Sequence record: NC_135730.1
DNA length: 64,000 nucleotides
Strand: one strand, 5' to 3'
Origin: a phage
The notes under the pieces were generated by a model. That model was given only the letters and a program-made list of their open reading frames with translations, had not been told where the DNA came from and made no database searches. This document shows positions 1-64,000 of this stretch, piece after piece. The position numbers and the translations under genes are program-made. How positions within the stretch are numbered: the first letter of the stretch is position 1; each line of letters starts with the position of its first letter.

Positions 1-4
1 AATT

Positions 5-1435
5 ATGGCAGAATCGCAATCTATGATGGTTGAGGAATTGCGTTGGCCTCAGCTGATTGCCACAGTGGAGACTATGAAATGTGATTCCACAGTTGCTACT
101 GCCTTAGATACAAAATATGTTTTCATCACGAAAGCATTCAATGATTTTAAGATCCTTTATAATGTTAAAAGTGAAGACTCTAAGAAAGCTGCCGAGCTTA
201 TAGAGTATTCTTTGCGTAATTTGGCAAACCAACAAACTCTTCGAGATATTGCAAGAAGCGCAGCTACCTTTAACGAGTATGGTTTTTCACTGTTTGAGAA
301 AGTATACCGCAGAGAGAAAGAAGGTAAATATGCCGGGATGCTTCTTATCGATAAAATTGCATTCCGACCTCAGGCCAGCCTGTCCAGATCAGAGCCGTTT
401 GTTTTTGATAAGAATAGCAGAACACTGACAGGTATTTATCAGTCACCTAATGCATTTCTAAACACTCAGAATGCACGCTGGGCTGGACCTCTTGCTGCAA
501 TGCCTTCAAAAGGCTTTAATGAGCCTGAAATTTTCATCCCTGCTAAAAAGCTTATGCTCATGACCCTGTCAGGAACAGAATCTAACCCTGCAGGTGTGTC
601 ACCTATGATAGGTTGCTACAGATCTTTCCGTGAGAAAGTTCTGATTGAAAACCTTGAGGTTGTTGGCTGTTCCAAAGACCTTGGTGGTGTGCTTGAGCTG
701 AAAATTCCTTCCAATATTTTGAACAAGGCCAGCATTGACCCGAATTCAATGGAAGGGAGAATGGTTGCAGACCTTATGCTTGACGCAGCAAACGCCCATA
801 GTGGTGAGCAAAGTTTCTTTATACTTCCGTCTGATAGAGATAAGTCTGGTAAAGAGCTTTACTCCATGACCCTGAAGGGGGTTGACGGTATGGGTAAGCA
901 GTATTCCACTAAAGATTTGATTGATGCCCGTAAGAAGGCGATTCTTGACCGTTTCGGTGCTGGCTTTATTAACCTCGGTAACGATAACGTTGGATCCTTC
1001 TCTCTGTCTGAGTCAAAACAGTCTATCCATGGTCATTTTGTTCAGCGTGATATAGATATTATCACTGAAGCCTTCAATAAGGATCTTATTCCACAGCTTC
1101 TGGCATTGAATGGTATCATCCTTGAAGATGATGATATGCCTAAACTGAAACCTGGTCTGATTGAAGAAGTGGATATGGAGAGCTTCTCCAAGTTTGTCCA
1201 GAGGATCGGTGCTGTAGGTTACTTGCCAAAAACTCCTGCAGTAATTAATAAGATTCTTGAAGTAGGCGGGTTTGATGAAAGATTTGACGAGGACATGGAT
1301 CAGGAAGAGCTGATGAAGCTCTTGGGCCAGGACATCAGTAGAGCTGGTGATGGAATGGCTGCAGGATCCACTGGCAACGGCACTTCTAAGATATCATCAA
1401 CCAGAGATAATTCCATATCCAACATGGAAAATTAA
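5..1435 (+). CDS. putative portal protein (may be 5'-truncated at window edge)
   Basis: 476-aa ORF at the head of the capsid module, upstream of XkdF-like, scaffold, decoration and capsid genes; the frame is open to the window start. Confidence 0.45.
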   Translation: MAESQSMMVEELRWPQLIATVETMKCDSTVATALDTKYVFITKAFNDFKILYNVKSEDSKKAAELIEYSLRNLANQQTLRDIARSAATFNEYGFSLFEKVYRREKEGKYAGMLLIDKIAFRPQASLSRSEPFVFDKNSRTLTGIYQSPNAFLNTQNARWAGPLAAMPSKGFNEPEIFIPAKKLMLMTLSGTESNPAGVSPMIGCYRSFREKVLIENLEVVGCSKDLGGVLELKIPSNILNKASIDPNSMEGRMVADLMLDAANAHSGEQSFFILPSDRDKSGKELYSMTLKGVDGMGKQYSTKDLIDARKKAILDRFGAGFINLGNDNVGSFSLSESKQSIHGHFVQRDIDIITEAFNKDLIPQLLALNGIILEDDDMPKLKPGLIEEVDMESFSKFVQRIGAVGYLPKTPAVINKILEVGGFDERFDEDMDQEELMKLLGQDISRAGDGMAAGSTGNGTSKISSTRDNSISNMEN

Positions 1436-1502
1436 AAATTATCAACACAGGGGGTTGCAAAACCTCCTTTGGCGTGATAAAATAATCCACATGGGGAATA
1501 AG

Positions 1503-1922
1503 ATGCCACAGGAAGAAATGATTTCCTACGAAATCATCTACGAGCCTGACACTAAAGATGCTCACGGTGAGTGGATGAGTAAAGACACCATCAAAAAGGC
1601 TAAAGATAACTGGGACGCAGCATACGCTGCAGGCCTAGTTTCTGAAAACCTTTTCCACTTGACCTCTACAGATGCTTTCACTATTGAAAAAACGTGGATT
1701 CAAGAAGAGTTTGATGTTGTAGTAATTGGCACTGAGCAGGTCATCAAGGCTGGCTCTTGGGTTGCTAAAGTTAAATACAATAATCCTGAATTATGGGAAG
1801 CTAAGAAGGCTGGCATTGTTGGTGGCCTAAGCATTCAGGCAACAGGTAATGTTGATGAAGAAACTGGTGAAATTACCAACGTAAACTTCGGGATCAGTGT
1901 TGTAGAAGAGGGCAATGAATAA
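1503..1922 (+). CDS. XkdF-like putative prohead protease / head morphogenesis protein
   Basis: Motifs DAHGEWMS and ELWEAKKAGIVGGLSIQATG resemble the XkdF family; start moved to ATG 1503 after GGGG to avoid overlap with the portal ORF (track start 1347). Confidence 0.4.
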   Translation: MPQEEMISYEIIYEPDTKDAHGEWMSKDTIKKAKDNWDAAYAAGLVSENLFHLTSTDAFTIEKTWIQEEFDVVVIGTEQVIKAGSWVAKVKYNNPELWEAKKAGIVGGLSIQATGNVDEETGEITNVNFGISVVEEGNE

Positions 1923-2899
1923 TGTCTGAAAAAACGATTACTATTAAAGAGAAGGGGATTGCCCTGTGCCATAAGGCGCAAGGCTATAGCGCTAACAACA
2001 GACCTGTATCTCTTTTGATGAAGAGTGATCTTAAGCCTGAGCAGTTAACAGACGATATTGTTAAGGCACTTCGCCAAGTTACTGTGGAGCTTAGTTTTGA
2101 AGAATACCTGCGTCGTTTCTTCGATATGTGGTATGATGATGCTAAAGCACTTGCACACATGCTTGGTTTTGAGATTGAAGAGGAGGCTTGGGCTAAAGAG
2201 CATCCTGATTGGGAATGGGCGCAAGCTGACGCAGAGTCTTGTATTGCATGGCTGGAAGAGCGTTGTGATAACGTGACCATTCATAAGGCTGCAAAAGAAG
2301 GCAAGCAGCTTAGTGTGGTAGATCAGTACAGCCTGTTAAAAACACAACAGATTTTTGAACAAGTAACCGCTGATCTCTTCGATAAAGAAGGGAACCTGAT
2401 CAAGGCGGTACAGGAACCTGCTGAGGTGGATAAAACTACCGAGGTGGATGATGTTGCAAAATCCGCAAATACCGAGGAGAATCCGGTGGACGTAACCAAA
2501 ACTAAAGAGTATCTGGATCTGCTGAAGCAAGTAGAAGAGCTGAAAGCAACCCAGAGTAAAGCTGAAGAAATCATCAAGGCCCAGGTTGAAGTTGAAAAAG
2601 CTAAAATGCTGACTAAGGCTCAAGCTTTAAGCTTTGTTGGTGAAGAAGATCACGCAACCCTGGTTGACTTCATGCTGGAAAAAGCTAACGAACCTATCGT
2701 AGCTATGCTGGAGAAAGCTCAAGCAAAAATTGAAGAGCTGGAAGCAGAGGTGCATAAAACTAAAGAAGAGTTTGCCACCACTGAACATGGTAATGATGGC
2801 GAACCTGTTGTGGATGATATTGCGAAATCCGCAGAAGAAATTCTTGCTGAAAACGTTGCAAAAGCACTTGCTCGTGCACGTGCAGAATCTAACAAATAA
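1922..2899 (+). CDS. putative scaffolding protein
   Basis: Acidic, helical/coiled-coil-like 325-aa ORF between the XkdF-like and decoration genes; internal repeat VDDVAKSA / VVDDIAKSA; start overlaps the upstream stop (TAATG). Confidence 0.45.
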   Translation: MSEKTITIKEKGIALCHKAQGYSANNRPVSLLMKSDLKPEQLTDDIVKALRQVTVELSFEEYLRRFFDMWYDDAKALAHMLGFEIEEEAWAKEHPDWEWAQADAESCIAWLEERCDNVTIHKAAKEGKQLSVVDQYSLLKTQQIFEQVTADLFDKEGNLIKAVQEPAEVDKTTEVDDVAKSANTEENPVDVTKTKEYLDLLKQVEELKATQSKAEEIIKAQVEVEKAKMLTKAQALSFVGEEDHATLVDFMLEKANEPIVAMLEKAQAKIEELEAEVHKTKEEFATTEHGNDGEPVVDDIAKSAEEILAENVAKALARARAESNK

Positions 2900-2919
2900 G
2901 ACATTAACGGGGGAAATAA

Positions 2920-3309
2920 ATGATTACCGCTCAATATTCTGATATCGTGCTCGGCAAAGTTGATTCTAGCGATGCTGGCTACAATTTTAAAGAGATGGAA
3001 ATTACACTGACAGAGCACCATCATGCTGGTACTGTTGTAACAAAAACTGGCACTATCGCTAACGATGATGGCTCAGACGTTTATGGTGTTCTTGTAGACC
3101 GAGCTTTGGTAAAAGATGCAGGAAAAGTTCATCTTGCTGAGCCTCTGAAAACAGGTCAGAAATATAAACTGGTTGTTGCAGTTCATGGTGTTACCTTTGC
3201 AAAAGATAAGCTGCTGGGGTCTAACGGTGAAGCAGCTAAGCAGGCTGTTCTTGAAAAGCTGGAAGCTCTGGGTAACAAAGTTCACGTCCAGACTCTTGGT
3301 GAAGAGTAA
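2920..3309 (+). CDS. head decoration protein (lambda gpD-like)
   Basis: 129-aa ORF directly upstream of the gpE-like capsid gene; size and position match the gpD family; RBS ACGGGGG. Confidence 0.55.
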   Translation: MITAQYSDIVLGKVDSSDAGYNFKEMEITLTEHHHAGTVVTKTGTIANDDGSDVYGVLVDRALVKDAGKVHLAEPLKTGQKYKLVVAVHGVTFAKDKLLGSNGEAAKQAVLEKLEALGNKVHVQTLGEE

Positions 3310-3357
3310 GTCCTAAATTGTTCGGGAAAATATTTAAGTTTTACTTTGGAGAAATAA

Positions 3358-4365
3358 ATGATTACTCGTAAAGATGAATTTGGCATTGTTGATTTAGGTG
3401 CTACTCTGGACCTTGTTCCGCGTCAATTTCGCCTGATTACCGGTATGGATCTGTTCGAAACTCGTCTCGGCACCTCAACAATTGCTCAGATCGAGCGTGT
3501 TGATGAAGTTGTAACCGACATTCCGGCACGCCGTCGTGGTGGTGAGCGTAACTACGTTGGTAGTGAACGTGCTCAGGTTAAAAACCTGAACATCCCGTTC
3601 TTCCCTCTGGACAAAGGCATCACTGCCGCAGATGTTCAGAACTTCCGTCGTTACTTCACTCCTGATGCTCCGAAAACTGTTCAGGACGTAGTAACCCGCG
3701 TTGTTCGCCGTATCCGTGTTTCTCATGAAGCACTGCGTGAGAAAGCGCTGTTCCAGGCTATTCTGGGTAAATCCTATGCACCTGGTGACACAACCTGTCA
3801 GTATGACTACTACACTCTGTGGGGCGTAGATCAGAAATCTGTAGAAATCGATCCAGCAAAAGCAGATCAGGACCCGATGGAAGTTCTGGAAGACGCTCGT
3901 CTGCATATCGCCCTGCAAGCTGGTGACAACGCTGCTGGCTACCGTATCGTGGCTCTGTGCTCTCCTGAGTTCTTCAGTGCAATCACTCACCACCCTCTGG
4001 TAGAGCTGGCATACACCTACTACGGCTCTGCTCAGGAACCTCTGCGTCGTCGTCTGGGTGCTGGCGGTCAGGACAGCGTTTATCGTGTGTTCGAACATAA
4101 AGGTATCACCTTTATCGAAGATATCTCTGGCAATATTCCTAAGAAAGAAGCTCGCATTCTGCCGATGGGTATTGATCAGATGTTCCAGCTGCACTTTGCT
4201 CCGGCAGATGATGTTAACGAAGCAAATACCCCAGCACAGGAACTGTATATGTGGTATAAACACTCTGCATACCTGCGTGAAGAGAAGATTGAATCTGAAA
4301 CTTCCATGCTGGCAGTTAACACCCGTCCAGAGCTGGTTGTTAAAGCAACTCTGAAAGGTGAATAA
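3358..4365 (+). CDS. major capsid protein (lambda gpE-like)
   Basis: 335-aa ORF with length and sequence character of the gpE capsid family; followed by a strong intrinsic terminator. Confidence 0.7.
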   Translation: MITRKDEFGIVDLGATLDLVPRQFRLITGMDLFETRLGTSTIAQIERVDEVVTDIPARRRGGERNYVGSERAQVKNLNIPFFPLDKGITAADVQNFRRYFTPDAPKTVQDVVTRVVRRIRVSHEALREKALFQAILGKSYAPGDTTCQYDYYTLWGVDQKSVEIDPAKADQDPMEVLEDARLHIALQAGDNAAGYRIVALCSPEFFSAITHHPLVELAYTYYGSAQEPLRRRLGAGGQDSVYRVFEHKGITFIEDISGNIPKKEARILPMGIDQMFQLHFAPADDVNEANTPAQELYMWYKHSAYLREEKIESETSMLAVNTRPELVVKATLKGE

Positions 4366-4389
4366 TCACTAAGGTGATTCATCCCATAT

Positions 4390-4417
4390 GGGGAGGGGGT
4401 TCTCCCCTCCCCTTTTT
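4390..4417 (+). terminator. intrinsic terminator after the capsid gene
   Basis: GGGGAGGGG-gttct-CCCCTCCCC, 9-bp perfect stem, then TTTTT. Confidence 0.7.
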
Positions 4418-4445
4418 ATTTATTAGGGTTTAACAGGAGTGTCCC

Positions 4446-5291
4446 GTGAAGAGAGCCGTATATCCAGTTGAGTATGATCCGCTATTAAGAGTTTTCAACA
4501 ATCAGTTAAGTTTTTATCAATTTTTAGCACAATATAACCCAGAAATCAATGTTGGTTTATCAGCCCTGCTGCCACCAACAGAATTCGTTATTGGCAGTGT
4601 TCACTATCCATGTAGAACGATTGTAGACTTCTTTGAGAAGATTGCAAAACATACAGGCCTGCCAATTGATACTGGTATTTCAACTATCCGTATGGGTGTT
4701 ATTCTTCTGTTCTTCACAGAGAACCTTGATGAAAGCACTTTAACACTGCAAAGCGGGGATGTCAATATCACCCTCACCCCGTCAGTGTTTAAAGAGGTAG
4801 ATGCTGCTTTCCAAGTTTCCGTGGCAGAGGGGCATCTATGGGACCCTGTAGGGATGCCTAAAAAAGTGACCATAAACGATGAGCAATGCAACATTGTTTA
4901 TGAAGAAGATACCCAAACTTTCACCATTGAGTGGCCTAAGAAACGTTCTCAGGTTGTAAATCTTGGACTGGTTTCTACGATAGCTCCACCGCCTGAACCA
5001 GAACCGGAGCCGCCTGTAGGTCCTACTGAACCTGGTGGTGACGGTGAAGAATCCCCAGATCCGGCTGCACCGGGAGGCACTGAGCAGGATCCTGAACAGG
5101 CACAAGAATCAAGATCTTCTCGCAGTGATATTGATGCCATACTGCAGCAGGCCGCAGCTCTTAACAACGAAGATGACAAAAGTGGTTCAAAAGATGCACT
5201 CCAAACCTTCGCCAAAGAGCACGGTGTTACCTTAAGTAAGGCAAAAACTTTCCAAAATATGATGAAAGATTTTGAGGCTGCACTGGCATAA
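4446..5291 (+). CDS. hypothetical virion-associated protein with Pro/Glu-rich linker
   Basis: GTG start 8 nt after AGGAG; PPPEPEPEPPVGPTEPGG low-complexity linker; followed by a terminator. Confidence 0.4.
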   Translation: MKRAVYPVEYDPLLRVFNNQLSFYQFLAQYNPEINVGLSALLPPTEFVIGSVHYPCRTIVDFFEKIAKHTGLPIDTGISTIRMGVILLFFTENLDESTLTLQSGDVNITLTPSVFKEVDAAFQVSVAEGHLWDPVGMPKKVTINDEQCNIVYEEDTQTFTIEWPKKRSQVVNLGLVSTIAPPPEPEPEPPVGPTEPGGDGEESPDPAAPGGTEQDPEQAQESRSSRSDIDAILQQAAALNNEDDKSGSKDALQTFAKEHGVTLSKAKTFQNMMKDFEAALA

Positions 5292-5298
5292 TTTTGTT

Positions 5299-5336
5299 AA
5301 GGCCCCTTCCAAATCAGGAATGGGGCTTTATTTTTA
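5299..5336 (+). terminator. intrinsic terminator
   Basis: AAGGCCCC ... GGGGCTTT extended hairpin followed by TTTATTTTT. Confidence 0.5.
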
Positions 5337-5350
5337 CGAGGTATTTTCAA

Positions 5351-5971
5351 ATGGCATGGTATGAAGATGAAGAGATTATCCCGTCCCCGCCTAACCATGA
5401 TGGTGTAGTCGATACCCCAGAAGAACCACCAAAAGAAGATCCTGTACTTCCGGAACCTGATCCAGACCAACCTCTTATCAATATTATGAGGTTGTTGCTC
5501 GGCAATGTTGATGAGGAAACTCTCCCTGATGAGGTAATTAAAACATTCCTTGACATGGAGAAGTTGAAACTAAATTATCCGGCAGATCCTGATAAGCTAC
5601 CTCTGCTCAAGTACAATGTGCTTGTGCAACTTGTGCGGTGGCTAATGATGCAGGAAGTGTCCAGCGGTAATGCAAGTATAACTTCCCGTCTGGAAAAAAT
5701 AGGTGATGAGACCATAGAGATTCGTGGTGGATCTTCCTACGCTCAATGGAAAGATTTCCTTGATTGGCTGCTGGCACACCCAGACTATGTAGATTCTGAG
5801 CTAGATGCTTACAGCAGAATGATTATCATTGGTGGTGTTCGTGTAGATGAAGGAATTCGGGTTAAATTTAATGAAAACAGCAACGGGCCGTTCGATGTCC
5901 AGGGTATTACACCTATCAGTGGTCTAAATAACCAACCTCCCCGCCACCCAAGACGCAAACGCAGTTTTTAA
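5351..5971 (+). CDS. hypothetical protein with Pro-rich acidic N-terminal region
   Basis: ATG 5351 downstream of the terminator at 5299-5336; track start 5294 lies inside the terminator hairpin. Confidence 0.35.
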   Translation: MAWYEDEEIIPSPPNHDGVVDTPEEPPKEDPVLPEPDPDQPLINIMRLLLGNVDEETLPDEVIKTFLDMEKLKLNYPADPDKLPLLKYNVLVQLVRWLMMQEVSSGNASITSRLEKIGDETIEIRGGSSYAQWKDFLDWLLAHPDYVDSELDAYSRMIIIGGVRVDEGIRVKFNENSNGPFDVQGITPISGLNNQPPRHPRRKRSF

Positions 5972-5977
5972 AAATTG

Positions 5978-6006
5978 TTGCTTTTGATGTATCTTTGTGG
6001 TAAAAT
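5978..6006 (+). promoter_or_regulatory. sigma70-like promoter with extended -10
   Basis: TTGCTT -17- TGgTAAAAT. Confidence 0.4.
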
Positions 6007-6024
6007 ACATTAGTGAGGGATATA

Positions 6025-6483
6025 ATGCTAAAGGTTAAATGTCAAACAAGGTTCAACCTAAAGCGTTTAGATAGCTTCTACAAAGAACTTGTGAGACTTG
6101 AAAGTAAAACAATAACCTACGGCTTTTATGATGAACCTCACCCGTCAGGCTTAAATATGGCAACATTGGCAGCCATTCACAACTTCGGTTGGAACGGGCT
6201 GCCTGTTCGCAATTTCATGGAGACAGCCTTTGCATTTCACAGCACTCAACTACAGACCTTGACAGAAAAATTGTTGAGAGCTATGGCTAGAGGATCAAGT
6301 GCAGAGGCTATTCTTAAGCAGATGGGGGACACAGGGGCCAAAGCTATCCAGTTTGTTATTGAGGCTGGGCAGTTTAGTAATCCTACTGTTAGCGAGCAGT
6401 GGGCACAAGAGAAAGGCTTCAACGAGGCTATGCGGCATTACGATGTGCTGCTTGAATCTGCAACCTTTAAAATCGGACAGTAA
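6025..6483 (+). CDS. hypothetical head-tail connector protein
   Basis: ORF between capsid and tail genes, downstream of promoter 5978-6006; start taken as ATG 6025 (track GTG 6013). Confidence 0.35.
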   Translation: MLKVKCQTRFNLKRLDSFYKELVRLESKTITYGFYDEPHPSGLNMATLAAIHNFGWNGLPVRNFMETAFAFHSTQLQTLTEKLLRAMARGSSAEAILKQMGDTGAKAIQFVIEAGQFSNPTVSEQWAQEKGFNEAMRHYDVLLESATFKIGQ

Positions 6484-6498
6484 AAATAAGGGGGTTGA

Positions 6499-6924
6499 GT
6501 GGCAGCAGGTTATAAGCTGATAGGAAAGAACAGACTAATACCTCGTAAAACATTCAAAGGTCGCCACAGAGTGTATAACAAAACAGTTGGTGGCCCTTTT
6601 GCCAACGAGGGGTTAGAACTTGAGTATGAAGAGTTTGATGTCTTAGAGTGTGTTGTGCAGCCGTTGACAGGAAGGGCAGCCAAAGATTACTCCTCTCAAA
6701 TAAACCCTGAAGGTGACAGACAGTACGAGGCTTTTACAGTTTACTCCTCAACCAAGTTGTATAGTCCGGATGAAGGAACATATGCAATGGCTGACCAAAT
6801 TCAGCTGCCTGACATCCGTGGTGACTTGAAATGGTTTACCGTTTTAAAATGCGATGCATATGTTACCTCCGGCGGCGGGAGATATAGATTTTTTGTGGTA
6901 GAAGAGCCTGAAGGAGAGAACTGA
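6499..6924 (+). CDS. hypothetical head-tail joining protein
   Basis: 141-aa ORF, GTG start after AGGGGG; position in the connector region. Confidence 0.3.
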   Translation: MAAGYKLIGKNRLIPRKTFKGRHRVYNKTVGGPFANEGLELEYEEFDVLECVVQPLTGRAAKDYSSQINPEGDRQYEAFTVYSSTKLYSPDEGTYAMADQIQLPDIRGDLKWFTVLKCDAYVTSGGGRYRFFVVEEPEGEN

Positions 6925-7475
6925 TGGAAGCTTTCGAAAAAGTTTTTTCTGATCTTGAAACAACCATTGCTAAGCTCGTCAAGGTTGCCACAGGAAGAAC
7001 TGTAGTTCTGGCAGAAAGCTCTACCATACCGAAGCCGGAAGGTGAGTTTGTACTTTTACAAACCTTAGCGATCAATCCCACCACTTGGGAAGATAATGAA
7101 TTTCAAGATGCGGAGGGTAATGCTTACGTCACCCACAGCTACACTGTTACTTATCTATTAACAGCTTATCGTGGCAGGGCATATGCTGCACTTAGCAGAG
7201 TATTGCAAGCAATAAACCTTCCAATGTTTTATGACAAGTATTTCCCTCTGGGATCGTGCTTTGCCTACTCTAACAATTCAACAATCTCACCTCAAAGAGT
7301 GCCGTTGAATAAGCAGACGTATGAAAATAGAGCCACTGTGATGCTGACATTTAACGTAAGGTTTGTTGAAACAGACATTGGGGCTTTTGAGGATCTTGAG
7401 GGAATTAAGGCTGAAATAACCACACACTTCCCTTCACCCAATTCTGGTAAAGCGGTTACAGACAGTGGTCAGTAA
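6924..7475 (+). CDS. putative neck / tail completion protein
   Basis: 183-aa ORF directly upstream of the major tail gene; start overlaps the upstream stop; RBS AAGGAGAG. Confidence 0.35.
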   Translation: MEAFEKVFSDLETTIAKLVKVATGRTVVLAESSTIPKPEGEFVLLQTLAINPTTWEDNEFQDAEGNAYVTHSYTVTYLLTAYRGRAYAALSRVLQAINLPMFYDKYFPLGSCFAYSNNSTISPQRVPLNKQTYENRATVMLTFNVRFVETDIGAFEDLEGIKAEITTHFPSPNSGKAVTDSGQ

Positions 7476-7547
7476 TCGTTATAGTTGTGTAGTGTAATGA
7501 TTACACTGCGTGTTTGATATCCGTGCACAGATATTAAGAGGAAACAA

Positions 7548-8924
7548 ATGCCATATTTAGATAAAGTGGTAGATGTTACAGTTAACCTCGGAACCCAACC
7601 TATTGACACTGTAGGTTTCGAAACTCCCCTGTTCATCGCTATCCACAACAACTTTACTGAGCGAGCTCGCGTATATGCAGAGCTGGATCAGATGGTGGAA
7701 GATGGTTTCGCACAAGGCTCTGCAGCGTATGAGTTTGCAGCAAAAGCTTTTGGTGGTGTATTCCCTCCACAATACGTTATGATCGGCAGACAGGCCAAAG
7801 AAAAGACAACTGTAGATTTTAAAGGTATTGCTGCCGCAGCTGATACCGATGTCGTAATGACTATTGCAAAAGGTAGCTACAATACTTCTTTGATAGTACC
7901 TATCTCTGGTGGAACAGGTGCAACTCAGATTGCAGAGTCAATGAAGACTAAGATCGAAGCAGATGATAACTTGGACGATATCACTGTAGAGGCTGCCGAT
8001 GGTGTTATCACCATCACTGGTGACTGCACTGTTGGTTATCATACTGGTAACTATACAATCAAAAATATCGCCAATGCTGAAAAACCTTCTACAGTAGTTG
8101 ATAAGATCAATGCTGAGCGTGACAATTGGTACTTCCTGTGCCATGAAGACCACACCGACATTGAAGCATGTGCGAAGTGGGCTCAGGCTAACTACAAGCT
8201 GCATGTCTACTCTACTGCAGAAGATGTGACTGGTAAAGATAATAACATCGCCACCAAACTGATGGCTGCACAATATGACAGTGTTGGCATGTACGATCCT
8301 CGTGCTGATAAAGATTTTCCAGAGGGTGGTATCGTAGGCGCTATGGCATCCAACGATCCGTCTTACGGTGACAGCTTGCATTTAAAACAGATGCCTGGTG
8401 TGATTGCACCATCTATGACTTTAACTCAGCGTATGTCGATTTGGGAAAACCACGTTAACTTCTACAGAATGATTAACGGTGTTGGCGCTTTCTGGGAAGG
8501 CAAGTGTGCTTCAGGTCAGTATGCAGACGCTATTCGTTTTGCGCACTGGATCAAGTTCAGATCTGAAGAATCCATGTTTGGGTACATGCATCGTCGCTCT
8601 AATATGGGTTTAAGCATGAAGATGTCTGATGATGATCTTCCGGTTATCAAGTCTGTTCTGATGAACAACCCGATCAATACTGGCATTAAGAATGGCGCGA
8701 TCCTGACAGGTTTTGACGAAGACAACAATGTGTTCTACGACCCGATCATCACAGTTCCTAAACGTGCAGAGATCCCAACCAATCAGTTGGCTGCTCGTGT
8801 TCTGGAAGGTGTGAAAGTAGAACTGGTGTATAATAACGCCCTGCACTTCGTTCGTATCCGGATCAACGTCCTTCTGGACAAAGTTGGTTCTAAATCCACC
8901 AATGCTGTTGCAATGACTGAATAA
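7548..8924 (+). CDS. major tail protein, sheath-like (458 aa)
   Basis: Large ORF followed by a ~157-aa tube-like ORF, chaperones and tape measure, as in contractile-tail gene order; a T5-type long tube protein is not excluded. Confidence 0.4.
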   Translation: MPYLDKVVDVTVNLGTQPIDTVGFETPLFIAIHNNFTERARVYAELDQMVEDGFAQGSAAYEFAAKAFGGVFPPQYVMIGRQAKEKTTVDFKGIAAAADTDVVMTIAKGSYNTSLIVPISGGTGATQIAESMKTKIEADDNLDDITVEAADGVITITGDCTVGYHTGNYTIKNIANAEKPSTVVDKINAERDNWYFLCHEDHTDIEACAKWAQANYKLHVYSTAEDVTGKDNNIATKLMAAQYDSVGMYDPRADKDFPEGGIVGAMASNDPSYGDSLHLKQMPGVIAPSMTLTQRMSIWENHVNFYRMINGVGAFWEGKCASGQYADAIRFAHWIKFRSEESMFGYMHRRSNMGLSMKMSDDDLPVIKSVLMNNPINTGIKNGAILTGFDEDNNVFYDPIITVPKRAEIPTNQLAARVLEGVKVELVYNNALHFVRIRINVLLDKVGSKSTNAVAMTE

Positions 8925-8934
8925 GGAAGACTAG

Positions 8935-9408
8935 ATGGAAACTCAAATTTTAACTCCTTATGCGTATGACCCTAAAAAGGTCAAACTGTACCTGATGCAG
9001 CAGCGTGTCACTGGCTTCGCTGCTGACACCAAGATCGTTGTTTCAAGAAACGAAGACAACATCTACCCTCACGTTGGTGTGGATGGCGAAATGTCTGCGG
9101 CCCTGTCTCGTAACCAATCTGGTGTTATGACTGTATCTTTGCAGAACACTTCTGTATGGAACGCTTACCTTTCTGACTGGCAGAAACAGGCATCGATTAC
9201 TGGTCTGGTATTCTTCCCAGTTCTGCTGGAAGGTAGCCAGGGTCCTGGTATTTCCACAATCGGTTGGATCCAGAAACAGCCTGACCTGACTTACGGAACC
9301 GAAGTAGGTCAACTGGACTGGGATATCGGTATTCTGGATGCATGGCTCAACCGTGATAACATCACTGGTGCTCTTACTGGCCTCGCAGGTCTTGCAGGTA
9401 TTATCTAA
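8935..9408 (+). CDS. putative tail tube protein
   Basis: 157-aa ORF between the sheath-like gene and the tail assembly chaperones; RBS AAGGAAG. Confidence 0.4.
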   Translation: METQILTPYAYDPKKVKLYLMQQRVTGFAADTKIVVSRNEDNIYPHVGVDGEMSAALSRNQSGVMTVSLQNTSVWNAYLSDWQKQASITGLVFFPVLLEGSQGPGISTIGWIQKQPDLTYGTEVGQLDWDIGILDAWLNRDNITGALTGLAGLAGII

Positions 9409-9424
9409 GGGCACACTTTAGCAT

Positions 9425-9451
9425 AAGCCTCACCTTCGGGTGGGGCTTTTT
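9425..9451 (+). terminator. intrinsic terminator (TTCG tetraloop)
   Basis: AAGCCTCACC-ttcg-GGTGGGGCTT then TTTTT. Confidence 0.6.
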
Positions 9452-9498
9452 GCTTTTATGGTTTTGACACACGTTCTTGAATTGCTTGAAAGGTTAAA

Positions 9499-9527
9499 TT
9501 GACAATGCACCGTAATCATGGTAAAAT
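9499..9527 (+). promoter_or_regulatory. sigma70-like promoter with extended -10
   Basis: TTGACA -17- TGgTAAAAT, downstream of terminator 9425-9451. Confidence 0.55.
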
Positions 9528-9570
9528 ACACAAATATGGTGCACAACATGACTAATAAGGATGCTATAAA

Positions 9571-10044
9571 ATGGCTATAAACTTTAGACCTACAACAGAG
9601 ATTGATTTAGCAGGGCACAACTTTGTGATCACCCACTGGGGACCGATGAAAGCAATGAAAAACATGCCTAAAATCGGTAAGATTGTGGCTGTCCCGCTAG
9701 GTGCTATCGGTGGATCTATTATCTCAGGCGGTCAGAACATGGCAGAGGTCCTTCCTACTGCTCTGGCTTACCTGTTCCAAGAACTTGATGATAACTCTAT
9801 TGAAGAGCTATTTAAAATCTTGTTCGAAGATATTACCGTAGATGGTGTGGATAAGCTTAACCCGGATGTTGTGTTTGCGGGGCATCTGCTGGAGATGATT
9901 AAGCTGGCAGGTAAGGTTCTGGAGGTTAACTACGGCTGTTTTTTCACACAAGACGGTTTAGGAAGCCTTCTGGAGATGTTACAGCAGATGGGTATGATTC
10001 AGCAGGTGAACAACCTGGATCAGACTCCGGAAGAGCAGGAATAA
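9571..10044 (+). CDS. tail assembly chaperone (gpG-like)
   Basis: 157-aa acidic C-terminus ORF directly upstream of the tape measure gene; overlapping -1 frame is open through to 10304. Confidence 0.5.
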   Translation: MAINFRPTTEIDLAGHNFVITHWGPMKAMKNMPKIGKIVAVPLGAIGGSIISGGQNMAEVLPTALAYLFQELDDNSIEELFKILFEDITVDGVDKLNPDVVFAGHLLEMIKLAGKVLEVNYGCFFTQDGLGSLLEMLQQMGMIQQVNNLDQTPEEQE

Positions 10045-10304
10045 GCAAGGTTGTTGTGAGGGCCAGTGAGTGGGCAGCCAAGAACAGTTCACTCAACTGG
10101 TTCGACTTTCTTTGGTGCAGGGTGCTCAAGAATTTCAAAGGGGAAAATTTTGAATCGCTAAATCTTGCAGATATGGCGTATTTCCTGAAGCTCTGTGAGT
10201 ATCTTGATATCGAAGAATTCCTAGATACCGTCCAAAACAGGGAAATGGAGCGGGAGCAGAAGGCTGCCGCAGCTGCTGCGAAAGCTAAGCGCAGGAGAGG
10301 ATAA
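9571..10304 (+). CDS. putative -1 frameshift extension of the tail assembly chaperone (gpGT-like fusion)
   Basis: Slippery heptamer T_TTT_TTC at 9939-9945; -1 frame open from 9930 to stop at 10302-10304 with no intervening stop; arrangement analogous to lambda G/GT. Confidence 0.35.
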
Positions 10305-10308
10305 TCTA

Positions 10309-10347
10309 AGGGCCGGATTCCTTTTCTGGGATCTGGCCCTTTTTATT
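10309..10347 (+). terminator. intrinsic terminator before the tape measure gene
   Basis: AGGGCCGGAT ... ATCTGGCCCT hairpin followed by TTTTATT. Confidence 0.45.
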
Positions 10348-10358
10348 ATGAGGAAACC

Positions 10359-12695
10359 ATGGCTACAAACAAAATAGTTGCCACAACAGTCAACAAGATT
10401 GGCTTTGAGATAGAGAACTCCTCCTACAAAAAAGCTGTAGAGAAAATTCGCAGTATTGGGAGGGAGTTCAGGAAACTGGGCGAGGATTTTAACTCAGCCA
10501 ACCCCATGAGTAGATGGCAGGCGGTAGCTGTTAAAACCCAGCAGACAATGCAGAGGGTTGCCAGACAGCAATCTCAGGCAAATGCTAAACTGCACAGAGA
10601 GAGCGTAGCACAGGCCAAGAAAGAGGCTGCAGTAAGGGCTGCAATAGAACGTAGGGAGAATGCGAGACGTAAACAAGCTGTAGGTAATCTTACCGCTAAA
10701 AATCCAGAAATGGCTAGGATGCGTAAGTTCTACCAGCAGCAAGCTAAAGAGGCCAAAAAGGCTGCCAAATCTGCACCAGTGTCTTACGGTGGTTATAAGG
10801 CACCTAAGGCAAGAGTTTTGGCTAATGCCAAATCTTTCAAATATATCCCCGGTAACCCTAATATGGGTGGTGTGGCTTCCGACCCTAACCTTGTGAAAGC
10901 TCAGACAGCCGCTATGAATCGTTATCATAGACAGCTAAGAAGAGACAGTAAAGCTGGTATGGATAATAGGCTTATGTCGGATCGTGAGGCAAGGAGAACC
11001 CACCTCTACAACTCCGCGATAAGACTTTCTGCCAAGTATGGGGCCGGATTCCGTGGAAGCTTGCCAGGATACTCAGAGTTAGAGTCCAGGTTTGCTCGCG
11101 GAGAGATGAAGAAGTCAACCTTTAACGCCCACCTGTCAGCGCTGCAGTCTGGGTTTAAAAGCGCCACCAGCCAAACGCTTACACTAGGCGATGCCATGAG
11201 AGACTTACGTAGATCTGTTATTAATGCAACAGCTGCGTATACAGCTTTTTCTGGATTTGCTGCGGTTAACAGATCTGGTCACATGATGGAGGGGGCAAGT
11301 GCTGCTCTTACTGCTGTTACTGGAGATCCAAACAAAGCCAACAGTGAGGTTGCGTTTGTCCAGCAAGAGGCTATGCGTCTTGGTTTTGATCTCAAATCTG
11401 GTCTTCAAGGTTACGCTCAAATGTCGGTAAACGCCAAAAACCAGATGACAAATCAGGAAGTGCATGAGCTGTTTTCTGCATACTCACAGTATGCTGCTGC
11501 TTATGGTGCCGATGAGGTAAAATACCAGCGCGGTATTATGGCAATCCAACAGATGCTCGGTAAAGGGCAAGTAATGTCTGAAGAACTGAAGCAACAACTT
11601 GCTGAAGCATTGCCTGGTGCATACGAACCTTTTATCAAGGCCACCAAAGAGGCTTTTGGTCTTTCTGAACTCTCCATGGATCAGTTCATGGACATGATGA
11701 AGAAAGGTGAGGTTAAAACAGCCAAGATCATGAAGTATGTGGCTAAGTACATGAACGAGGCATCTGCAGCTGGTTATGAAAGAATGCAGAAGTCTAACGT
11801 GCTGGCAGAAAACAGACTGAAAACCTTCATCGAACTGACTCGTCAGAAACTGTTCACCCGTTGGTCTGACGAACTAACAGAGTTCTATTATACACTAATC
11901 CGCACTGGTGAGACTCTGCAATTTGTGTGGGATGCCTCTGGTGATTTTGTTAGCGGGTTTGTGAGAGGCCTTAACTGGGTAGTTGGTGAACTAAACAACA
12001 CTATAGTCAAGATCCGCATGTTTTTCCTTGAATGGGGGATTAAATGGGGATTCATAACAGCTAAGACGAAGGAATATTCTGAAGAGCTTCATGACACCTT
12101 TAGCTATGCTAAATGGGCAGGGTTTGCTGCTGCCATCATGCTGGTAGTCAACGCCCTAACAAAAGGTTTTGTCATGGCATCCATGCTTGTAAAAACCTTT
12201 AAATTCCTTAACTCTCTAAGGGGTGCAGCTGGAGCAGCGGGTGCCGCTACTACAGAAGGGTCTGGTGGTGGAGCTCCGGCAGGAAAAGGTGGAGGTGGCC
12301 TCAAGACACCTGGTGGCAAAGTTGGTCTGCTCGGTAAGCTGGGCATTATCGGTACAATACTAAGCGCCGGGGAATTATTTAATGACCGTTACAACCCACT
12401 AAGTGAAAGAAATCAGCAGCTGGATACTATCAGCGATATGATTCGCAAAGATATCATATCGGGAGGTAACGGGTTTGTTAATCCTTTGGACACCTTACCT
12501 GGCGGGACTCTTCCGTTGCCAGGTGGCCCTGGTTTTGCTTCTCAATTAAGAACTATGGAAATGCTACCTTTAGAGATCAGTGATGGGAAAATCACGATTT
12601 CAATAGATGAGGGTGAGTTTAACAAAATATTTGATGCAAAACTTGAGTGGGAGAACAATAAAGATATCAACTTCATGTCTACCGACCTTTGGTAA
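10359..12695 (+). CDS. tail tape measure protein
   Basis: 778-aa ORF with helical N-terminal region and Gly-rich segment (GAAGAAGAATTEGSGGGAPAGKGGGG); located after the chaperone pair. Confidence 0.7.
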   Translation: MATNKIVATTVNKIGFEIENSSYKKAVEKIRSIGREFRKLGEDFNSANPMSRWQAVAVKTQQTMQRVARQQSQANAKLHRESVAQAKKEAAVRAAIERRENARRKQAVGNLTAKNPEMARMRKFYQQQAKEAKKAAKSAPVSYGGYKAPKARVLANAKSFKYIPGNPNMGGVASDPNLVKAQTAAMNRYHRQLRRDSKAGMDNRLMSDREARRTHLYNSAIRLSAKYGAGFRGSLPGYSELESRFARGEMKKSTFNAHLSALQSGFKSATSQTLTLGDAMRDLRRSVINATAAYTAFSGFAAVNRSGHMMEGASAALTAVTGDPNKANSEVAFVQQEAMRLGFDLKSGLQGYAQMSVNAKNQMTNQEVHELFSAYSQYAAAYGADEVKYQRGIMAIQQMLGKGQVMSEELKQQLAEALPGAYEPFIKATKEAFGLSELSMDQFMDMMKKGEVKTAKIMKYVAKYMNEASAAGYERMQKSNVLAENRLKTFIELTRQKLFTRWSDELTEFYYTLIRTGETLQFVWDASGDFVSGFVRGLNWVVGELNNTIVKIRMFFLEWGIKWGFITAKTKEYSEELHDTFSYAKWAGFAAAIMLVVNALTKGFVMASMLVKTFKFLNSLRGAAGAAGAATTEGSGGGAPAGKGGGGLKTPGGKVGLLGKLGIIGTILSAGELFNDRYNPLSERNQQLDTISDMIRKDIISGGNGFVNPLDTLPGGTLPLPGGPGFASQLRTMEMLPLEISDGKITISIDEGEFNKIFDAKLEWENNKDINFMSTDLW

Positions 12696-12706
12696 TAAAC
12701 TGTGCA

Positions 12707-12730
12707 GGGGGGCTCCGGCCCCCTTTATTT
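12707..12730 (+). terminator. intrinsic terminator after the tape measure gene
   Basis: GGGGGC-tccg-GCCCCC then TTTATTTT. Confidence 0.6.
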
Positions 12731-12738
12731 TATCGGTG

Positions 12739-12767
12739 TTGTAAAAACGGCTATTTTATGATACAAT
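12739..12767 (+). promoter_or_regulatory. sigma70-like promoter with extended -10
   Basis: TTGTAA -17- TGaTACAAT, immediately after the tape-measure terminator. Confidence 0.45.
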
Positions 12768-12800
12768 ATCTAGATGGTATCGGAGTGTCCTGGAGAGGTT

Positions 12801-13685
12801 ATGCCAAGCAATATAGTTGATGAAAAAGACCTGTACAAGCCTCAAGAGGTTAAATCTCCAAAGGCTGAAAAGGCAGAGCAGCAAACTGAAAGCGATGTAA
12901 AGTACACTATGTTTGTCAGCGGTCTTAACTATGGCGGTCGCAATACGGAGATGAAGGGTAAAAACTTTACTAACGATCTTGCCATTATCTTCGATCAGGT
13001 TGAGAATTACTCTTTCAAACATTCTGTTGATAAGACTGGGTTTGCGGTGGAAGATAAATCTACCCTGTCAGACCACGCTGTAATTAAAGATGGTGTATTT
13101 TCTTTTACTGGTAGGGTAAATACATCCCCACACATAATCTATGAGCAAAACTACATTGATAGGAATACTGACTCTAAAAACCCTGCAGCATCTATGCGAC
13201 CAGGCGCTGCATTGGAGGCTTTGACTGAGATTATCAATAAGCGACAGTTGGTTTCTTTGGTTACCGAGGAGAGACTTCTTGAGAACTACATCATAACCAG
13301 TCTTTCTGCCAACAAGTCTGTTGGTGAAGGAGCTGCAATGGTGTTTGATGTAGAACTTACAGAGTTCCGCACATTCTACTTGAATAAGGTTGTTAATGCA
13401 ACTGTATACAGCAATCCTAAGAAAGTAGGCAAGACCCAACAAAAAGGCGCTGTCAACGACTGTAAGAATGGTAGTAACGTAGGTAACAAGAGGGACACAG
13501 GAGCATTCGCAGACACTGCATCCACAAACGCTGCAGAGGAGTGGCAGCCATACAAATCTATGATGTGGACAGATGAAAACGGTGTTACCCAATCGGCTGC
13601 GGATTGGTATTATCAGGAATATGGAAGACCTTCTACCATAGTCCCATCTGAGCAGGGAAACTACAACAAAGTTAACGGGAAATAA
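12801..13685 (+). CDS. putative baseplate / tail protein
   Basis: First ORF after the tape measure; ATG 12801 with RBS GGAGAGG downstream of promoter 12739-12767 (track start 12774). Confidence 0.3.
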   Translation: MPSNIVDEKDLYKPQEVKSPKAEKAEQQTESDVKYTMFVSGLNYGGRNTEMKGKNFTNDLAIIFDQVENYSFKHSVDKTGFAVEDKSTLSDHAVIKDGVFSFTGRVNTSPHIIYEQNYIDRNTDSKNPAASMRPGAALEALTEIINKRQLVSLVTEERLLENYIITSLSANKSVGEGAAMVFDVELTEFRTFYLNKVVNATVYSNPKKVGKTQQKGAVNDCKNGSNVGNKRDTGAFADTASTNAAEEWQPYKSMMWTDENGVTQSAADWYYQEYGRPSTIVPSEQGNYNKVNGK

Positions 13686-13697
13686 GGGGAGCGTATA

Positions 13698-14078
13698 ATG
13701 GAGCTTAAAGATTGGTGCATAATCACCTTTGTGTGGGACATTGACGGCTTTCCTGACCAAACCATGCGTGTTGTTTTAGACAATGAAACGTATGAAATGC
13801 GTATGCAATGGAATGAGAGGGATGAGTCCTGGTGGTTATCTCTTGGTCCAGTAGGTGATAGCCCTTTAGTAACCAGAAAAGTAACAGCTTGTCAAGATAT
13901 TTTAGACGGACTGCATTACAGAGATGATTTACCGAAAGGAAGACTGATGGCGCTGTCGTTTAAAGACGATCAATATTGGGGTAGAGTTGGAAGATATAAC
14001 CTTGGGGCGAGATCTGAGCTACAACTTGTATACGGCACCCCGGTTGATCTTTACAAGGAACAGCAAGGGTTAGAATAA
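13698..14078 (+). CDS. hypothetical tail protein
   Basis: 126-aa ORF with RBS AAGGGGA, inside the baseplate gene run. Confidence 0.3.
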   Translation: MELKDWCIITFVWDIDGFPDQTMRVVLDNETYEMRMQWNERDESWWLSLGPVGDSPLVTRKVTACQDILDGLHYRDDLPKGRLMALSFKDDQYWGRVGRYNLGARSELQLVYGTPVDLYKEQQGLE

Positions 14079-15082
14079 TGGCAGAGTACAGACGTAGAAC
14101 ATGGCGATTATTGTTTGGTCGTCCGGTAGAGCATGGTGGTAAATCAAAAACCAATATCCCAAAATCTGTTGAAAAGAAAGGGGAGAGTGATTCCGGAGTT
14201 TATGAAGTTAGCTCAGACACTGGTGCTGCCAATATAGAGTTTGACATACAAAAGGACAATACCAAAGAGCCAAACAAAGGTTATGTGACAGTTTACAACC
14301 TGTCTGACGATACAGTTAACTATCTGGATATGCATCAGGCTGATGCCCTTGCAGTTATGTTTGAGGCTGGCTATGATGATGAGAACCAGTTAATATTCTC
14401 CGGAACTGTGGAGTTTGTTGAAGACAGATGGGAAGGTCCGACCAGAAAAACTAAGTTCATCTTCGGGGATGGCACTGAGAACATCATTAAGTGCCAAAGC
14501 ACAAGATCTTATCAGAAAGGCACACCTCTGAACTCTGTGCTTAATGACCTGCTGAAGGATATGAACTTGCCAAAAGGTAGGGTTGTTGGTTTTGGAAACC
14601 AGACTTTGCAATACTCTATGGCTTTCTCTGGAAACACTGCAGAGAACCTCCGCAGGTTTGCAAGGCTGACCAACTCCACATTTAGCGTTCAGGATGGGGC
14701 TTTGTATTGGACCAAGGTTGGAAAAAGGTTCAAAGACTCTGTGTTTGAAATAAGTGCAGAGTCTGGGATGCACGGATCTCCTACCCCTAAAAACCCAGAA
14801 CCTGCTAAAAAACGAAAAGCTAAAGCTGCTGCCAAAGGTGGTTCGACATCTAAAAAGAAAAAGAAAAACCCGAGAGAGGATGTTGGCCTTACTGTAACCA
14901 CATGCCTTAACGGAGCTATCCTCCCAGAGTCCACTATTTATCTTAAAAGCAAGCAATATACAGGATTCTATAAGGTGATCACGGTGCATCATAAGGGCAC
15001 CATAGAAGGAGGTGATTACACTACAGAGCTTGGCCTTGGGGAAACAGTGGGTGGAGTTGTTGACAAAACTGAGGAGGTATAA
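14078..15082 (+). CDS. putative baseplate hub protein
   Basis: 334-aa ORF directly upstream of the gpV-like spike gene; start overlaps the upstream stop. Confidence 0.3.
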   Translation: MAEYRRRTWRLLFGRPVEHGGKSKTNIPKSVEKKGESDSGVYEVSSDTGAANIEFDIQKDNTKEPNKGYVTVYNLSDDTVNYLDMHQADALAVMFEAGYDDENQLIFSGTVEFVEDRWEGPTRKTKFIFGDGTENIIKCQSTRSYQKGTPLNSVLNDLLKDMNLPKGRVVGFGNQTLQYSMAFSGNTAENLRRFARLTNSTFSVQDGALYWTKVGKRFKDSVFEISAESGMHGSPTPKNPEPAKKRKAKAAAKGGSTSKKKKKNPREDVGLTVTTCLNGAILPESTIYLKSKQYTGFYKVITVHHKGTIEGGDYTTELGLGETVGGVVDKTEEV

Positions 15083-15759
15083 TGGCAATAAATAGGAAAG
15101 ATGCTGCTGTAAGATCCTTTATAGAAAAAATAATGAGGGACTACCACACCAGTATCAGGGCCAGAGTTGTCAGTGTTGACTACAGTATACCTTCTGCAGC
15201 CGTGCAGCCAATAGCTGAAACTACGTTTGATGACGGAGATGTGGAGAGATACCCTCTTATCTATGACGTTCCAATTCAGGTGATGTCTGCAAACAGCGGA
15301 AAGGCAAGGTTAACACTTCCTATTAAGGCTGGAGATGTTGTAGGATTACAGTTTTCAGAGAGAAATGAAAACAATAACGACGATCAACAAACTCACGGCC
15401 TGTTTCCAGGGTGGGCAATCACCTCTGTCCATTCAGACTCAAACGCTTTACAGATCGATCCTGATAACGTAGAGTTATGGAATGATAGGGTTTATTTTAA
15501 ACTGACACCTTCTGGCGATTTTGAGCTTCAAACACCTGGTGGGACATTACGGTGCGACAGCAGCGGGGAGTTTTCTTTCACTAACGGGGCTGCCAATTTG
15601 CGAGCTGCTGTGGATGGGAATATCAGAATGAATGGTGCCACAATAGACCCATCTGGTAGAATTATAACTGCTGCTGGTGTGGATTTGGATTCATTCTATG
15701 CAGAATATAAAGGTCATACCCACTCTTGCCCTGATGGCGAGACAAGTGGACCGCACTAA
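15082..15759 (+). CDS. baseplate spike protein (gpV / gp5-like)
   Basis: C-terminal apex motif GHTHSCPDGETSGPH resembles the HxH apex of P2 gpV-type spikes; N-terminal OB-fold-like region. Confidence 0.5.
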   Translation: MAINRKDAAVRSFIEKIMRDYHTSIRARVVSVDYSIPSAAVQPIAETTFDDGDVERYPLIYDVPIQVMSANSGKARLTLPIKAGDVVGLQFSERNENNNDDQQTHGLFPGWAITSVHSDSNALQIDPDNVELWNDRVYFKLTPSGDFELQTPGGTLRCDSSGEFSFTNGAANLRAAVDGNIRMNGATIDPSGRIITAAGVDLDSFYAEYKGHTHSCPDGETSGPH

Positions 15760-15771
15760 TAGAGGGCTTTC

Positions 15772-16488
15772 ATGGCTACGCTTTACAGTGATATATTGAT
15801 GGACCCACAGACAGGTGATTTGGCGATAGACAAAGGTCTTGAGTTGATAGATTCAAACCAGGTAAGTCTGCGCCAGCGCTTGTGGATGAGGTTTAATACG
15901 TGGAAGGGGAGCTGGTACTTTGACGAGTTGTTTGGCTTCCCTTATATGGACTTTCTCAGTAAGAAGGTCATGAAGACTGTTCTTGATAACAAGATTATGG
16001 AAGTGGCAAGACAAGAGCCGGATGTGCTAAACATCATAAACTTCCAGTCTACCATGGATCGAAGATCGAGAACATACCAAGCGTTCTTTGAGGTTGTTAC
16101 CAAAGAGAACGAGATTGTAAGGCTGGCTTTCGTAGGTCTTGATCAGTTCACCTACCCACAGCCTGATTCTGGGACAACCTCTCTCTGTGATGATGAGGGT
16201 TGGATTAAGTGGGCTAATAAACTGTACTATCTGATCAACTTCAGGTTGCCTAGAACCGGAGATGCCACATGGTGGAACCAGTATGCTGGTCCTGAGATGG
16301 AAAACCCGATCCCTGTAGGCTCTCTGTTGACTCAGGATAAAGATCTGCTGATGACTGAGGCAGAACAAACCATTAACCGCAATACCTGGACGCTTGCTCC
16401 AGATGAGCGCGAATACTCTGGTGTTATTGCTACCTCCAATGACGAGGCTATTGCCAACCAGTCTGGTCGTGCTATTGATGTTAACTAA
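15772..16488 (+). CDS. putative baseplate wedge protein (gp25 / gpW-like N-terminus)
   Basis: N-terminal pattern DPQTGDL...GSWYFDELFGFPY resembles gp25-like proteins; follows the spike gene. Confidence 0.35.
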   Translation: MATLYSDILMDPQTGDLAIDKGLELIDSNQVSLRQRLWMRFNTWKGSWYFDELFGFPYMDFLSKKVMKTVLDNKIMEVARQEPDVLNIINFQSTMDRRSRTYQAFFEVVTKENEIVRLAFVGLDQFTYPQPDSGTTSLCDDEGWIKWANKLYYLINFRLPRTGDATWWNQYAGPEMENPIPVGSLLTQDKDLLMTEAEQTINRNTWTLAPDEREYSGVIATSNDEAIANQSGRAIDVN

Positions 16489-16497
16489 GGAGAAATC

Positions 16498-17166
16498 ATG
16501 GCTGTAGCTTATCCTACAATACCAATTCCAGATCTTGAAGATGCAGAAACAGTCCTGAGTGATGACTTCTTGGTTGTCAACCAGACTGATGGGACAAGAA
16601 AGGCTAAGATTGACGATGTTGTCAACGATCTTAGCATTACTAAGATAGTCTATTTCACAGAGGGTGGTTATCTTAAGAGCAAGAAGGACTTTGCTTATGA
16701 TCCAGAAACTAAGCGCTACTACACGTGGAACGGGGATTATCCTAAAATAATCCTCCCAGACTCCACGGTAGAGGGCGCTGGGGGTGTGTCTGCAAATGCC
16801 TGGTCTGTTTTTGGTGAGCTTGCTGCAACTTCTTCTGGCAGAATAGTTGATTACGGATCTATCGGTGGTCAGCTTGATATGGATCTTGAAGTTGCGGATA
16901 CCTTTAAAGTTCGACTAACTTCAAATACCACAATCTCTTTTGAAAATCAAACAGAAGGTCTTGAAGGGGTGGCGAGAACTATAACCGTATGCATTACTCA
17001 GACCTCTGGCGGCAACAAAGTCTATTGGCCTGGTAATGTTAAATGGTCCTACGGAAGAGATCCTATCCTAACATTTACAGCTGGTGCAACAGACATTTTC
17101 AAGTTGGAAACCTACGACAACGGGTTAACTTGGTACGGGGCACTGATTATCGCAGGAGCTATCTAA
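16498..17166 (+). CDS. short tail fibre / tailspike-like protein with shared N-terminal anchor domain
   Basis: N-terminal ~100 aa align with the N-terminus of the 1266-aa fibre (DDFLVV..D.TR.KI.DVV...EGG.L...DFAY...AW). Confidence 0.45.
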   Translation: MAVAYPTIPIPDLEDAETVLSDDFLVVNQTDGTRKAKIDDVVNDLSITKIVYFTEGGYLKSKKDFAYDPETKRYYTWNGDYPKIILPDSTVEGAGGVSANAWSVFGELAATSSGRIVDYGSIGGQLDMDLEVADTFKVRLTSNTTISFENQTEGLEGVARTITVCITQTSGGNKVYWPGNVKWSYGRDPILTFTAGATDIFKLETYDNGLTWYGALIIAGAI

Positions 17167-17167
17167 G

Positions 17168-19765
17168 ATGCGTATTCAACATAACATTGATAACGTATTT
17201 CAGATGATTGAGGGGCACAGGAAGTGCCTCGATAACAACACAGGTATTACCAACACCCCTACACAAAATAAGCTAGTAAACCCTGATGGTCTTATAGCTG
17301 CAGGGTGGGCAGGTAATAAGATAAATAATGATTGGGCAATGCATGAGTCCCAAGCTGTGTTGATTCTGGGATACATTGAAGCATACAGAGCATCGAAAAG
17401 CGATTTCTATCTGGATAGGGCAAAAGATGCTTGGGAAGCTTACAATAGTCATCTTCTGGGTGCATATGCAGTAGAAAGTAAAATGCAAAGATTGTCCCAC
17501 TACCCTCTATCCACAGATGGGGTTCCATCACATGGTGGGTTTAAAGATGTGGTGGTGTCTTTTACCAATGGTAGAGGAAAAATCCCAGCTGGATCTCCGA
17601 CATGGGGGGAATACCTGGACAAGGCATTCCAAGCGTATAACGGCGTGTTAGGAAGAAACACTGTAGACTCTGATGTTTACGGCGGCACAGATGCTAACCC
17701 AGATTGGACAACATCCGGATTAAGTTGGTGGGTTGAGTGGTATATAGCATGGGATGGTAATCGCTATTGGGCTAACGGTAGTATAGCTGATAGTGGTCAT
17801 ACGTCTGTAGAGTTTGGCACAATCCAATTACAAGATAAGGGTGTTACAGGCAACCACAAAGTGACCTATTGTGTAAGATTACCTCAAGAGCAGGGTGGAT
17901 CGGTGATACCTGCAGGATCCCCTGTAATTGTAAATCCCATAAACGTGGTTGCAGATAATCAGGCCCCAGAGTTGGACGGGGAAGAAATGTGGTGTGACGC
18001 TTGTTATCAACTCTACACCTTGACAGGTGAGGAAAAGTATTACACCGCGTTTGAACAGTCTTACAACAAGTTGCTTAATTTCAGTGATATAAACGCCTAC
18101 GACAAACTGTTTAGGAAGACCACGTTGATTAAGGCACCGTTTACAGATGGTACTTGTCTTGTTGCAGGAACAGTTCCTGTCATGAGCAGGGACAGTGACG
18201 GATATATCAATTTTAGAATGAACGCACGCCAGCCTTGCGAAATAATTCAAAAAGGGACTACATACAAAATAGGCAGAGATGCTGAAATTGTTATGAATTT
18301 CGGAGGAGAAGGGGTTCTGTTCCAGCCACATTTCATCATTAATGATGGCAACAATAACAAAAAACAGTACAGGATAGGTGTTCCTTTTGGAGGGGCAGAG
18401 GTAACAGAAATAGTTGCCAAGGTTACCGATTTCGTAGAGGTGGTTGGTAAAGACGGTAATCCATATCTCTTACCTAAAGAGGAAAACATTGTCGTAAGTG
18501 GTGGCGCTAGTGTTAGTATGCAGTATGATACCGACATTTACAACCACTCTGACAACTTCACCCGTTGTAATATAGCAAGAGGTAAAGTAACTTTCAATTT
18601 TGGAAGAGAGATTTCTTTAAACTCAGTAACTTATCGATCAGATGATGAGATGGTAAGGGTCAAATTTCTTGACAAAGACAGGTGGTTATGGTATGCTGAT
18701 CTATATGCCACTAATGGACAATGGATAACAGAAACTCTTACTCTAGGAGATTTCAAACTAGATCCGACACAACCTCATCACACTGAAGAAGAGATTAAAC
18801 CTTTCTTTGCTAATCCTAAGGGGCTCACCTCTGTAGATTTCAGCCTAAGCGACAGGCAGATAGGTAATGGCTTGTTTGATCTATATTGCGTCAACACGCT
18901 GCCGCAATTCTATATTGCAGATAGGGATGCTTATCTAATCTGGTTTAGCGTATGGATGGCAAGCAAGACAGAATCAACCGCTAAGGTTGGCGATTGCTAT
19001 GTCAGAAACTACAAGCAAGGTGCATACAGGCACACACCAGGTGTGTTCCCTGCCGGAAAGGTGATAGATAAGGAAAACTATCTCTTAGAGGAAAGGCCAA
19101 ATTGGCCCTACCCAGGCATGCAATACCCGGCAGTCTACTGCATGGGTGCAGAAAACATAGATCGCCATAGATTGTCAAATACAATAGGCTTTCTGTATGA
19201 CGCTCAAGTCTGGTATAATAATACATTTAAGACAGAGGGTCCAGTTGCCTCACGTTATGTATGGCAAAGAGGTAATGAAGGGTTGACTGGTTGGTGGGAG
19301 ATGGTAGATAACTCCAAGCTCCAGTCAAGATCTTTTGTTGCTGCGTGCCGCACAATCTATGAGCTCAAGAAACATAAAGAACCTGTTGATGAAAGATTAT
19401 TCCTGTTCTGCCAGAAATGGGCATGGTTCCTCAACAGATTCCAGTCATCTCATTCAGGAAATCTGCCTACAGACTTTAACACCTCTGGGGGATATTCTTA
19501 TCAAGACAGAGGGGACAGGATGTGGGTGGTAGGTGAATGGCTTGCAGGTTGCTGCTGGCTAGGTCTGTGCGGGTATTCAGAGACAATACCTCAAATAGAT
19601 ATTGTTGTAGAAGCCTGTATGAAGCTACTGCAAAAGCACCACTTCATCAATGGTGATAATGTTTTAAACGGCTGCTGGGCAGTTTCTGACCCGGTGGGCT
19701 ATCACTCTGGCGAAATCCTTCGCGGTCTGGGCCTCTATGCTCAATACCGTGGATTGTACCTTTAA
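17168..19765 (+). CDS. tail-associated protein with (alpha/alpha)6 glycosidase-like domain
   Basis: 865-aa ORF in the tail operon; segments such as ESQAVLILGYIEAYRASKSDFYLDRAKDAWEAY resemble six-hairpin glycosidase folds. Confidence 0.35.
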   Translation: MRIQHNIDNVFQMIEGHRKCLDNNTGITNTPTQNKLVNPDGLIAAGWAGNKINNDWAMHESQAVLILGYIEAYRASKSDFYLDRAKDAWEAYNSHLLGAYAVESKMQRLSHYPLSTDGVPSHGGFKDVVVSFTNGRGKIPAGSPTWGEYLDKAFQAYNGVLGRNTVDSDVYGGTDANPDWTTSGLSWWVEWYIAWDGNRYWANGSIADSGHTSVEFGTIQLQDKGVTGNHKVTYCVRLPQEQGGSVIPAGSPVIVNPINVVADNQAPELDGEEMWCDACYQLYTLTGEEKYYTAFEQSYNKLLNFSDINAYDKLFRKTTLIKAPFTDGTCLVAGTVPVMSRDSDGYINFRMNARQPCEIIQKGTTYKIGRDAEIVMNFGGEGVLFQPHFIINDGNNNKKQYRIGVPFGGAEVTEIVAKVTDFVEVVGKDGNPYLLPKEENIVVSGGASVSMQYDTDIYNHSDNFTRCNIARGKVTFNFGREISLNSVTYRSDDEMVRVKFLDKDRWLWYADLYATNGQWITETLTLGDFKLDPTQPHHTEEEIKPFFANPKGLTSVDFSLSDRQIGNGLFDLYCVNTLPQFYIADRDAYLIWFSVWMASKTESTAKVGDCYVRNYKQGAYRHTPGVFPAGKVIDKENYLLEERPNWPYPGMQYPAVYCMGAENIDRHRLSNTIGFLYDAQVWYNNTFKTEGPVASRYVWQRGNEGLTGWWEMVDNSKLQSRSFVAACRTIYELKKHKEPVDERLFLFCQKWAWFLNRFQSSHSGNLPTDFNTSGGYSYQDRGDRMWVVGEWLAGCCWLGLCGYSETIPQIDIVVEACMKLLQKHHFINGDNVLNGCWAVSDPVGYHSGEILRGLGLYAQYRGLYL

Positions 19766-19769
19766 CATA

Positions 19770-19789
19770 GGGGGCTGTTTGCCCCCTTT
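19770..19789 (+). terminator. GC hairpin / weak terminator
   Basis: GGGGGC-tgttt-GCCCCC followed by only TTT, then the RBS of the next gene. Confidence 0.3.
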
Positions 19790-19800
19790 CAGGAGAAAGA

Positions 19801-22800
19801 ATGGCTGATATTAAAGTTGTCAGAATTGAATCTCTTCCTGCCACTACCGCAGTGACAGAGGATGATTACCTGGTTGTTCAACAACCAGACCTGACCCGTC
19901 GTGTAAAAATTGGCGATGTTGTCCATGTTGATGGGACTGTTTCTCATGTAATCTCCTTTAAGGAAGGTGGTAAGTTAAACGGCCCAATGGATTTTGCCTA
20001 CTTCGAAGAGGAAGACCTCTACCTGCGTTGGAAAGGCGAATTTCCGCACACTGTTCCTGCATTGTCTTCACCGTACTCCGATGGTGGGATTACTGACGCT
20101 GCATGGACGGTATATACAGACCCGTCCTTAAGGGAGGAGCTGGAATCTACCATTGGCGCATCTATGATCATGACAGCCGAAGGGCAGTCTGTCCAGGATG
20201 TAATGGATGTTACTGTTCAGACAGCTAACGATGCCAAAGCACTTGCACAGCGTGTAGATTTTGGTACAGTGCACACTGTAGGCGATGTTATTCACCTTGA
20301 TAACTTTGTTGGCCCTGCAGTTATTGAAGAGGGAAGAACTACCAACTACCCTTCTGCAGCAGCTGGTGAAAAATTTCTGAACGGTGTGGTATCTCGTCGT
20401 GATACTACAACTGTTGATGGTATTTTCCGTGGCGCTACCACCGGAGCCATGTACACCATTGCAGTAACCAACGGTGTAGCAACAACGAAAAGAATAGCAC
20501 TTCGTGATGAATTTAAACGCCTGGAGGCAAACAACCCAACAAGAACAGTTATCCGTGCTGGAGATGATTTAAACACGGCAGGGTACTTGCAGCTTGACGC
20601 AACAGGCCGTTGGGGTATGTGGAACCAACAAACAGCCTCGTGGCAACCTCTTGCTATAGAGCAAGGAGGCACAGGGGCTAGAGATGCCGCTGGAGTCCGT
20701 ATCAATATCGGTGCTTTCTATAAGCAACGTGCAGCCCTTGAGCCAAATTTCAATATCAATAACTTGACTGGTAATCAGGATGGTGTATACTACCAGCCGA
20801 TGACTGCTTATGCAACTGAGGCAAATGGTTACCCTGCAGGTTCTGGTGCTGGTCACCTGATTGTTTGGCAGAACAATGCTAACGGCGGTACAGGTTGTCG
20901 TCAGGAATACTATCCATTCTCTAACGTAGATGTTTGGTATTTAAGAACCTATCAGGCCAACACAAATCAGTGGACTGCATGGCAGCCGATGGTCAGACCT
21001 CGTAACGATGATACCTTTAGAGCGCACATCGGTCTCGGGTCTAGAAACTCCCCTACCTTTGGGCACCTTTACCTGTCTCAAAGTTCTGCTGATGTTAAGT
21101 CAGCATCAGGTATTGTTAACGGGGACAAATACAGCGCTGACGGTGTCCTTGAGCATGGATATAGGATCTACTCTGAGGTAAGAAACGACAATAAGGCTTG
21201 GTTGACAATCCACCTGCACAAAGGTGCAAAAGGATCTGAAACTCATAGATATTTAGGTTTCCGCGAAGATGGCGTGTTAGACTGCCCTAAATACATGCAG
21301 GTTGGGGATCTTACTGGTCAGCTGACAAACTGGGGTCTTGGAGAATGGATCCGTAGTTCAGGGGCAGAAAGAGGCTTCTGGGGGTCCAAGAAAGCCGCCA
21401 AGATGGTTGTCTGGGATGGTGGGATGGACGAATCCGGTAACGGCACTCTGGAATGGGGTGTTTATAACAACCGGAAGGCCAAGTGGGAACCTTTACCTCA
21501 AGCCGCAGGTGGTACTGGGGCTACAACTTTAGCAGATGCTCAGAATCTGTTCAAAGTTCCTATAGCAGCAGGTGTGAAAGACTTCTTAACACTGCCAAGA
21601 ACCGCAGGGATGGAAGATGGGAAATACTACCCGATCATCGTTAGAACAGATCCGTACTATGCTCCAGCAACTGGTACTGATATTACCATAGTTACCAGAT
21701 CGTCATCTGGAAATGACCCTATGAACTGTGCTACCTTACAGTGTCACTATAGAACTGGTGGTTGGACAGACAGAGGAGACTCTTTCTACGGGGTAGTAAA
21801 TTTCTACCAGAATGAAAAAGCACTTCTTGGGATGGTTGCTCCAACAAGGGGTAAACAAGAGTATGTTGCTTTCTATGTAGAGGCTCGTGCTTTCCCTGTC
21901 AGCATATACGCAAGTAGAAATGTTATCGAAGTGTTTACCAGAGAGCAAGATTACCAGGTCGGCTCTGTAACAAACAATCAGGATGGGGTTAAGTTCGTTG
22001 CACCTCTCCAGTCAGCAGATTTGAATCTTGCTATTCTTGGAGATAACAACACCAATACCAGACCTATTGTTGACTTCAAAGGTACTTCAGGGTTCTACAC
22101 TGGCGGCGGCACACAGTGGCACTATATAGGCACTGCTGAACGCTATGCTGTGATGAGCAAAATGAATATGCCAAAAGTCGAGCTATGGGCAGACGGTCTT
22201 GACTATTTGTGCTACGGCAGTCCTAGAAAGGCGTTATTCTCTAATGCAGGATTCCAGTGTGCATCCGATGGGACAGAGGATCTGACTAACGGTACGTTTA
22301 CCTCTAAATGCGGTAATGGTGCTGGTCTCAAAGGTCAGGCAGAGTTCAGATCTACTCCGGAAGCGGGTCAAGTTATTGTTCGCGATGTTGTAGGCACAGC
22401 TCATAGATTCTACAACTTCAACAAGGATGGTACTTTCTCAGCTCCTGGTGGTTTTGTATGCCATACTGGTGCAGACTGGAACAACCAGTTTGGGCCTAAC
22501 AACCCATCCAAAATAATGGCAGGCAATGTCAACGGACCTGAAGGATCGATGGTTGTTGGTGGGTTGTCTGTAGCGTTTTCTGGAAACTATGCCTTCCAAA
22601 TGGCTGGTCGCCTTGATCAGTTATACACCAGATCTATCGAGGGTGGTAACCATAGGGCATGGAACAAGGTTATACAGCACAGAGGACAGGGTCTTGGGAC
22701 AAACGACCTTAACGACTACAAAGGAGATAGGGAGGGTTTTTATCATCAGGAGACCAATGCTCAAGCCGCACTTGATAAAAACTACCCATGCTCCCAGGCA

Positions 22801-23601
22801 GGTACTCTCGTTGTCTACAGAAACTATGCCAACGTTCCAGAGAGTTGCGTACAGGAATATACAACATATCTTGGAGAAAAATTCCTGCGTTATGGAACAA
22901 CGATAGGTGGTGTTTTCACATGGGGCCATTGGCAGCAGCTTGGTGGTAAGGGTATCACTCTAAAAACTCAAGGATCCAATCTTGAACCGGAGTTCACAAT
23001 ACACACGGGTGGTGGGACGGATGTTACCAACACTTCCAACATGCCTTCTAATACAGGCAGGTTGTACTATTGGGGTAATGGCGCAGATAGGAAGAATGTG
23101 CTGGAGTTTCAGATAAGTGATAACTCAACAGTCGCCAACTGGGTATTCCACTGTGGCGCTAAGGCAGATGAGGCTAAATCAAGATATTTTGCTGTCAACG
23201 GCACGGTAGAATGTACTACTGTTAGCCAAAGTTCCGATAGGGACCTGAAGGATAACATAGAGGTCATACCTAACGCTCTGGAAGCAATTAGAAAAATGAA
23301 AGGCTATACCTACACCTTGAAAGAGAATGGTATGCCTTATGCAGGCGTGATTGCTCAAGAGGTTATGGAAGCATTGCCAGAGGCAGTAGGATCTTTCGTG
23401 AAAAGGAAGGAAATAGAAGGTCCTACTCAAGACGGCATTCCTTTGATGACCGAGGAAAGGTTCTATAACGTTGACTACGCAGCTGTAACAGGCTTGCTTG
23501 TCCAGGTTTGCAGGGAACAGGACGATAAAATAACCGCCCTTGAGGAGCAGGTTAAAAAATTGACAGAGGTTGTTACTGGGTTGCAAGAGAAACTGAAGTA
23601 A
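19801..23601 (+). CDS. tail fibre / tailspike with C-terminal intramolecular chaperone (peptidase S74-like) domain
   Basis: C-terminal SDRDLKDNIE...GYTYTLKENG...GVIAQEV matches the auto-cleaving chaperone domain of endosialidase / L-shaped fibre proteins; N-terminal anchor domain shared with 16498-17166. Confidence 0.65.
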   Translation: MADIKVVRIESLPATTAVTEDDYLVVQQPDLTRRVKIGDVVHVDGTVSHVISFKEGGKLNGPMDFAYFEEEDLYLRWKGEFPHTVPALSSPYSDGGITDAAWTVYTDPSLREELESTIGASMIMTAEGQSVQDVMDVTVQTANDAKALAQRVDFGTVHTVGDVIHLDNFVGPAVIEEGRTTNYPSAAAGEKFLNGVVSRRDTTTVDGIFRGATTGAMYTIAVTNGVATTKRIALRDEFKRLEANNPTRTVIRAGDDLNTAGYLQLDATGRWGMWNQQTASWQPLAIEQGGTGARDAAGVRINIGAFYKQRAALEPNFNINNLTGNQDGVYYQPMTAYATEANGYPAGSGAGHLIVWQNNANGGTGCRQEYYPFSNVDVWYLRTYQANTNQWTAWQPMVRPRNDDTFRAHIGLGSRNSPTFGHLYLSQSSADVKSASGIVNGDKYSADGVLEHGYRIYSEVRNDNKAWLTIHLHKGAKGSETHRYLGFREDGVLDCPKYMQVGDLTGQLTNWGLGEWIRSSGAERGFWGSKKAAKMVVWDGGMDESGNGTLEWGVYNNRKAKWEPLPQAAGGTGATTLADAQNLFKVPIAAGVKDFLTLPRTAGMEDGKYYPIIVRTDPYYAPATGTDITIVTRSSSGNDPMNCATLQCHYRTGGWTDRGDSFYGVVNFYQNEKALLGMVAPTRGKQEYVAFYVEARAFPVSIYASRNVIEVFTREQDYQVGSVTNNQDGVKFVAPLQSADLNLAILGDNNTNTRPIVDFKGTSGFYTGGGTQWHYIGTAERYAVMSKMNMPKVELWADGLDYLCYGSPRKALFSNAGFQCASDGTEDLTNGTFTSKCGNGAGLKGQAEFRSTPEAGQVIVRDVVGTAHRFYNFNKDGTFSAPGGFVCHTGADWNNQFGPNNPSKIMAGNVNGPEGSMVVGGLSVAFSGNYAFQMAGRLDQLYTRSIEGGNHRAWNKVIQHRGQGLGTNDLNDYKGDREGFYHQETNAQAALDKNYPCSQAGTLVVYRNYANVPESCVQEYTTYLGEKFLRYGTTIGGVFTWGHWQQLGGKGITLKTQGSNLEPEFTIHTGGGTDVTNTSNMPSNTGRLYYWGNGADRKNVLEFQISDNSTVANWVFHCGAKADEAKSRYFAVNGTVECTTVSQSSDRDLKDNIEVIPNALEAIRKMKGYTYTLKENGMPYAGVIAQEVMEALPEAVGSFVKRKEIEGPTQDGIPLMTEERFYNVDYAAVTGLLVQVCREQDDKITALEEQVKKLTEVVTGLQEKLK
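23233..23598 (+). other. intramolecular chaperone auto-processing domain (within the 19801-23601 CDS)
   Basis: Last ~122 residues starting at SDRDLKDNIE; predicted self-cleavage at the Ser preceding DRDLKDNIE. Confidence 0.5.
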
Positions 23602-23608
23602 CTGTTTT

Positions 23609-23636
23609 GCCCTCGCTTCGGCGGGGGCTTTTTGTT
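23609..23636 (+). terminator. intrinsic terminator (TTCG tetraloop)
   Basis: GCCCTCGC-ttcg-GCGGGGGC then TTTTTGTTTG. Confidence 0.65.
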
Positions 23637-23640
23637 TGTA

Positions 23641-23669
23641 TTGCGTATTAACTCAAAATCTGGTAAAAT
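23641..23669 (+). promoter_or_regulatory. sigma70-like promoter with extended -10
   Basis: TTGCGT -17- TGgTAAAAT, immediately after terminator 23609-23636. Confidence 0.5.
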
Positions 23670-23700
23670 AACTATCATGATTGTTTAACCTGGAGGCACA

Positions 23701-24291
23701 ATGTTTTTATGGGAAAGGCCTAGATACCTTCCAGATATTAGATTGGAGCTGCTGGCAGATATTGTTACGTTTAAAAGTCCGTTTACAGGTAAAACGCAAA
23801 AAGTAACCTATGCCACACCTAACTGGAAAGGCACTTTGACGGTTTCCAATATCAGCGAGTCACAGTTGCTAGAGCTTAAGAGCTTTGTTGATCAGGTGTA
23901 TAAAGATGGAAACATCTTTCTTATTAAAACTTACGGTCACTCAGTTACAGCTAATGAGCCAATCGCCCTTGGGCCTACTGGTAACGACGATTTTTTGAAG
24001 ACGGTTGGGTGGGAGCCAAACAGAGACATAGCCAGAGCTGGGGATAAAATATCTGTCAATGATGAATTGAAAGTGGTAACAGCTCCAGTGCGTAGCGATG
24101 GTGTTGGGTCTGCTGTTATAAGCATATCTCCAAGACTTAGAAAACCTATTGCCGCAGGGGACACTATGAAGATAATAACTCAATCCCCGAAGGGTAGGTT
24201 TCATATCAGAGATATTTATAAAATTAAGCAAAAAGTCGATGCTATGCAAAAAGGTGATAATATAGTTATCAACTTCTTTGAGGATTTCTAA
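23701..24291 (+). CDS. putative minor tail protein (gpM / distal tail protein-like position)
   Basis: 196-aa ORF, first gene after promoter 23641-23669, upstream of the L/K/J-like genes; call is by position only. Confidence 0.3.
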   Translation: MFLWERPRYLPDIRLELLADIVTFKSPFTGKTQKVTYATPNWKGTLTVSNISESQLLELKSFVDQVYKDGNIFLIKTYGHSVTANEPIALGPTGNDDFLKTVGWEPNRDIARAGDKISVNDELKVVTAPVRSDGVGSAVISISPRLRKPIAAGDTMKIITQSPKGRFHIRDIYKIKQKVDAMQKGDNIVINFFEDF

Positions 24292-24292
24292 G

Positions 24293-24844
24293 ATGATCAG
24301 AGCGCCATTAGATAATTTATTTCTTGAAAAGCTGGAGCTTGATGGTGTTGAGATCTTAATTGCTGCAAAGCTGGAGCTACCGACAGGAACTGTCAGGGTG
24401 TGCTCAGGCACTGGTGTTGTAGTAATTGAGGGGCAACATTTTATAGGGATAGGGGGATCAGCAACATTAACTGCTGTGTCTGAGAAAGATGCCACCAACT
24501 TCGGATCTGTGGTAGCGACATTGAACGGGTTTGATCCTAAGTATGTGGGTGATCTGCTGAAGACGGAGTATTCTGGTTGTCGTGCCACGTTGTACATTAC
24601 CGCTATGGAGAATGGTCTACCTGTCACAACTAATGGCTTGTTTGACGGCCTTATAACAGATATGGCTATTCAGACAGGTGAGAATAGTGCTTTGTCAATA
24701 TCCATCTCTTCCATCTTCAACAGTTGGTTAAGAGGTTTTCCTTATCGGTACACGGAGGAAAGCCACAGCTCAAGAAACGATAATGACAGATTTTTTAAAT
24801 ATGTGGATCAGGTGGCGAGCCGCCCGATCATTTGGGAGGTTTAA
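24293..24844 (+). CDS. putative minor tail protein (gpL-like position)
   Basis: ATG 24293 with RBS GAGGA (track TTG 24278); position between M-like and K-like genes. Confidence 0.3.
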   Translation: MIRAPLDNLFLEKLELDGVEILIAAKLELPTGTVRVCSGTGVVVIEGQHFIGIGGSATLTAVSEKDATNFGSVVATLNGFDPKYVGDLLKTEYSGCRATLYITAMENGLPVTTNGLFDGLITDMAIQTGENSALSISISSIFNSWLRGFPYRYTEESHSSRNDNDRFFKYVDQVASRPIIWEV

Positions 24845-25269
24845 TGAGCACACACCCTCGTTTAGTGGATTGGCAAGAAAGATTGTGGAAAGTGTTTGAC
24901 GAAGAGGCCACCATACCTTTTGAATGGGGATTCCACGATTGCTGCACCTTTGCAGCTAAGTGTGTTGATGCCCAATACGGAACAGATTTTCTTTCCAACT
25001 TCGAAGGAACGTATAAAACAGAGTTGGAAAGCAAAAGATGGTGCATGCTTCGTTTCAAAACTACACACCTGCCTACTATTTTTGATCTCTTTATGACTCG
25101 ACTGGATACTCCTAAACAGGTTCAGCGTGGCGATATTGTTATTTTCGAAGGTCTGAACGGGCTCACCGCTGGTGTGTTCTGGAACAACCAGATTTGGGCG
25201 AAAGGTGATAAAGGGGTCTTTATGTTCGACATGAAAGATTCTATCGTTGTTGATGTCTGGAGGTATTAA
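24844..25269 (+). CDS. putative tail assembly protein with Cys-His peptidase-like motif (gpK-like position)
   Basis: ATG 24844 with RBS GGGAGG; HDCC motif; directly upstream of the J-like gene. Confidence 0.3.
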   Translation: MSTHPRLVDWQERLWKVFDEEATIPFEWGFHDCCTFAAKCVDAQYGTDFLSNFEGTYKTELESKRWCMLRFKTTHLPTIFDLFMTRLDTPKQVQRGDIVIFEGLNGLTAGVFWNNQIWAKGDKGVFMFDMKDSIVVDVWRY

Positions 25270-28200
25270 TGCCAATTGCAATGATTGATAACATCGTTGC
25301 TTCTGCAAGATCTTCAAGTTATGACTGGAACGCATCCAAGGCAGCTCTGGCTGACAGCCTGAACACTGTGACCACCAGAACTTTGGATAAGATTTTTGAG
25401 GGCAACAAATCTTACAGAAGTCAGCAAGATAGACAAAAGCTTCTCAGATCTTCTGCTGCACCTTGCTCTGTAGTGTATGGAAAGACACGCACATCTGGAT
25501 TGCTTGCGTTTTTGGAGCAGGATAGCGACAGAACCCTCCATTGTGCTATTGTTCTTGCCAATCACCCTCTGGAAGGTATAGAAGATATACTTATCGACGG
25601 TAATCCTATTTCCTCGTATGGAGATCTGGTATCGTGGGAGCTACATAACGACAGAAAAACATCTGATCCTTTCATGGGTACACACTGCCCATCATGGTCA
25701 CCTGACATGATAGGTAGAGGGATCAGTTGGCTACGTGCCAGCTTCAGGTTTGACCCTAACAAGTTTCCTTTTGGGTTGCCAAACGTTACACTCGTCAAGA
25801 TTGGTAAAAAATGCTATGATCCTCGTATCAGTAAAGAGGTGTACACCAATAACGCTGCCTTGGTGATCCTAGACTATTTAAGAACGTACCTTAAATGTCC
25901 TGACGAAACCATCAACTGGGAGTCCTTCAAGGAGGCTGCCAACATATGCGACGAGGCGGTAAAAAACGCAGACGGAACCAGTGAGCGCCGTTACACCATT
26001 AACGGTGAGTTTGACATGGATGAGGCCCCAGCAAGTATTATGGCAGAAATGCTGAAAGCTTGCGGTGCAGATCTTAGTTATGTTGCTGGTAAGTATGGTT
26101 TGCTGGTTGGTGCATACTATGGCCCAGCAACAATGACACTTAGTGAGGACTGTGTCTGTGGTGAGGTTAAGATCTATCCGGAAGCCTCATTTGACAAAAG
26201 ATCCAACACAATAACTGGCAGATTCACTAGCCCGACCAAAGGGTATTCTGAAACAGATTTTCCATCAGTGTTTGTCCCAGAGTGGATAGAGAAGGATGGA
26301 GAAAGAAAGATAATCGATATAGACTATCGCTTTGTTACCAGCCCTTATCAAGCTCAGCGTGTTTCTGCAATCTTCTTAAGACGTGCTAGAGCTGGCAGGA
26401 TTATTGAAGTCACCTGCAATATGCGAGGTTTTAAATTTAAGCCTGGCCGTTATGTTACAATGGACCTCCCAAGTATTGGTATAGTGGGCCAAGAAATGAG
26501 GGTTCTTGAATGGGAGTTCACCAAAAAGGGCGGTGTCAAGGTAAAACTTCGTCAAGATGCTAAAGAGTGGAATGATGCCACAGGGCAACTTCCGGATTCC
26601 GGCGATGTAGATATTCCGATATCCCCGTCCGGTGTAGCTCAGCCGCAAAACTTCAGATACTCAGTTCTCCAAGCTGGGGAAGTAACTCACGGTGTTTTGG
26701 CCTGGGACAACGTTGGGACTTACGCTCAAAATATTGTGCAGGTAAGAAAGAACGGAGAGATTGTTTGGACAGCACAGACAGTTGAGCAGTTTGTCCGTGT
26801 TGAAGGTCTGACTAAAGGTTCCTACACAGCCACTGTTGTTGCAACATCTTATAAAGGTGGTGTATCTCCAGAAGCGTATTGTGAGTTTAACATTCAGGCA
26901 CCTGAAGCTCCGGTTTCTGTAGAGGTTAAGCAAGGATACTTTGCTATCACCTTGATTCCGCATAGTAGGGATTTAGCAAGTGTTAGCACCCAGTATGACT
27001 TTTGGACATCCGGTATGACAAGGTTGCCCGACACCAGTGATGCAACCGTTACTTCAAACGCCACCCGTATGGGTGTTGGTTCAACTTGGACATCTGAAGG
27101 TCTGCAGAACGATAAGGTTTATTATTGGTATATTCGAACCACAAACGCTTTTGGTAGTTCTCAGTTTGTAGAATGCGCTGCACGCTGCTACACCTCTATT
27201 GAGGATTTGATGCCTCAGATAGATGCTGAATTCAAAAAGACAGAAACTTATAAAGAGTTGATGAGCACTTTGGATTCCTCTATTGAAGAGGTTGAAAATC
27301 GTGTCACAGAACTTAACAGGTACATGGATGGTAGGGTAGATGAGGCATTCCAGCAACTTGGAGACAGAATAGGTGCGGTAGTTACAGAGACAACTCAGAA
27401 GTTTGAGGATGTCAATGGCAATATCACAGCGCTGGATAGGAAACTTGTTGCTGCACAGAACAAGTTCACCAACGATCTGAACACTGAAAGTGGAAGATTG
27501 GCATCCCTGATTGAGACAACCAATAAAGCAACTACTGATCTTCTGAACAAAAAGACAGAGGCTTTAGATGAGAAATTGGTTGCCGCCAAAGGTGAGCTGG
27601 TAGAGCAGATAGAGGGAGTTGAGAGCGGGTATTTAGCCGGAGATAAAACTCTGGATGGTAAGATCAATACTCAGAGAACAGAACTTGACGCAAGCATCTT
27701 GAGCACTAACCAGGCCACTGTGGATCTTTTGAACAGGACATCTGAAACTCTGGATCAAAAGATTAGTCAGACAAACGCGACGGTATCTAAAAACTATACC
27801 ACCCTTGACGGCAAGATAACTACCGCAAAAACTGACCTCAACACCTTGATTGCCAATACCAACAAGGCCACCACTGACTTGTTGAATCAGAAAACATCTG
27901 CACTGTCAGAGCAGATAACTTCTGCACGTGGGGAGATTTCTACCAACAAGCAAGCGATTGATGCTTTGGATGGAAAACTGACCTCCACAAAAACAGCGCT
28001 GGATGCTACAATTTCCGATACCAATAAAGCCACTGTGGACCTTATCAACGGCACAGCGTCAGCTATTCGTCAAGAACTTGCTGTTGCTAAGCAGGAGATC
28101 ATTGATGATGTTGGGGATGTGTCTGAGATCAGGGCTGCAGTAGCTACAACATCTAAGGCTGTAACCGACTTAGAGGGTAAAGTAAATGCTCAATGGGGCA

Positions 28201-29108
28201 CAAAAATACAGGTAGACTCCGCAGGGAATAAATATGTTGCAGGTATCCAGCTGGGGATGGAAGGGTCTGGGGGCCAAGTTCAATCCTACTTCATGGTTAG
28301 TGCAAACAATTTTGCGGTATACAACCCAGGAAATGGAACAGCAACCCTTGCTTTCGCAATCAAGAACAACCAAGCGTTCTTGAAAGACGCTTTTATAGAG
28401 AATGGCACGATCTCCTCTGCCAAGATCGCACAAGAAATTTCGTCAAACAACTACGATGGCAACGGGTACCATAAATACGGTTGGTATATTAATAAGAACG
28501 GGCACGCCCAATTTATGGATGTGTGGGTGAAAGGCAACATCAACGCCAGTTCTGGTAACTTCACAGGGGCAGTTAACGCCACTAGTGGTACCTTCCGTGG
28601 AGATGTTTATGCCAATAATGGCAGCTTTAGAGGCACCATAGATGCAACCGGAGGTACCTTCCGTGGTCGTGTAGAAGCTTCTGTTATCCGCGCTAACCAG
28701 TTCGAAGGTGCAATTGTTGCACACAGGACTTACGGGGATTGTGCTCCAGTATATAACTCCCAGCAAAGGGTTTGCCGTTGGAGGTGGAGATACGTAGATA
28801 ACGTTTCAGGTCAGGGTAAGAACGTAACATTCTTCTTTAAACTGAATGGTACTCTTGCCAGCTCCCAGCTCAACGTTTGGATAGCCGGACATCAAATCCT
28901 TGCAGGTAAGAAGTACGGAAACGACAACAACGGCATGTGTGCGGTAGGGATAACAGGTCTTGGTGAACAAACCATAGATATTGTTGTTGAAATCTACACA
29001 CCATGGTCAACGTCTTCTGTAACAGGGGTCGCAATATCCTGTCCTACTGTTGTGGTAAGCCGTTCTAACTCAAGCTTCCAAGGACCTTGGAACGAGTCTC
29101 ACGACTAA
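25269..29108 (+). CDS. tail tip / central fibre protein, lambda gpJ-like (host specificity protein)
   Basis: Similarity along the whole protein to lambda J as recalled from memory (YTNNAALVILDYL vs YSNNMAWCLWDML; GYFAITLIPH vs GYFQITATPH; YYWYIRTTNAFG vs YYFYIRSVNTVG; QWGTKIQVD..YVAGIQLGMEG vs MWAVKIEQT..YVAGIGLSMED). Confidence 0.65.
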   Translation: MPIAMIDNIVASARSSSYDWNASKAALADSLNTVTTRTLDKIFEGNKSYRSQQDRQKLLRSSAAPCSVVYGKTRTSGLLAFLEQDSDRTLHCAIVLANHPLEGIEDILIDGNPISSYGDLVSWELHNDRKTSDPFMGTHCPSWSPDMIGRGISWLRASFRFDPNKFPFGLPNVTLVKIGKKCYDPRISKEVYTNNAALVILDYLRTYLKCPDETINWESFKEAANICDEAVKNADGTSERRYTINGEFDMDEAPASIMAEMLKACGADLSYVAGKYGLLVGAYYGPATMTLSEDCVCGEVKIYPEASFDKRSNTITGRFTSPTKGYSETDFPSVFVPEWIEKDGERKIIDIDYRFVTSPYQAQRVSAIFLRRARAGRIIEVTCNMRGFKFKPGRYVTMDLPSIGIVGQEMRVLEWEFTKKGGVKVKLRQDAKEWNDATGQLPDSGDVDIPISPSGVAQPQNFRYSVLQAGEVTHGVLAWDNVGTYAQNIVQVRKNGEIVWTAQTVEQFVRVEGLTKGSYTATVVATSYKGGVSPEAYCEFNIQAPEAPVSVEVKQGYFAITLIPHSRDLASVSTQYDFWTSGMTRLPDTSDATVTSNATRMGVGSTWTSEGLQNDKVYYWYIRTTNAFGSSQFVECAARCYTSIEDLMPQIDAEFKKTETYKELMSTLDSSIEEVENRVTELNRYMDGRVDEAFQQLGDRIGAVVTETTQKFEDVNGNITALDRKLVAAQNKFTNDLNTESGRLASLIETTNKATTDLLNKKTEALDEKLVAAKGELVEQIEGVESGYLAGDKTLDGKINTQRTELDASILSTNQATVDLLNRTSETLDQKISQTNATVSKNYTTLDGKITTAKTDLNTLIANTNKATTDLLNQKTSALSEQITSARGEISTNKQAIDALDGKLTSTKTALDATISDTNKATVDLINGTASAIRQELAVAKQEIIDDVGDVSEIRAAVATTSKAVTDLEGKVNAQWGTKIQVDSAGNKYVAGIQLGMEGSGGQVQSYFMVSANNFAVYNPGNGTATLAFAIKNNQAFLKDAFIENGTISSAKIAQEISSNNYDGNGYHKYGWYINKNGHAQFMDVWVKGNINASSGNFTGAVNATSGTFRGDVYANNGSFRGTIDATGGTFRGRVEASVIRANQFEGAIVAHRTYGDCAPVYNSQQRVCRWRWRYVDNVSGQGKNVTFFFKLNGTLASSQLNVWIAGHQILAGKKYGNDNNGMCAVGITGLGEQTIDIVVEIYTPWSTSSVTGVAISCPTVVVSRSNSSFQGPWNESHD

Positions 29109-29113
29109 CCTTT

Positions 29114-29143
29114 AAAGCCCCGCTTCGGCGGGGTTTATTTTTA
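29114..29143 (+). terminator. intrinsic terminator (TTCG tetraloop)
   Basis: AAAGCCCCGC-ttcg-GCGGGGTTT then ATTTTTA. Confidence 0.65.
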
Positions 29144-29151
29144 TGCTCAGA

Positions 29152-29180
29152 TTGACTATTGTTACAAAATTTGGTAAAAT
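29152..29180 (+). promoter_or_regulatory. sigma70-like promoter with extended -10
   Basis: TTGACT -17- TGgTAAAAT, immediately after terminator 29114-29143. Confidence 0.55.
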
Positions 29181-29213
29181 ACCTTGTAGAGATTTTCATA
29201 CCGGAGGAGTGAC

Positions 29214-30704
29214 GTGGCTAAGTATGGATTGACAGAGGCTGGTTTCGTTATACCAACCCTAAATGACCTAATCGTTGAAACTAAGCAAAGCCTGATCCGT
29301 GCTTTTGGCGAAAACTTCAACGTACAGAGTAACTCCGTTGCAGATAAGCTGACCACTATCTTCAACGAGCGAGAGTATCAACTTATTCTTATGGCAGCAT
29401 CTGTATACGCATCACAGACGCTGTATGGGGCAGAAGGTATTTACCTGGATGAGCTTCTTGGAAGACAGGGTATTTACCGAAGAGGCCGTTCTAAATCATC
29501 AGGTACCTGCCAGTTGACAATCAACACAACTGTGCCGTACAATATGATTTATGATTCCAAAACTTATACGCTGGACAGTGGCAACTTTGTTCTTAGTAAT
29601 GATGTGCAAGTAGCAGGGAATCTTATTGCTCACAGAATAAATGCTCCGGACCTAAGGATTGGTAAATACAACTTTCAAATTACCAACCAGACAGATGGAA
29701 GTATCAAAACAAAAAGCCTGGTTTTAACAGATAAGTCTCTGGACTCTTCTGATTTGCCAAGCTTTTACGGAGAGATTAAGCAATTCATTGTCGATAATAC
29801 AACCCTGTTGAACGACGATTTGATTCAGATCGATATGTTGACAGGAACGTTGTGGATAGGGTACAATTCGAATCTTGATCAAGTTGGACTTAATAGCAGG
29901 GTAGATTTCAGAGTATCCCCGATTGTAGGGGAAAGAACTATCACACTGGATGTTATCGCTAACGAGGCTGGTGAGCTGTCAAGAGAGGCAGAAACCGTGA
30001 CAACAATGTCACCTACTCCCAGTGGATTCATCAAGCTTACCAACCGAGAAAGATTCAATGAGGGCAGGGATGTTGAGAAAGACTCAGAGTATCGCTTAAG
30101 AGCTTCCAGCACAAAACAGTTAACATCTAAGGCTACCCGTCCTGCAATCCTTAGCGCTGTAAGCGAGGTGAAAGGTGTTGAGAAAGTGAGAGTGTTCTCT
30201 AACAATACCGATAAAACTGATGCTAAAGGTATACCTCCTTACAAGTTCCAAGTGGTTGTGTTTGGTGGTGCAACGGAGGACATTTGCCAAGCACTTTACC
30301 AAACTATAGCCTGTACGAACAGGACTTATGGTAATATTTTCTACGATGTCGCTACATCTGACGGTCAAACTGAAAGAATTTATTACTCCAAGGCAAATAC
30401 CTACCGCCTAGATGTAAGAATTACCTATTCCGGCGCTGCGCTTTCCACAACCGAAAAAGATGCCATTGTAGAGGCTCTTTTGCAGGTTGTTAACGGACTG
30501 GATGTTGCAGATACGTTGTACAATATCCAATTGGTCGGTGCTGCATCCGCTGCTGTGTCGATAGGTAGATTTAATAGACTGGTAATTCAAGTTAAACCAG
30601 TAGGAGCTTCTGATGAAGCTTACACTACAAACGATATTGTTGCGAACATGACCGAGGTGTTTGACCTCGACGAAAGTAATATAACTTTCCAACAAACTAT
30701 TTAA
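29214..30704 (+). CDS. baseplate wedge protein (Baseplate_J / gp6-like)
   Basis: GTG start after GGAGGAG; conserved DSEYRLRA motif matching DTDYRLRI of P2 gpJ; downstream of promoter 29152-29180. Confidence 0.45.
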   Translation: MAKYGLTEAGFVIPTLNDLIVETKQSLIRAFGENFNVQSNSVADKLTTIFNEREYQLILMAASVYASQTLYGAEGIYLDELLGRQGIYRRGRSKSSGTCQLTINTTVPYNMIYDSKTYTLDSGNFVLSNDVQVAGNLIAHRINAPDLRIGKYNFQITNQTDGSIKTKSLVLTDKSLDSSDLPSFYGEIKQFIVDNTTLLNDDLIQIDMLTGTLWIGYNSNLDQVGLNSRVDFRVSPIVGERTITLDVIANEAGELSREAETVTTMSPTPSGFIKLTNRERFNEGRDVEKDSEYRLRASSTKQLTSKATRPAILSAVSEVKGVEKVRVFSNNTDKTDAKGIPPYKFQVVVFGGATEDICQALYQTIACTNRTYGNIFYDVATSDGQTERIYYSKANTYRLDVRITYSGAALSTTEKDAIVEALLQVVNGLDVADTLYNIQLVGAASAAVSIGRFNRLVIQVKPVGASDEAYTTNDIVANMTEVFDLDESNITFQQTI

Positions 30705-30715
30705 GGCGGCGAGAT

Positions 30716-31402
30716 ATGGCAGAGATTAAGTCGGATGTTAACCACATCCACACTCTGCCAGATTTTGTTCAGGGAGGTCTTGACTACCTACCTGGAGATT
30801 TTCTGGCTGAGAAGGTTAATTTAGTCACATTCTTAACCGTATACCTTAAAAGGTTGGAGGATGTTGATAAGATGCTGGTAGGTTTGGCTGAAGGAAGATT
30901 GCTTAACAATGCCAGCGGAAGATACCTTGACGAAGTTGGTAATCAACTTGGTATTCTTAGGAATGGACTTTCAGATGCTGATTTTCGTGCCACACTAATT
31001 ATTCAGCAGGCCGCAGCATCAAGGGGCGGGACTCGCGAAGATGTCATCTCCACCTTGCGACAATTGTTCGGAAGAGACAATTTCGATACGTGGAAAGGAG
31101 ACAACTTCAGGTTTGACATAAATATTAGAAAAACTTGCTTTGACATATTGCAGTCTATCGATCAGATCTTAGATATGCTACCATTACCTTGTCATTTGCG
31201 TCTTACAGAATCGCAAGGGCAAGCTTTTGGTTTTGAAGGGGACTCTACAGCTCTTGGCTTCGGATCAGTGTGGGAAGAAAGCCAATTCGGAGTTGGTGGG
31301 CTGGCTACTTTGCTATATGTTCCTGACGTAAGACCTGATTGGGACACCACAACCATTTATTGTGAAAGTATTACAGTAAACGCAACTAGACAGGAGGGTT
31401 AA
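30716..31402 (+). CDS. putative tail protein I-like baseplate protein
   Basis: 228-aa ORF following the Baseplate_J-like gene; motif LDEVGNQLGILRNGLSDADFR resembles gpI-family proteins. Confidence 0.35.
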   Translation: MAEIKSDVNHIHTLPDFVQGGLDYLPGDFLAEKVNLVTFLTVYLKRLEDVDKMLVGLAEGRLLNNASGRYLDEVGNQLGILRNGLSDADFRATLIIQQAAASRGGTREDVISTLRQLFGRDNFDTWKGDNFRFDINIRKTCFDILQSIDQILDMLPLPCHLRLTESQGQAFGFEGDSTALGFGSVWEESQFGVGGLATLLYVPDVRPDWDTTTIYCESITVNATRQEG

Positions 31403-33474
31403 TGGCAACAGCTGTTTTTAAACCTTACCGTGATTACTCTACAATGGCTGCACAGTTTCATTACCGAACAGTTCAGGATACTGCCGTTCCTGGTAGGGAT
31501 TATAATCATGTTGAGGGCGATGTAACTATCCCAATTGGGGCAACCAGTATTGAGATCCCCGTGGAAATTGTTGACAAATTACCCAACAGGTTGCCAAGAA
31601 GCTTCTTTATGGAGTTTTCATCAAAATCTCAAGGGGTGATGATTGGAACACAAAGGGCGAAATGTACAATAGTTTCAGATGAGAATCTTGACAGGATATC
31701 TTGGGATACTGTTGAGGAGAGAATGTTTCACCCAAGGTATTGGGTTACAACTACTCAGCAGACTGAAAGTACCTGTATTGTTGCAGATAACAACTGTTGT
31801 ATTAACCGTTTAGTGTCAAGAACATATGGAGGTATGGCTGGGTGCATTTGGGAAACAGTTGACAAGTATGACCATTTCGGTATTGGGTTTGATGATCACT
31901 ATGAGATGAGAAACACCAAGCTTTGGTTCAGAATGTCAATAACCAATGCCAGCAACTTCTCCACCCCTGAAAAGATGATTATGACTGTAGACCTTGTTGA
32001 TGGCACAATCATCTATGTTCCTTTAGCTCAATATGCTGTCAGCATCTCAGAGGATAAGAATGTTGCAGAGATTCATATTGATTTCGAGGACTGCGTCGGG
32101 ATGGATCAGAACAACAACATGATGGGTGTTGATCCTCGGCAGGTGAGAAGGATTTTAATACCGCTTATGCCTAAAGACTGGGTAAGTAATAGCACAGACC
32201 CGAGAACGGAAAATGTAGAGTGTGAGTTGCGCCTAGATCTGCTTCAGCCAGACACGGGCTGGAAAATGATGGAACTTAACAATATTCAGGTTAAAGAGCA
32301 CGACGTCGGGATCTGCACCGCATATGACGATATGTGGAACGTATCTCCTTTAAGGGTGTTGAACAATATCAAGCGTCTGGGCTATACCGGAACCATAAAC
32401 CATTATGTTGGTATGAGTCATTATTATGACTACACATGGTCAGGAACCCAATGGTCTATAAACAGAACAGGGGCGCTAAACGCTGCAGCTTATAAATGGC
32501 ATGATGATTTTATGTACAATGCCAAACGACATAACTTCGACGTTATGCAATCTGTAAGTTTTGAGCTTTTCAGCGATGCCTGCCCGTTGGAATGGACCCA
32601 AAGAGACTGGAACGATAACTACGCTAAAACAGGGTATACACCCTGTAGCTACCTCCTGTCTCCAACCATTGAAGAGGGTATGAATTTCCTTACTGCAGTA
32701 TTTAAGAATTTTGCATCAGCCGCTATGAGAAACAACCTGCCAGTGATTATGCAGGTTGGTGAACCATGGTGGTGGTACAATACCGATACTCGTAGACCTT
32801 GTATTTATGATTACCCTACAAAGCAGGCGTTTTATGATGAGACAGGTGAGTATGCATTAGATATTGGGACTATTGACGATCCTAAAACTGGCGGTGTTTA
32901 CGACAAGTATGTAGCATTTTGTCGTGGTAAGCTTGGAGCTCGTATTGCGGCTATTTCAAAGGCAATAAAGGCACACGCTGCATCAGCTCAGATGACAGCT
33001 CTGCTGTTTTTCCCAACCATTATGGAAACCGAGCTTACGCAAAAGCTGAACCTTGCTGACCAATATAAAAAGGAAGCAGGTGCTCTTGATTTCTTCTGCA
33101 CCGAGTGCTACGATTGGGTGATGCAGGGAGGTATTGAAAAGGCAAAAGAGTCTGTAAACATACCTATCGTTAAGTTAGGTTGGCAACCGTCTGAAATACA
33201 ATACCTTGCAGGGTTCGTTCCTAGTAAAGAGCTTGCTCCGGTATATGGCTACGACCCAACCAGGAATTACCAAGAATTTTTATGGAGATGTATCTGCGGA
33301 AACATGGCAACCATAGAGTATAGATACCCTGAGGTAAAACAGTATGTGTGGGCATACCCGCAAGTAATGTCTGACAGCATCACTGTTACAGCCAGAGATT
33401 CTACCGTGCTTCATATGGGGCAGGTTGCTCTGAAAGGGTATGTAGAAGATGTTGTCCCTCCAGACTTCTCATAA
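31402..33474 (+). CDS. tail-associated protein with Calx-beta-like N-terminal domain
   Basis: N-terminal pattern DYNHVEGDVTIPIGATSIEIPVEIVDK resembles Calx-beta; large C-terminal domain of unknown, possibly enzymatic, function. Confidence 0.35.
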   Translation: MATAVFKPYRDYSTMAAQFHYRTVQDTAVPGRDYNHVEGDVTIPIGATSIEIPVEIVDKLPNRLPRSFFMEFSSKSQGVMIGTQRAKCTIVSDENLDRISWDTVEERMFHPRYWVTTTQQTESTCIVADNNCCINRLVSRTYGGMAGCIWETVDKYDHFGIGFDDHYEMRNTKLWFRMSITNASNFSTPEKMIMTVDLVDGTIIYVPLAQYAVSISEDKNVAEIHIDFEDCVGMDQNNNMMGVDPRQVRRILIPLMPKDWVSNSTDPRTENVECELRLDLLQPDTGWKMMELNNIQVKEHDVGICTAYDDMWNVSPLRVLNNIKRLGYTGTINHYVGMSHYYDYTWSGTQWSINRTGALNAAAYKWHDDFMYNAKRHNFDVMQSVSFELFSDACPLEWTQRDWNDNYAKTGYTPCSYLLSPTIEEGMNFLTAVFKNFASAAMRNNLPVIMQVGEPWWWYNTDTRRPCIYDYPTKQAFYDETGEYALDIGTIDDPKTGGVYDKYVAFCRGKLGARIAAISKAIKAHAASAQMTALLFFPTIMETELTQKLNLADQYKKEAGALDFFCTECYDWVMQGGIEKAKESVNIPIVKLGWQPSEIQYLAGFVPSKELAPVYGYDPTRNYQEFLWRCICGNMATIEYRYPEVKQYVWAYPQVMSDSITVTARDSTVLHMGQVALKGYVEDVVPPDFS

Positions 33475-33486
33475 TCAGGAGATAAA

Positions 33487-34527
33487 ATGTCAAAACCTAG
33501 TTTTCCATTAGAGATTTGGGCAGAGGAGGATCAGGTTCTGCCTAACACCCACAGACAGAACAGGCTACGCCCGATTGATGATTTGTGGAGAAAAGGTTGG
33601 GATCTTGGTCAAAAGCCATCCTGTGAAGAACTTAACTATATTTTCAATATGCTCGGAACTTGGGCAAAATACATTGCTGACGAGCAGATCCCCGCTCAAG
33701 AAGGCCGTTATCTGGTACGTGATAATAACTTGAGCGATCTTTTGAACATCCCTGTTGCCCGTAGAAACCTTGGGATTATCACTAAGGAAGAGGCAGACGC
33801 CAGGTATGTAAAAGTTACAGGTGATACAATGACAGGCCCCTTGGGGTTGCAACGTATCAACTTTAAAGCTGCCGAGACAGATAAGGCTTGGATAGAGACA
33901 ACTATTGGCCCGGATAAGACAACTCTCGACTTTGGGTTAAGTGATAATGCTGGGTCGTTTGATGATGGTGGTACATCTACGGTAGATGCGTTTCGTTGGA
34001 GATTCCAGCCAACTCAGCCGGATATTAATCCAGAGTTCACTTTGATGTACCTTAACGCGATCACGGCTAATCGTGCGCTGTTGAAAGTGGTAGGCAATGT
34101 TGAAGTTGTCGATAACATGAGGTGCAATAACCTTACTATCAGCAATACAGCAACATTCACCAACTGTAATGTGGCTAGTCAGTTGACGGCTGGGTCAGTA
34201 TATGTTAATGGTGGTGCAAGTTGTGACAGTATGGTTGTAAGAAGTCAGCACTGTGTTGTCGGTAACAGAAATGTGGTGCGCTCTGTGAATGGAGTGACGG
34301 CTAACGGTAACGGTGATGTAACAATCACTATCCCGCAGACAGGTGTGCAAGACATCAGAATCGGTGCAAGACTTGTTGACGGCGTTTCCGAATCTCCAAT
34401 TCGCAACGGCTACGTTGTCACAGGCTGGCATTTCGGTGACAAAAAAGAGATGCGTGGTTCAACCTACTGGGCAGGACCTTTACAAAAACTTGTAAACGGT
34501 CAATGGATCACTGTTAATTATGCATAG
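33487..34527 (+). CDS. tail fibre protein (paralog 1)
   Basis: 346-aa ORF sharing N-terminus (PLEIWA..D.VL.NT) and C-terminus (QKLVNGQWIT..YA) with 35542-36585; followed by a Tfa-like gene. Confidence 0.5.
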   Translation: MSKPSFPLEIWAEEDQVLPNTHRQNRLRPIDDLWRKGWDLGQKPSCEELNYIFNMLGTWAKYIADEQIPAQEGRYLVRDNNLSDLLNIPVARRNLGIITKEEADARYVKVTGDTMTGPLGLQRINFKAAETDKAWIETTIGPDKTTLDFGLSDNAGSFDDGGTSTVDAFRWRFQPTQPDINPEFTLMYLNAITANRALLKVVGNVEVVDNMRCNNLTISNTATFTNCNVASQLTAGSVYVNGGASCDSMVVRSQHCVVGNRNVVRSVNGVTANGNGDVTITIPQTGVQDIRIGARLVDGVSESPIRNGYVVTGWHFGDKKEMRGSTYWAGPLQKLVNGQWITVNYA

Positions 34528-34541
34528 ATCGGAGGACTAGC

Positions 34542-35126
34542 ATGAAAATACTTCAAGAGTTTAAACTTTACCAACCGGGATCTGGCGAATACCACTCCAA
34601 CAAGGAAACCAAGGAGCTGACCCCTCAAGAGGTTGAGGATTACACCGCATACACTGGGTATTTTTTACGTAATGATGATGGCGATTGGTATGTGCAGTCA
34701 CGAACATTACGACAAGAAAATCCGGGTTGTATCTTCCTACTTGTTGACGAGAAGGGAATTCTTAAGACATCTACAGAAGAACCTGATGCCTTATGGCCTG
34801 CTCCAGGTCTTCGTGTGGTTATCGCCAAAAAAGAAGAGGTACCAGAAAACATTATGCTTCACCACGACGCTTTGCGTTTAGTTGGTGATGAATTTGTCAC
34901 AGATAATGAATTCTTTGTTCAACAGGCAGAGGGTGTCATAGAGACAGAACTTGCTTGGGCTACTGCTAGAATTGGTGCCTATCAAGACATGATTGACCTT
35001 GAATATGATCTTACTGATGACCAGAAACGTAACATCAGAGATTTGAAAATGTACAGGGTAAAACTTCTTGAAATAGATACATCTAAAGCCCCTGACATTT
35101 TCTTCCCGGAGCGACCTACCCTCTAA
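34542..35126 (+). CDS. tail fibre assembly protein (Tfa / gpG-like)
   Basis: C-terminal motif MYRVKLLEIDTSKAPDIFFPERP typical of caudoviral tail fibre assembly chaperones. Confidence 0.55.
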   Translation: MKILQEFKLYQPGSGEYHSNKETKELTPQEVEDYTAYTGYFLRNDDGDWYVQSRTLRQENPGCIFLLVDEKGILKTSTEEPDALWPAPGLRVVIAKKEEVPENIMLHHDALRLVGDEFVTDNEFFVQQAEGVIETELAWATARIGAYQDMIDLEYDLTDDQKRNIRDLKMYRVKLLEIDTSKAPDIFFPERPTL

Positions 35127-35137
35127 GAGGAGGTGTT

Positions 35138-35452
35138 GTGGAGTTGGATTTGGCGGCATTGTACGGTATCTGCATGGGTACCGTTGTCCCGATCTGTGTA
35201 TGGGCTTTCAACCAGTGGCACACCAAATGGAAAGGCATTTCCAAGAGGTTGGATGAACTGGAGAAAGACCTCATCTTAGTGAAAAACAGTATGGTTACAA
35301 AAGATAAACTTGATTCCGTTATCGAGACCCGGTTAAGCAAGCTAGAGGCCGATATTAACGACCTTAAGCAGGATGTCAGGACAGATGTCTCCGGTATCCG
35401 AGCTGATGTACAAAAGATTTTGCACATGCTCGTAGAGCATAGTAAAAGGTAA
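35138..35452 (+). CDS. small membrane protein with N-terminal TM helix and coiled-coil tail
   Basis: GTG start after AAGAGGAGG; hydrophobic LAALYGICMGTVVPICVWAF segment followed by a heptad-rich region. Confidence 0.35.
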   Translation: MELDLAALYGICMGTVVPICVWAFNQWHTKWKGISKRLDELEKDLILVKNSMVTKDKLDSVIETRLSKLEADINDLKQDVRTDVSGIRADVQKILHMLVEHSKR

Positions 35453-35461
35453 ACAAAGGTC

Positions 35462-35493
35462 AGAACGGAAAGGACTCCGTTCTTGCATTTTGT
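35462..35493 (+). terminator. intrinsic terminator
   Basis: AGAACGGA ... TCCGTTCT hairpin followed by TGCATTTTG. Confidence 0.45.
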
Positions 35494-35511
35494 TCTCTAA
35501 AGTGTTAAAAT
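35483..35511 (+). promoter_or_regulatory. sigma70-like promoter with extended -10
   Basis: TTGCAT -17- TGtTAAAAT, overlapping the 3' arm of terminator 35462-35493. Confidence 0.45.
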
Positions 35512-35541
35512 AGTCCTAAGGAATTTTCTCAGGAGAACGCG

Positions 35542-36585
35542 ATGACTAAACCAGTTATCCCTCTTGATATTTGGGCCAATCAGGATGTTGTGCTTGAAAA
35601 TACGGGAGAGTTGAATAAGTCTCAACCAAAAAAAGAAGAGAGATTGAAAGGTTGGGATATGACACAAAGAGTGGCATGTGAAGTTGTTAACTTTGAACTT
35701 CACATGCTTTCTGCGTGGTTAAAGCATCTAACAGAAGATGTTGTCCCAGGATGGGATAATAGATTCTTAAGGGTCACTAATAATCTAGCAGACGTTCCAG
35801 ACAAAGCTGCTGCACGTCAAGTTCTCAACGTATACTCGCCTGAAGAAATGGACGATCTGTATGTTGACAAGTCTGGAGACATAATGACTCAGACTCAAAC
35901 TTTAGGCCTTCAAAGAATCGAGTTTGCATCTGCGTCGACAGACAATGCGGCAATATATACCACCATAACCTCAGACAAGACGATGATGGATTTCTGGATT
36001 ATGGACAACATCGGTGGTGCTGACGGCACAGATCTTGATGATCCTTCCCACCAAATAGACGGGTTCCGTTGGAGATTTCAGCCTTCTGGTGGGCAGCCTG
36101 TGTTTTCGGCTATGAAGCTCAATGCTATAACTGCCAACCGTGCAAGACTGGCTATCCAAGGAAATCTTGAATGCAACGATGCAAAAAGTTCCTCTGCAAA
36201 TGCCAATGCAGTTACTATACCAAGAGCCACTGTTAATGGACAACAATCCTGTGGAAGCGCTCAAATAGGTGGAAGAGTTGATTGTAACGATGAAACCGTC
36301 AGGGGCCAATATGCAACAGTTGGTGGAAGAAACGTGGTCCGTAGGGTAAATGGTAACAGCGCAGACGGTAGTGGTAACCTTACTATCCCTATGCCCAGCA
36401 GAGGGGTTGATGATGTAAGGATAGCAAACCGTTTCAAAACCACCTACAGAGAGTCAAGGGTCTACCCCGGACATGTGATGTGCTCTGGTAACTACGCTTA
36501 TAAACACCCTTATCAAGGTGATTACTGGACAGGTGCTATCCAAAAACTTGTAAATGGTCAATGGATCACCATATCTTATGCTTAA
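35542..36585 (+). CDS. tail fibre protein (paralog 2)
   Basis: 347-aa ORF with termini homologous to 33487-34527 and a divergent central region; own promoter at 35483-35511. Confidence 0.5.
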   Translation: MTKPVIPLDIWANQDVVLENTGELNKSQPKKEERLKGWDMTQRVACEVVNFELHMLSAWLKHLTEDVVPGWDNRFLRVTNNLADVPDKAAARQVLNVYSPEEMDDLYVDKSGDIMTQTQTLGLQRIEFASASTDNAAIYTTITSDKTMMDFWIMDNIGGADGTDLDDPSHQIDGFRWRFQPSGGQPVFSAMKLNAITANRARLAIQGNLECNDAKSSSANANAVTIPRATVNGQQSCGSAQIGGRVDCNDETVRGQYATVGGRNVVRRVNGNSADGSGNLTIPMPSRGVDDVRIANRFKTTYRESRVYPGHVMCSGNYAYKHPYQGDYWTGAIQKLVNGQWITISYA

Positions 36586-36596
36586 AAAGAGGGTAA

Positions 36597-36863
36597 ATGA
36601 AACTAACTCAGTTTTTATGGGGACTGGTTGCGGCATCTGATGACCCTACGAAAGTGTCCCAATCTAAGCTATGGTCGAACATAGGCATGGCGGTGATGAC
36701 TGGGGTGTTTATTCATATGGGGTATAATGATACGCTTCCTGAATGGTATGCGTGGATATACGCGCCTTCAGTAGCTTGCCCCCAGCTTATTAGCAAATTC
36801 ATCTCGCTCCGGTGGGGTTGCCAGCACCCTGACCACGTTAAAAACGAAGAGCAAAAAGCTTAA
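36597..36863 (+). CDS. small hydrophobic protein
   Basis: 88-aa ORF with hydrophobic stretches (IGMAVMTGVFIHMG); RBS AGAGGG. Confidence 0.3.
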   Translation: MKLTQFLWGLVAASDDPTKVSQSKLWSNIGMAVMTGVFIHMGYNDTLPEWYAWIYAPSVACPQLISKFISLRWGCQHPDHVKNEEQKA

Positions 36864-36872
36864 GGAGAAATC

Positions 36873-38618
36873 ATGGCGCAAGACATGACAAGCTTTGAGC
36901 AGGCGGTAGATCAAGTAATTGTTGATTCTGAACGTTTGCACCTGATTGTCAACGGTAACGCTGTGGATGAAGTTGTCGTAGAGGATGGGACCACCATCCC
37001 TACGGTACGAAAAGCCATGCTTGACACCCTTTATTTTAAAACGCCACCGATCCCTTGGGCGTATGGTGCATCCACAACAGTTTTTAACCAGCTGTATGAG
37101 TTTAAAGGGGATACAGGCCCTCAGTGGTGGTACGCTCCCGCAGCATCAAAATCTAACCCGGTTAGAATGCCAGCAGATCCTTCACAATCTCCAAACTGGA
37201 GATTATACACCGACTCTGCAGTAATGGCAAAATACTACGCAAAACTTAACAGCCCAAGGTTCGAAGGTGACCCGCGAGTACCTACACCTCCAATGGACGA
37301 TAAGTCAGAGTCCATAGCAAACACAGAGTTTGTTGTTGACTATGTTGATAGCATATTTAAAGCCATGGAAGGGATGAAAGTTACTGTAGGGTCTTTGGTG
37401 GTAAAAGGTCTTACAGAACTCGCTAACACTATAGTTGGTGGCACCCTTACCTTACATGGACCTGTTAATGGGGCAGATTCTACTGCACGCTTCAGGAATC
37501 TAATCCTCACGGCAAATACTTCTACACTTACTTTTGCGTGGAGCGATCCTAAGCATGCAGACTGGAGAAGCACAGAGCTGCAACCTCATGAAGTGTCCAC
37601 CCACAGGATTATAGCTGACACTATAACTTCTGGGAAACCAGTGGCTAATAATAACGATGTGCATTTTGATGGTCTAGGTAATAACTTTTTTGACTACGTG
37701 TACATTCGTGGTAATGCCATGAAGGCAGCAACCGAACCGACATTACAGGTTGATGGGACCACCAGGGTTAAGAACCTTGAGGTGACAGGTACCGTTACAG
37801 GGATAACCTACTCTGTCGATGGCACCATGATCTACCCTAGCTATATTGAAAGCACGGGTGATGCATTGATAAATGGCGATTTGGAGGTTGGCGGGTCTGT
37901 AGTTATTCGAGGTACAGCCTCTATCCAAAATATAGCTCTGAATACTCTAAGAGTCAATGAGCGTGCAACTTTTGAAGGAGAAGGGCTTACAGCTAATAAA
38001 GGTACAATTACCGAGCTGACAACCACCACTTTAACTGCAACAACTGCAAACTCTGAAAACTGCAACGTTACCAGAAACTTGCAGGTAAATGGAGATGTTA
38101 GTTTAAACGCAGCAGGGACGGGCACCACCTACCTTCACAACCTTGAAATATCCGGCACAGTGACTGGGTGGCTGCCAGACTTCTCTAATGTCAACTTTGT
38201 TTGTAATGGCATTAACTCCAGTGGCAAGATAACCACCTCTCAAGAAATTGAGGCGGGTAAAACCATTACTGCCCCTACTTTCCACGCAGGAAAGGTAGAT
38301 TTTGATTTAGAGGAGGTTGACGCGTCCAGTGGGACATGGACACCTAACGGGCAGGCCAGTATGTATGTTGTCCACGCGAAAGGGGATTTTACAATAGGAC
38401 AATGGCCTGGTACATCAGCGGAAGATAAACCTTATCCATTCACTGCGGTTATCTATGTCATTCAGGATGCTGTAGGTCACAACGTGACTTTGCACGATAA
38501 GTATGCTATCCTGTCGGCAACGCCTGTTATTAATAACAAGGCTAATAGTGTTACCTTGCTGCAATTAACATATTGTGGTGTTGGTGATATCGTAGACGTA
38601 GTAATTGCACAACGTTAA
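36873..38618 (+). CDS. tail fibre protein
   Basis: 581-aa ORF with fibre-like N-terminal motif (SIANTEFVVDYV) and Thr/Gly-rich repetitive beta segments; RBS AAGGAGA. Confidence 0.45.
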   Translation: MAQDMTSFEQAVDQVIVDSERLHLIVNGNAVDEVVVEDGTTIPTVRKAMLDTLYFKTPPIPWAYGASTTVFNQLYEFKGDTGPQWWYAPAASKSNPVRMPADPSQSPNWRLYTDSAVMAKYYAKLNSPRFEGDPRVPTPPMDDKSESIANTEFVVDYVDSIFKAMEGMKVTVGSLVVKGLTELANTIVGGTLTLHGPVNGADSTARFRNLILTANTSTLTFAWSDPKHADWRSTELQPHEVSTHRIIADTITSGKPVANNNDVHFDGLGNNFFDYVYIRGNAMKAATEPTLQVDGTTRVKNLEVTGTVTGITYSVDGTMIYPSYIESTGDALINGDLEVGGSVVIRGTASIQNIALNTLRVNERATFEGEGLTANKGTITELTTTTLTATTANSENCNVTRNLQVNGDVSLNAAGTGTTYLHNLEISGTVTGWLPDFSNVNFVCNGINSSGKITTSQEIEAGKTITAPTFHAGKVDFDLEEVDASSGTWTPNGQASMYVVHAKGDFTIGQWPGTSAEDKPYPFTAVIYVIQDAVGHNVTLHDKYAILSATPVINNKANSVTLLQLTYCGVGDIVDVVIAQR

Positions 38619-38628
38619 TATATATCTA

Positions 38629-38655
38629 ACCGCTCCTGACGGGGCGGTTTTCTTA
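38629..38655 (+). terminator. intrinsic terminator
   Basis: ACCGCTCC-tgac-GGGGCGGT then TTTCTT. Confidence 0.5.
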
Positions 38656-38668
38656 TCTGGAGAACACA

Positions 38669-41600
38669 ATGCTTCCAATCCCTTTGCTAAAACTTGGTCG
38701 TCATTTCCTCGATAAGAGGGGTGGAATTAAGGAACTTGCTGTTCTGTCATACCCAATAGACAACAGTGATGGTACAAGCAACACAGTATCCTATGTAAAT
38801 AGCTTAGCTATACTTTTTGATGATGGTCAGCTTAATATTACTGGCTATAATAGGTTCGGGGAGTGTCGGACTGGAGATCTTGATACAATAAACTATCCTA
38901 ATGAGGCAGCTTGGAACGTAGACCATGTTTGGAGAGCTGACCGTGCATTTGTAATCCGCACATTCGATAATAAATTTTTCTATATTGGTTGCACAGCTGG
39001 TCTTATCGGATCGGAGGCAGCAGGTGGAAACGATGTTTGTGTCAGAGAGTGGACACCTTTGCCGGAACAGATCGTAACAGGGTTGCATTTGGACACCCAT
39101 CCTGAGAGACTTGTTGAAGTAATGGGTGGCGTAAACAATACAGTGTGGGTAATTGCTGCACCAGAGGCTGATGGTATGCTTCACCTGTACGGCTCTGGCA
39201 ATAATACTTACGGCTCTCTTCATGTTGACAAAAATCAGCATGCAACCCCTGTAAAGATTGGTGAGACATCGGAAAATCCTGAAACAGGTCCTTGGAAAAA
39301 CCCAAGCATCAACTGCGAGGTGCATGACAACTCTGTTATTTTCGGTGGTCCTAGAGGTTTCTGGATTGCTGGATACGACTTTCTGAGAAATAACAGTAGA
39401 AACGACCTTGTTTGGCCTCCTGTGCAGATTACTCGTAACGATTTGAGGGGCATTCCTGCAGATGAGGAGTGGAAAGGGTTTATGTGCGGTCCTAACGGGG
39501 CAATAATTGCCACACAGAGGATGCATAGACCCGATGACCAGCAGCTTGTTAACGTATTTTATGGTCAAAACATTTGGGGAGATGATACATGGCGGGAACT
39601 GAATATCACCTACACCCATGAGGTAATAATGGCTCGTGGGTACGGCACAAGTGGCATTTTCTTCAATAATGGCACCAAGCAGTATCGTGGATTCTCTCGC
39701 AACTTGTGTAATGATATTGGTGCACAATCTGCAAACAATAGTCCTAGGTCCGATTTTATCCACTATCAAGCTCTTGCTACAGCTAAATATGTTGAGCAAC
39801 GCCTGCCAGTTAGCTGGACAGAGAGTGTTTATTTCCAAGGCATCCATAGAGAAGGTTTCTTAGGGACCTTTACTGTTGTTAATGGTAAACTTTGGTGGTC
39901 AGGCATCCCAAGGGGAAGTTTTGCAGGCTCTAACAACCTGTTTGGAGGCAGACTTAATAGCCAGGGGTTCACAGAGGTTCCTGAGAATTGGTATAAAAAT
40001 GTCCCGGTAGACAGTTGGGGTGTTGAGGATATTTTCGACGTTAACGGTGTTAGCAGCGTTAGCAATATTTACATTGGTGACACGGTCAAGATGAAGTTGA
40101 AGCCTCAGCCAGAGGGGGCTACGTTCATTATTGACAAGATTGAACTGGTAAATGCTGCAGGTACGGTTGTTACAGATGCAAATTACCAATTCTCCACCAA
40201 CTGGAACCACGGCGGGGCCAACGAAGTTGTTGTTACCCAGTATAACAGAAATGTTAACAGACGTGGCCTGTACTCTGTAAAAATAACCTATCATGACAAG
40301 CATGGCACAGGCAGAACCCATACGACAAGGACTTTGAACTGGAACACCATAGTTCCTGCGTATCCGTCCAACGGCAAGTGGCATACTGTCGGTAGAAACA
40401 AACAGTTCCATGTCAACGATACTGTATACTTCGGGCTTAACGCAGCTCAACCTGCTGTAGAAGGCGATACATCGTATATAGTACGACTCCATAGAATGGA
40501 TGCCGGGTCTGTAACCTACGATGTGACTCAGGAGATCTACGATCAGAGACGTACCACGTATGACAATGTTGTGAAAACACAAGCCTTGTGGGAGTTCAAC
40601 CCTAACGGCAGAGGCGGTAAAATGTTGCAGGTCAACGAGCAAAACGGGACATCGTTGACTGTCCATGAACATCCAGATCCTTGGCCTGATCCTGGAAAAC
40701 CTAACTCTGGTGCTCGTACACTGAAAATTGTTAGCCATGATGCAGGATATTTCGGAATACGCTGGGAAGCCACAGTAAGATATGCCGACGGGACAACAAA
40801 CAACATAGGGATCACCCTTGGTGGCACTAGTGAGGATAACTCCCTGAAAATTGCCTACACCCCTAGGGGCATCTCTATTGACAACATAGATGTTGTTCGC
40901 AACGGTTACGGCGATGTGAATGTCAAAGTTACTCTTGGCGAACATCTTGGTGGGGAAAGGATCATCATGTATGCCTTTGATCATGATCCGCGCACCAATG
41001 GGACTTATGCAAATCAGGCATGGAGTTATCTGATAAATGCACCTGAGCCGAATACTAAAGAGTTCTACTACGGTATGAAGCGAGATGTGTGCAAGAAAAC
41101 AGGAACACATGATTGGATTGCTATCTGCGTTAAAGATGAGCGCACAGCTTGGGATGAGCCTGTTAACAGATGGTTCATAGGTATTCCTACCAGAAGTGAT
41201 AAGTATGTCGCAGAATATATTGTATGCATGGGCGGTACCAACCTAAACATGTGTTGGAACGAAGATGTAAACAAATACTCTGATTATGACTATATGAGGG
41301 ATTACTCTTGTAATTTGTGGTTTAACCAAACTACAGGTTACCCTCCGCGTCAGGTAAGGGTAAATCCTGCAATCTTTACAGATACGCAGGTTTTCTTGAC
41401 AAAACAGGCCAACGAGGTCCGGACCTTCAAGAACAAATACGACCCTAATAAGTGGTTCTATAACTGCTATGGGGCATTTTTCTGGGGACCTGGAGAATTA
41501 CCTGGTGGTGGCTCTTGTTTTGAGGCTGCAACTTACGCCAGTGACAGATTTATGGGCCAGGTCAAGAAATACAAGATAATTCCAGGGCCTGAAACTTTAG

Positions 41601-44305
41601 GTAACGCTGTCGACCCCTATATCATCATGAGTGATCTAAGATCGAACATGGATGGAACATCCATATCTATGCAAGTTCCGGTAACAAACGGATACAAGCG
41701 TGTTGTGATGATCATTAAGTGCGATCTGATAGGTAAGCAAGTTCTTGCAGAGAACGGAACTTCCACCCACCTATTTGAGACTGCTCTGCACTATCAGTTT
41801 GCTGATTCACCTTTTGCAGGGGATAAGAGAATATCTGACACAGACGCTGTGCGATGCAAGAAATTTATGCTAGGTGGTGGGTGGTGGTGGTATGAATTTG
41901 ACTTAACAGACAAATTCACCGACACATCTAAAGTGGTGACAGGACTTCGTCTAGACCTGGGTGAGAACATGCATAAAAGTGTTTGTGATGGCACCTACGG
42001 TGATCCTACGGTATACTTGAAGTATGTTTCTTTTGAGCACCCTGAAGATGTTGTTTATGGTCCAAAACTGAGGCTGTTTGGCAATTGGATTGCTAAAGAC
42101 AGAGAAGGGATGGGTAGGAAGGTAAGAGGCTTCCTGGTCGATGCTGGCACAGAGGATATGCTGGTGAATGCGGTGTGGCCTGAATTACCGGGAACTCAGT
42201 GGGACAATTCTGCTAAGTCTATAAACTGGTTCAATATCCACAGAGCTATGTGGGCAACTAACTGCTATCTGTGGAAAGAGTTGAATGACGGCGCTTTCGG
42301 GTTTACTGGTGGCAGAAGAATGGCAATCATTTGCTGGACAACGCTGCAGAGATGTTATGACCATGACTATGAGATTGGAGGCAGGGCATGGAAAAATATA
42401 AGGGATAGAATCATAACTAACTTTGCAGATCCTAACGGTGGCGGGGCGTATGGTTTCGACTGCAGCAGACTTATCCATTTGAACGGATCTTCGGCCTATA
42501 AGAAAGAAGGCTACTCCGGGTCCATGATTGAATGGGGCTTGGTAAAAGATGCTCGTGTGTTGATGGGTCAGCAACTTGCTGCTGCAATAGGACCGAACGC
42601 AGTACAATCTGTTAAACCAGCGTGGTTCGATATCCCATTATGGTCCTCTGGAACACCGGGAACTGCTGCAATCAACCCTACCACTGGGGATCTGGAAATC
42701 TCCTGGGAGGACTTGAAGCAGGTCGGTGGTTGGGACAAAACAGGGTATCAGGTTCAGTGGTGGAGAGCTGATGGATCTTTAGCTGCTGATGAGTTTGTTA
42801 AGGACAATTTCTACACTATGTCCTCTGCAAAAGCACAGCAATTATTTGGTCAGGCCACTCCGTCAACGATCACCATGTCTATGTGCTGTAAAGACAACAG
42901 GACTGGAGCTTTGGGGCCAAGGGTTGCTAAGGTTTTCTCAGGTATTAAATGGAATCTTCCTGTTCAAAGTGTTTCATGGAAGCAAATAGGTGATAACAAG
43001 CTGCTGGTTACCCCTGCCTGTCAGTTCAACGCAACTCTTAACGTTGATCCTGCTGTTGCGGCAAACTCAGCTAAAGCTTCTGACTTCTCTGTGTCTAACA
43101 CTGCTATGGCAGATGTGAGGAAGATTGACACACTGAACGCCAGAATTACCTGTAAAAACACTTATGGCACATTCCAAATCATCAACAACTTCACAGATGC
43201 TGATTCTAAGGTAGTGAGGACAGCAAGCCAGACTCTGAGTTTAGGAACTCTGGCCTATGCGGCACTGATCACCGAACAGTCGGCAACACTCCAAGGAGGC
43301 GGTGTAGGCAAGTCCATTGCAACACCTGTGTGGAAGCCGAATGAGTGGGTTGTGTTTGATTTGACTGTGGACTTCTCCAGTGATAATAACTGGACATGGG
43401 TAAGGAATTGTTTGTCACAGTTGATGGGCGGTACAAGCTCCATTAGCGATAGTCACGACTCTACCGACCCGAGCGTGTTCCAGGTGGGTAAAACTCACCC
43501 AGAGACTGGAGAAACGTTGCCTGACAGGAAGTATGCTTTGGTTTGCATCTCTTACGGGAAGGCAGATGTCACATTCTCAGGGACACACACTTATAACGGA
43601 ACTTACAACTTCTCAAGGAAGTATAGTCTCAAAGCAGGGAACATTATAGACGAGGTCGGTGTGCTGTATAATCCGGGCAACGGCATAGGGATTGTGGGCG
43701 GTAAACTGCAGATGCAGGAACCTTCTATCACCCCTTCCAACGTATCCGGGATTAGAAAGACTTGGGAAAGTAGTAATACCAACATTGCAACAGTGGATGC
43801 CACCACAGGGCTGGTAACATTTAAAGCTACTGGGAATGTCACCATAAAGTTTGTAGTTACAGATGATGCAGGCCGCAAAACGTCTTCAACATCGTTTACT
43901 GTCAAACAGATGGCACCACAGTGGAGAATGTGGATAGGTACAGCAACAAACGGGGCATACCCTAATCCGGCAGGTACTTCTGGTATGAAGACTTTCTCTA
44001 CAAGCAAACCGATGGAGTACGGCAGCGGTCCTAAGGTAGGGCAGATGGTGTACTTTGGTGCGTATATTCCTGAAATTATAGGGCTTCCGAGAAGTCAGCT
44101 TCAGTTGCTGTTTGGGGCTGGTGTTGACGATCTTGCCACTTTCGGGTATAGCGACAACATCGAGGCTGCAAGGAGTTCAGGATGGGTAGGGTTCAGAATG
44201 GAGTCTGGAAAGGAAGGCAGGATTCTAGGGACAGCCTCTATAGGTGTTATGTTCCCTGGTGACCAGCAGTATCGTCTAGAAGCCTACGCAACCTTTTCTC
44301 GTTAA
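38669..44305 (+). CDS. giant virion-associated protein with bacterial Ig-like (Big_2-like) domain
   Basis: 1878-aa ORF, last gene of the structural operon; Big_2-like segment IATVDATTGLVTFKATGNVTIKFVVTDDAGRKTSSTSFTV near the C-terminus. Confidence 0.55.
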   Translation: MLPIPLLKLGRHFLDKRGGIKELAVLSYPIDNSDGTSNTVSYVNSLAILFDDGQLNITGYNRFGECRTGDLDTINYPNEAAWNVDHVWRADRAFVIRTFDNKFFYIGCTAGLIGSEAAGGNDVCVREWTPLPEQIVTGLHLDTHPERLVEVMGGVNNTVWVIAAPEADGMLHLYGSGNNTYGSLHVDKNQHATPVKIGETSENPETGPWKNPSINCEVHDNSVIFGGPRGFWIAGYDFLRNNSRNDLVWPPVQITRNDLRGIPADEEWKGFMCGPNGAIIATQRMHRPDDQQLVNVFYGQNIWGDDTWRELNITYTHEVIMARGYGTSGIFFNNGTKQYRGFSRNLCNDIGAQSANNSPRSDFIHYQALATAKYVEQRLPVSWTESVYFQGIHREGFLGTFTVVNGKLWWSGIPRGSFAGSNNLFGGRLNSQGFTEVPENWYKNVPVDSWGVEDIFDVNGVSSVSNIYIGDTVKMKLKPQPEGATFIIDKIELVNAAGTVVTDANYQFSTNWNHGGANEVVVTQYNRNVNRRGLYSVKITYHDKHGTGRTHTTRTLNWNTIVPAYPSNGKWHTVGRNKQFHVNDTVYFGLNAAQPAVEGDTSYIVRLHRMDAGSVTYDVTQEIYDQRRTTYDNVVKTQALWEFNPNGRGGKMLQVNEQNGTSLTVHEHPDPWPDPGKPNSGARTLKIVSHDAGYFGIRWEATVRYADGTTNNIGITLGGTSEDNSLKIAYTPRGISIDNIDVVRNGYGDVNVKVTLGEHLGGERIIMYAFDHDPRTNGTYANQAWSYLINAPEPNTKEFYYGMKRDVCKKTGTHDWIAICVKDERTAWDEPVNRWFIGIPTRSDKYVAEYIVCMGGTNLNMCWNEDVNKYSDYDYMRDYSCNLWFNQTTGYPPRQVRVNPAIFTDTQVFLTKQANEVRTFKNKYDPNKWFYNCYGAFFWGPGELPGGGSCFEAATYASDRFMGQVKKYKIIPGPETLGNAVDPYIIMSDLRSNMDGTSISMQVPVTNGYKRVVMIIKCDLIGKQVLAENGTSTHLFETALHYQFADSPFAGDKRISDTDAVRCKKFMLGGGWWWYEFDLTDKFTDTSKVVTGLRLDLGENMHKSVCDGTYGDPTVYLKYVSFEHPEDVVYGPKLRLFGNWIAKDREGMGRKVRGFLVDAGTEDMLVNAVWPELPGTQWDNSAKSINWFNIHRAMWATNCYLWKELNDGAFGFTGGRRMAIICWTTLQRCYDHDYEIGGRAWKNIRDRIITNFADPNGGGAYGFDCSRLIHLNGSSAYKKEGYSGSMIEWGLVKDARVLMGQQLAAAIGPNAVQSVKPAWFDIPLWSSGTPGTAAINPTTGDLEISWEDLKQVGGWDKTGYQVQWWRADGSLAADEFVKDNFYTMSSAKAQQLFGQATPSTITMSMCCKDNRTGALGPRVAKVFSGIKWNLPVQSVSWKQIGDNKLLVTPACQFNATLNVDPAVAANSAKASDFSVSNTAMADVRKIDTLNARITCKNTYGTFQIINNFTDADSKVVRTASQTLSLGTLAYAALITEQSATLQGGGVGKSIATPVWKPNEWVVFDLTVDFSSDNNWTWVRNCLSQLMGGTSSISDSHDSTDPSVFQVGKTHPETGETLPDRKYALVCISYGKADVTFSGTHTYNGTYNFSRKYSLKAGNIIDEVGVLYNPGNGIGIVGGKLQMQEPSITPSNVSGIRKTWESSNTNIATVDATTGLVTFKATGNVTIKFVVTDDAGRKTSSTSFTVKQMAPQWRMWIGTATNGAYPNPAGTSGMKTFSTSKPMEYGSGPKVGQMVYFGAYIPEIIGLPRSQLQLLFGAGVDDLATFGYSDNIEAARSSGWVGFRMESGKEGRILGTASIGVMFPGDQQYRLEAYATFSR

Positions 44306-44320
44306 CAAGTGGGTAAATAA

Positions 44321-44349
44321 AAAGGGGCCAAACGGCCCCTTTCTTTTTA
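44321..44349. terminator. bidirectional intrinsic terminator between convergent operons
   Basis: AAAGGGGCC-aaac-GGCCCCTTT flanked by an A-run upstream and a T-run downstream. Confidence 0.65.
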
Positions 44350-44352
44350 TAA

Positions 44353-44553
44353 TTAGTAATATTCCCAACACGACCCATCTTCAGACGGCTGGACACGCTT
44401 ACCTTCATGATCGACATAGGTGTAACCACAGCCTTCACAGATAACAGGTGCTGCATAGCCTTCCTTCCACTGATCCTCAGTGATCAATCCTTTCAGATCT
44501 CCGCAGTCACGACCAAACAACTCTTCAGAACAGTCTTTACAAAAATCAGCCAT
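44353..44553 (-). CDS. small Cys-rich (zinc-ribbon-like) protein
   Basis: 66-aa ORF with CKDC...CEGC pairs; RBS GGAGAC. Confidence 0.35.
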   Translation of the reverse strand: MADFCKDCSEELFGRDCGDLKGLITEDQWKEGYAAPVICEGCGYTYVDHEGKRVQPSEDGSCWEYY

Positions 44554-44622
44554 CTCTATCAGTCTCCATATTTAACCAATCTATATTACATATTGCCGAA
44601 GAAACAGTATTTCATTTCATCA

Positions 44623-44841
44623 TCACAGATCTCCAACAACTTCCCAAATACCCCAGTGAGCATCTATATCCTTGATAAAGTATCTTTCTCCACGGTTTGT
44701 CCACACACCTATCCCACCTTTACCATCTATCCCATTGTATACATCTGCCTCATACTCTTTGCCCGGTGTAAAGTGTACACCCATCATAAGGGCTGTTATT
44801 CCATTAGGATTTTTAAATTTAACAAATTTTACTTTGCTCAT
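44623..44841 (-). CDS. hypothetical protein
   Basis: 72-aa ORF, ATG start with upstream purine-rich RBS. Confidence 0.3.
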   Translation of the reverse strand: MSKVKFVKFKNPNGITALMMGVHFTPGKEYEADVYNGIDGKGGIGVWTNRGERYFIKDIDAHWGIWEVVGDL

Positions 44842-44842
44842 A

Positions 44843-45172
44843 TTACTTAATCCTTGCAGTTACAGTAGCGCTATACCCCATGTAGTTATGAGACATAAAG
44901 AATGTAAGCCCTTTAAGTTCAGGATTCTTTCTAAGAAATCGTTTCAATTTTCGAATGCAATTAACACCATGATCATAGTTTGAGAAATTAAATTTAATAC
45001 CCTGCTCCATCATAGTGCACACTTCTTCATGGGTATGCCATTGTCTATCGTGGTCACAAAACCAGTAACCAATACCTTCTTTTTCTTGGATATGCAATCC
45101 CCAAAATACTTTATGCATTGGATATTTTGGTTTTCTACCATGATAGTGTAGTTTAATATTCACATGTGCCAT
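44843..45172 (-). CDS. hypothetical His/Cys-rich protein
   Basis: 109-aa ORF; RBS ACGGAG. Confidence 0.3.
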   Translation of the reverse strand: MAHVNIKLHYHGRKPKYPMHKVFWGLHIQEKEGIGYWFCDHDRQWHTHEEVCTMMEQGIKFNFSNYDHGVNCIRKLKRFLRKNPELKGLTFFMSHNYMGYSATVTARIK

Positions 45173-45205
45173 TTTTTGTTACTCCGTTCTGTATCTGTGA
45201 TAATG

Positions 45206-45235
45206 AGAATAGCAAACTGGGGTGTGTGCTGTCAA
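45206..45235 (-). promoter_or_regulatory. candidate internal promoter in the minus-strand block
   Basis: On the minus strand TTGACA -18- TATTCT in the 168-bp intergenic region. Confidence 0.2.
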
Positions 45236-45340
45236 CAACATTTTTAAGCGTTTTGGGGAAGTTTTTTGAAAGGTGGGTGTAATCACAAGAGAGGGTGGAG
45301 TTATTGAAGGCACAGGCCTCTTTTGAGGCCTTAAAATCGA

Positions 45341-45721
45341 TTATGACACTTTGACGTAGCGCTCTGACAGAGCTGGAAAGCCAAAAGCAGTACCTATACT
45401 ACCGTATGCTACCCACCATTGAAGTTCATCGTGACACCATTTTCCGATCAGGAAGGTGCTGGGGTAGCGGGTCAGTATTTTGGCATAAGCTTTAGGGTCT
45501 GCATCTTCTGGGATAATGATACTTGGAACATCTTTGTTATGGCCACAGCAGCAGTTTAGAGTTTTCAATCCTGCCGCCCATAGACTCATGATAGGCTTAG
45601 CCATACACTTATCAAGGCACACACGTTTTTTGCCGTCACGGAGCTTTTTAGGCACATCAACGATAACATTTTGATGCTTGGCACCTTTCACTTTCCAATT
45701 ATAGGATTTACACTTGCACAT
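45341..45721 (-). CDS. hypothetical Cys-rich protein
   Basis: 126-aa ORF with several Cys clusters (CKCK, CLDKC, CCCGH); RBS GGAGAC. Confidence 0.35.
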   Translation of the reverse strand: MCKCKSYNWKVKGAKHQNVIVDVPKKLRDGKKRVCLDKCMAKPIMSLWAAGLKTLNCCCGHNKDVPSIIIPEDADPKAYAKILTRYPSTFLIGKWCHDELQWWVAYGSIGTAFGFPALSERYVKVS

Positions 45722-45751
45722 TTAATCAGTCTCCATCTAGAAAGCAATACT

Positions 45752-45922
45752 TTACTTAAAATCTTTGTCACCTATTACGATTGCACGAATCCACTCATTG
45801 TGATGTTCAATGGCGGTAAGGTGTAACATAATACAGTGATTGTCATTACCAAACACGGTGCGGTAAGCTTTAGCAGCACCATGATATAACTTCCACATCA
45901 GGTAATGATATCTTCGCCTCAT
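45752..45922 (-). CDS. small hypothetical protein (56 aa, not in ORF track)
   Basis: Hand translation gives MRRRYHYLMWKLYHGAAKAYRTVFGNDNHCIMLHLTAIEHHNEWIRAIVIGDKDFK; ATG overlaps the stop of the upstream HAD gene; RBS GGAGAAAGAG. Confidence 0.25.
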   Translation of the reverse strand: MRRRYHYLMWKLYHGAAKAYRTVFGNDNHCIMLHLTAIEHHNEWIRAIVIGDKDFK

Positions 45923-46398
45923 GGCTCTTTCTCCGGTTCAGGATCTGGGTAATCTTCAATAATAAAGGGCCATCCGTTCCGCTTAGCCTCAGACTTGTAC
46001 TCAATCTCCTTCATTGCAAACTCTAACTGATTTTTAGCCGGAATACATGCCGGAGAATCATCAACCCAGATATCTGGGTAGATATCAAACTGCGCCAGAT
46101 AGGCTGCCTTCTGAACACCACCAGTATAAAACACACCAACATCGAGCTCCTTGCGCCAATACTCAATGTCCACATTGTCTTGAGTAATGAATCGGAAAGT
46201 CACAAGGTATACTGTCCACCCCTCCTTCTTCAGGTCCCTGATCAGGCGGGAGAAGATGAAAGGGCTCGCATTAAACGTTCCATCAAAGTCAATGGCAACG
46301 ATGTGCGTGCCGTGGCGAGTCTCATATGGATTGCTTGTGGTAAGATTGCTGTAGTTAAAAGGGACCTCTTCCCCGCAGTAGCTGTAGTCCATATTCAC
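45919..46398 (-). CDS. HAD-superfamily phosphatase (nucleotidase-like)
   Basis: Motif I IDFDGTF (DxDGT) and C-terminal VDDSP (DD motif). Confidence 0.5.
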   Translation of the reverse strand: MNMDYSYCGEEVPFNYSNLTTSNPYETRHGTHIVAIDFDGTFNASPFIFSRLIRDLKKEGWTVYLVTFRFITQDNVDIEYWRKELDVGVFYTGGVQKAAYLAQFDIYPDIWVDDSPACIPAKNQLEFAMKEIEYKSEAKRNGWPFIIEDYPDPEPEKEP

Positions 46399-46670
46399 AC
46401 CTTCTCGTTGATAAATTTACGGGCGGTTTGGTGAGTTGTTTCTGCTGTCTTCAGAATAATATTAATTTTATCGTCAAGATCATTCATCTCAGCAGTTAAT
46501 TCAGGAATCTCTCCGGCATGCATAGTGAAATCATACATAGACATGCCAAGAATCTCATTGATTCGGCGGTTGCATTCTGCAGCACGCTGGTTCATTTTCC
46601 AAGCTAACACCAGAGCCTCTTGCGTAGCCTCCAGTGCAAAGTCTAATACGTCAGCTTCTTCTTTCGTCAT
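46395..46670 (-). CDS. hypothetical helical protein
   Basis: 91-aa ORF overlapping the downstream gene by 4 nt. Confidence 0.3.
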   Translation of the reverse strand: MTKEEADVLDFALEATQEALVLAWKMNQRAAECNRRINEILGMSMYDFTMHAGEIPELTAEMNDLDDKINIILKTAETTHQTARKFINEKV

Positions 46671-46725
46671 CTCAGTCTCTCTTGTTGTATTGTTGGTAGG
46701 TGCATGAACACCTTATATCTCACTT

Positions 46726-47292
46726 TTATTCAAACTGCAATAGTAAGTCCACCACCGCGCTAGGTCTGTCAACAAATTCCCCAGGTCCACATGCCCACAG
46801 AGGGTATCCGTCTACATACCGCCAAATCCAACCTGCAGTGTGTAGCTCAAGCAGGGCAGTACCGTCCTTACTGTCAACCACTCTTTCCCACAGTGTTGGG
46901 CAGCGAAGCTTGAGAATCGGATCACCTCCCTTATACCCGTCCATGTAGATACCCATTGCAAAGTTCAGCATCATCTTTTTGTGCACTGATCTCTTACTGA
47001 GAGTGCTCATCACTTCCTCTTTGTGAATGTTTGTAAGCTTCTCTTTGGCTACCCGCAGATCGTTGCAACCATTGTTCAGCAGATCTTCCAGACACTTGAT
47101 CCGAAGGTCGTGAATGTCTTTGTCGTGTACCGTTGGCACAGGGTCGTAGCGGTATAGCACTGTTGATACAAGGTTGCTCGGGTGTGGGTCTGACAGCAAC
47201 CCATAACCCCAATACTCTTCTGTATCTGAAAGGACAAGACACCCAATGTCTCTGTCAAGCTTTCCTGTGTTGTAAGCCACATTGACCGCCAT
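46726..47292 (-). CDS. hypothetical protein
   Basis: 188-aa ORF in the co-directional minus-strand block. Confidence 0.35.
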   Translation of the reverse strand: MAVNVAYNTGKLDRDIGCLVLSDTEEYWGYGLLSDPHPSNLVSTVLYRYDPVPTVHDKDIHDLRIKCLEDLLNNGCNDLRVAKEKLTNIHKEEVMSTLSKRSVHKKMMLNFAMGIYMDGYKGGDPILKLRCPTLWERVVDSKDGTALLELHTAGWIWRYVDGYPLWACGPGEFVDRPSAVVDLLLQFE

Positions 47293-47294
47293 GA

Positions 47295-47540
47295 CTATAG
47301 CTCCACTAACAAAGTGCTTTCAAAGTGCCGTTCATGCAGACCGTTGTAAGGGACCACTTCTACAACGCCATCACGGACATATGGGGCCATCATGGTGGTA
47401 TAATCTCCAAACGGGTTGGTATTGTCACTAACCACAACCACCTTCTGCCCTTCCTTGGCAGAGTGCCAAATAGATCTGCACTTCATTAGGTGTTCGAGAG
47501 CTCCAGGTAAAATTTTGTTACGTTCTTTACGGGTCTTCAT
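47295..47540 (-). CDS. hypothetical protein
   Basis: 81-aa ORF tightly packed with flanking genes. Confidence 0.3.
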   Translation of the reverse strand: MKTRKERNKILPGALEHLMKCRSIWHSAKEGQKVVVVSDNTNPFGDYTTMMAPYVRDGVVEVVPYNGLHERHFESTLLVEL

Positions 47541-47986
47541 AATAGGTATAGCTCCTTATGAAAGTAGTCTTTTAATTTCTCACTGAGAAACCTCTTGATA
47601 CCTTCCTCTAAAGTGTTTTCGATGTAGTCCAGCTTAACTGCTTCGATGGACATATCATAGATCGCCAGCTCTAAGCTGTCAAGTCCCATCATAGCATGAA
47701 CCATAAGATTTTCATCTTCAGATACATTCAGGGGGCTTCCTATAACATCTGGAGGCAGAATAGTTTCCCAATTATTCTGGGCGGTAGTTCTCCCTCCCTC
47801 TACTTTACGGCGCAGTTCGAATGTGTTCTTAGTGTAGAACACTTCATAAGAAACGATACGACTGTCGCTCTCATAATAAACAAAGTTCAGGTAGGAGCCT
47901 AGCCGCAGTCGGCAAACTTCCACCCCAAACCATTGTTTCTTATAAGAATTCAGGCTAATGCTGTCGCATTCACGTTTGCTCAACAC
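47537..47986 (-). CDS. hypothetical protein
   Basis: 149-aa ORF overlapping the downstream gene by 4 nt. Confidence 0.35.
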   Translation of the reverse strand: MLSKRECDSISLNSYKKQWFGVEVCRLRLGSYLNFVYYESDSRIVSYEVFYTKNTFELRRKVEGGRTTAQNNWETILPPDVIGSPLNVSEDENLMVHAMMGLDSLELAIYDMSIEAVKLDYIENTLEEGIKRFLSEKLKDYFHKELYLL

Positions 47987-48001
47987 GGCTCTCTCCTTTT
48001 A

Positions 48002-48235
48002 TTAATCTTCGTAAATCAGGATTTCTGCTTTAGGTTTTCGTGCTTTCAGGTCCAGCTCTATCCAGTGCACCATAGCTGTTTCAAGAAAAACAGCTTGGAT
48101 GCATCCGTCCTCAGCGTGCCCCACCAACATAACGAGATCTTCACCTTCGTCATCTGCATCACGAACATAAAGAATCTCTCCAGATTCAAAGTCTTTCACA
48201 ACCTGATTGCTAGATAATTTACGAATTTTTGCCAT
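48002..48235 (-). CDS. small protein, paralog family member 4
   Basis: 77 aa; RBS GAGGG; shares the GEIL/GTVV-centred pattern with the three upstream 87-aa ORFs. Confidence 0.4.
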   Translation of the reverse strand: MAKIRKLSSNQVVKDFESGEILYVRDADDEGEDLVMLVGHAEDGCIQAVFLETAMVHWIELDLKARKPKAEILIYED

Positions 48236-48236
48236 A

Positions 48237-48500
48237 TCAGAAACCCTCTAAAAAGCTCTTGTAGAAAACAATCTCAGTATCCACACCAGTCACAATCTTG
48301 TCGTTCCTGATTTCATCGGTAAGATAGGTGTCAAAACGCAGAACCTGTGTGGTGTTGTCACACATCCACTCAGCTGTGACCATTGCGAAAATCTTAGCAT
48401 CTTCATTATCTGGTGTGAATGTTACCACCTCACCGCACTTAAACTTTTCGATAGGTTGAGTGTTAGCTTTCGGTTCTGCGATAGTGATTTTTGTGGTCAT
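48237..48500 (-). CDS. small protein, paralog family member 3
   Basis: 87 aa; start overlaps the upstream stop; motif KCGEVVTF. Confidence 0.4.
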   Translation of the reverse strand: MTTKITIAEPKANTQPIEKFKCGEVVTFTPDNEDAKIFAMVTAEWMCDNTTQVLRFDTYLTDEIRNDKIVTGVDTEIVFYKSFLEGF

Positions 48501-48763
48501 TATTCTCCTCCTTCTTTTGAATAGCTTGTCTCTCCAAGGATGGTAATTTTGGTGTCAAGCTCTGTAACTTTCATGTTTGGTGGCAGATCGTACAACTCAT
48601 TATTTTCTAAATCGAACCCCCACACACAATGTTCTCCTGTTTTGACAATCATAACTATGTTTTGAATGCCGTCTCCGTCGCAACTTACCACGGTCCCACA
48701 CGGAAAGCTGTCTGCACGCTTTTTGTTCTTCACCTTAGAATTGAATACAATGCTGGTAGCCAT
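48500..48763 (-). CDS. small protein, paralog family member 2
   Basis: 87 aa; MAT...GTVV...VTELD..ILGE pattern shared with member 1. Confidence 0.4.
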   Translation of the reverse strand: MATSIVFNSKVKNKKRADSFPCGTVVSCDGDGIQNIVMIVKTGEHCVWGFDLENNELYDLPPNMKVTELDTKITILGETSYSKEGGE

Positions 48764-49026
48764 TATTGTTCCTCCACCATAACTTCGCCAAGAATTTCTA
48801 TGCAGGCATCCATTTCTGTAACAACCAAACTGTGAGGTAGTTCTACAAACACCTTTCTGAACAGGTCAAATACCCCAACATATATGTTTGCAGGATGTGA
48901 TTTTACAACAAGTGCTGTATTCACATCCCCAAGTTCATCAACAAACATCACCACAGTGCCTGGAGCTACTGAGGACAGATACTTCTTAGTTTTACGGTTT
49001 GATGCAAATTTTAACTCTGTTGCCAT
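48763..49026 (-). CDS. small protein, paralog family member 1
   Basis: 87 aa; strong RBS GAGGAGG; MAT...GTVV...VTEMD..ILGE. Confidence 0.4.
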   Translation of the reverse strand: MATELKFASNRKTKKYLSSVAPGTVVMFVDELGDVNTALVVKSHPANIYVGVFDLFRKVFVELPHSLVVTEMDACIEILGEVMVEEQ

Positions 49027-49041
49027 AAATAACCTCCTCTC

Positions 49042-50523
49042 TTACTTAGCGTACTCGATTAATTCCACAGTTTTCCCAAAGCTCGGGATATAATTTTTAT
49101 TATACCCCTCAGTGAGGACCCATAGAGTATCGTACTTTTTCCACTTGTTGTCAACAACCTTTTGTTCAAAGTTATGCTCAAAGTATAGGTCGGTCAGGAC
49201 GATGACATCTTTTGCATTTGGTATGTTGGCATCCAGATACTCGAACACGCAAGCAGCTGTTGTTCCCCATGTCGAGTGGACCTCATAGTTGATCATTTCG
49301 TCTATGTTGCCGCGAGTGTATACTTTAACCTCTCCAACCTCAGTTGACCAACAGAACATTGTAACCTTAAATTCTTTATACAGATTGCACAATCCGGTGA
49401 TTTCATTGAACATTTTCTTTAAAGTTCTTTGAGAGATCGAGCCAGAAACGTCTAAAGCCACCACAATATCTATAGTGTTTTCCGGATTACGACCAGGAAC
49501 AATAACGTGCTGGTTCTTGTTTATAGCTCCGACTTTTCGCATTGTGCTGGTCAAAGACCCAGATCGGCGACCAGGTTTTCTGTAGGTCAGTTCAGCCTTT
49601 CGTTTAGACAACATGCGTTGCTTGATGATGTCTATATAATTGATTACAGGCTTACCTCTATTCTTGACAAACTCACGAACCGCCTCAGGGCAACGACCTC
49701 CGGAAGCTTGCATTGCTGCCTCAAGCATGTCACCAGAGTCCTGCATGGCCTGATCTTTATCAGATTGGCTGATTACAGGTTGTGGCTGATCATACCCCAT
49801 AGCCTTTCCAAGATCATCACTGGTGCCACCGTTCCCACTCATGTGATCATCGGTTTGTCGCTTATCTCCTTGAGAGTTCTCACCTTTACCGCTCTTACTT
49901 TTACCGTTATTCTGATCTCTTTGCTTATCAAGAACTGCATAGACGTTCTCAGCAATCCATCCATGAAACTTCATGTCGCAGTAGCAGTTAGCTAAGAAGC
50001 CAAAAGGCTTGCCTTTCACGAACGTAGTGCTTTTCCCCTTCGGGAAGAAAACACAAGGAGGCTTGCTAAAGTCAACCACAAGACCTGTGTTGATAACGTG
50101 ATCACAAGCAATATTGAACAGTTCCGGCTCAAAGCTTTTACCACGGACCAGGTGATCACAGATAATATGCCCCACCTCATGTGACAGAAGGAAGGCCACC
50201 TCTTTCACAGATTTTGGGGAATAGAAAACTTCAGCCATCTCAAACTGCTCGTCAGTTAGAGAAGCCTTAAGAATAGCCTTGCGTTCATCAGCCAATCCCA
50301 TAATGAACTCAGGGCTGTAATAAATGCGTTTATGGTCGGTTGCCATGGTGGAGCACCATGTGTGGTTTTCTACGAACTGCAACCCTGACAGCAGTGTGCC
50401 ATAAAACGGCAGCTTTTCAAGGAGATACATACGTGCAGCCTGCAACATTCTCAGGGCATCATCTTTCTGTGAGGCAATGATTTCTGAACTTCTGCTATCC
50501 ATTAAAACTCCAGAAGGGGCCAT
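49042..50523 (-). CDS. metallopeptidase-like / VWA-like domain protein (DUF2201-type)
   Basis: N-terminal HEVGHIICDH (HExxH zinc-peptidase motif); C-terminal IDIVVALDVSGSIS (VWA MIDAS-like DxSxS). Confidence 0.55.
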   Translation of the reverse strand: MAPSGVLMDSRSSEIIASQKDDALRMLQAARMYLLEKLPFYGTLLSGLQFVENHTWCSTMATDHKRIYYSPEFIMGLADERKAILKASLTDEQFEMAEVFYSPKSVKEVAFLLSHEVGHIICDHLVRGKSFEPELFNIACDHVINTGLVVDFSKPPCVFFPKGKSTTFVKGKPFGFLANCYCDMKFHGWIAENVYAVLDKQRDQNNGKSKSGKGENSQGDKRQTDDHMSGNGGTSDDLGKAMGYDQPQPVISQSDKDQAMQDSGDMLEAAMQASGGRCPEAVREFVKNRGKPVINYIDIIKQRMLSKRKAELTYRKPGRRSGSLTSTMRKVGAINKNQHVIVPGRNPENTIDIVVALDVSGSISQRTLKKMFNEITGLCNLYKEFKVTMFCWSTEVGEVKVYTRGNIDEMINYEVHSTWGTTAACVFEYLDANIPNAKDVIVLTDLYFEHNFEQKVVDNKWKKYDTLWVLTEGYNKNYIPSFGKTVELIEYAK

Positions 50524-50535
50524 TGGCCCCTGTCA

Positions 50536-51513
50536 TTATTTAACGTGTTTGAAAATACCTGCCAACTCGGTCATTGTCATGCGGGTGGTCTTCATAAGAT
50601 CTGTCATAGCTTTCTCCATAATTGGAGATACTACCATAAAGTTTCCTTTAGTGAAACCTTTATTCCAGTCGGTCACCAACAGTGGTTTAAGTCCAGCTCC
50701 GAGACGTTCACCAGTTAAAGCACAGCATTTGCGAATATACGAACTCTTAAATTGGCTGAACGACAGATCAACTTTCATACCTGCATCGTAGAACGTTTGA
50801 CAATAGAAAGTGTAAGCCTTAGCAATCTCAACATCATCAGGCAGTGCAGGAACTTCTTCTGCAATCTCCTCTTCGACCTCCTGAGGATCTTTTTCCTCTT
50901 CAGAGTTCTGTTCTTCAATTTCTTCTGCCACAGTCTCGTTTACGATGTCTGAAATGTGTTTGTTGGCTGCACGATCAGCCATGAAATTTTTAAAGTCCTG
51001 CATTGGTGACATATCTTCCTCCTCTTCGTCAAATAGTGCTAGTTTATCTTCTTCTGTCCCGTATTGCAAGATGAAATCTTCAAAAGTATAATCACCTTTC
51101 AATTTCTCCATACGCTCTTCGCTCAGGTGGAGCATCATCTGCTGGACAATTTTTCGATCAGTTTTGTCTTTAATCAGGATTGCAGTCTTTTTATCTACCA
51201 GACAGTCTTTCAGAGCATTGCACCTCAACCCTACCACACAACAATTATCAATTGCGTAAGGACCTTCATCATCTATCCGCTCCAGAGATGGGTAGAAAGG
51301 ATTTCCCAGTCCGTTTTCATCTGTGTGCATGTCGAAAGGTATAAGGGTGTAGTCGCATACCCCCTCCCCTAAAAGTTTTTTACCAAATAGGAGGTATTCT
51401 TCCCACGACAGGTCGAACTCTATATCTCGTTTCCGTGCATTATTCTGTTTGCGTCTATATTTTTTGAGCAGGCGCTCTAACTCTTCTGGTGTATAATATT
51501 TTTCAAGATTCAT
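50536..51513 (-). CDS. HNH-like endonuclease domain protein with acidic linker
   Basis: PSLERIDDEGPYAIDNCCVVGLRCNALK resembles the SIDRID...GY...N...C..CN..K HNH variant; ATG 51513 with RBS GAGAGA preferred over track TTG 51579. Confidence 0.4.
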   Translation of the reverse strand: MNLEKYYTPEELERLLKKYRRKQNNARKRDIEFDLSWEEYLLFGKKLLGEGVCDYTLIPFDMHTDENGLGNPFYPSLERIDDEGPYAIDNCCVVGLRCNALKDCLVDKKTAILIKDKTDRKIVQQMMLHLSEERMEKLKGDYTFEDFILQYGTEEDKLALFDEEEEDMSPMQDFKNFMADRAANKHISDIVNETVAEEIEEQNSEEEKDPQEVEEEIAEEVPALPDDVEIAKAYTFYCQTFYDAGMKVDLSFSQFKSSYIRKCCALTGERLGAGLKPLLVTDWNKGFTKGNFMVVSPIMEKAMTDLMKTTRMTMTELAGIFKHVK

Positions 51514-51544
51514 GAGTTGTCTCTCGTGCTCTGTAGGTGAAGAA

Positions 51545-51573
51545 ATCTTATCAAGTGCCTCGACAGATGTCAA
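51545..51573 (-). promoter_or_regulatory. divergent promoter for the minus-strand block
   Basis: On the minus strand TTGACA -17- TAAGAT; its -35 forms an inverted repeat with the plus-strand -35. Confidence 0.4.
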
Positions 51574-51586
51574 CCTCAAAAACGTG

Positions 51587-51615
51587 TTGACTTTACTATA
51601 AATCTACGATATAGT
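51587..51615 (+). promoter_or_regulatory. early promoter for the plus-strand block
   Basis: TTGACT -17- TATAGT, 40 nt upstream of ATG 51656. Confidence 0.55.
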
Positions 51616-51655
51616 GCACCCATTCGAAAGAAAACGAACACAGGAGCACTTAATC

Positions 51656-52555
51656 ATGGCAAATCTTAACAGCTTTAGCACTCGGTGGAAACAAGATATC
51701 ACAACCAATCTCTCAGCAGGTGATATCCTTTCTGCAATTTACGAGGCTTTGGATGATAAAGCTACTTCAAAATCGGTTTGTACCAACCCCCTAATTCCTA
51801 TAGTGATGAAGGTGATTGAGCGTAGATTGGTATCTGGGTCTGATAAGTGGACATATTTAGATAATGAAGGACACACCTATTCCAACGGGTATGTCGATAT
51901 AAAAGTAGAATACGCGGTATCATACCGCCGGAGCGGTTCTGTGACTTTCAACTTTTCTGGAGGTTTCCGATCTCTGGCAACTTCACCTTTTGTTTCCTCA
52001 GAAGAGAAGTTTGAACTTCCGTTCCTTTGGATGATGGCTAACGCGACAGGAAAAACCCCCGTGAGTATTCGCGTAAAATACAACTACAACGGGTCCAGTA
52101 AGATATATGCCGAGAGTATCTCAGCAAGTTTTTATTTTGTGATGGGAGATGGAATCCTCAAGCATATAAAGATGTGCGATATGCACGATGTTATAAATGA
52201 AGTGACTGATAAGAATGTTCTGGTGAAGGACCTCAACAATTTCTATACACCTGGAGACTATTACGTCAACCGCCCACTGTGCATCTTTAATGCCGCACAC
52301 CCTTTGGGTGAATACCTGATCGTTAATAGTGACATTGCTAACAACATTTTTGAACTGGCAAGAGTACAAAATGAGGTATTGACATCCTGCAAGAGTGGTG
52401 ATAAATTCACTGATGAAGAGATGGGCGTTTTAGAAATGATGGGGTATAAATGCAGTCTTTGGGTAGATGAGGTGTTTAATGACTACATCTACGGACAGGA
52501 TATTTACCCGTTAAAGAAGTATACTGATACAAGTTTAATTTATGCGGGGATTTGA
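51656..52555 (+). CDS. hypothetical early protein
   Basis: ATG 51656 preceded by AGGAG and promoter 51587-51615; track GTG 51614 lies inside the -10 element. Confidence 0.4.
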   Translation: MANLNSFSTRWKQDITTNLSAGDILSAIYEALDDKATSKSVCTNPLIPIVMKVIERRLVSGSDKWTYLDNEGHTYSNGYVDIKVEYAVSYRRSGSVTFNFSGGFRSLATSPFVSSEEKFELPFLWMMANATGKTPVSIRVKYNYNGSSKIYAESISASFYFVMGDGILKHIKMCDMHDVINEVTDKNVLVKDLNNFYTPGDYYVNRPLCIFNAAHPLGEYLIVNSDIANNIFELARVQNEVLTSCKSGDKFTDEEMGVLEMMGYKCSLWVDEVFNDYIYGQDIYPLKKYTDTSLIYAGI

Positions 52556-52557
52556 CT

Positions 52558-52830
52558 ATGATGAAGGCATGTGGTAATGTATATTACGTCGGTGAACATG
52601 TTCAGGCAGACAGTGTGTGGAAATCTATTAAGTCCACCACTGACGATGCCTTTCTGAGTGGACTATGTTTCCCCAATCCGGGAGACATCCTCCCTCATCC
52701 TGGAGATTTTGTTGTCAACAAGATGGACGGTTATACCGTGTGCCTGATGGTTGAAAAAATCTTTTTAGACACTAGACACAATCACCGTCTTGTGTTAAAA
52801 TTTCAAGAATGTAAAATGACAATTGCCTAA
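52558..52830 (+). CDS. hypothetical protein
   Basis: First ATG of the ORF (track TTG 52552); overlaps the upstream stop. Confidence 0.3.
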   Translation: MMKACGNVYYVGEHVQADSVWKSIKSTTDDAFLSGLCFPNPGDILPHPGDFVVNKMDGYTVCLMVEKIFLDTRHNHRLVLKFQECKMTIA

Positions 52831-52843
52831 GGAGACCTTACCG

Positions 52844-53200
52844 ATGTCTAAAGTTACTTATCGTGCAGCTATTTACTGCAATGAACACCCAATCAATAAT
52901 GATGGTCACTGCCTTTTTAAAGAAAATCAGTTGGGATGTATTGTCCTCCCTGATGAAGGGAAAGGTTATCTGATTGCATTGACAGGGTTTGAACCTGAAG
53001 CTCTGGAAGCCAATCTGGACTACCTGGTAGAAGAGGGTGCTGCAGACCTGGTTGCCAATGGCTTCTCCATAAGCCTTGACGAAGTGGAGCGCTTCATGGG
53101 CAATTACCGTGTAGTGCGTGAGTTTACTATCGAGGTGGAAACTCCAGAGTGGGGTAGCCATGAAACTAATGCCGAAGAAAAAGAAGAGGAGGTAGAATAA
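52844..53200 (+). CDS. hypothetical acidic protein
   Basis: ATG 52844 with RBS AAGGAGA (track TTG 52823); acidic C-terminus EEKEEEVE. Confidence 0.35.
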   Translation: MSKVTYRAAIYCNEHPINNDGHCLFKENQLGCIVLPDEGKGYLIALTGFEPEALEANLDYLVEEGAADLVANGFSISLDEVERFMGNYRVVREFTIEVETPEWGSHETNAEEKEEEVE

Positions 53201-53457
53201 TGAAAGTGCAGATCTTGACTAATGCCGAGAAGATGTTTATTGAAGATACACCTTTTGAAGCTGGTGAGCTACAGTTCATTTATTTTGTTGACTTAGATAA
53301 GGTGTTCCCTGCACTGAATCTTGGTCTGGATGAAGTTCCTCATAAGGTTTTGTGCCAAGTTGTTCGTGCATTAGCGGCAGATGGGGAGTTCCACACCCTT
53401 GAAGATGTCCAGACCTACGGGTATCTTGAACTACAACGAGAAGAAGAGGTGAACTGA
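53200..53457 (+). CDS. hypothetical small acidic protein
   Basis: 85-aa ORF; start overlaps the upstream stop. Confidence 0.35.
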   Translation: MKVQILTNAEKMFIEDTPFEAGELQFIYFVDLDKVFPALNLGLDEVPHKVLCQVVRALAADGEFHTLEDVQTYGYLELQREEEVN

Positions 53458-53459
53458 TA

Positions 53460-53840
53460 ATGGCCCAGTGGAAGACAACAGTTGACCTTCATGATCAGTG
53501 GTTAGGACGCATCACTGAAGACGGGAAGCTAGTGGAGTGGGACAATAAGCATGTTAGCGAGTTGGCAAGTATTGTGGCTGGCAAGTTACGCTCCAAGTTC
53601 CCTGAACAACTGGATCCTGATAGTTCAAAGTTCGATCCTGAGTTGGAGGATGTTGTATACTACTTCGACACCGTTGATGACTACGACGCGTGGTTTGCAG
53701 CACAGGAGCTTTACCCACAAGGCTCTGCTATGCGCCAGATGGAAGAAGATTATCCTCCGTGTGAGCAATTCAATAGTGCAATGACTTGCCTCTATGATTG
53801 GGCAGATAAGAACCTTGTCTGGATTCGGACCGTATTCTAG
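53460..53840 (+). CDS. hypothetical protein
   Basis: 126-aa ORF in the tightly packed early operon. Confidence 0.35.
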   Translation: MAQWKTTVDLHDQWLGRITEDGKLVEWDNKHVSELASIVAGKLRSKFPEQLDPDSSKFDPELEDVVYYFDTVDDYDAWFAAQELYPQGSAMRQMEEDYPPCEQFNSAMTCLYDWADKNLVWIRTVF

Positions 53841-53846
53841 CAAGTA

Positions 53847-54149
53847 GTGGCAAGGATGCCACTTAAAAGAGTAATAAACATGTTATACCAGCAATATGAA
53901 CTTCGTGCAGAAAAAGAGTTAAATTTTGACAAAGATATTCACAGATATTATTATGGGAAAGTTAGAGGGCAAGCAAGAAAGTGTACTCCAACACTCTTTT
54001 ATGCCAGCAGACGACTAGCGCCAGAAGAGGCAACAGCAGAAAGGGTTGCGTACAACTGGAGAGTCACGTATGATATTGACAGATCCGATGTGATATCTGT
54101 TTTGGAAAACTTTGAAAACACTTACACACAAGTAGAGGACTTTTACTAA
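53847..54149 (+). CDS. hypothetical protein
   Basis: 100-aa ORF; end overlaps the next start. Confidence 0.35.
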   Translation: MARMPLKRVINMLYQQYELRAEKELNFDKDIHRYYYGKVRGQARKCTPTLFYASRRLAPEEATAERVAYNWRVTYDIDRSDVISVLENFENTYTQVEDFY

Positions 54150-55333
54150 TGTCAAGAAACGTATTCGAAAGTGGTCAAATCACTGTCCGTGAGTTGCCAG
54201 CTATTATTCAGTTTGCCCAACGTCATAGCCGATCTGTCCTAATTTTGGGACCAATGGGTGTGGGTAAAAGCCAGGTGATGAAGCAGATCGCTGATAATAT
54301 GTTCGGTGAGCGAGATGACAACCTTGTTGACGTGCGACTGTCAGATAAAGATCCTGCCGACTTATCTGGGCTACCTATCCCTGTAGAAGCGGATGGAACT
54401 ACACGTACAGTGTTTGCAATTCCAGAATTTTGGCCTGCTGATCCTGACTGGAGCGGAATTATCTTTCTGGATGAGCTCACTCATGCAGATAACTACCTGC
54501 AAAAGGTTGCAATGCAAATTATGCTTGACCACAAGTGCGGTACCTATGCATTCCCTAAGGGTTCTGTTTTTGTGGCTGCTGGTAACCGTTCTACAGATGG
54601 TGCGGTTCTTTCGGCGCTCGAAGCCCCTCTGGCTAACCGTTTTATCATTGTAGAGGTTACAAGCAATGCAGAGGTGTTTATTGAGGACTACGCATTCCTT
54701 AATGGGGTGCACTCCTCTGTAATTGGATATCTGAAAAGAGTTCCATCAGCTATCGATAATTATGAGGCCATGGCTGAGATTAATTGTCCATCTTTTGCCA
54801 CACCACGATCTTGGGTTGCTGCATCTGACATCTTGCACGATTTTGACAGCGGTATTATTTCTGACGCTATGGCCCGTGTTCTTCTGCAAGGTGCTATTGG
54901 TCACACTGCAGCGGTAGAGATCTGGACCTACCACACCAAGAAACGCAATTTACCGGAAATCGGTCGGATTATGGCAGGTGGCTGCAAAGAATACGTAGGC
55001 CCTAAGCAGCCAGACATTTTGTGGATTCTTGGATCTGAAGGTTGTATCGCTATTCGTAATATGATGGAAAATGCAAGTATCTCAGACGAAGATCTTGTCA
55101 GCTGCGTGGCAAACTTCCTCGATTTCCTTTGGGAAAACTTCAAGGACGAGAACCGAGATTTTGTATTCTCAGTCTTTATGGCGATGATGAAGCCTAATGC
55201 CTTAGGAAATGCCTTGCTTATCGGTAAAGGTCGTGACAAGATTGTTGCTCAGCTGATCAAAGCATACCCAAACCTGATGAAGATTGTAAAAGAGTTTGGT
55301 GAAGAGTTTAGCGCCATTTTGGCTAAAGCTTAA
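54149..55333 (+). CDS. MoxR / CobS-like AAA+ ATPase
   Basis: Walker A GPMGVGKS and Walker B IIFLDELTHAD; length and layout of AAA_5 / MoxR family. Confidence 0.6.
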   Translation: MSRNVFESGQITVRELPAIIQFAQRHSRSVLILGPMGVGKSQVMKQIADNMFGERDDNLVDVRLSDKDPADLSGLPIPVEADGTTRTVFAIPEFWPADPDWSGIIFLDELTHADNYLQKVAMQIMLDHKCGTYAFPKGSVFVAAGNRSTDGAVLSALEAPLANRFIIVEVTSNAEVFIEDYAFLNGVHSSVIGYLKRVPSAIDNYEAMAEINCPSFATPRSWVAASDILHDFDSGIISDAMARVLLQGAIGHTAAVEIWTYHTKKRNLPEIGRIMAGGCKEYVGPKQPDILWILGSEGCIAIRNMMENASISDEDLVSCVANFLDFLWENFKDENRDFVFSVFMAMMKPNALGNALLIGKGRDKIVAQLIKAYPNLMKIVKEFGEEFSAILAKA

Positions 55334-55342
55334 GGGGGTTGT

Positions 55343-55723
55343 ATGGCTAAAGTAGGTAAGCGGGGAAACTACCTGGTGGTATTGACCGAGGAGCCGGAGA
55401 AGGAGTACGAATGCAGCTCCACTTGCGTGATCGATATCCGAGAAAAAGATGTAGATGAAATCTGGTTTAAAATATTGGACGCTTGCGACAGCAGTGATTA
55501 TTTCTTCATCTATGTCAACGATAAGGCTGGGTTCTTCCATGACGACGGAGAGTTGCCGTATGAAATCTATGAACTTGTAGAGGCTTGCCATCGTGGAGAT
55601 GCGGAGTTGTTTGGCTTACGGCTGAAAAGCGGTAAATTCTTCTATCAAGATGAGTGCATGAATCTTCATAACTTTGTAGAGGGAACTTGCAACGATGGAG
55701 AGATTTTGGCACACTACGATTAA
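55343..55723 (+). CDS. hypothetical protein
   Basis: 126-aa ORF followed by an intrinsic terminator. Confidence 0.35.
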   Translation: MAKVGKRGNYLVVLTEEPEKEYECSSTCVIDIREKDVDEIWFKILDACDSSDYFFIYVNDKAGFFHDDGELPYEIYELVEACHRGDAELFGLRLKSGKFFYQDECMNLHNFVEGTCNDGEILAHYD

Positions 55724-55736
55724 TTTCTAAGACCTC

Positions 55737-55762
55737 CCCCGCTTCGGCGGGGATTTTCTATT
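55737..55762 (+). terminator. intrinsic terminator (TTCG tetraloop)
   Basis: CCCCGC-ttcg-GCGGGG then ATTTTCTATTT. Confidence 0.55.
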
Positions 55763-55772
55763 TGGAGTTATT

Positions 55773-56273
55773 GTGAAAATTAAGATCTTTGCTATTATTT
55801 TGAGCGCATTTTTATCGCTGCCTGTTGTTGCAGCACCAAAACAAAAAGTATATCATACTTGCAAGCCCTCAGATACTAAGGAAAACATTCTGGCATGCAA
55901 TATCTACAGGGAGGCTAGAGGGGATGGCACGATGGGTATGCTGGCATCCGGGTTTGCCACACTAAACAGGAAATCTCACCCCAAATACCCAGACACTATA
56001 AGAAAGATTGTCTACCAACCTAACCAGTTTTCGTGGACAAACCACGGCAAAACTTTTAAGGTGACAGAAAAAGATTCATGGGATCACGCTAAAAGTCTTG
56101 CAAAGATGCTTCTAAAGGTCTATAATAACAACCATGTTGCATACATGGCTATGGACATAACAGGTGGAGCAACACACTACCATACAACCAAAGTACGACC
56201 GAAATGGGCAAAAAAGATGCAGAGGACAGCTCAATTCGGGAGTCATATCTACTACAAGGAGCGCAATAAATGA
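55773..56273 (+). CDS. secreted cell-wall hydrolase (SleB / Hydrolase_2-like)
   Basis: N-terminal signal peptide MKIKIFAIILSAFLSLPVVAA; family-like motifs NIYREARGD, QPNQFSW, GGATHYH; GTG start. Confidence 0.55.
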   Translation: MKIKIFAIILSAFLSLPVVAAPKQKVYHTCKPSDTKENILACNIYREARGDGTMGMLASGFATLNRKSHPKYPDTIRKIVYQPNQFSWTNHGKTFKVTEKDSWDHAKSLAKMLLKVYNNNHVAYMAMDITGGATHYHTTKVRPKWAKKMQRTAQFGSHIYYKERNK

Positions 56274-57389
56274 TTGTAAACAGTAATGAAACTAAAGCAG
56301 TACTAACCGGAAATATGGAGGTCACCAGGGGCTCAATTTCTCTGAACAAAGAGACTTTTGGGCTAATCATTAAAGGGATTTACGAAGATAAGGTGCTGGC
56401 AAGCTGCCGTGAACCAATCTTCAATGCTGTGGACTCTCATGTTGAGTCTGGACGGGGTGATGTGCCGATCATTATTCACTCTCCTACAGACCTTGAACCA
56501 TACTTCTTTGTGCAGGACGTTGGATTGGGCATGTCAGAAGAGATGGTCCGCAACACTTTCATGAACCTCGGTGAGTCAACCAAGCGCAACAGCAACGCTC
56601 TGGTTGGCAATAAAGGTGTTGGTTCAAAGGCTCCGTTCAGCATGGTGGACACTTTCGATGTTATCAGTGTGCACAATGGTATTGAAAGCACATATCTATT
56701 GTTCTTGGATCAGGGTATCCCAAACGTTACCAAGATCCGCGAGCGGAAGACTGAAGAGCACAACGGGGTAAAAGTTCAGTTCCATGTTAAGAAAGAGCAT
56801 GTCCTGAAATATCGCACTGCTATTGCATCGTGCTTACGCTATGCGAAGTTTCCGTTCATCGTCACCGATCCCATGACCAGTAAGATGTTAGAAGGTGACA
56901 AGGTTGAGGCACAGTATCATTACGAGAAGGATGGCTGGAAAATGACCATCCTGAAAGGTTATACCAGTTCTGATGAGAGCCGTGTTGTGATGGGTCACCA
57001 ACCTTACCGCTCCAAGTTCCTGGAGACATTGACCGATTACCCTGCAATCTGCGTGGAAATTCCTATTGGGGATTGCAATATTAACCCTGGGCGTGAATGG
57101 ACCATAGAGGGCCATGACGACGGTGGATTCCAGGATCGCCTGGAGGCATTTGTCAAAGAAGGTATACGTCTTCGCGGGGCAGAAGTTGTTGCAGAACTGG
57201 AGACGGCAAAAACCTCCGCAGAAGCACGTGAAATGATGAAGAATAGTGGAGTGTTCGGACACATCTTCGGCAAGAACTTTATGTGGAACCGTTGGGAAGA
57301 AACAGGGCTTGGCGACTTAGGCGATTGTGAAATTTTCGCTGGCGGCTTAAATAAAGGCCGCATAGGCTATGCTTGTTACGGAAAGTCGG
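56270..57389 (+). CDS. GHKL-family (Bergerat-fold) ATPase, N-terminal portion; 3' end runs into the assembly gap
   Basis: N-box REPIFNAVDS (ExxxNAxD), G1 box DVGLGMS (DxGxG), G2 box GNKGVGSKAPF; ORF continues into the N run at 57390. Confidence 0.5.
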
Positions 57390-57399
57390 NNNNNNNNNN
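57390..57399. other. assembly gap (10 N)
   Basis: Run of ten n characters in the sequence. Confidence 0.99.
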
Positions 57400-58262
57400 A
57401 GTTCTTACGAGGTGTATACCTTGTATTTAACGACGGAGACGGCAAATATAACCGGAATAAGTGTAACTACTTAAGCGAGATCACCGGACGCAACGTTTTC
57501 TATTGCCGGAACACGGATCTGGTGAAAGAGTTTAAAGAGGCGGCACACCATCCGTTCTTTGCAGATACGGTCAAATTGTTATCGGAGCTTCCACGCCGAC
57601 CTGCGAAGAAAGGTGAAACCAAAACTCGTTACGAGCCAGGCTACTGGGTTAAGAAGCTTAGAGAGGATGGCTACTTCCATCGTGAGCGCCTCACGAAGGC
57701 AGAGTTCAAGAAGATTAAGCATTGCATCCCTTATGAGGGGGATATCCAACGGGGAAGCTGCTGGCTGGGCCAGATGAGTAACATCTACCAGCAAAATTAT
57801 GACCGTGTGCGTGCTGCACTCCAGATTCCTGAAGGTGAAGATCTGTACCTGGTATCAGAATCTCGTCTGCTTTGGACTGATCCTGATTGCCAGTATGTTA
57901 CAGAGAAGAATGTGGAACATTTGTTGAAAGAGGATGCTTGGAAATTCTTACTGACTCGCGCAGCAAATGAAACTTCATATGACAGCCTGTATAGACAATT
58001 AGGGAAAATTATCCCCATGCAGGATTTTGGAAATTATCGGCCACATTTCCACAAGTGGGAAGGTAACACCGCGTGGAAGCACAGTGAGCTAAATCATCGT
58101 GCCAAAATCTTAATCGCCAACCGGGTTAAGTGCGGGAAGGCCTATATTGCAAGATTGGAAAAGAAATATCCACTTTTGAAGCATGTGGGCTTGAAATATT
58201 GGGACACTCCTGCTATGATTGAATACCGTGAACTGATCGATACAAAGAATAACATCAAATAA
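57400..58262 (+). CDS. hypothetical protein, post-gap portion (possibly the C-terminal part of the GHKL ATPase gene)
   Basis: Open frame from the gap to the stop at 58262; reading-frame relationship to the upstream ORF cannot be determined across the gap. Confidence 0.35.
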
Positions 58263-58272
58263 GGAGACCAAG

Positions 58273-59478
58273 ATGATTTTCATCTACGAACATTTCAAAA
58301 CCCGTAAAGAAGCACGAGACCGCCGTGCAGAACTTGAGAAGAAGGGTTTCACATGTGCCATTGAGAAAGGCGACACAACCTGGACACTGGCAGTTGGTGC
58401 CCCAGAGTTGTTCGATCCTGACCGTGACAGCGTCTGCTACACCCGTGAGGATTTTGAAACCCGCGAAGAGGCCCGTTTATTTCGATACGGTCTGGAAGAT
58501 AACGGTAAGTACGCTATGATCTTAGATTTAGGCGAAGGTTCCGTTAAACGTTGGGGCGTGGTATACCCACTGTGTGTTGTTCACGGTGTGGGGTTCACTG
58601 GGGTAGCAATCAAGTCAGAAGAACCTTTAGTAGAAGTCAAAGATCCGGTGCTGGAGGTGGTGAGCAGTGTGTCTCAGCAACAGTCTCGAAGCATCGAGCC
58701 TTTGGTAGTTATTTGTGGGGAACTCCTCCAGATCACCTGCAACGAAGGCATTTTTGAAATTCGCCGCAGCGAAAGTGAGGAAGTTTACCAGAAAGTCTTC
58801 GACCATATCTCTGTTCAGGAATATGATGAGGCAATTGGTGAAATCCTTGTCTGGCTGGAACGCAAGAATGAGTTCACCACACTTGCAGACAACCTGATCA
58901 TGAAAGATGGCAAGCTCTACTACTACGGTGTAGAGATGCGATCCACCATTGCAAAGAAAATTGAGAAAGATTATGCAGACGGAACGCTGGATGACCGCTA
59001 TGTGAAATTCCTCGTTCGCCTGCTACGCAATCCTTCTGCAAAATCTGTAAACATGCTCTACGATTTTATGCAGGCCAACGATATCCAGATTGCAGAAGAT
59101 GGTCGAATCATTTGCTACAAAGGGGTTCAGTTTAACGGCAGCAAGTGGGTGGATTGGCACAGTGGTAAAGTTCCACAATACCAGGGTGCTTTTGTATCCA
59201 TGCCTCGTAACTTTGTAGAGGATGATCCTGAAGCTGCGTGCTCCTATGGCTTACACTGCGCCAGCAAGGAGTATGCAAAGAGCTACGGCACTGTAATGAC
59301 TGTTATGGTTGATCCTGCAGATGTGGTTAGTGTGCCATACCAACACAATAGCGCTAAATGCCGTGCATGCCGCTATGAGATTGTGGTAGCTCCGGAAGCA
59401 CGCAAAGATGGAGACCCTATTGAATATGTAGTTGATCGTGACGGTAATACTATCGACATTCTTTACGAGGAGGCGTAA
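58273..59478 (+). CDS. hypothetical protein with two N-terminal ~45-aa tandem repeats
   Basis: Repeats EHFKTRKEARDRRAELEKKGFTCAIEKGDTTWTL and EDFETREEARLFRYGLEDNGKYAMILDLGEG; RBS AAGGAGA. Confidence 0.35.
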   Translation: MIFIYEHFKTRKEARDRRAELEKKGFTCAIEKGDTTWTLAVGAPELFDPDRDSVCYTREDFETREEARLFRYGLEDNGKYAMILDLGEGSVKRWGVVYPLCVVHGVGFTGVAIKSEEPLVEVKDPVLEVVSSVSQQQSRSIEPLVVICGELLQITCNEGIFEIRRSESEEVYQKVFDHISVQEYDEAIGEILVWLERKNEFTTLADNLIMKDGKLYYYGVEMRSTIAKKIEKDYADGTLDDRYVKFLVRLLRNPSAKSVNMLYDFMQANDIQIAEDGRIICYKGVQFNGSKWVDWHSGKVPQYQGAFVSMPRNFVEDDPEAACSYGLHCASKEYAKSYGTVMTVMVDPADVVSVPYQHNSAKCRACRYEIVVAPEARKDGDPIEYVVDRDGNTIDILYEEA

Positions 59479-60848
59479 TGGAAAAAGGGCAGTATGATGT
59501 AGGCACAGATGCTGCCCTCGTTGCAATCATGAGCGGTGAGAATGTCTTCGTTTCAGGACCCGCAGGTTGTGGGAAGACGTACCTCATCAACATGATCCAG
59601 TCAATGTATGGAGACTCTTGCATAACGGTTGCCCCGACAGGGGTAGCCGCTTTAAACGTTAATGGAGCAACAGCACACCGAACCTTCGATCTTGCAGCAG
59701 GTGTGAGCATGGAGTCGGACTGGACCGCAATAAGGGCAAAAACAGCAAAGCCTTTGAAAAGCAAGGCATTTACCATCCTAATTATCGATGAAATCTCTAT
59801 GATTCGTGCTGATAAGTTTATAGAGATGGATAGGAAACTCCGCTTCCTTCGAAAAAATGACAAACCTTTCGGGGGCATACAGGTCATATTGTTTGGCGAT
59901 TTTTACCAGGCACCTCCTGTTGTCTCTTCTATGGAGAAGGAAGCCTACTTCAACTTCTACCATACGGACCTGTGTTGCTATACCGAATCTTGGAAAGAGC
60001 TTGACCTCCACAACATAGCCCTAATAGATCAGTTCCGACAGGAGTCTATTCGATTTGCTACAATGCTCAACTGTGTTCGTGAGGGTCGTCGCATAAAAGA
60101 GGTTGTAGCAGAACTTAATGCTCGCTGTTACAAAGGAGGTGTACCAACAGACGCTCTCACAATTTGCGCCACCAACAAACAAGCAGAGGAAGTGAACAGA
60201 AGGTTCTATGATGCCATCAACGCCCCAGAGAAGGTATACACTGGTGAAATGAAGGGTAAGTTTCCCTCCACCCTGCCAGTTGAGCAGGAGATGAAGTTGA
60301 AAATTGGCATGAAAGTTATGATAACCGCCAACGATGTTGACCCGACGCACAAAGTACCTTATTATGTTAACGGAACACGTGCCACAATTGTTAAATTTAA
60401 GAACAAGGCGGTGGTGGTAGAGCTTGAAGATGGAACACAGGTTGACATAGAGCAGAGGTTGTGGGAGAATAACGAGTATAAGCCCTCTCAGAGATACAAC
60501 ATTGCAGAAAGGAAGATGGAGAAGTTTATAGAGAGGGTAGTGATTGGGTCATACAAGCAACTTCCTCTGAAATCTGGGTACGCCGTAACATCTCATAAAA
60601 GTCAAGGACTTACGCTAGATTGTTACAACCTAGACCTTGGAAAGAACGGAGCTTTCTCTCCTGGGATGACGTATGTCGCTTTGAGTAGAGTTAAGACAAT
60701 ACAAGGAATAAACTTGTTGCGTCCACTAAGAGAAGTTGACATTATTGTTGACCCGCGAGTCGTAGAGTTTTACAATACAACATTCCCTGACTTAGACAAA
60801 ATTGTCAGGAAAGATTTTGAAACCAGAGCAGAAGAGGGGGACGTATGA
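59478..60848 (+). CDS. SF1 DNA helicase (PIF1 / RecD / Dda-like)
   Basis: Walker A GPAGCGKTY, motif VAPTGVAA, Walker B IIDEISMI, GDFYQAPPV. Confidence 0.6.
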   Translation: MEKGQYDVGTDAALVAIMSGENVFVSGPAGCGKTYLINMIQSMYGDSCITVAPTGVAALNVNGATAHRTFDLAAGVSMESDWTAIRAKTAKPLKSKAFTILIIDEISMIRADKFIEMDRKLRFLRKNDKPFGGIQVILFGDFYQAPPVVSSMEKEAYFNFYHTDLCCYTESWKELDLHNIALIDQFRQESIRFATMLNCVREGRRIKEVVAELNARCYKGGVPTDALTICATNKQAEEVNRRFYDAINAPEKVYTGEMKGKFPSTLPVEQEMKLKIGMKVMITANDVDPTHKVPYYVNGTRATIVKFKNKAVVVELEDGTQVDIEQRLWENNEYKPSQRYNIAERKMEKFIERVVIGSYKQLPLKSGYAVTSHKSQGLTLDCYNLDLGKNGAFSPGMTYVALSRVKTIQGINLLRPLREVDIIVDPRVVEFYNTTFPDLDKIVRKDFETRAEEGDV

Positions 60849-61186
60849 GTTTGTGGAGAAATATCGTTAACTACGTGTGTGGCAATCCAACTCCTGAAGA
60901 GAAGGATGTTGTGATTCACGATTTTACTAAAAGATCTCGTGAAAAAGATCTACTGCTAACAAAGGTGACTGATAAAGATCCTGCAGTAGGGGACTGGGCA
61001 GGTTTTGCGTTTACATCGGACAAATACACCTTTAACAAAGGTGACTATCTTGTTGTGGATTTTAACGAAGACATCGAGGGTGCTGAACCTTACTATCAGA
61101 CCCTTATCGTTGCAGGGTGTGTTGATCTCTCTGCAGGTATGCACAGTTTGATTCTTTTTGAGCTTGACTCTGAAGACCTCCAGTAG
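60845..61186 (+). CDS. hypothetical protein
   Basis: 113-aa ORF overlapping the helicase stop by 4 nt. Confidence 0.35.
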   Translation: MSLWRNIVNYVCGNPTPEEKDVVIHDFTKRSREKDLLLTKVTDKDPAVGDWAGFAFTSDKYTFNKGDYLVVDFNEDIEGAEPYYQTLIVAGCVDLSAGMHSLILFELDSEDLQ

Positions 61187-61192
61187 TAAGAT
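61164..61192 (+). promoter_or_regulatory. candidate promoter for the methyltransferase gene
   Basis: TTGACT -17- TAAGAT overlapping the 3' end of the upstream ORF. Confidence 0.35.
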
Positions 61193-61203
61193 GTAAGTAT
61201 AAA

Positions 61204-61221
61204 GGGGAGGCACTCCTCCCC
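61204..61221 (+). promoter_or_regulatory. perfect GC-rich hairpin in the methyltransferase 5' leader
   Basis: GGGGAGG-cact-CCTCCCC, 7-bp stem, no 3' U-run on the plus strand; lies between the candidate promoter and the RBS. Confidence 0.3.
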
Positions 61222-61247
61222 ACAAAAACTAAGGAGAGCACCAAACG

Positions 61248-62573
61248 ATGAGTAAAACCAAATTAGAACTTACCTGGATAGGTAAAAACGAGCGCAAAAA
61301 GTTAGAGCCGCACATTTTGTTAGAAGATTCTAGCAAGTCTTACCACAGCCAGAAAGTGACCGAAAACGATATTTTTGATAATAAACTGATTTTTGGAGAT
61401 AACTTATTAGCATTGAAGGCGCTAGAGCAAGAGTACGCAGGCAAAGTGAAGTGTGTTTACATAGACCCACCATTCAATACCGGGAGGGCTTTTGAGCACT
61501 ACGATGATAGCCTGGAGCATTCCATTTGGCTGGGCTTAATGAGGGATAGGTTAGAAATAATTCGTAATCTTCTAAGTGATGATGGGGTAATATTCGTTCA
61601 CTTAGATGATTGCGAAATGGCGTATTTAAAAGTTTTGATGGACGAGATTTTTGGTCGTGCAAATCAGTTAAATACCATATCGATGACCACAAATTCCCCT
61701 TCGGGATTTAAGGCAACGGGAGCCACAGTTTTCTCCACAGCAAACTTTTTGCTTGTATATGCAAAAGATCGCACCCAGAAACCGCTTAACAAAATCTATA
61801 TACCTAAAGGGTATGATACCGGATATAACAAATACCTATTAAACCCGGATGATCATTATAAAAATTGGACGTGGTGCGGTATTGCCGATGCGTTTGCAAA
61901 GGCCAATGGCTACAAAGATGCAAAAGAAGCCAAGAAAAAACTGCCTGACACATTCGAGGATGAATTAGCACAATTTGCAATTGATAATGCAGAACGTGTA
62001 TTTCAATCTGTTGCAATTGGTGGTGGTGCTAAAATAAAGAGAAAAGAAACTATAGAGAAGTCAAAGAAAGATAGGGATAAGGTTTATGTACATCCAAATG
62101 AGGATGTTGAAGGATTTTATATCGCAAATGGTAGGCAAATGGTCTTTTACTCCAACAGGCTTTTGGAAATTGACGGTGATATGCAACCTGCGGAACTAAT
62201 AACTGATGTTTGGACAGACATTAGTTGGAATGGAATAGCAAATGAAGGCGGCGTTAGTTTCAAAAATGGTAAAAAACCAGAAGCGCTTTTGAAGCGGATT
62301 TTCGAAATGTGTACGCGAGAAGGTGATTTGGTATTGGATTCATTCGGTGGTTCGGGAACTACTGCCGCTGTAGCTCACAAGATGAAAAGACGTTGGATCT
62401 CCATCGAGATCGGTGATCATTGCCATACCCATATTATTCCGCGCTTGGAAAAAGTGATCGATGGGGAAGATCAAGGTGGTATTTCTAAGTCTGTAAACTG
62501 GCAAGGTGGTGGTGGCTTCCGTTATTACAAACTTGCCCCGACCTTAATTGCGAAAGATAAGTCTGATCAATAA
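61248..62573 (+). CDS. DNA methyltransferase, beta-class (N6-adenine or N4-cytosine)
   Basis: Motif IV IDPPFNTG precedes motif I LDSFGGSGTT with a long intervening region; RBS AAGGAGAG. Confidence 0.65.
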   Translation: MSKTKLELTWIGKNERKKLEPHILLEDSSKSYHSQKVTENDIFDNKLIFGDNLLALKALEQEYAGKVKCVYIDPPFNTGRAFEHYDDSLEHSIWLGLMRDRLEIIRNLLSDDGVIFVHLDDCEMAYLKVLMDEIFGRANQLNTISMTTNSPSGFKATGATVFSTANFLLVYAKDRTQKPLNKIYIPKGYDTGYNKYLLNPDDHYKNWTWCGIADAFAKANGYKDAKEAKKKLPDTFEDELAQFAIDNAERVFQSVAIGGGAKIKRKETIEKSKKDRDKVYVHPNEDVEGFYIANGRQMVFYSNRLLEIDGDMQPAELITDVWTDISWNGIANEGGVSFKNGKKPEALLKRIFEMCTREGDLVLDSFGGSGTTAAVAHKMKRRWISIEIGDHCHTHIIPRLEKVIDGEDQGGISKSVNWQGGGGFRYYKLAPTLIAKDKSDQ

Positions 62574-62586
62574 AGAGTACAATCAA

Positions 62587-62892
62587 ATGATGAAACGTTA
62601 TAAACCATACACTTTTGAAATCGATTTCGAACTTGACGATATGTTCACTGTAGAAGCTCAGGCAGTTGTCCAGTTGCCAGACCCGGAGTGCCGTGATTCT
62701 GATGTTGACTATTACGGATTTAGACAGATCACTGATGTGCATGTTTACCACAACGGTGAAGAGGTGGACTTCCACCAACTGCCAAACGATATTCGCCACT
62801 CAATTTACAAACGTGCAGCCCGTGAACTAGAGTCCTATCTGGATGCAGCGACGACAGCAGCTGCATTTGCTGAAGAAGTGGGAGGTTTCTGA
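62587..62892 (+). CDS. hypothetical protein
   Basis: First ATG after the methyltransferase stop (track start 62548 overlaps the upstream gene); weak RBS. Confidence 0.3.
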   Translation: MMKRYKPYTFEIDFELDDMFTVEAQAVVQLPDPECRDSDVDYYGFRQITDVHVYHNGEEVDFHQLPNDIRHSIYKRAARELESYLDAATTAAAFAEEVGGF

Positions 62893-63287
62893 TGATTACA
62901 GGTGTGAAGATTATCCAATACCACTTAACCAAATTGGAAGATGCTGAAAAAGAGCTTGCAGAAGTTCTAAATAGTGGATATACTTTGCTATCATGCGCCT
63001 GCTCAGACACCTACGCTGTGTGGACACTTATCTGGAAGGAGGAGCCTGCAGGGATCTTGGTGCCAAACCCTAAGATTATCAGTGAAGTGGAGGACTGCTC
63101 TCAGGACGGCCTGTCAGAAGACTGGGAAGCATGGGAAGGTGGTGAAAACCCTGCACCAGGTAAGTGGGTAAAATACAAACTACGTAGCGGTGCACAGCAC
63201 GCTGGATACTCTGATAACCTGGACTGGAGTCATTCTTCACCGGAATCATTGGTAAGTGCATATGATATCGTTGCTTTTCAGGAATAA
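62892..63287 (+). CDS. hypothetical protein
   Basis: 131-aa ORF; start overlaps the upstream stop. Confidence 0.35.
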   Translation: MITGVKIIQYHLTKLEDAEKELAEVLNSGYTLLSCACSDTYAVWTLIWKEEPAGILVPNPKIISEVEDCSQDGLSEDWEAWEGGENPAPGKWVKYKLRSGAQHAGYSDNLDWSHSSPESLVSAYDIVAFQE

Positions 63288-63299
63288 GGAGAGAGTGTT

Positions 63300-63782
63300 A
63301 TGTCAGATTTTATGTGGAAAGTAGGTTATGCCTCTCCTGAAATGTGCGAGGCTTGCTTTGTAAAAATAGGCCGCGAGGATATTGACAAAGTGATCTTTAA
63401 GTTTCGTGATGTATCTGTGATCGGCAACCGAGTGCTTAAGCACTTAAAGAATCTGAAGCTCACCAAAAAGAAGTTCTTCGGACTTTTCGAAGAGAAAGTT
63501 GATGCTTGGACCCATTGCATTCAGGAAGCTAAATCTCACTACAGTGCTATCGTTACCCCAGAACGGGTAGCCAAGATGGAAGGATTCATCAACAGCACAG
63601 AGTTTGAGTGCCTAAAGGCTGCCCTTAATAGTTATCCAAAGTGCCTCAAACACCTTGACAAGTATGTAGAAAAGGATGGGGAAATGTATCTCACCCTGGA
63701 TGCATACTATGAGATGCAAGAAATTTTAAATTTAGATTTGACATTGGTATCCACCGAGTATACAATAGGTATCCGGGTTTAA
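63300..63782 (+). CDS. hypothetical protein
   Basis: 160-aa ORF with RBS AGGAGAGAG; followed by a terminator. Confidence 0.35.
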   Translation: MSDFMWKVGYASPEMCEACFVKIGREDIDKVIFKFRDVSVIGNRVLKHLKNLKLTKKKFFGLFEEKVDAWTHCIQEAKSHYSAIVTPERVAKMEGFINSTEFECLKAALNSYPKCLKHLDKYVEKDGEMYLTLDAYYEMQEILNLDLTLVSTEYTIGIRV

Positions 63783-63788
63783 CACTAG

Positions 63789-63816
63789 GTCCTGCCCGAA
63801 AGGGTGGGGCTTTTTG
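63789..63816 (+). terminator. intrinsic terminator
   Basis: CCTGCCC-gaaa-GGGTGGGGC hairpin (with wobble pairs) followed by TTTTT. Confidence 0.45.
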
Positions 63817-64000
63817 CATTAGGAGACAGCAAATTGAAATTTATCTATAAAGAACACTACCACAAAGGTGTTGTGTGGAGTCTATTTGACGGATCTGGCG
63901 GTGCAGTCATTGACTAGGCAAAAGCTGGATATCTGTGCCTGTGCTTTAACGCAGAAGGTGCTGACCACGGCAGTTATGCAGAGGTGATCACCGATCATCC

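Follow-up and report, generated by a model that had tools for sequence, protein, structure and literature searches.

Sigma-70-type promoter motifs and intrinsic terminators in the virion-gene cluster of a Vequintavirus

Promoters of the kind analysed here are known from the E. coli phage rV5, where Table S4 of the genome report labels them "putative late promoters, TggTAaAAtA" (Kropinski et al. 2013, Virol J 10:76, PMC3606486). By analogy with TATAAATA, the word of T4 late promoters, the rV5 authors suggested a T4-type late promoter; in the same genome, P036 has two entries, one under the sigma-70 and the other under the 'late' promoters (PMC3606486), and P051 carries a sigma-70-type promoter annotation in NC_011041. 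Two further systems are close enough for comparison. E. coli promoters with an extended -10 element (TGn/-10) form a recognised sigma-70 class for which contact with the -35 is dispensable (PMC2988021), and the PeSL cassettes of T4-type phages combine a repeated terminator hairpin with a sigma-70-type promoter, with copies located beside variable genes (PMC2839356, PMC4122927).

The window, i.e. the whole stretch of 64,000 nucleotides analysed here (NC_135730.1), derives from a Vequintavirus, with rV5-like E. coli phages being 97-98% identical. Its promoters and terminators are the same elements as in rV5, at orthologous positions and in the same genus. Six of the promoters and six of nine terminators have an entry in Table S4 of rV5, and the promoter site at 1455, the terminators at 5301 and 29115 and the duplication of a cassette are absent from it (PMC3606486). 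The promoter-terminator cassettes are real and ordinary, and have been known since the rV5 listing of 2013. The interpretation differs, however, as the rV5 paper compared the motif to the T4 late promoter, whereas the present comparison points to sigma-70 instead (TTG at 17 bp, TRTGn). In the searched literature, we found neither transcript mapping or time-course expression nor in vitro transcription or reporter data for any member of the phage group.

Promoters and terminators along the cluster

The six promoters proposed in the initial annotation, at 5978, 9499, 12739, 23641, 29152 and 35483, are all present in the sequence; each has a 17-bp spacer and a TGn extended -10 (6/6), and five share the identical hexamer TAAAAT, with TACAAT at 12739. 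The -35 hexamers had been described as good, which applies to 9499 (6/6 match) and 29152 (5/6) and overstates the other four, where the match is the TTG triad only (3-4/6). All sites lie on the plus strand, and downstream of each we find an 18-43 nt leader with a Shine-Dalgarno sequence, the gene starts behind 1455 and 12739 having been corrected from the rV5 annotation for these lengths.

In order, the seventh site (1455..1483, TTGCAA-17-tgaTAAAATa), beyond the range of the initial annotation, lies in the gap that separates the portal gene from the gene after it, with a TTGCAA-17-TGnTAAAATa orthologue in KB57, CR8, EC152 and Hena1. The promoter at 5978..6006 (TTGCTT-17-tggTAAAATa, rV5 P056) is located 5' of a neck/tail-completion gene and has orthologues in all four other genera, and that at 9499..9527 (TTGACA-17-tggTAAAATa, rV5 P051) is located 5' of the tail assembly chaperone. 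The latter appears confined to Vequintavirus, with no counterpart found in EC152, CR8 or Hena1. The site at 12739..12767 (TTGTAA-17-tgaTACAATa, rV5 P048, aligned in another register in the rV5 paper, PMC3606486) follows the tape measure gene, and its orthologues (TGaTAAAAT or TAAACT) are found directly 3' of a terminator in all genera. Further downstream, 23641..23669 (TTGCGT-17-tggTAAAATa, rV5 P040) precedes the gp40-gp37 module, 29152..29180 (TTGACT-17-tggTAAAATa, rV5 P036) a baseplate J/wedge gene, and 35483..35511 (TTGCAT-17-tgtTAAAATa, rV5 P030) the gp30-gp28 fibre genes. At 29152, an orthologous terminator and promoter precede the gp36 orthologue in all genera.

At eight positions on the coding strand, a G+C-rich hairpin of -15.1 to -26.1 kcal/mol stands at a gene end and is directly followed by a U-run. 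Four of these intrinsic terminators have no promoter behind them: 4390..4412 after the major capsid gene (-21.3 kcal/mol, rV5 t060), 5301..5327 between the 4446-5291 ORF and the gp57 orthologue (-16.6 kcal/mol, z -3.5, then UUUAUUUUU), 10308..10341 just 5' of the tape measure gene (-26.1 kcal/mol, rV5 t050), in a gap that also holds a terminator in EC152, Hena1 and CR8, and 38628..38649 before the gene for a 1878-aa Ig-like protein (-15.1 kcal/mol, rV5 t028). The remaining four are located at 9425..9448 after the sheath and tube genes (-21.4 kcal/mol, z -5.7, rV5 t052), at 12706..12725 after the tape measure gene (-16.7 kcal/mol, rV5 t049, kept in five of five genera), at 23609..23628 after the gp41 tail fibre gene (-16.9 kcal/mol, rV5 t041) and at 29115..29136 after gp37 (-16.5 kcal/mol). 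A bidirectional terminator (44321..44342, rV5 t026/t027) marks the end of the structural cluster. By comparison, the hairpin at 35462..35483 is a doubtful terminator: it is weak (-12.8 kcal/mol, z -2.1), has no clean U-run, overlaps the -35 of the 35483 promoter and is not listed as a terminator in rV5.

Four promoters had been placed within 10 bp of a strong terminator, a number that reduces to three. At 12739, 23641 and 29152, the -35 begins 12-15 nt past the stem, i.e. 2-6 nt past the T-tract; 35483 has only the doubtful hairpin, 9499 lies 50 nt downstream of the terminator at 9425-9448, and 5978 is without a terminator.

The motif is strongly enriched. The composite TTG-N17(incl. TGN)-TAMAAT occurs seven times in the window against 0.14 +/- 0.35 expected, a number reached in none of 100 shuffles, and all seven copies are found on the coding strand in intergenic gaps. 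The word TGNTAAAAT is present in eight copies, all on the plus strand, against 3.7 expected. The six plus-strand copies within 1-44305 all fall in the intergenic 2.8% of that stretch, for which we calculate a chance of 0.028^6, about 5e-10. The top 8-mers common to different intergenic gaps are TGGTAAAA, GGTAAAAT and GTAAAATA. Generic sigma-70 consensus matches, on the other hand, are not enriched in the window (41 vs 33.4 +/- 6.3 and 40 vs 35.9 +/- 5.1), so that among promoter-like matches the TTG-17-TGn-TAMAAT class alone stands out.

Conservation between genera and recognition of the sites

For comparison between genera, we assembled 29 sites from five Vequintavirinae genera, which share no more than 53-59% identity in their sheath proteins; sites at orthologous slots are statistically non-independent. 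Gathering used the pattern TGnTA.A.T, without the purine of TRTGn or the -35 position. Between genera, identity is 93% in the core (TTG, 17 bp, TRTGn, TAAAATa) and 36% in the flanks and spacer, the latter value being near the 29% that unrelated cassettes of the window share. At the 17-bp spacer, T-35 is found in 28/29, T-34 in 29/29 and G-33 in 22/29 sites; TTG is placed exactly 17 bp from the -10 in 22, the other seven having T-rich terminator tails there. The position -16 is a purine in 27/29 (TRTGn context) and -17 is T or C in 24/29. TG occupies -15/-14 in all seven window sites and in 29/29 sites across genera, and T-12, A-11 and T-7 are likewise found in 29/29 (TAAAAT 26, TAAACT 2, TACAAT 1), although the TG and part of the -10 counts are ascertained rather than independent because the sites were gathered by TGnTA.A.T. 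An A at -6, extending the hexamer to TAAAATA, is present in 22/29. The cassettes occupy orthologous slots across genera, often directly 3' of a terminator, and the terminator-promoter pairing is kept too. In ESCO13, of a sister subfamily, the slot after the tape measure gene has a terminator and a canonical TTGACA-18-tgtTACAAT promoter.

These features suggest that the sites probably function as extended -10 (TGn/-10) promoters, at which the host RNA polymerase initiates with sigma-70. The elements recognised would be a -35 TTG and, across a 17-bp spacer that ends in TRTGn, the hexamer TAAAAT with an A after it. The conservation of this arrangement at orthologous slots agrees better with host sigma-70 than with a late promoter of the T4 gp55 type. 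As in E. coli TGn/-10 promoters, TG is located one base 5' of TAnnnT, -16 is a purine, the -35 is optional or partial, and the spacer is 17 bp where TTG is present. Since TGn together with the -10 suffices for sigma-70, the -35 may shrink to TTG or give way to the T-tract of a terminator, as in CR8. No phage RNA polymerase has been reported for the subfamily, and none of the genes annotated in rV5 carries the name of a sigma factor. The window-type promoters differ from those of E. coli in that the hexamer hardly departs from TAAAAT, where theirs vary around TATAAT, in that an A comes next in three quarters, and in that their sigma-70 activity is putative.

An improbable alternative is that the sites are phage-specific late promoters of T4 type, where a phage sigma-like protein instead of sigma-70 recognises TggTAaAAtA. 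Like T4 late promoters, they consist of a short A/T-rich -10 word, repeated in the virion-gene region of a large myovirus without a polymerase of its own; in rV5 the motif lies upstream of late genes and resembles TATAAATA (PMC3606486), the A at -6 lengthens the block to TAAAATA, and the third -10 base is non-consensus yet near-invariant. However, the word is a different one, as none of the seven window sites reads TATAAATA, the consensus being TGn followed by TAAAATA. T4 late promoters moreover lack a -35, whereas TTG at the fixed 17 bp and the conserved TRTGn correspond to the contacts of sigma-70 regions 4.2 and 3.0, and the rV5 paper reports no counterpart of gp55, gp33 or gp45 (PMC3606486).

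T4 middle promoters, dependent on MotA and AsiA, share with the window sites a good -10, a frequent TGn and, in some sites, a TTGC-like word near -35 (TTGCTT at 5978). The MotA box, (a/t)(a/t)(a/t)TGCTTtA, is located 12 +/- 1 bp from the -10 (PMC2988021). We rejected this assignment, as TGCTT occurs in one of the seven window sites (5978), where about 15 bp would separate the end of the box from the -10, and the box G/C of the window sites is 2 bp further upstream than MotA geometry permits.

It is highly improbable that the words are not promoters at all, and instead reflect RNA-level leader signals for processing or translation, or common descent alone. Their location 18-43 nt 5' of start codons and the shared ancestry of orthologous slots would be compatible with such an origin. 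Yet a TTG conserved 17 bp 5' of the hexamer, together with a TG dinucleotide, has the geometry of DNA recognition and not of an RNA fold, and the core is still 93% identical where spacers and flanks have fallen to 36%. Furthermore, the identical word is found at non-orthologous slots in one genome, no Rfam family matches were found in the window, and the Shine-Dalgarno sequences are separate from, and downstream of, each site.

Probable sigma-70 recognition and the timing of expression

The description of the sites as host-type promoters is borne out by a sigma-70 promoter anatomy under selection (29 sites, five genera); it leaves room for class control by a phage factor. Reading by sigma-70 sits oddly with one expectation: strong unregulated promoters would fire immediately on infection, and the genes are assumed to be late. 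In addition, the near-invariant, non-consensus third-position A (28/29, against 8/31 in the TTGACA-type promoters) and the A at -6 (22/29) are unexplained by plain sigma-70 optimisation.

The near-invariant TAAAAT, unlike the TTGACA-type promoters of the phage, allows for class-specific control by a phage factor. We consider it possible, though unlikely, that sigma-70 reads the sites as a separate class, a phage protein early in infection blocking the -35-dependent (TTGACA-type) promoters or redirecting the polymerase while TGn/-10 promoters are spared or favoured and thereby become 'late'. By analogy with T4 AsiA, such a protein might bind region 4 of sigma-70, a similarly tentative suggestion; AsiA reportedly leaves TGn/-10 promoters unaffected (PMC2988021). 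Each genome has two reciprocal classes, with TTGAC in 30/31 and a variable -10 among the rV5 promoters outside TGnTAAAAT, against TTGAC in 2/29 and a near-invariant TGnTAAAAT among those of the structural region, a split that is partly definitional because each promoter set was gathered by its own pattern. The former class is located in non-structural regions in 30/31 cases, the exception, P048, being the other published reading of the 12739 site.

A candidate for such a protein is encoded by an early gene at divergent TTGACA promoters (50536-51579, minus strand), which matches, among the families of PHROG, 'decoy of host sigma70' with an E of 6.6e-14 and 'Srd anti-sigma factor' with an E of 4.8e-9, and whose rV5 counterpart was noted as Srd-like (PMC3606486). 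Its top PHROG match is nevertheless an HNH endonuclease family (E 1e-110), and a Pfam search gave no match. T4 Srd, in turn, has been tied to stimulation of RNase E rather than to sigma. No AsiA-like protein was identified. Recognition of the sites by host sigma-70 remains our preferred reading.

Cluster organisation and cassette duplication

The multiplicity of promoters had been taken as not typical of activator-dependent late transcription. Several promoters in a late cluster are no argument in this respect: about 50 late promoters are reported for T4, and Mu and P2 have four activator-dependent late promoters each. The proposed modular insulation of gene groups is overstated. Terminator-promoter pairs exist and are conserved, but insulation is incomplete, as the genes behind 4390, 5301, 10308 and 38628 need read-through because no promoter follows these terminators. 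It is more likely that the terminators tune expression levels than that they fully insulate.

The cassettes at 23602-23700 and 29109-29213 are paralogous, with a similarity score of 27 against 7.9 +/- 1.3 for shuffled sequences (z 15). Further cassette pairs are mostly alike in the functional core only, with 9499 and 23641 (z 6.8) and 1455 and 12739 (z 5.7) exceeding all 300 shuffles; KB57 has a second duplicated pair. For the module between 23641 and 29152, no homologue was found in the four other genera, in which gp36, downstream of 29152, is 50-60% identical. Homology with APECc02 breaks at three places, two of them inside genes and one ending precisely at the 23609 terminator, and this last, single breakpoint suggests that recombination may occur at cassettes. 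The likeness to PeSLs is limited by location: PeSLs hold early promoters among early genes in hyperplastic regions, whereas the window cassettes are found between virion structural genes (PMC2839356, PMC4122927).

Taken as a whole, seven promoters and nine intrinsic terminators would cut the virion-gene cluster of about 44 kb into at least eight units. Terminators behind abundant products (capsid, sheath/tube) and ahead of low-copy ones (tape measure, giant Ig-like fibre) would reduce downstream expression, and a promoter 2-6 nt past the T-tract would then reset transcription to a set level, whatever arrives from upstream. The cassettes may also double as module borders, with the pair at 23641 and 29152 bracketing a genus-specific tail-tip module.

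Promoters and genes of the morphogenesis cluster

From 4300 to 24300, the window matches over 100 Vequintavirus phages of Escherichia, which are rV5-like myoviruses of about 137 kb, at 97-98% identity from end to end of that stretch; its orientation is antiparallel to the rV5 reference (NC_011041). The range 4390-38660, described in the initial annotation as a late operon, corresponds to the morphogenesis cluster, with every gene on the + strand. All on this strand follow the portal (5-1435), capsid (3358-4365), neck (6025-6483) and sheath (7548-8924) genes, the tube and then the chaperone, the tape measure (10359-12695), and baseplate genes with several tail fibres up to the gene of a 1878-aa Ig-like protein (38669-44305). 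The tail assembly chaperone ORF (9571-10044) precedes a short ORF (10056-10304); the two are annotated as overlapping genes in rV5 and look like the usual chaperone frameshift pair. We note that about 16-18 records labelled as Campylobacter jejuni phage (e.g. MG065659 and MG065661) share 95-99% identity with the window phage over tens of kb, which suggests mislabelled records or contaminants in the public collection. In addition, a run of 10 N at 57390-57399, inside a rIIA-like gene, resembles an inserted mask or gap more than a biological feature, since the alignments of close relatives pass through it uninterrupted and span 3491 bases in the record against 3501 in the query, i.e. 10 bases fewer.

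The six promoters described for this cluster (5978, 9499, 12739, 23641, 29152 and 35483) are present exactly as reported: 6/6 have a spacer of 17 bp and a TG separated from the hexamer by one base, and the hexamer is TAAAAT in five and TACAAT in one. These sites are real and far outside what chance would produce. The composite TTG-N17(TGN)-TAMAAT occurs seven times against 0.14 expected, a count reached in 0/100 shuffles, and 7/7 copies lie on the coding strand; the seventh (1455-1483) is located in the gap between the portal and the next gene, upstream of the range originally considered. Within 1-44305, 6/6 copies of TGNTAAAAT fall inside the 1236 intergenic bases that make up 2.8% of that stretch, and no intergenic 8-mer recurs more often than the promoter motif. 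A generic sigma-70 scan of the window gave no excess of matches over shuffles, so the signal does not lie in promoter density as such. Two details had been overstated. Good -35 hexamers are found at 9499 and 29152 only, the other four sites retaining just TTG, and three promoters (12739, 23641 and 29152), not four, closely follow a strong terminator, the -35 element beginning 12-15 nt past its stem. The hairpin at 35462-35483 is weak, the 9499 promoter is separated from its terminator by 50 nt, and 5978 has none.

In the rV5 annotation, the gene after the portal begins 86 nt within the portal gene (window region 1363-1503). As its orthologue in four other genera starts downstream of the promoter-bearing gap, ATG 1503, preceded by a GGGGAA Shine-Dalgarno, would be the likelier start, rendering 1436-1502 intergenic.

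As a discovery, the promoter finding repeats a tabulation, the sites having been catalogued in the 2013 rV5 genome paper, which lists 33 sigma-70-type promoters, 11 with an extended -10, and 20 terminators (PMC3606486). Our six sites equal P056, P051, P048, P040, P036 and P030 of its Table S4, which also holds the terminators t060, t052, t050, t049, t041 and t028 (PMC3606486); P51 is annotated in the rV5 RefSeq record as well. The 100-138 kb segment of rV5 was covered here through its annotation and the published table. No study mapping transcripts or following expression over time in any member emerged from a literature search on Vequintavirus, rV5-like phages, PVP-SE1 and Vequintavirinae, a search on TGGTAAAAT yielded nothing relevant in the 15 hits listed of 271, and the HIDEN-SEQ preprint on Bas54 is silent on that phage's promoters.

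Conservation across genera and probable recognition by sigma-70

For comparison with the window, structural regions were taken from four further Vequintavirinae genera, represented by Klebsiella phage KB57 (Mydovirus), Cronobacter phage CR8 (Certrevirus), Enterobacter phage EC152 (Seunavirus) and Erwinia phage Hena1 (Henunavirus), whose sheath proteins are 53-59% identical to that of the window. The same promoter element recurs in orthologous gaps across genera, namely in front of the gene for the large terminase, between the portal and the following gene (TTGCAA-17-TGnTAAAATa in 5/5 genera), before the neck gene (TTG[AC]TT-17-tggTAAAATa in 5/5), directly after the tape-measure terminator, and before a baseplate J/wedge gene, again directly after a terminator. 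Sites 9499, 23641 and 35483 are Vequintavirus-specific in this five-genus comparison. Across the 29 aligned sites, T is present at -35 in 28, T at -34 in 29 and G at -33 in 22, while -32 to -30 are not conserved. A purine occupies -16 in 27 sites and TG occupies -15/-14 in all 29, followed by TAAAAT in 26 and A at -6 in 22. Identity between genera is 93% over the 13 core positions and 36% over the 41 remaining positions of the -45 to +8 stretch, the latter value approaching the 29% of unrelated cassettes in the window. At two CR8 promoters, the terminator T-tract (TTTTTT and TTTTAA) stands in the place of the -35, which is hence dispensable there.

Sigma-70 regions 4.2, 3.0 and 2.4 are indicated by three features, namely the TTG triad with its constant 17-bp spacing, the TRTGn context and the TAnnnT hexamer. 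TGn/-10 promoters are a recognised class, functional without -35 contact (PMC2988021). Vequintavirinae phages have been described as having no RNA polymerase of their own, and the rV5 annotation names no sigma factor. Table S4 places P036 and P051 in both its sigma-70 list and its 'late' list, and the rV5 authors reported no gp55, gp33 or gp45 homologues (PMC3606486). The published analogy to T4 late promoters was rejected as less well supported than sigma-70-type recognition, since the T4 word differs and T4 late promoters have no -35 element, unlike these sites. Reading TTGC as a MotA box fails on spacing, and TGCTT is found at 1/7 window sites only. Recognition as conserved sigma-70 extended -10 promoters would correct the T4 late-promoter analogy, and offers a concrete and cheap handle for experiment.

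The TAAAAT class seems limited to the Vequintavirinae, as TGNTAAAAT is not enriched in Aeromonas phage PhAER-4 or in the phi92-like ESCO13. In ESCO13 (Stephanstirmvirinae), canonical sigma-70 promoters occupy the same slots: the tape measure gene is followed by a terminator and, 13 nt later, by TTGACA-18-tgtTACAAT (14701-14761), with further TTGACA promoters after the terminase and portal genes. The presence of terminator and canonical promoter in this slot in another subfamily implies that the architecture is older than the TAAAAT word.

Terminators and duplicated cassettes

The structural cluster contains nine hairpin-plus-U-tract terminators. Four of them lack a promoter behind them, namely those at 4390 (downstream of the capsid gene), 5301-5327, 10308 (ahead of the tape measure gene) and 38628 (ahead of the gene for the giant Ig-like protein). 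The one at 5301-5327, a clean terminator of -16.6 kcal/mol with UUUAUUUUU after it, separates the 4446-5291 ORF from the gp57 orthologue and is new relative to Table S4. A hairpin in the sheath leader (7488-7512) is not significant (z -1.5), and an Rfam scan of the whole window gave no family match. Genes behind the four terminators must be expressed via read-through, so the modular insulation proposed earlier is incomplete, and the layout is better read as dosage control. Judging from gene order, abundant products would be placed before a terminator and low-copy products after it, with a promoter where expression needs resetting.

The gap at 23602-23700, comprising terminator, promoter and leader, aligns with that at 29109-29213, scoring 27 where shuffles give 7.9 +/- 1.3 (z about 15), and the two cassettes are, as judged by this similarity, paralogous copies. 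Scores above 300/300 shuffles were also obtained for 9409-9570 with 23602-23700 (z 6.8) and for 1436-1502 with 12696-12800 (z 5.7); in most other pairs, the match is confined to the core. The duplicated pair brackets the gp40-gp37 module (23701-29108), for which the rV5 annotation gives similarity to tail proteins of Yersinia phage PY54 and a J-like central fibre. With tblastn, this module finds no counterpart in any of the four other genera, and the downstream gp36 is 50-60% identical in all of them. KB57 possesses its own, independent duplicated pair around a lineage-specific gene. Compared to the congener APECc02, homology breaks at 22788 to 23604, 27257 to 28053 and 39969 to 42916; after the first break it resumes exactly at the 23609 terminator, and the other two lie inside genes.

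The bracketing of lineage-specific genes by duplicated pairs in both the window and KB57 suggests that the cassettes may act as module joints. The PeSL cassettes of T4-type phages are likewise terminator/promoter units proposed to mediate module shuffling, but are early-gene elements, unlike the structural-gene cassettes of the window (PMC2839356, PMC4122927). For engineering, the cassettes would mark natural insulated slots into which receptor-binding modules are inserted in nature.

A possible switch between promoter classes

The rV5 promoters outside the TAAAAT class carry TTGAC in 30/31 cases, with variable -10 hexamers (third base A in 8/31), whereas TTGAC is found in 2/29 of the structural-gene class, whose third -10 base is A in 28/29. 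This split stems in part from the way the two sets were gathered, which does not account for the reciprocal variability. All but one of the out-of-class promoters lie in non-structural regions, the exception, P048, being the second published reading of 12739. The non-structural part of the window has TTGACA-type promoters at 51587(+), 51573(-), 53926(+), 63738(+) and 45235(-). Two distinct classes leave room for class-specific control. The earlier argument against activator- or factor-dependent late transcription does not follow. By analogy with AsiA in T4, a phage protein could for example block -35 recognition while sparing TGn promoters (PMC2988021).

One early protein, of 347 aa (50536-51579, -), is encoded at the divergent TTGACA promoters (51573-/51587+). 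Its PHROG matches include 'decoy of host sigma70' and 'Srd anti-sigma factor', but the top-scoring family carries the label HNH endonuclease, and Pfam gives no domain; the rV5 authors noted gp11 as Srd-like (PMC3606486). We consider this Srd-like protein a possible candidate for promoter-class switching, a lead and not evidence. A Pfam search on ten non-structural ORFs gave no regulator domain. The TRTGnTAAAATa promoters could constitute a dedicated late class, switched on indirectly by a candidate phage protein that disables -35-dependent initiation at TTGACA-type early promoters, with the cassettes separately serving as recombination joints that swap tail-fibre modules; we regard this reading as rather unlikely. 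The switch would share the AsiA-like logic of the T4 AsiA/MotA system, but operate without MotA. The rV5-like phages (Vequintavirinae) are broad-host-range E. coli phages present in typing, biocontrol and therapy collections, and, if true, such an AsiA-like switch lacking MotA would operate in a large, clinically used phage subfamily.

What the first reader, a model, noticed from the sequence alone, without database searches (positions are those of the whole stretch)
9927..10304. Candidate programmed -1 ribosomal frameshift in the tail assembly chaperone
The -1 frame opens at 9930, immediately after its TAA at 9927-9929, and stays open to 10304. A slippery heptamer T_TTT_TTC lies at 9939-9945 in the zero frame of the chaperone ORF. 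The predicted fusion (about 244 aa) mirrors the conserved G/GT arrangement upstream of tape measure genes.
Basis: partly seen in the sequence, partly recalled or inferred. Interest (0 to 1): 0.5.

Follow-up and report, generated by a model that had tools for sequence, protein, structure and literature searches.

The report
Unannotated frameshift in tail chaperone gene
This rV5-like E. coli phage almost certainly makes a second, longer tail assembly chaperone by a programmed -1 ribosomal slip at TTTTTTC, the usual trick of long-tailed phages, but the slip was not annotated in any of the roughly 25 public records I opened.

Summary
T_TTT_TTC sits at 9939-9945 in the zero frame of the 157-aa tail assembly chaperone gene (9571-10044). 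The -1 frame is open from 9930 to 10304. A slip would give a 244-aa fusion.

The window alone is weak evidence: the -1 frame stays open by chance with P about 0.24. The comparative evidence is strong:
- About 20 diverged lineages (chaperone identity down to about 28%) keep the same heptamer at the same codon phase, with a stop-free -1 frame into a conserved C-terminal domain.
- All three synonymous sites of the heptamer are invariant, while flanking codons vary.
- One lineage (Rheinheimera Barbavirus) has the lambda heptamer G_GGA_AAG instead, a few codons downstream.
- The downstream ORF has no conserved start codon. Its GTG is already lost in an 89%-identical relative.
- Conservation in the -1 frame continues upstream of every candidate start.

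A strong Shine-Dalgarno-like GGAGG lies 13 nt upstream, as in dnaX. I found no downstream RNA structure.

This is a new member of the known G/GT class and is closest in mechanism to P2 E/E+E'. It was unannotated in every record opened. The value is a correction to the annotation; conceptual novelty is low.

The parts
9571..10044 (+). Zero-frame tail assembly chaperone gene (G-like, 157 aa)
   Evidence: PF21822 Phage_TAC_15 2.3e-23, phrog_3840 5.4e-69. The AF2 core, residues 1-123, matches predicted viral 'tail assembly chaperone' and 'tape measure chaperone' structures.
9921..9926 (+). Shine-Dalgarno-like GGAGGT, 13 nt (from GGAGG) upstream of the heptamer; candidate 5' stimulator
   Evidence: Duplex with the anti-SD is -10.5 kcal/mol, stronger than every background window scanned in the ~290 nt upstream, within the gene. 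GGAGG or GAGGTG sits at the same spot in most lineages (34 of 48 unique sequences at or below -6 kcal/mol) but is absent in Certrevirus, the Klebsiella K54 group and Aeromonas phages. The spacing lies within the 6-17 nt range used by Sharma et al. 2014.
9939..9945 (+). Slippery heptamer T_TTT_TTC (P site TTT, A site TTC)
   Evidence: Invariant in all relatives with FF at this position. Codon identity is 1.0 here against 0.418 upstream. H_HH.U_UU.Y is among the most efficient heptamer classes in E. coli (PMC4066793).
9946..10044 (+). Dual-coding overlap: the zero frame encodes the G-only 32-aa tail, the -1 frame encodes a Gly/Ser/Asp/Pro-rich linker
   Evidence: The AF2 model of the -1 product has pLDDT below 50 for residues 1-36. 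G residues 124-157 have pLDDT below 50. GGT (Gly129) is invariant at its synonymous site, which is the first base of the -1 frame Phe codon in the conserved RFR motif.
9945..10304 (+). -1 frame extension (119 aa plus stop); with 9571-9945 it gives the 244-aa GT-like fusion
   Evidence: tblastn alignments to relatives of 50-60% identity begin at residue 1, directly after the heptamer.
10041..10301 (+). Conserved T-like C-terminal domain (ISKVV...KNSSLNWFDFLW...EYLDIEEF... then a basic tail), phrog_10409
   Evidence: Conservation starts at ISKVV, upstream of GTG 10056 and across the zero-frame stop. Predicted helical, but with low confidence.
10056..10058 (+). GTG that gene callers use as the start of an 82-aa 'hypothetical protein'; not conserved
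   Evidence: Absent in L055/L056 (chaperone 89% identical), where the first start lies 59 residues into the -1 part. Starts differ widely between lineages and often lie inside the domain. The SD is weak to moderate, -4.7 kcal/mol.
9499..9527 (+). Sigma-70-like promoter (TTGACA-17-TAAAAT with TG) ahead of the chaperone gene
   Evidence: annotated as promoter P51 in rV5 DQ832317.
10308..10341 (+). Terminator-like hairpin directly after the -1 frame stop, before the tape measure gene
   Evidence: annotated as a rho-independent terminator in rV5.
10359..12695 (+). Tape measure protein gene (context)
   Evidence: phrog_5255 E=0; PF20155 TMP_3.
8935..9408 (+). Tail tube gene (context)
   Evidence: PF11681 and phrog_280. 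rV5 gp52 was identified as the tube protein by virion MS.

Best explanation
The window comes from an rV5-like Vequintavirus, a myophage of E. coli. Between the tube and tape measure genes it carries a G/GT-type chaperone pair.

Most ribosomes translate 9571-10044 and make the 157-aa chaperone. A minority slip back one base when tRNA-Phe occupies both the P site (UUU) and the A site (UUC) on U_UUU_UUC (9939-9945). They re-pair on UUU_UUU and continue in the -1 frame from CAC (9945) to TAA (10302-10304). The product is a 244-aa fusion: the chaperone core (residues 1-125), a flexible linker of about 32 aa, and a helical T-like domain of about 85 aa with a basic tail. The GGAGG 13 nt upstream probably pairs with the 16S rRNA 3' end and raises slip frequency, as in dnaX. 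No downstream structure is involved.

By analogy with lambda G/GT and P2 E/E+E', both forms coat the tape measure protein. The rare T-like domain recruits tube subunits, and neither form stays in the virion.

Shown here: the gene identity, the sequence anatomy and its evolutionary conservation. Inferred: that the slip occurs, its frequency, the role of the SD-like element, and the function of the T-like domain.
For: Anatomy. Chaperone identity and synteny.

Conservation without annotation bias:
- 13 lineages sampled from a tblastn ranking (Vequinta-, Seuna-, Avuna-, Henuna- and Certrevirus, a Klebsiella K54 group, Stephanstirmvirinae, Plateaulakevirus, Barbavirus) all have an in-phase heptamer and an open -1 frame of 93-128 codons. 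Twelve have T_TTT_TTC and Barba5A has G_GGA_AAG.
- 5 further lineages from ENA/Logan and 4 more phages show the same. So do 33 IMG/VR loci, although these were retrieved with an FF-containing pattern, so they test only codon choice.

The codon before the heptamer is TGT, CCT, AGT or TCT. That is three different amino acids, always ending in T. Codon identity among pairs below 75% amino-acid identity is 1.0 at the heptamer against 0.418 upstream.

Stop-free overlap given the amino-acid sequence has P of 0.002-0.7 per lineage. The summed log10 is -16 over 19 lineages, which are not fully independent.

There is no conserved start for the downstream ORF, and conservation extends upstream of all starts. 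Gene callers often call nothing there.

U_UU.U_UU.C belongs to the efficient class in E. coli, and U_UU.C outranks U_UU.U as a tetramer, which fits the invariant C. The SD-like element. P2 uses TTTTTTG without a downstream structure. Neither product appears in the rV5 virion MS data, as expected for chaperones.
Against: There is no direct protein, ribosome-profiling or reporter evidence for any phage of this group. I found no paper or database record that reports it.

The heptamer lies in the most conserved peptide of the chaperone (VLEVNYGCFF), so part of its conservation comes from the protein. The window alone is not statistically significant.

The SD-like element is missing in several lineages, and it overlaps the conserved Leu-Glu-Val codons. 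No downstream stimulator was found.

GTG 10056 has a usable weak SD (-4.7 kcal/mol), so some independent initiation in this particular phage is not excluded.
Confidence: 0.8

Rival explanations
1. Transcriptional slippage instead of ribosomal slippage. RNA polymerase adds one extra U on the T6 tract, so a fraction of mRNAs carry U7. These encode the identical 244-aa fusion (...CFFHTRR...) in a single frame.
For: The site is a homopolymer run, and the predicted protein would be the same as in the ribosomal model. Sharma et al. attribute the under-representation of U7 and A7 runs in E. coli genes partly to transcriptional slippage.
Against: - The run is only 6 nt and is capped by an invariant C. 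A longer run would slip better.
- From my own knowledge, efficient bacterial slippage needs runs of about 7-9 or more.
- The run is always in the X_XXY_YYZ phase, never TTT TTT.
- Barba5A replaces it with G_GGA_AAG, which is not a homopolymer.
- An anti-SD-binding element sits at the spacing that acts on ribosomes.
Confidence: 0.1
2. There is no recoding. The downstream ORF is a separate small gene translated from GTG 10056 (82 aa), as most records annotate it, and the overlap with the -1 frame is incidental.
For: GTG 10056 has an AAGG 5 nt upstream (-4.7 kcal/mol). An 82-aa protein cluster exists in databases (P0074). The overlap is stop-free by chance with P about 0.24 in this window.
Against: - The GTG is lost in the 89%-identical relative L055/L056, where the first possible start lies deep inside the conserved domain.
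- Starts in other lineages fall at residues 29-84 of the -1 part, mostly inside the domain.
- The conserved ISKVV and the RFR motif lie upstream of any start.
- The invariance of the heptamer's synonymous sites would be unexplained.
Confidence: 0.07
3. The downstream region is a non-functional remnant and the heptamer is a by-product of the conserved Cys/Pro-Phe-Phe motif. No second product matters.
For: FF is nearly invariant in the protein. The T-like part has no Pfam family and only a low-confidence model.
Against: The T-like domain is conserved at the protein level, with tblastn hits from Vequintavirinae to Stephanstirmvirinae and a Pseudomonas phage down to about 28% identity; the Aeromonas and Rheinheimera phages were placed by aligning the -1 products. 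It forms its own PHROG, 1.9e-51. The third base of the codon before FF is always T across four different codons.
Confidence: 0.03

Closest known systems
Phage P2 E / E+E' (-1 frameshift at TTTTTTG; Christie et al. 2002, as summarised in PMC3091744)
   Same: It is a contractile-tailed phage. The chaperone pair lies next to the tape measure gene. The slip occurs on a T6-based heptamer. No downstream RNA structure is present. The long form shares its N-terminus with the short form.
   Different: The last base is C rather than G. The proteins are larger (157/244 aa against 91/142 aa). No match to a P2 GpE family appeared in the Pfam scan. An SD-like element lies upstream here.
Phage lambda G / GT (G_GGA_AAG; Levin 1993; Xu, Hendrix and Duda 2004, 2013, 2014)
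   Same: The gene order is major tail/tube gene, G, T, tape measure gene. The T frame is -1. The products are expected to be absent from virions, and there is presumably a low-ratio long form. One relative, Barba5A, uses the lambda heptamer itself.
   Different: This is a myophage, not a siphophage. The heptamer differs. The slip site is 32 codons before the G stop, so G has a private C-terminal tail. The Pfam family is different (Phage_TAC_15).
Proposed TAC-N/TAC-NC -1 frameshift with a GTTTTT motif in Vandenendeviridae (Pakpunavirus) and Andersonviridae (PMC12846349, 2025; Moogle annotation)
   Same: The tail module is related: the tube matches the KPP10/PhiTE tube family. The downstream 'hypothetical protein' is likewise unannotated as part of the chaperone. 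The site is poly-T near the end of TAC-N. The argument from an uninterrupted -1 frame is the same. The Moogle 'tape measure chaperone' (212 aa) matches our model.
   Different: That paper notes relatedness to Vequintavirinae, but in the passages I read it shows the site only for the other two groups. Here the motif is a full T_TTT_TTC heptamer, and the supporting evidence includes synonymous-site analysis, the pattern of start codons and a heptamer swap.
E. coli dnaX -1 frameshift (A_AAA_AAG with an upstream SD-like element and a downstream hairpin)
   Same: A heptamer plus an SD-like element within the stimulatory spacing upstream.
   Different: There is no downstream hairpin. The slip lengthens the product rather than truncating it. 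The stimulator is not conserved in all lineages.

Membership tests
G/GT-type tail assembly chaperone frameshift (Xu, Hendrix and Duda 2004) | Two ORFs located between the major tail (tube) gene and the tape measure gene | tested here: met
   Order is tube 8935-9408, TAC 9571-10044, small ORF to 10304, TMP 10359-12695.
G/GT-type tail assembly chaperone frameshift (Xu, Hendrix and Duda 2004) | The second ORF overlaps the first and lies in the -1 frame | tested here: met
   The overlap is 115 nt and the -1 frame is open 9930-10304. The +1 frame is closed.
G/GT-type tail assembly chaperone frameshift (Xu, Hendrix and Duda 2004) | A canonical X_XXY_YYZ slippery heptamer in the zero frame inside the overlap | tested here: met
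   T_TTT_TTC at 9939-9945 is the only such heptamer in the overlap. It belongs to the efficient class in E. coli.
G/GT-type tail assembly chaperone frameshift (Xu, Hendrix and Duda 2004) | The arrangement is conserved in relatives despite sequence divergence | tested here: met
   About 20 lineages down to about 28% identity. Heptamer codon identity is 1.0 against 0.418 upstream. A swap to G_GGA_AAG occurs in Barba5A.
G/GT-type tail assembly chaperone frameshift (Xu, Hendrix and Duda 2004) | The downstream ORF lacks its own conserved initiation signal | tested here: met
   Start positions are not conserved and mostly lie inside the domain. The GTG is lost in the 89%-identical relative.
G/GT-type tail assembly chaperone frameshift (Xu, Hendrix and Duda 2004) | The fusion protein is actually made at a low, fixed ratio and is needed for tail assembly | not testable with these tools
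   No proteomics of infected cells, ribosome profiling or genetics was found.
G/GT-type tail assembly chaperone frameshift (Xu, Hendrix and Duda 2004) | The products are absent from mature virions | tested here: met
   No peptides of either frame appear in the rV5 virion MS table. Tube, sheath and TMP were detected. The phi92 structure paper lists gp131 and gp134 but not the two genes between them. This is evidence from absence only.
Pfam PF21822 Phage_TAC_15 | Score above the curated gathering threshold | tested here: met
   83.6 bits against a cut-off of 22; residues 15-129.
dnaX-like SD-stimulated -1 frameshift | An SD-like sequence 6-17 nt upstream of the heptamer | tested here: met
   GGAGG at 9921-9925 with a 13-nt spacer, -10.5 kcal/mol, stronger than all background windows scanned in the gene.
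dnaX-like SD-stimulated -1 frameshift | The stimulator is conserved across relatives | tested here: inconclusive
   34 of 48 unique sequences are at or below -6 kcal/mol. It is absent in Certrevirus, the Klebsiella K54 group and Aeromonas phages, and it overlaps the conserved L-E-V codons.
dnaX-like SD-stimulated -1 frameshift | A downstream stimulatory hairpin or pseudoknot 5-9 nt after the heptamer | tested here: not met
   z = -0.01 for the first 50 nt and -1.3 for 100 nt. No consensus structure appears in 12 relatives, and there is no Rfam match.
Transcriptional slippage sites | A long homopolymer run (typically 7-9 or more), independent of reading phase | tested here: not met
   The run is exactly T6, capped by an invariant C and always in one phase. 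Barba5A has no homopolymer. The length threshold comes from my own knowledge.
P2 GpE / E+E' protein family | Sequence match to the P2 GpE family | tested here: not met
   The Pfam scan at E<=0.01 returned only Phage_TAC_15. The resemblance to P2 is mechanistic, not by homology.

The most novel reading that the evidence does not exclude
The site may be a dnaX-style frameshift driven by a 5' SD-like element, which is unusual for phage chaperone sites. The stimulator is present in some genera and absent in others, which would tune the short:long chaperone ratio by lineage. In addition, the 32-codon overlap may be truly dual-coding, with a functional G-only C-terminal tail in one frame and the GT linker in the other.
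Probability: 0.35. Interest if true: 0.4.

Novelty: new member of a known kind. Interest (0 to 1): 0.25.

Why it matters
The T-like domain matched 358 phage records. Every record I opened, about 25, labels this ORF a 'hypothetical protein', truncates it or omits it, and none annotates slippage. These records include rV5-like, PVP-SE1-like, phi92/phAPEC8-like and Certrevirus phages, groups studied for biocontrol and therapy. Recognising the frameshift corrects those annotations and assigns a role to phrog_10409. It extends the G/GT rule to two large myophage subfamilies, and it gives a clean, synonymously mutable site (TGT TTT TTC to TGC TTC TTC) for testing tail assembly in these phages. It does not change the concepts of the field.

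Tried and rejected
- **Downstream structure.** RNAfold of 50 and 100 nt after the heptamer gave z = -0.01 and -1.3. RNAalifold on 12 relatives predicted no pairs. Rfam gave no match. Rejected.
- **Natural in-frame G-T fusions.** Two searches of 5.8 billion proteins found only 149-159-aa chaperones and three 80-82-aa T fragments. This gives no support, but also no contradiction.
- **AF2 of the -1 product.** Mean pLDDT was 51, so it was used only for a rough secondary-structure picture and not for fold search.
- **Foldseek of the chaperone model against the PDB.** The best hit was E = 0.32 to an uncharacterised Vibrio PLE protein, which is uninformative. The PDB sequence searches were empty.
- **rV5 virion MS supplement.** No peptides from either frame. 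This is expected for chaperones and therefore not decisive.
- **Literature.** I found no report of this frameshift for rV5-like phages.
- **Other slip sites or a +1 shift.** The overlap holds no other heptamer and the +1 frame is closed.

Full report
**1. What the window is**

The region 9400-10400 is 99.7% identical to rV5-like coliphages such as EdH4 and rV5_ev147, and 99.1% identical to rV5 itself. 117 records cover at least 80% of it at 95% identity or more. These are Vequintavirus myophages.

The local gene order, all on the + strand, is:
- sheath, 7548-8924 (phrog_205)
- tube, 8935-9408 (PF11681)
- a 157-aa ORF, 9571-10044
- an 82-aa ORF, 10056-10304
- tape measure protein, 10359-12695 (PF20155, phrog_5255)

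The 157-aa protein is a tail assembly chaperone. PF21822 Phage_TAC_15 scores 83.6 bits against a cut-off of 22, and phrog_3840 gives 5e-69. The small ORF matches phrog_10409, which has no assigned function.

**2. The observation**

The zero-frame codons are TGT TTT TTC (Cys123 Phe124 Phe125), so 9939-9945 reads T_TTT_TTC in X_XXY_YYZ phase. The -1 frame has TAA at 9927-9929 and is then open to TAA at 10302-10304. A slip gives 125 + 119 = 244 aa with the junction ...NYGCFF/HTRRFRK.... The +1 frame is closed.

In the window alone the case is suggestive but not significant:
- TTTTTTC is depleted, with 9 copies against 17.7 expected. The only other + strand copy is out of phase.
- After the 54 in-phase slippery heptamers found in ORFs of at least 90 aa, the median -1 open length is 9 codons. 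Here it is 119.
- Resampling synonymous codons of the 32 overlapping zero-frame codons leaves the -1 frame stop-free 24% of the time.

**3. Comparative evidence**

I sampled relatives evenly down a tblastn ranking of the chaperone and fetched 13 lineages. They were Vequintavirus, Seunavirus PVP-SE1, a Klebsiella K54 phage, Avunavirus 18-1-2, Henunavirus pEa_SNUABM_55, Certrevirus PBES02 and F5M2A, W70, Stephanstirmvirinae phAPEC8, Eryne and phi1_175008, Aeromonas phiA009 and Rheinheimera Barba5A. Chaperone identity to the window ranges from 53% to 28%.

- Every lineage has an in-phase heptamer inside a -1 overlap, followed by 93-128 stop-free codons. Twelve have T_TTT_TTC.
- Barba5A has lost FF (HYGCLTSGK) and carries the lambda heptamer G_GGA_AAG a few codons downstream. 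So slipperiness is retained while the sequence that provides it changes.
- Five more lineages found by whole-protein homology in ENA/Logan assemblies show the same. So do four more phages, including a Pseudomonas phage.
- 33 IMG/VR loci all read TTTTTTC. They were retrieved with a pattern that contains FF, so they test codon choice only.

**4. Selection at the nucleotide level**

The codon before FF is TGT, CCT, AGT or TCT. That is three different amino acids and four codons, always ending in T. FF is always TTT TTC.

I compared pairs of sequences below 75% amino-acid identity and counted how often a shared amino acid uses the same codon:

| Region | Identical-codon fraction |
|---|---|
| Upstream of the site | 0.418 |
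| The three heptamer codons | 1.0 |
| Gly129 (GGT) | 1.0 |

The third base of Gly129 is the first base of the -1 frame Phe codon in the conserved RFR motif.

The invariant final C fits the E. coli hierarchy U_UU.C > U_UU.U and the avoidance of U7 runs. H_HH.U_UU.Y heptamers are among the most efficient in E. coli (PMC4066793).

**5. The downstream ORF is not a stand-alone gene**

The -1 frame products align from the residue after the heptamer: (H/R/Q)xRRFR, then a variable Gly/Ser/Asp/Pro-rich linker, then the conserved ISKVVxRAxxYAxKNSSLxWFDYLW...EYLDIEEF domain and a basic tail. tblastn alignments to relatives of 50-60% identity start at residue 1.

- Conservation begins at ISKVV (10041). 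That is upstream of GTG 10056 and spans the zero-frame stop.
- Candidate start codons fall at residues 29 to 84 of the -1 part, depending on the lineage, and mostly lie inside the domain.
- In L055/L056, whose chaperone is 89% identical to the window's, the GTG is replaced (VVL for VVV). The first start there lies 59 residues in, and no gene was called.
- Public annotations give 43-88-aa fragments or nothing at all.
- The rV5 record annotates ORF50 from a CTG that overlaps the heptamer.
- No record I opened annotates slippage.

**6. Stimulators**

I found no downstream structure. The first 50 nt fold with z = -0.01 and the first 100 nt with z = -1.3. RNAalifold predicts no consensus pairs, and Rfam has no match. 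P2 also lacks a downstream structure.

Upstream, GGAGG at 9921-9925 lies 13 nt before the heptamer. It binds the anti-SD at -10.5 kcal/mol, more strongly than any background window scanned in the ~290 nt upstream within the gene. GGAGG or GAGGTG occupies the same position in Vequintavirus, Avunavirus, Stephanstirmvirinae and several metagenomic lineages. It is weaker (GGAGA) in Seunavirus and Henunavirus, and absent in Certrevirus, the Klebsiella K54 group and the Aeromonas phages. The spacing lies within the 6-17 nt range used by Sharma et al.. I treat this element as a plausible, lineage-variable stimulator; that is an inference.

**7. Protein architecture**

The AF2 model of the chaperone (25-sequence alignment, pTM 0.62) is mostly confident for residues 1-123, apart from a low-confidence loop at 49-59, and has pLDDT below 50 from residue 124 onward. 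So the slip site sits at the end of the confidently modelled core.

The model matches predicted viral proteins named tail assembly chaperone or tape measure chaperone. These include the 212-aa Moogle protein and the Barbavirus chaperone.

The -1 part models poorly (pLDDT 51). It looks like a disordered stretch of about 32 residues followed by four helices.

Neither product appears in the rV5 virion MS data, while the tube, sheath and tape measure proteins do. The phi92 virion structure paper likewise does not list the two genes between the tube gene (gp131) and the tape measure gene (gp134).

**8. Mechanism and rivals**

The best explanation is a programmed -1 ribosomal frameshift that yields a GT-like fusion (confidence 0.8).

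- **Transcriptional slippage** would give the same protein. It is disfavoured by the short capped run, the fixed phase, the Barbavirus heptamer swap and the ribosome-directed SD-like element (0.1).
- **Independent initiation at GTG 10056** is possible in this phage, since the SD is -4.7 kcal/mol. It cannot explain the conservation pattern (0.07).
- **A non-functional remnant** is very unlikely (0.03).

**9. Relation to what is known**

This is the G/GT arrangement of Xu, Hendrix and Duda 2004. The closest mechanism is P2 E/E+E', which slips on TTTTTTG.

A 2025 paper proposes the same recoding, with a GTTTTT motif, for the related Vandenendeviridae and Andersonviridae. It notes their kinship with Vequintavirinae, but in the passages I read it does not show the site for them.

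I found no paper linking rV5-, PVP-SE1- or phi92-like phages with frameshifting.

My verdict is a new member of a known kind. The finding is real and well supported, useful for annotation, and of low conceptual novelty.

Noticed in passing
window 9425-9448, 9499-9527, 10308-10341: The chaperone pair appears to be its own transcription unit. A terminator-like hairpin follows the tube gene, then a near-consensus sigma-70 promoter (TTGACA-17-TAAAAT with TG), and a second terminator-like hairpin comes right after the -1 frame stop, before the tape measure gene. rV5 annotates the same promoter and terminator.
   Followed up: partly
GenBank MG0656xx records matching window 9400-10400: 18-23 unannotated records named 'Campylobacter phage' with host C. 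jejuni match this region; those listed are at least 98% identical to this rV5-like coliphage region. The host assignment looks doubtful.
   Followed up: no
L001 (rV5 DQ832317) 2037-2405, equivalent to window 9936-10304: The original rV5 annotation starts ORF50 at a CTG codon that overlaps the slippery heptamer, giving a 122-aa overlapping CDS rather than a frameshift product.
   Followed up: yes
L053/L054 1-1144 (human gut metagenome relatives, chaperone about 74% identical): A large DUF723-containing gene (512-621 aa) sits immediately upstream of the chaperone gene, where the tube gene lies in the window. It may be an inserted homing-endonuclease-like gene.
   Followed up: no
L014 (Rheinheimera phage Barba5A) 1820-2458: A reverse-strand 'putative DNA binding protein' gene is inserted between the T-like ORF and the tape measure gene, breaking the usual adjacency.
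   Followed up: no
window 18247-18537, 20346-20705, 39235-39513 (minus strand): In-phase slippery heptamers followed by long -1 open frames also appear in minus-strand ORFs. I suspect these are shadow ORFs of plus-strand genes, but I did not check them.
   Followed up: no
window 9946-10041, zero frame: The G-only C-terminal tail of 32 aa (TQDGLGSLLEMLQQMGMIQQVNNLDQTPEEQE) keeps a G-F/L...L...G...V..D pattern across genera. This suggests it has a function that the long form lacks.
   Followed up: partly

Follow-up and report, generated by a model that had tools for sequence, protein, structure and literature searches.

Queuovirinae-type siphoviruses (Seuratvirus/Nonagvirus: Hafnia yong3, Skure, Cronobacter CSP1) carry a tail-tip module of four tightly coupled genes, encoding proteins of approximately 195, 190, 135 and 1000+ amino acids, which lies directly after the tape measure gene and forms the end of a non-contractile tail. 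The same module is present in Pantoea phage Vid5, Pseudomonas phage phiPSA1, Acinetobacter phage Loki and Vibrio siphoviruses; the four-gene layout is unchanged in Skure, Vid5, phiPSA1 and the Vibrio phages D287 and K486, and in Loki the Dit and hub genes are separated by an additional N4 gp65-like gene. The J homologue of Vid5 is a component of the virion, on which TEM shows a single central fibre. [quoted passage not shown] Among contractile tails, the baseplates of phi92 (Justusliebigvirus) and phiTE (Certrevirus) have been solved by cryo-EM, and the structure of the phiTE sheath is available in both the extended and the contracted state.

We analyzed a window of 64,000 nucleotides (the whole stretch of phage DNA under study; NC_135730.1) that shows 97-98% nucleotide identity to Vequintavirus genomes and is accordingly assigned, from its sequence, to an rV5-like (Vequintavirus) E. 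coli phage with a contractile tail. The locus of interest lies entirely on the + strand, with the genes at the coordinates given in the first-pass annotation, and runs from the tape measure gene through the tube initiator, plug, hub, HxH spike and sheath initiator genes and some 12.6-12.7 kb of extra genes to two wedge genes (Table 1). The order of hub, spike and gp25-like genes proposed for the region after the tape measure gene holds, but the tube initiator and plug genes precede the hub. Within the extra DNA, four genes are, by sequence comparison, homologous to and collinear with siphovirus tip modules, apparently those of the cone-shaped, lambda-like type found in Queuovirinae, and the flanking genes are those of a bona fide contractile baseplate; the proposal of a siphovirus tip module within a contractile-tail baseplate operon is thus borne out. 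The arrangement had also been considered unusual; however, 114 Vequintavirus records carry the locus (at least 80% of the region covered, identity >90%), so the order of genes is the usual one in a known genus. The numbers of Vequintavirus-level matches are similar for the Dit gene (118 records), the J hub (116) and the wedge gene (116). More than 100 published genomes already contain the module genes, and the facts at the genome level are known; we found no published account that reads them as a siphovirus tip in a myovirus baseplate.

Table 1. Genes and transcription signals of the Vequintavirus tail locus (positions in the window)
Feature	Position	Strand	Evidence
Contractile tail sheath protein	7548..8924	+	phrog_205 E 5e-116; phiTE sheath 9cb9/9cba E 5e-144; phi92 gp130 E 4e-48
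Tail tube protein	8935..9408	+	PF11681 KPP10_Orf10
Tape measure protein (TMP)	10359..12695	+	PF20155 TMP_3
Terminator after TMP, = rV5 t049	12706-12725	+	terminator scan
Tube initiator of myovirus baseplate, Dit-like fold	12774..13685	+	PF21821 Dit_like E 2.5e-22
Baseplate plug protein	13698..14078	+	PF22479 Pam3_gp18 E 3e-18; equivalent to phi92 gp136
Baseplate hub	14078..15082	+	phrog_196 E 8e-84
Central spike, HxH iron-binding apex GHTHSCPDG	15082..15759	+	PF18352 N-terminal domain; apex from translation
Sheath initiator, gp25-like	15772..16488	+	phrog_120 E 1e-20
Fibre block gene 1, 222-aa fibre adaptor	16498..17166	+	Tail_spike_N PF18668 E 2e-10
865-aa tail/fibre protein, homologue of phi92 gp141	17168..19765	+	phrog_2871
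1266-aa fibre, Tail_spike_N anchor and C-terminal Peptidase_S74 intramolecular chaperone	19801..23601	+	PF18668, PF13884
Intrinsic terminator upstream of module, = rV5 t041	23609..23628	+	8-bp stem, 7 GC pairs, T-run
Module late promoter, = rV5 P040	23641..23670	+	extended -10 TGGTAAAAT; published MEME late promoter
Module gene 1, 196-aa distal tail protein (Dit), lambda gpM / T5 pb9 equivalent	23701..24291	+	predicted fold
Module gene 2, 183-aa tail-tip hub protein, lambda gpL / T1 gp36 equivalent	24293..24844	+	phrog_2048 E 9e-68
Module gene 3, 141-aa DUF6950 protein in lambda gpK position	24844..25269	+	PF22262 E 3e-33
Module gene 4, 1279-aa J-like central-fibre protein	25269..29108	+	Ig_J, Ig_J_second, Phage_Tail_Tip (Pfam); phrog_31 E 2e-163
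Intrinsic terminator downstream of module	29115..29136	+	9-bp stem and T-run
Wedge-operon promoter, = rV5 P036	29152..29181	+	TTGACT-17-TAAAAT with TG; rV5 Table S4
Wedge subunit, Baseplate_J family, equivalent to phi92 gp145	29214..30704	+	PF04865; phrog_6
Second wedge subunit, phiTE Wedge 1 / phi92 gp146	30716..31402	+	PDB 9mjn/9cuy E 6e-67; gp146 E 2e-23

The tail is contractile and has a hub and a spike of its own. The sheath, tube, tube initiator, plug, hub, HxH spike, sheath initiator and both wedge proteins are orthologous to those of the phi92 and phiTE baseplates, and the gene order is the same. The tube protein is 82% identical to an SSE121 homologue whose gene adjoins the sheath gene there, and its Bas51 homologue is annotated as tail tube; the tube initiator is position-equivalent to phi92 gp135; the hub shows 39-60% identity to the hubs of ESCO9, POP15 and SSE121. 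The spike, predicted as such in the first-pass annotation, ends in ...YKGHTHSCPDGETSGPH, and its HxH motif is also present in the phi92 spike structure. Likewise, the gp25-like gene is confirmed as a sheath initiator, being homologous to the gene that follows the spike gene in the phi92-like phage ESCO9, and its L012 orthologue (92% identical) matches PF10934 (Sheath_initiator). The Baseplate_J-like assignment of the first wedge gene (32-60% identity in sister genera) is similarly upheld, whereas there is no gpI-like gene. That the whole tail is an unusual mosaic of doubtful contractility, the strongest form of the original interpretation, has next to no probability in our estimation: the lambda gpE-like capsid protein (PF03864; the gpD-like component of the supposed lambda-like head has no Pfam support) and the presence of fibres of both podovirus and siphovirus types are compatible with it, but the gene for which sheath and tube had been weighed matches the phiTE sheath in both its states, contracted sheaths are visible in rV5 by EM, the core baseplate set is complete and the arrangement is the norm in 114 sequenced phages.

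The ~12.6 kb between the sheath initiator and wedge genes, originally treated as one insert, resolves into two layers, a fibre block of three genes that occupies the first 7.1 kb (16498-23601) and the tip module, a 5.5-kb unit (23609-29136) that forms the last part and is the only part of siphovirus type. The fibre block is common to Seunavirus and phi92-like phages: the fibre adaptor is 41% identical to its counterpart in SSE121 and 42% in ESCO9, and the 865-aa protein shows 35% full-length identity in both. The latter protein had been described as glycosidase-like but has no Pfam match and no PDB sequence match, whereas the long fibre indeed contains the predicted intramolecular chaperone. 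In related myophages, the junction between the gp25-like and wedge genes gathers fibre genes. In the Certrevirus POP15, approximately 90 bp separate the two genes, and this gap holds a terminator and promoter cassette but no gene; they are likewise adjacent in W70; Seunavirus and phi92-like phages possess only the older fibre block, the fibre set at this position being different in the phi92-like phage. The four module genes have no match in the three sister-group loci examined (Certrevirus, Seunavirus and phi92-like, POP15 and ESCO9 among them) and, among the myophage loci and collection matches examined, are confined to Vequintavirus.

The module genes are translationally coupled via TAATG overlaps, and their products show 31-58% amino acid identity to the Queuovirinae-type homologues, J hub domains included. 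In Hafnia yong3, the genes directly after the TMP gene encode proteins with 31%, 36%, 41% and 43% identity to the module proteins, in the same order, the second of them being designated a minor tail protein; the best J-hub matches come from Queuovirinae-type 60-kb siphoviruses (52-58%), and residues 48-700 of the J-like protein are 43-58% identical to Queuovirinae central fibres. The lambda J-like identification of this protein stands: its PDB matches include lambda J and the T1 and F-pyocin fibres, and its Ig and Phage_Tail_Tip domains are homologous by sequence to those of lambda and T1 J. It consists of hub domains (~48-460), Ig/FN3 domains (493-652), a coiled coil with repeats (~650-950), the Phage_Tail_Tip domain (957-1097) and a C-terminal domain. 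No sequence similarity of the module proteins to lambda M, L, K or I is detectable, and the module contains no gpI-like gene. For the first two proteins, Dit and hub folds are predicted by AF2 models of moderate confidence (pLDDT 68, for the 183-aa protein, and 78; fold matches at TM ~0.35-0.5). The best structural matches of both come from the T5/DT57C tip, namely pb9 (E 1e-8) and the hub domain at the N-terminus of pb3 (E 1e-6), at sequence identities of only 12-17%; the predicted Dit fold matches lambda gpM as well; the hub protein also matches lambda gpL (2e-4) and the T1 hub (9l9p_J, 5e-4) in Foldseek and has a weak profile match to residues 47-177 of pb3. The Dit protein has an extra beta-barrel domain, as does pb9; in contrast to the single 949-aa chain of the T5 hub, the module hub is, as in lambda and T1, divided into two chains, here the 183-aa and the J-like protein. 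The 183-aa protein is shorter than its lambda/T1 counterpart and without an Fe-S tail: it lacks the C-terminal tail present in 5/6 siphovirus homologues, and a conserved cluster of Cys residues that could hold an Fe-S centre is missing. Thus, of the M/L/K-like designations, the first two are supported by the folds; the third is only positional and weakly motif-based, the alignment of the invariant Asp-Cys motif of DUF6950 with the C40 motif of lambda K falling short of significance. DUF6950, unlike lambda gpK, has no MPN domain.

We consider it probable that a complete siphovirus tail-tip module was captured and is predicted to act as an exapted tip complex, an extra receptor-binding appendage. 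The Vequintavirus ancestor would have acquired the module by insertion at the terminator/late-promoter junction between the sheath-initiator and wedge genes. The four products might still form a tip-like complex, built from a ring of Dit and one trimer each of the hub protein and the J-like protein, with DUF6950 as an assembly factor or minor component. This complex would be one more receptor-binding appendage on the many-fibred Vequintavirus baseplate, with the long coiled-coil and beta-helical J shaft as the strain-variable part. Against this reading, we know of no precedent for a free Dit ring without a tube to dock on. Cryo-EM of two Vequintaviruses, which resolved only three fibres near the baseplate and in which no cone was reported, also speaks against it, as do the moderate confidence of the fold models and, described below, the rV5 virion proteome and the K-12 screens.

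It is possible, but rather unlikely, that only the J-like protein is structural, anchored by its hub domains to the baseplate or fibre network, and that the three small proteins are unincorporated assembly helpers, like lambda gpK. Peptides of rV5 gp37, the J-like protein, are reported from virions at a coverage of only 4.2%, and the 196-, 183- and 141-aa proteins do not figure in the rV5 report's list of detected virion proteins; this pattern, the lack of a K-like protein in the lambda and T1 structures and the weak conservation of DUF6950, lowest among the module proteins at 57% identity and dN/dS 0.19, all fit that alternative. However, the rV5 proteome is too shallow to count as a negative because only 19 proteins were detected by mass spectrometry in all, each cone-shaped tip solved so far has Dit-like and gpL-like proteins among its building blocks, and in a divergent Vequintavirus lineage both are as conserved as core baseplate proteins.

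The Vequintavirus module differs from the Queuovirinae-type one in lying 11 kb from the tape measure gene, behind the myovirus hub/spike/sheath-initiator set and under its own promoter, and in being followed by a terminator and wedge genes instead of an RBP locus. The J-like protein has a longer, repeat-bearing coiled coil, and its N-terminus is hydrophilic in both Vequintavirus lineages, whereas this segment is TM-like in all 84 siphovirus homologues checked (7/7 from phages and 77/77 from IMG/VR). The exapted complex would no longer close the tube or conduct DNA because no tape measure or tube gene adjoins the module and the hydrophobic N-terminal segment of J, with its putative role, has become hydrophilic. 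An axial complex, surrounding the central spike or extending beneath it, or else uncovered at the end of the tube once the tail has contracted, and aiding envelope penetration as in siphoviruses, appears distinctly unlikely. Such a location would agree with the axial position of the complex in siphovirus homologues, where the J homologue is a single central fibre, and with the resemblance of the distal coiled-coil and tip region of J to the F2 fibre of F-type pyocins (E 4e-16), whose central fibres are membrane-active. F-pyocins themselves are whole tails of the non-contractile kind, tube and tape measure included. Against an axial location, no second tape measure or tube gene lies in or beside the module, the phage encodes a tube initiator, a hub and an iron-tipped spike orthologous to the axial ones of the module-free phi92 and phiTE, the hydrophobic N-terminal segment of J is lost, and the other tail genes of the window match module-free sister genera.

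The promoter and terminator attributed to the 12.6-kb insert both exist but bracket the four-gene module only. The promoter equals rV5 late promoter P040, although the 23641-23669 site falls below the threshold of the sigma-70 scan; the terminator was found at the predicted place, and the upstream one (23609-23628), listed as t041 in rV5 Table S4, is stronger. In the window, the motif AAAATNTGGTAAAATA occurs only at 23641-23669 and at 29166-29181; the two occurrences are the late promoters published for rV5 as P040 and P036. The two terminator/late-promoter cassettes that flank the module are 67% identical (score 80 versus 18 +/- 8 for shuffles) and are evidently homologous, duplicated elements.

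A divergent Vequintavirus lineage retains all four module genes with intact ORFs, at dN of 0.08-0.15 versus saturated dS, similar to the core baseplate genes; from these values, all four are under purifying selection. The idea that the module is a recombination passenger from a siphovirus, with no role in the particle, is therefore very improbable, even though the module-free sister-genus loci examined belong to viable phages and no K-12 host factor is tied to the module: genetic screens in K-12 revealed only dependence on LPS (LL12) and on the NGR/ECA glycan, and no receptor attributable to the J-like fibre. Apart from the intact ORFs with dN well below saturated dS, the module genes are found in about as many Vequintavirus records as the wedge gene, a late promoter serves them, and gp37 peptides are among those reported from virions. 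In addition, the distal part of J varies between alleles in the manner typical of receptor-binding proteins: the first 700 residues are at least 95% identical in all records of the genus but one, and the distal half is only 60-80% identical in 48 records.

The 18.6-kb region has matches in 127 phage records, 114 of them at >90% identity over at least 80% of its length; the best matches, slur16, slur12, rV5_ev147 and the BASEL phage WalterGehring (Bas51), show 97-98% identity at 100% coverage, and 21 of the 21 tested proteins of the window are 98-100% identical to those of Bas51. Because of this level of locus and protein identity, the sequence can be assigned to the genus Vequintavirus, the rV5-like myophages. 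The gene order described in the first-pass annotation is indeed present, and what had been considered unusual is the standard arrangement of the genus (114 records); the locus as such is ordinary for Vequintavirus and already deposited in databases. At least 18 GenBank records labeled 'Campylobacter phage' (host C. jejuni, MG0656xx series) share 97-99% identity with E. coli Vequintaviruses across the whole locus, which looks like contamination or a mislabeled host of the deposit and not a true host jump.

The framework of the locus is that of a contractile tail. The tested components of the contractile core baseplate, namely the sheath and tube, the hub and HxH spike, and the sheath initiator and wedge proteins, are all present, and the baseplate genes recognized at first reading (hub, HxH spike, gp25-like and Baseplate_J) are all supported by family or structure matches. 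A non-contractile tail was rejected on the strength of the match to the sheath of phiTE, the structure of which has been solved in both the extended and the contracted states. Electron microscopy of rV5 shows a contractile tail. The baseplate gene order is that of phi92 gp134-gp139 followed by gp145-gp146, with the positions of these proteins in the phi92 baseplate known from cryo-EM; in the phi92 spike, the same HxH motif coordinates Fe. For the protein encoded at 15772-16488, two Pfam sources disagree: hmmscan against Pfam gives no family even at E <= 10, whereas a precomputed table assigns PF10934 Sheath_initiator to a 92%-identical orthologue.

Features of the contractile-tail framework, the tip module and the sheath-initiator/wedge junction (window coordinates unless another genome is named)
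Feature	Coordinates or gap	Assignment and remarks
Tail sheath	7548-8924	phrog_205; phiTE sheath 9cb9/9cba, E 5e-144; phi92 gp130
Tail tube		PF11681 and conserved synteny
Tape measure	10359-12695	PF20155
Tube initiator, Dit-like fold	12774-13685	after tape measure
Pam3_gp18-type plug	13698-14078	
Hub	14078-15082	phrog_196
Spike	15082-15759	PF18352 domain; C-terminal GHTHSCPDG; end ...YKGHTHSCPDGETSGPH
gp25-type sheath initiator	15772-16488	phrog_120; PF10934 on orthologue
Strong intrinsic terminator	23609-23628	rV5 t041
Module, 196-aa protein	23701-24291 (+)	Dit
Module, 183-aa protein	24293-24844 (+)	gpL-like hub protein
Module, 141-aa protein	24844-25269 (+)	DUF6950
Module, 1279-aa protein	25269-29108 (+)	J-like central fibre
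Strong intrinsic terminator	29115-29136	
Wedge protein, Baseplate_J family	29214-30704	PF04865; located past the extra genes
Second wedge protein	30716-31402	matches phiTE 'Wedge 1' and phi92 gp146
Junction cassettes	23602-23700, 29109-29213	
Junction cassette, locus L010	19899-19988	
Junction cassette, locus L009	19887-19994	
Sheath-initiator/wedge gap, POP15 (Certrevirus)	~90 bp	gene-free
Sheath-initiator/wedge gap, SSE121 (Seunavirus)	5.7 kb	222-aa Tail_spike_N adaptor homologue; 865-aa protein homologue; colanidase
Sheath-initiator/wedge gap, ESCO9 (phi92-like)	~6.3 kb	adaptor, 865-aa homologue, N4 gp65-like protein
Sheath-initiator/wedge gap, this window (Vequintavirus)	12.7 kb	three-gene fibre block and four-gene module

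The extra DNA between the sheath initiator and the wedge genes had been taken for one 12.6-kb insert. Mapping of the window proteins by tblastn onto 41-kb loci from three related groups (POP15, SSE121 and ESCO9) revealed two layers, and a single-insertion origin was rejected. In Septuagintavirus W70, the sheath-initiator and wedge genes are adjacent as they are in POP15, and the part that the SSE121 colanidase has in common with the 1266-aa fibre of the window is the N-terminal anchor only. The four module proteins have no tblastn match in any of the three loci (0/3), so that 16498-23601 is an older fibre block shared by these groups, and the last 5.5 kb was found in Vequintavirus only. The observation and the core interpretation of the first-pass annotation stand, and the unusual whole-tail mosaic gives way to an ordinary contractile tail with a two-layer insert. 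The base composition across the module shows no anomaly and therefore provides no evidence on its age or donor. Within the fibre block, the label 'glycosidase-like' originally attached to 17168-19765 is not supported by Pfam or PDB sequence searches. In the divergent contig L013 (5121-9898, compared with window 19801-23601), the long fibre comprises 1481 aa, lacks Peptidase_S74 and has a separate 110-aa ORF behind it; the LL12 paper describes a comparable chaperone-domain loss, and the fibre gene seems to alternate between a self-chaperoned and a separately chaperoned form.

The four genes that make up the second layer are a siphovirus tail-tip module. A single-sequence protein search with the 196-aa protein retrieves near-identical sequences only, and alignment-seeded searches were needed. 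In tblastn, the non-Vequintavirus records matching this protein are all below 60% identity and, among the matches listed, all are genomes of 42-83 kb or short fragments. We examined eight siphovirus loci, including those of the Queuovirinae Skure and Hafnia phage yong3, Pantoea phage Vid5, Pseudomonas phage phiPSA1, Acinetobacter phage Loki, and Vibrio phages D287 and K486. The homologue of the 196-aa protein is encoded directly 3' of the tape measure gene in 8/8 and, in all but Loki, is immediately followed by a ~190-aa 'tail protein', a ~135-aa protein and a J-like protein of at least 1000 aa; Loki has one additional gene after Dit. The identity to yong3 is 31%, 36%, 41% and 43% for the four proteins in order, and for J spans residues 48-722, hub domains included. 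The closest relatives of the J hub are found in 60-kb Queuovirinae-type phages (52-58% identity), and the best 80 IMG/VR loci fall into two sets, Vequintavirus contigs (99-100%) and contigs of at most 81 kb with no more than 58% identity. The J homologue of Vid5, a siphovirus, is part of the virion, the tail end of which shows a single central fibre. In these siphoviruses, the module immediately follows the tape measure gene and its products cap the tube, whereas in the window it starts 11 kb past that gene, separated from it by five baseplate genes of the myovirus type and three fibre genes.

Sequence searches with the three small proteins against Pfam, NCBIfam and PDB yielded nothing apart from DUF6950; when profiles built from 7-sequence alignments were run against the PDB, the 183-aa family gave a sub-threshold T5 pb3 match (E 0.13) and the other two families gave noise. 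Accordingly, predicted structures were used. The 196-aa protein is a distal tail protein with a tube-like fold. The AF2 model of the 183-aa protein (pLDDT 68) matches the N-terminal hub domain of DT57C/T5 pb3 (E 1e-6) and also lambda gpL (E 2e-4), the T1 hub gp36 (9l9p_J, E 5e-4), and the Chi, R4C and GTA hubs; in lambda and T1, the cone-shaped tip is built from a Dit hexamer, a hub-protein trimer and a central-fibre trimer. The gpL-type hubs carry a C-terminal Fe-S cluster domain, whereas the 183-aa protein ends before any Cys cluster; its alignment with six siphovirus homologues contains no invariant Cys, and the homologues of this sub-family lack the cluster as well. A C-terminal tail, GSKKDAPxFxY, is found in 5/6 of these homologues and is missing from the 183-aa protein. 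The DUF6950 protein has an invariant Asp-Cys, which hhalign places on the C40 motif of lambda K with a non-significant probability of 3%, and the family alignment contains no invariant His. The J-like protein matches PF24421, PF24489 and PF09327, phrog_31 across residues 143-1135, and lambda J in the PDB, with a weak PF13550 match (E 0.1); its hub part shares 43-58% identity with the central fibres of siphoviruses. Of the initial M/L/K/J-like assignments, M, L and J hold at the fold or sequence level and K by position only; the M and L equivalence rests on predicted folds because hhalign comparisons with single lambda M, L and K sequences were not significant. There is no gpI-like gene at the locus. 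The J coiled coil (residues ~650-950; window 27200-28120) contains four diverged repeats of ~51-62 residues with the signature TN(K/Q)AT(T/V)DL(L/I)N, which are visible at the protein level only, a tandem-repeat search of the DNA having found nothing.

The module is flanked by two strong intrinsic terminators, each followed by the motif AAAATNTGGTAAAATA, which has no other copy in the 64-kb window; the two motif sites are the published rV5 late promoters P040 and P036. Aligned with each other, the two terminator-promoter cassettes show 67% identity (score 80 vs 18 +/- 8 for shuffled sequences), and a cassette of this kind fills the short spacer between sheath initiator and wedge in POP15 and the spacer before the wedge in SSE121. 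With the cassette now on both flanks, the module has its own late transcription unit. Within it, the genes are coupled by TAA-G-ATG once and TAATG twice, with a GGAGG-type site before each. The junction cassette appears to be a site of fibre-gene accumulation, and the simplest reading is that it is the ancestral junction and an insertion hot spot. A terminator hairpin and, after it, the late-promoter motif (A/T)ATNTG(G/A)TAAAATA are kept at the sheath-initiator/wedge junction across Certrevirus, Seunavirus and Vequintavirus.

In the divergent Vequintavirus-like lineage (L012), all four module genes are retained in the same place, with amino acid identities of 85%, 87%, 57% and 80%. The dS between the two lineages is saturated (>1.7 or not computable), and the Dit, hub and J genes have a dN of 0.08-0.15, the range also seen for the spike, the wedge genes and the adaptor; DUF6950 is looser (dN/dS 0.19). 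Among Vequintavirus-level records, Dit is found in 118 (at least 90% identity), the J hub in 116 (at least 90%) and the wedge protein in 116 (at least 95%). Within the genus, J shows at least 95% identity across its N-terminal 700 residues in 115 of 116 records, and the distal 579 residues drop to 60-80% identity in 48 records, a pattern that fits the allelic variation described by the BASEL authors. Between the two lineages, the coiled coil is the most variable part of J and is 80 residues shorter in L012.

The N-terminus of J differs between the two types of tails. All seven aligned siphovirus homologues start with ~40 Ala/Gly/Ile/Val-rich residues (7/7), with a maximum 19-residue hydropathy of 1.7-2.3 and 1-4 charged residues, whereas J of both Vequintavirus lineages starts with an equally long hydrophilic segment (maximum 0.3-0.4, 9 charged residues). 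Among the best 80 IMG/VR loci, a hydrophobic segment (at least 1.6) is present in 77/77 non-Vequintavirus relatives and 0/3 Vequintavirus contigs. Thus, the TM-like N-terminus is a feature of the Queuovirinae-type sub-family that is missing from Vequintavirus J. We infer that, in the siphovirus tip, this segment is part of the lumen-plugging or membrane-insertion side, and it might have become dispensable once the complex had left the DNA-conducting tube.

These observations suggest a scheme in which the module would be expressed late and its products would form a tip-like complex attached somewhere on the baseplate or the fibre network; the variable shaft and tip of J would then provide a many-fibred phage with an additional adhesin, with the central axis presumably occupied by the phage's own hub and iron-tipped spike. 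Such a complex is most likely used as an extra adhesin. In its full form, with autonomous siphovirus tip cones (a Dit ring, a gpL-like hub and a J-like fibre) sitting off-axis on the Vequintavirus baseplate as an exapted receptor-binding organelle that lost the membrane-insertion segment, the scheme is tentative, and we would give it somewhat less than an even chance. Several published data argue against the tip-complex mechanism. Cryo-EM of Bas49/Bas54 (EMD-51868 and EMD-51869) resolved three fibres only, without any cone reported, and left one density attached to a fibre head (TC8) without assignment; K-12 genetics identified the NGR/ECA glycan and the LPS core only, with no receptor attributable to the J-like fibre. 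The rV5 proteome is shallow: the J-like protein gp37 was found in purified virions by four peptides in a run with just 19 proteins identified, and the three small module proteins do not appear in the published list of detected proteins or in the mass spectrometry table entries covered here; the E. coli O177 phage paper includes no virion mass spectrometry. The main rival explanation is that J alone is structural and the small proteins are assembly factors; set against the predicted Dit and gpL-like folds and the retention of all four genes, we consider it rather unlikely.

The J-like character of rV5 gp37 (COG4733, hub-like HHpred matches) was noted in 2013, many database records give 'tip attachment protein J' or 'distal tail protein' as the annotation of module genes, and the RBPseg study describes one Vequintavirinae fibre with an N-terminal region typical of central tail fibres. 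Full-text literature searches, with incomplete coverage, found no account of the four genes as a transplanted siphovirus tip module and no mention of the sister-genus absence, the duplication of the cassettes or the loss of the hydrophobic segment.

In Vequintavirus, a complete assembly unit of several proteins has crossed from phages with non-contractile tails to contractile-tailed ones and was kept intact under selection. Receptor-binding proteins move between phage morphotypes as single genes or domains, and the tail-tip unit normally nucleates and closes the tail tube. The off-axis cones, if real, would represent the first instance in which a complete tail-tip assembly, and not just one fibre gene, was transferred from one tail morphotype to another and took on a new role. 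If assembled as proposed, tail-tip complexes would be self-contained building blocks, re-usable as side appendages; the module would be a candidate for the Vequintavirus cryo-EM fibre density fitted by no predicted fibre model and an additional candidate host-range determinant, and the hydrophobic and hydrophilic J N-termini would amount to a natural experiment on the role of this segment in siphovirus genome delivery. Vequintavirus-type phages are widely used in E. coli O157 biocontrol and therapy.

Downstream of the wedge genes, the window encodes a 690-aa N4 gp65-like protein (31402-33474; NCTSP_N, TIM-barrel_NCTSP and Calx-beta), homologues of which are found in ESCO9 inside the sheath-initiator/wedge gap (17079-19136, 42% identity) and in Loki between the Dit and hub genes of the tip module (2213-3283, 29% identity); therefore, the same adhesin serves podo-, myo- and siphoviruses. 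Two paralogous short tail fibre genes (33487-34527 and 35542-36585, both phrog_4465) flank a Caudo_TAP-type chaperone gene (34542-35126); the short tail fibre gene is single-copy in Seunavirus and the phi92-like phage. A search of the 64-kb window identified no tRNA genes. The GC skew changes sign at ~44 kb and reverts at ~52 kb (window ~43500-52000), which is consistent with a minus-strand gene block after the last fibre gene, as annotated in Bas51.
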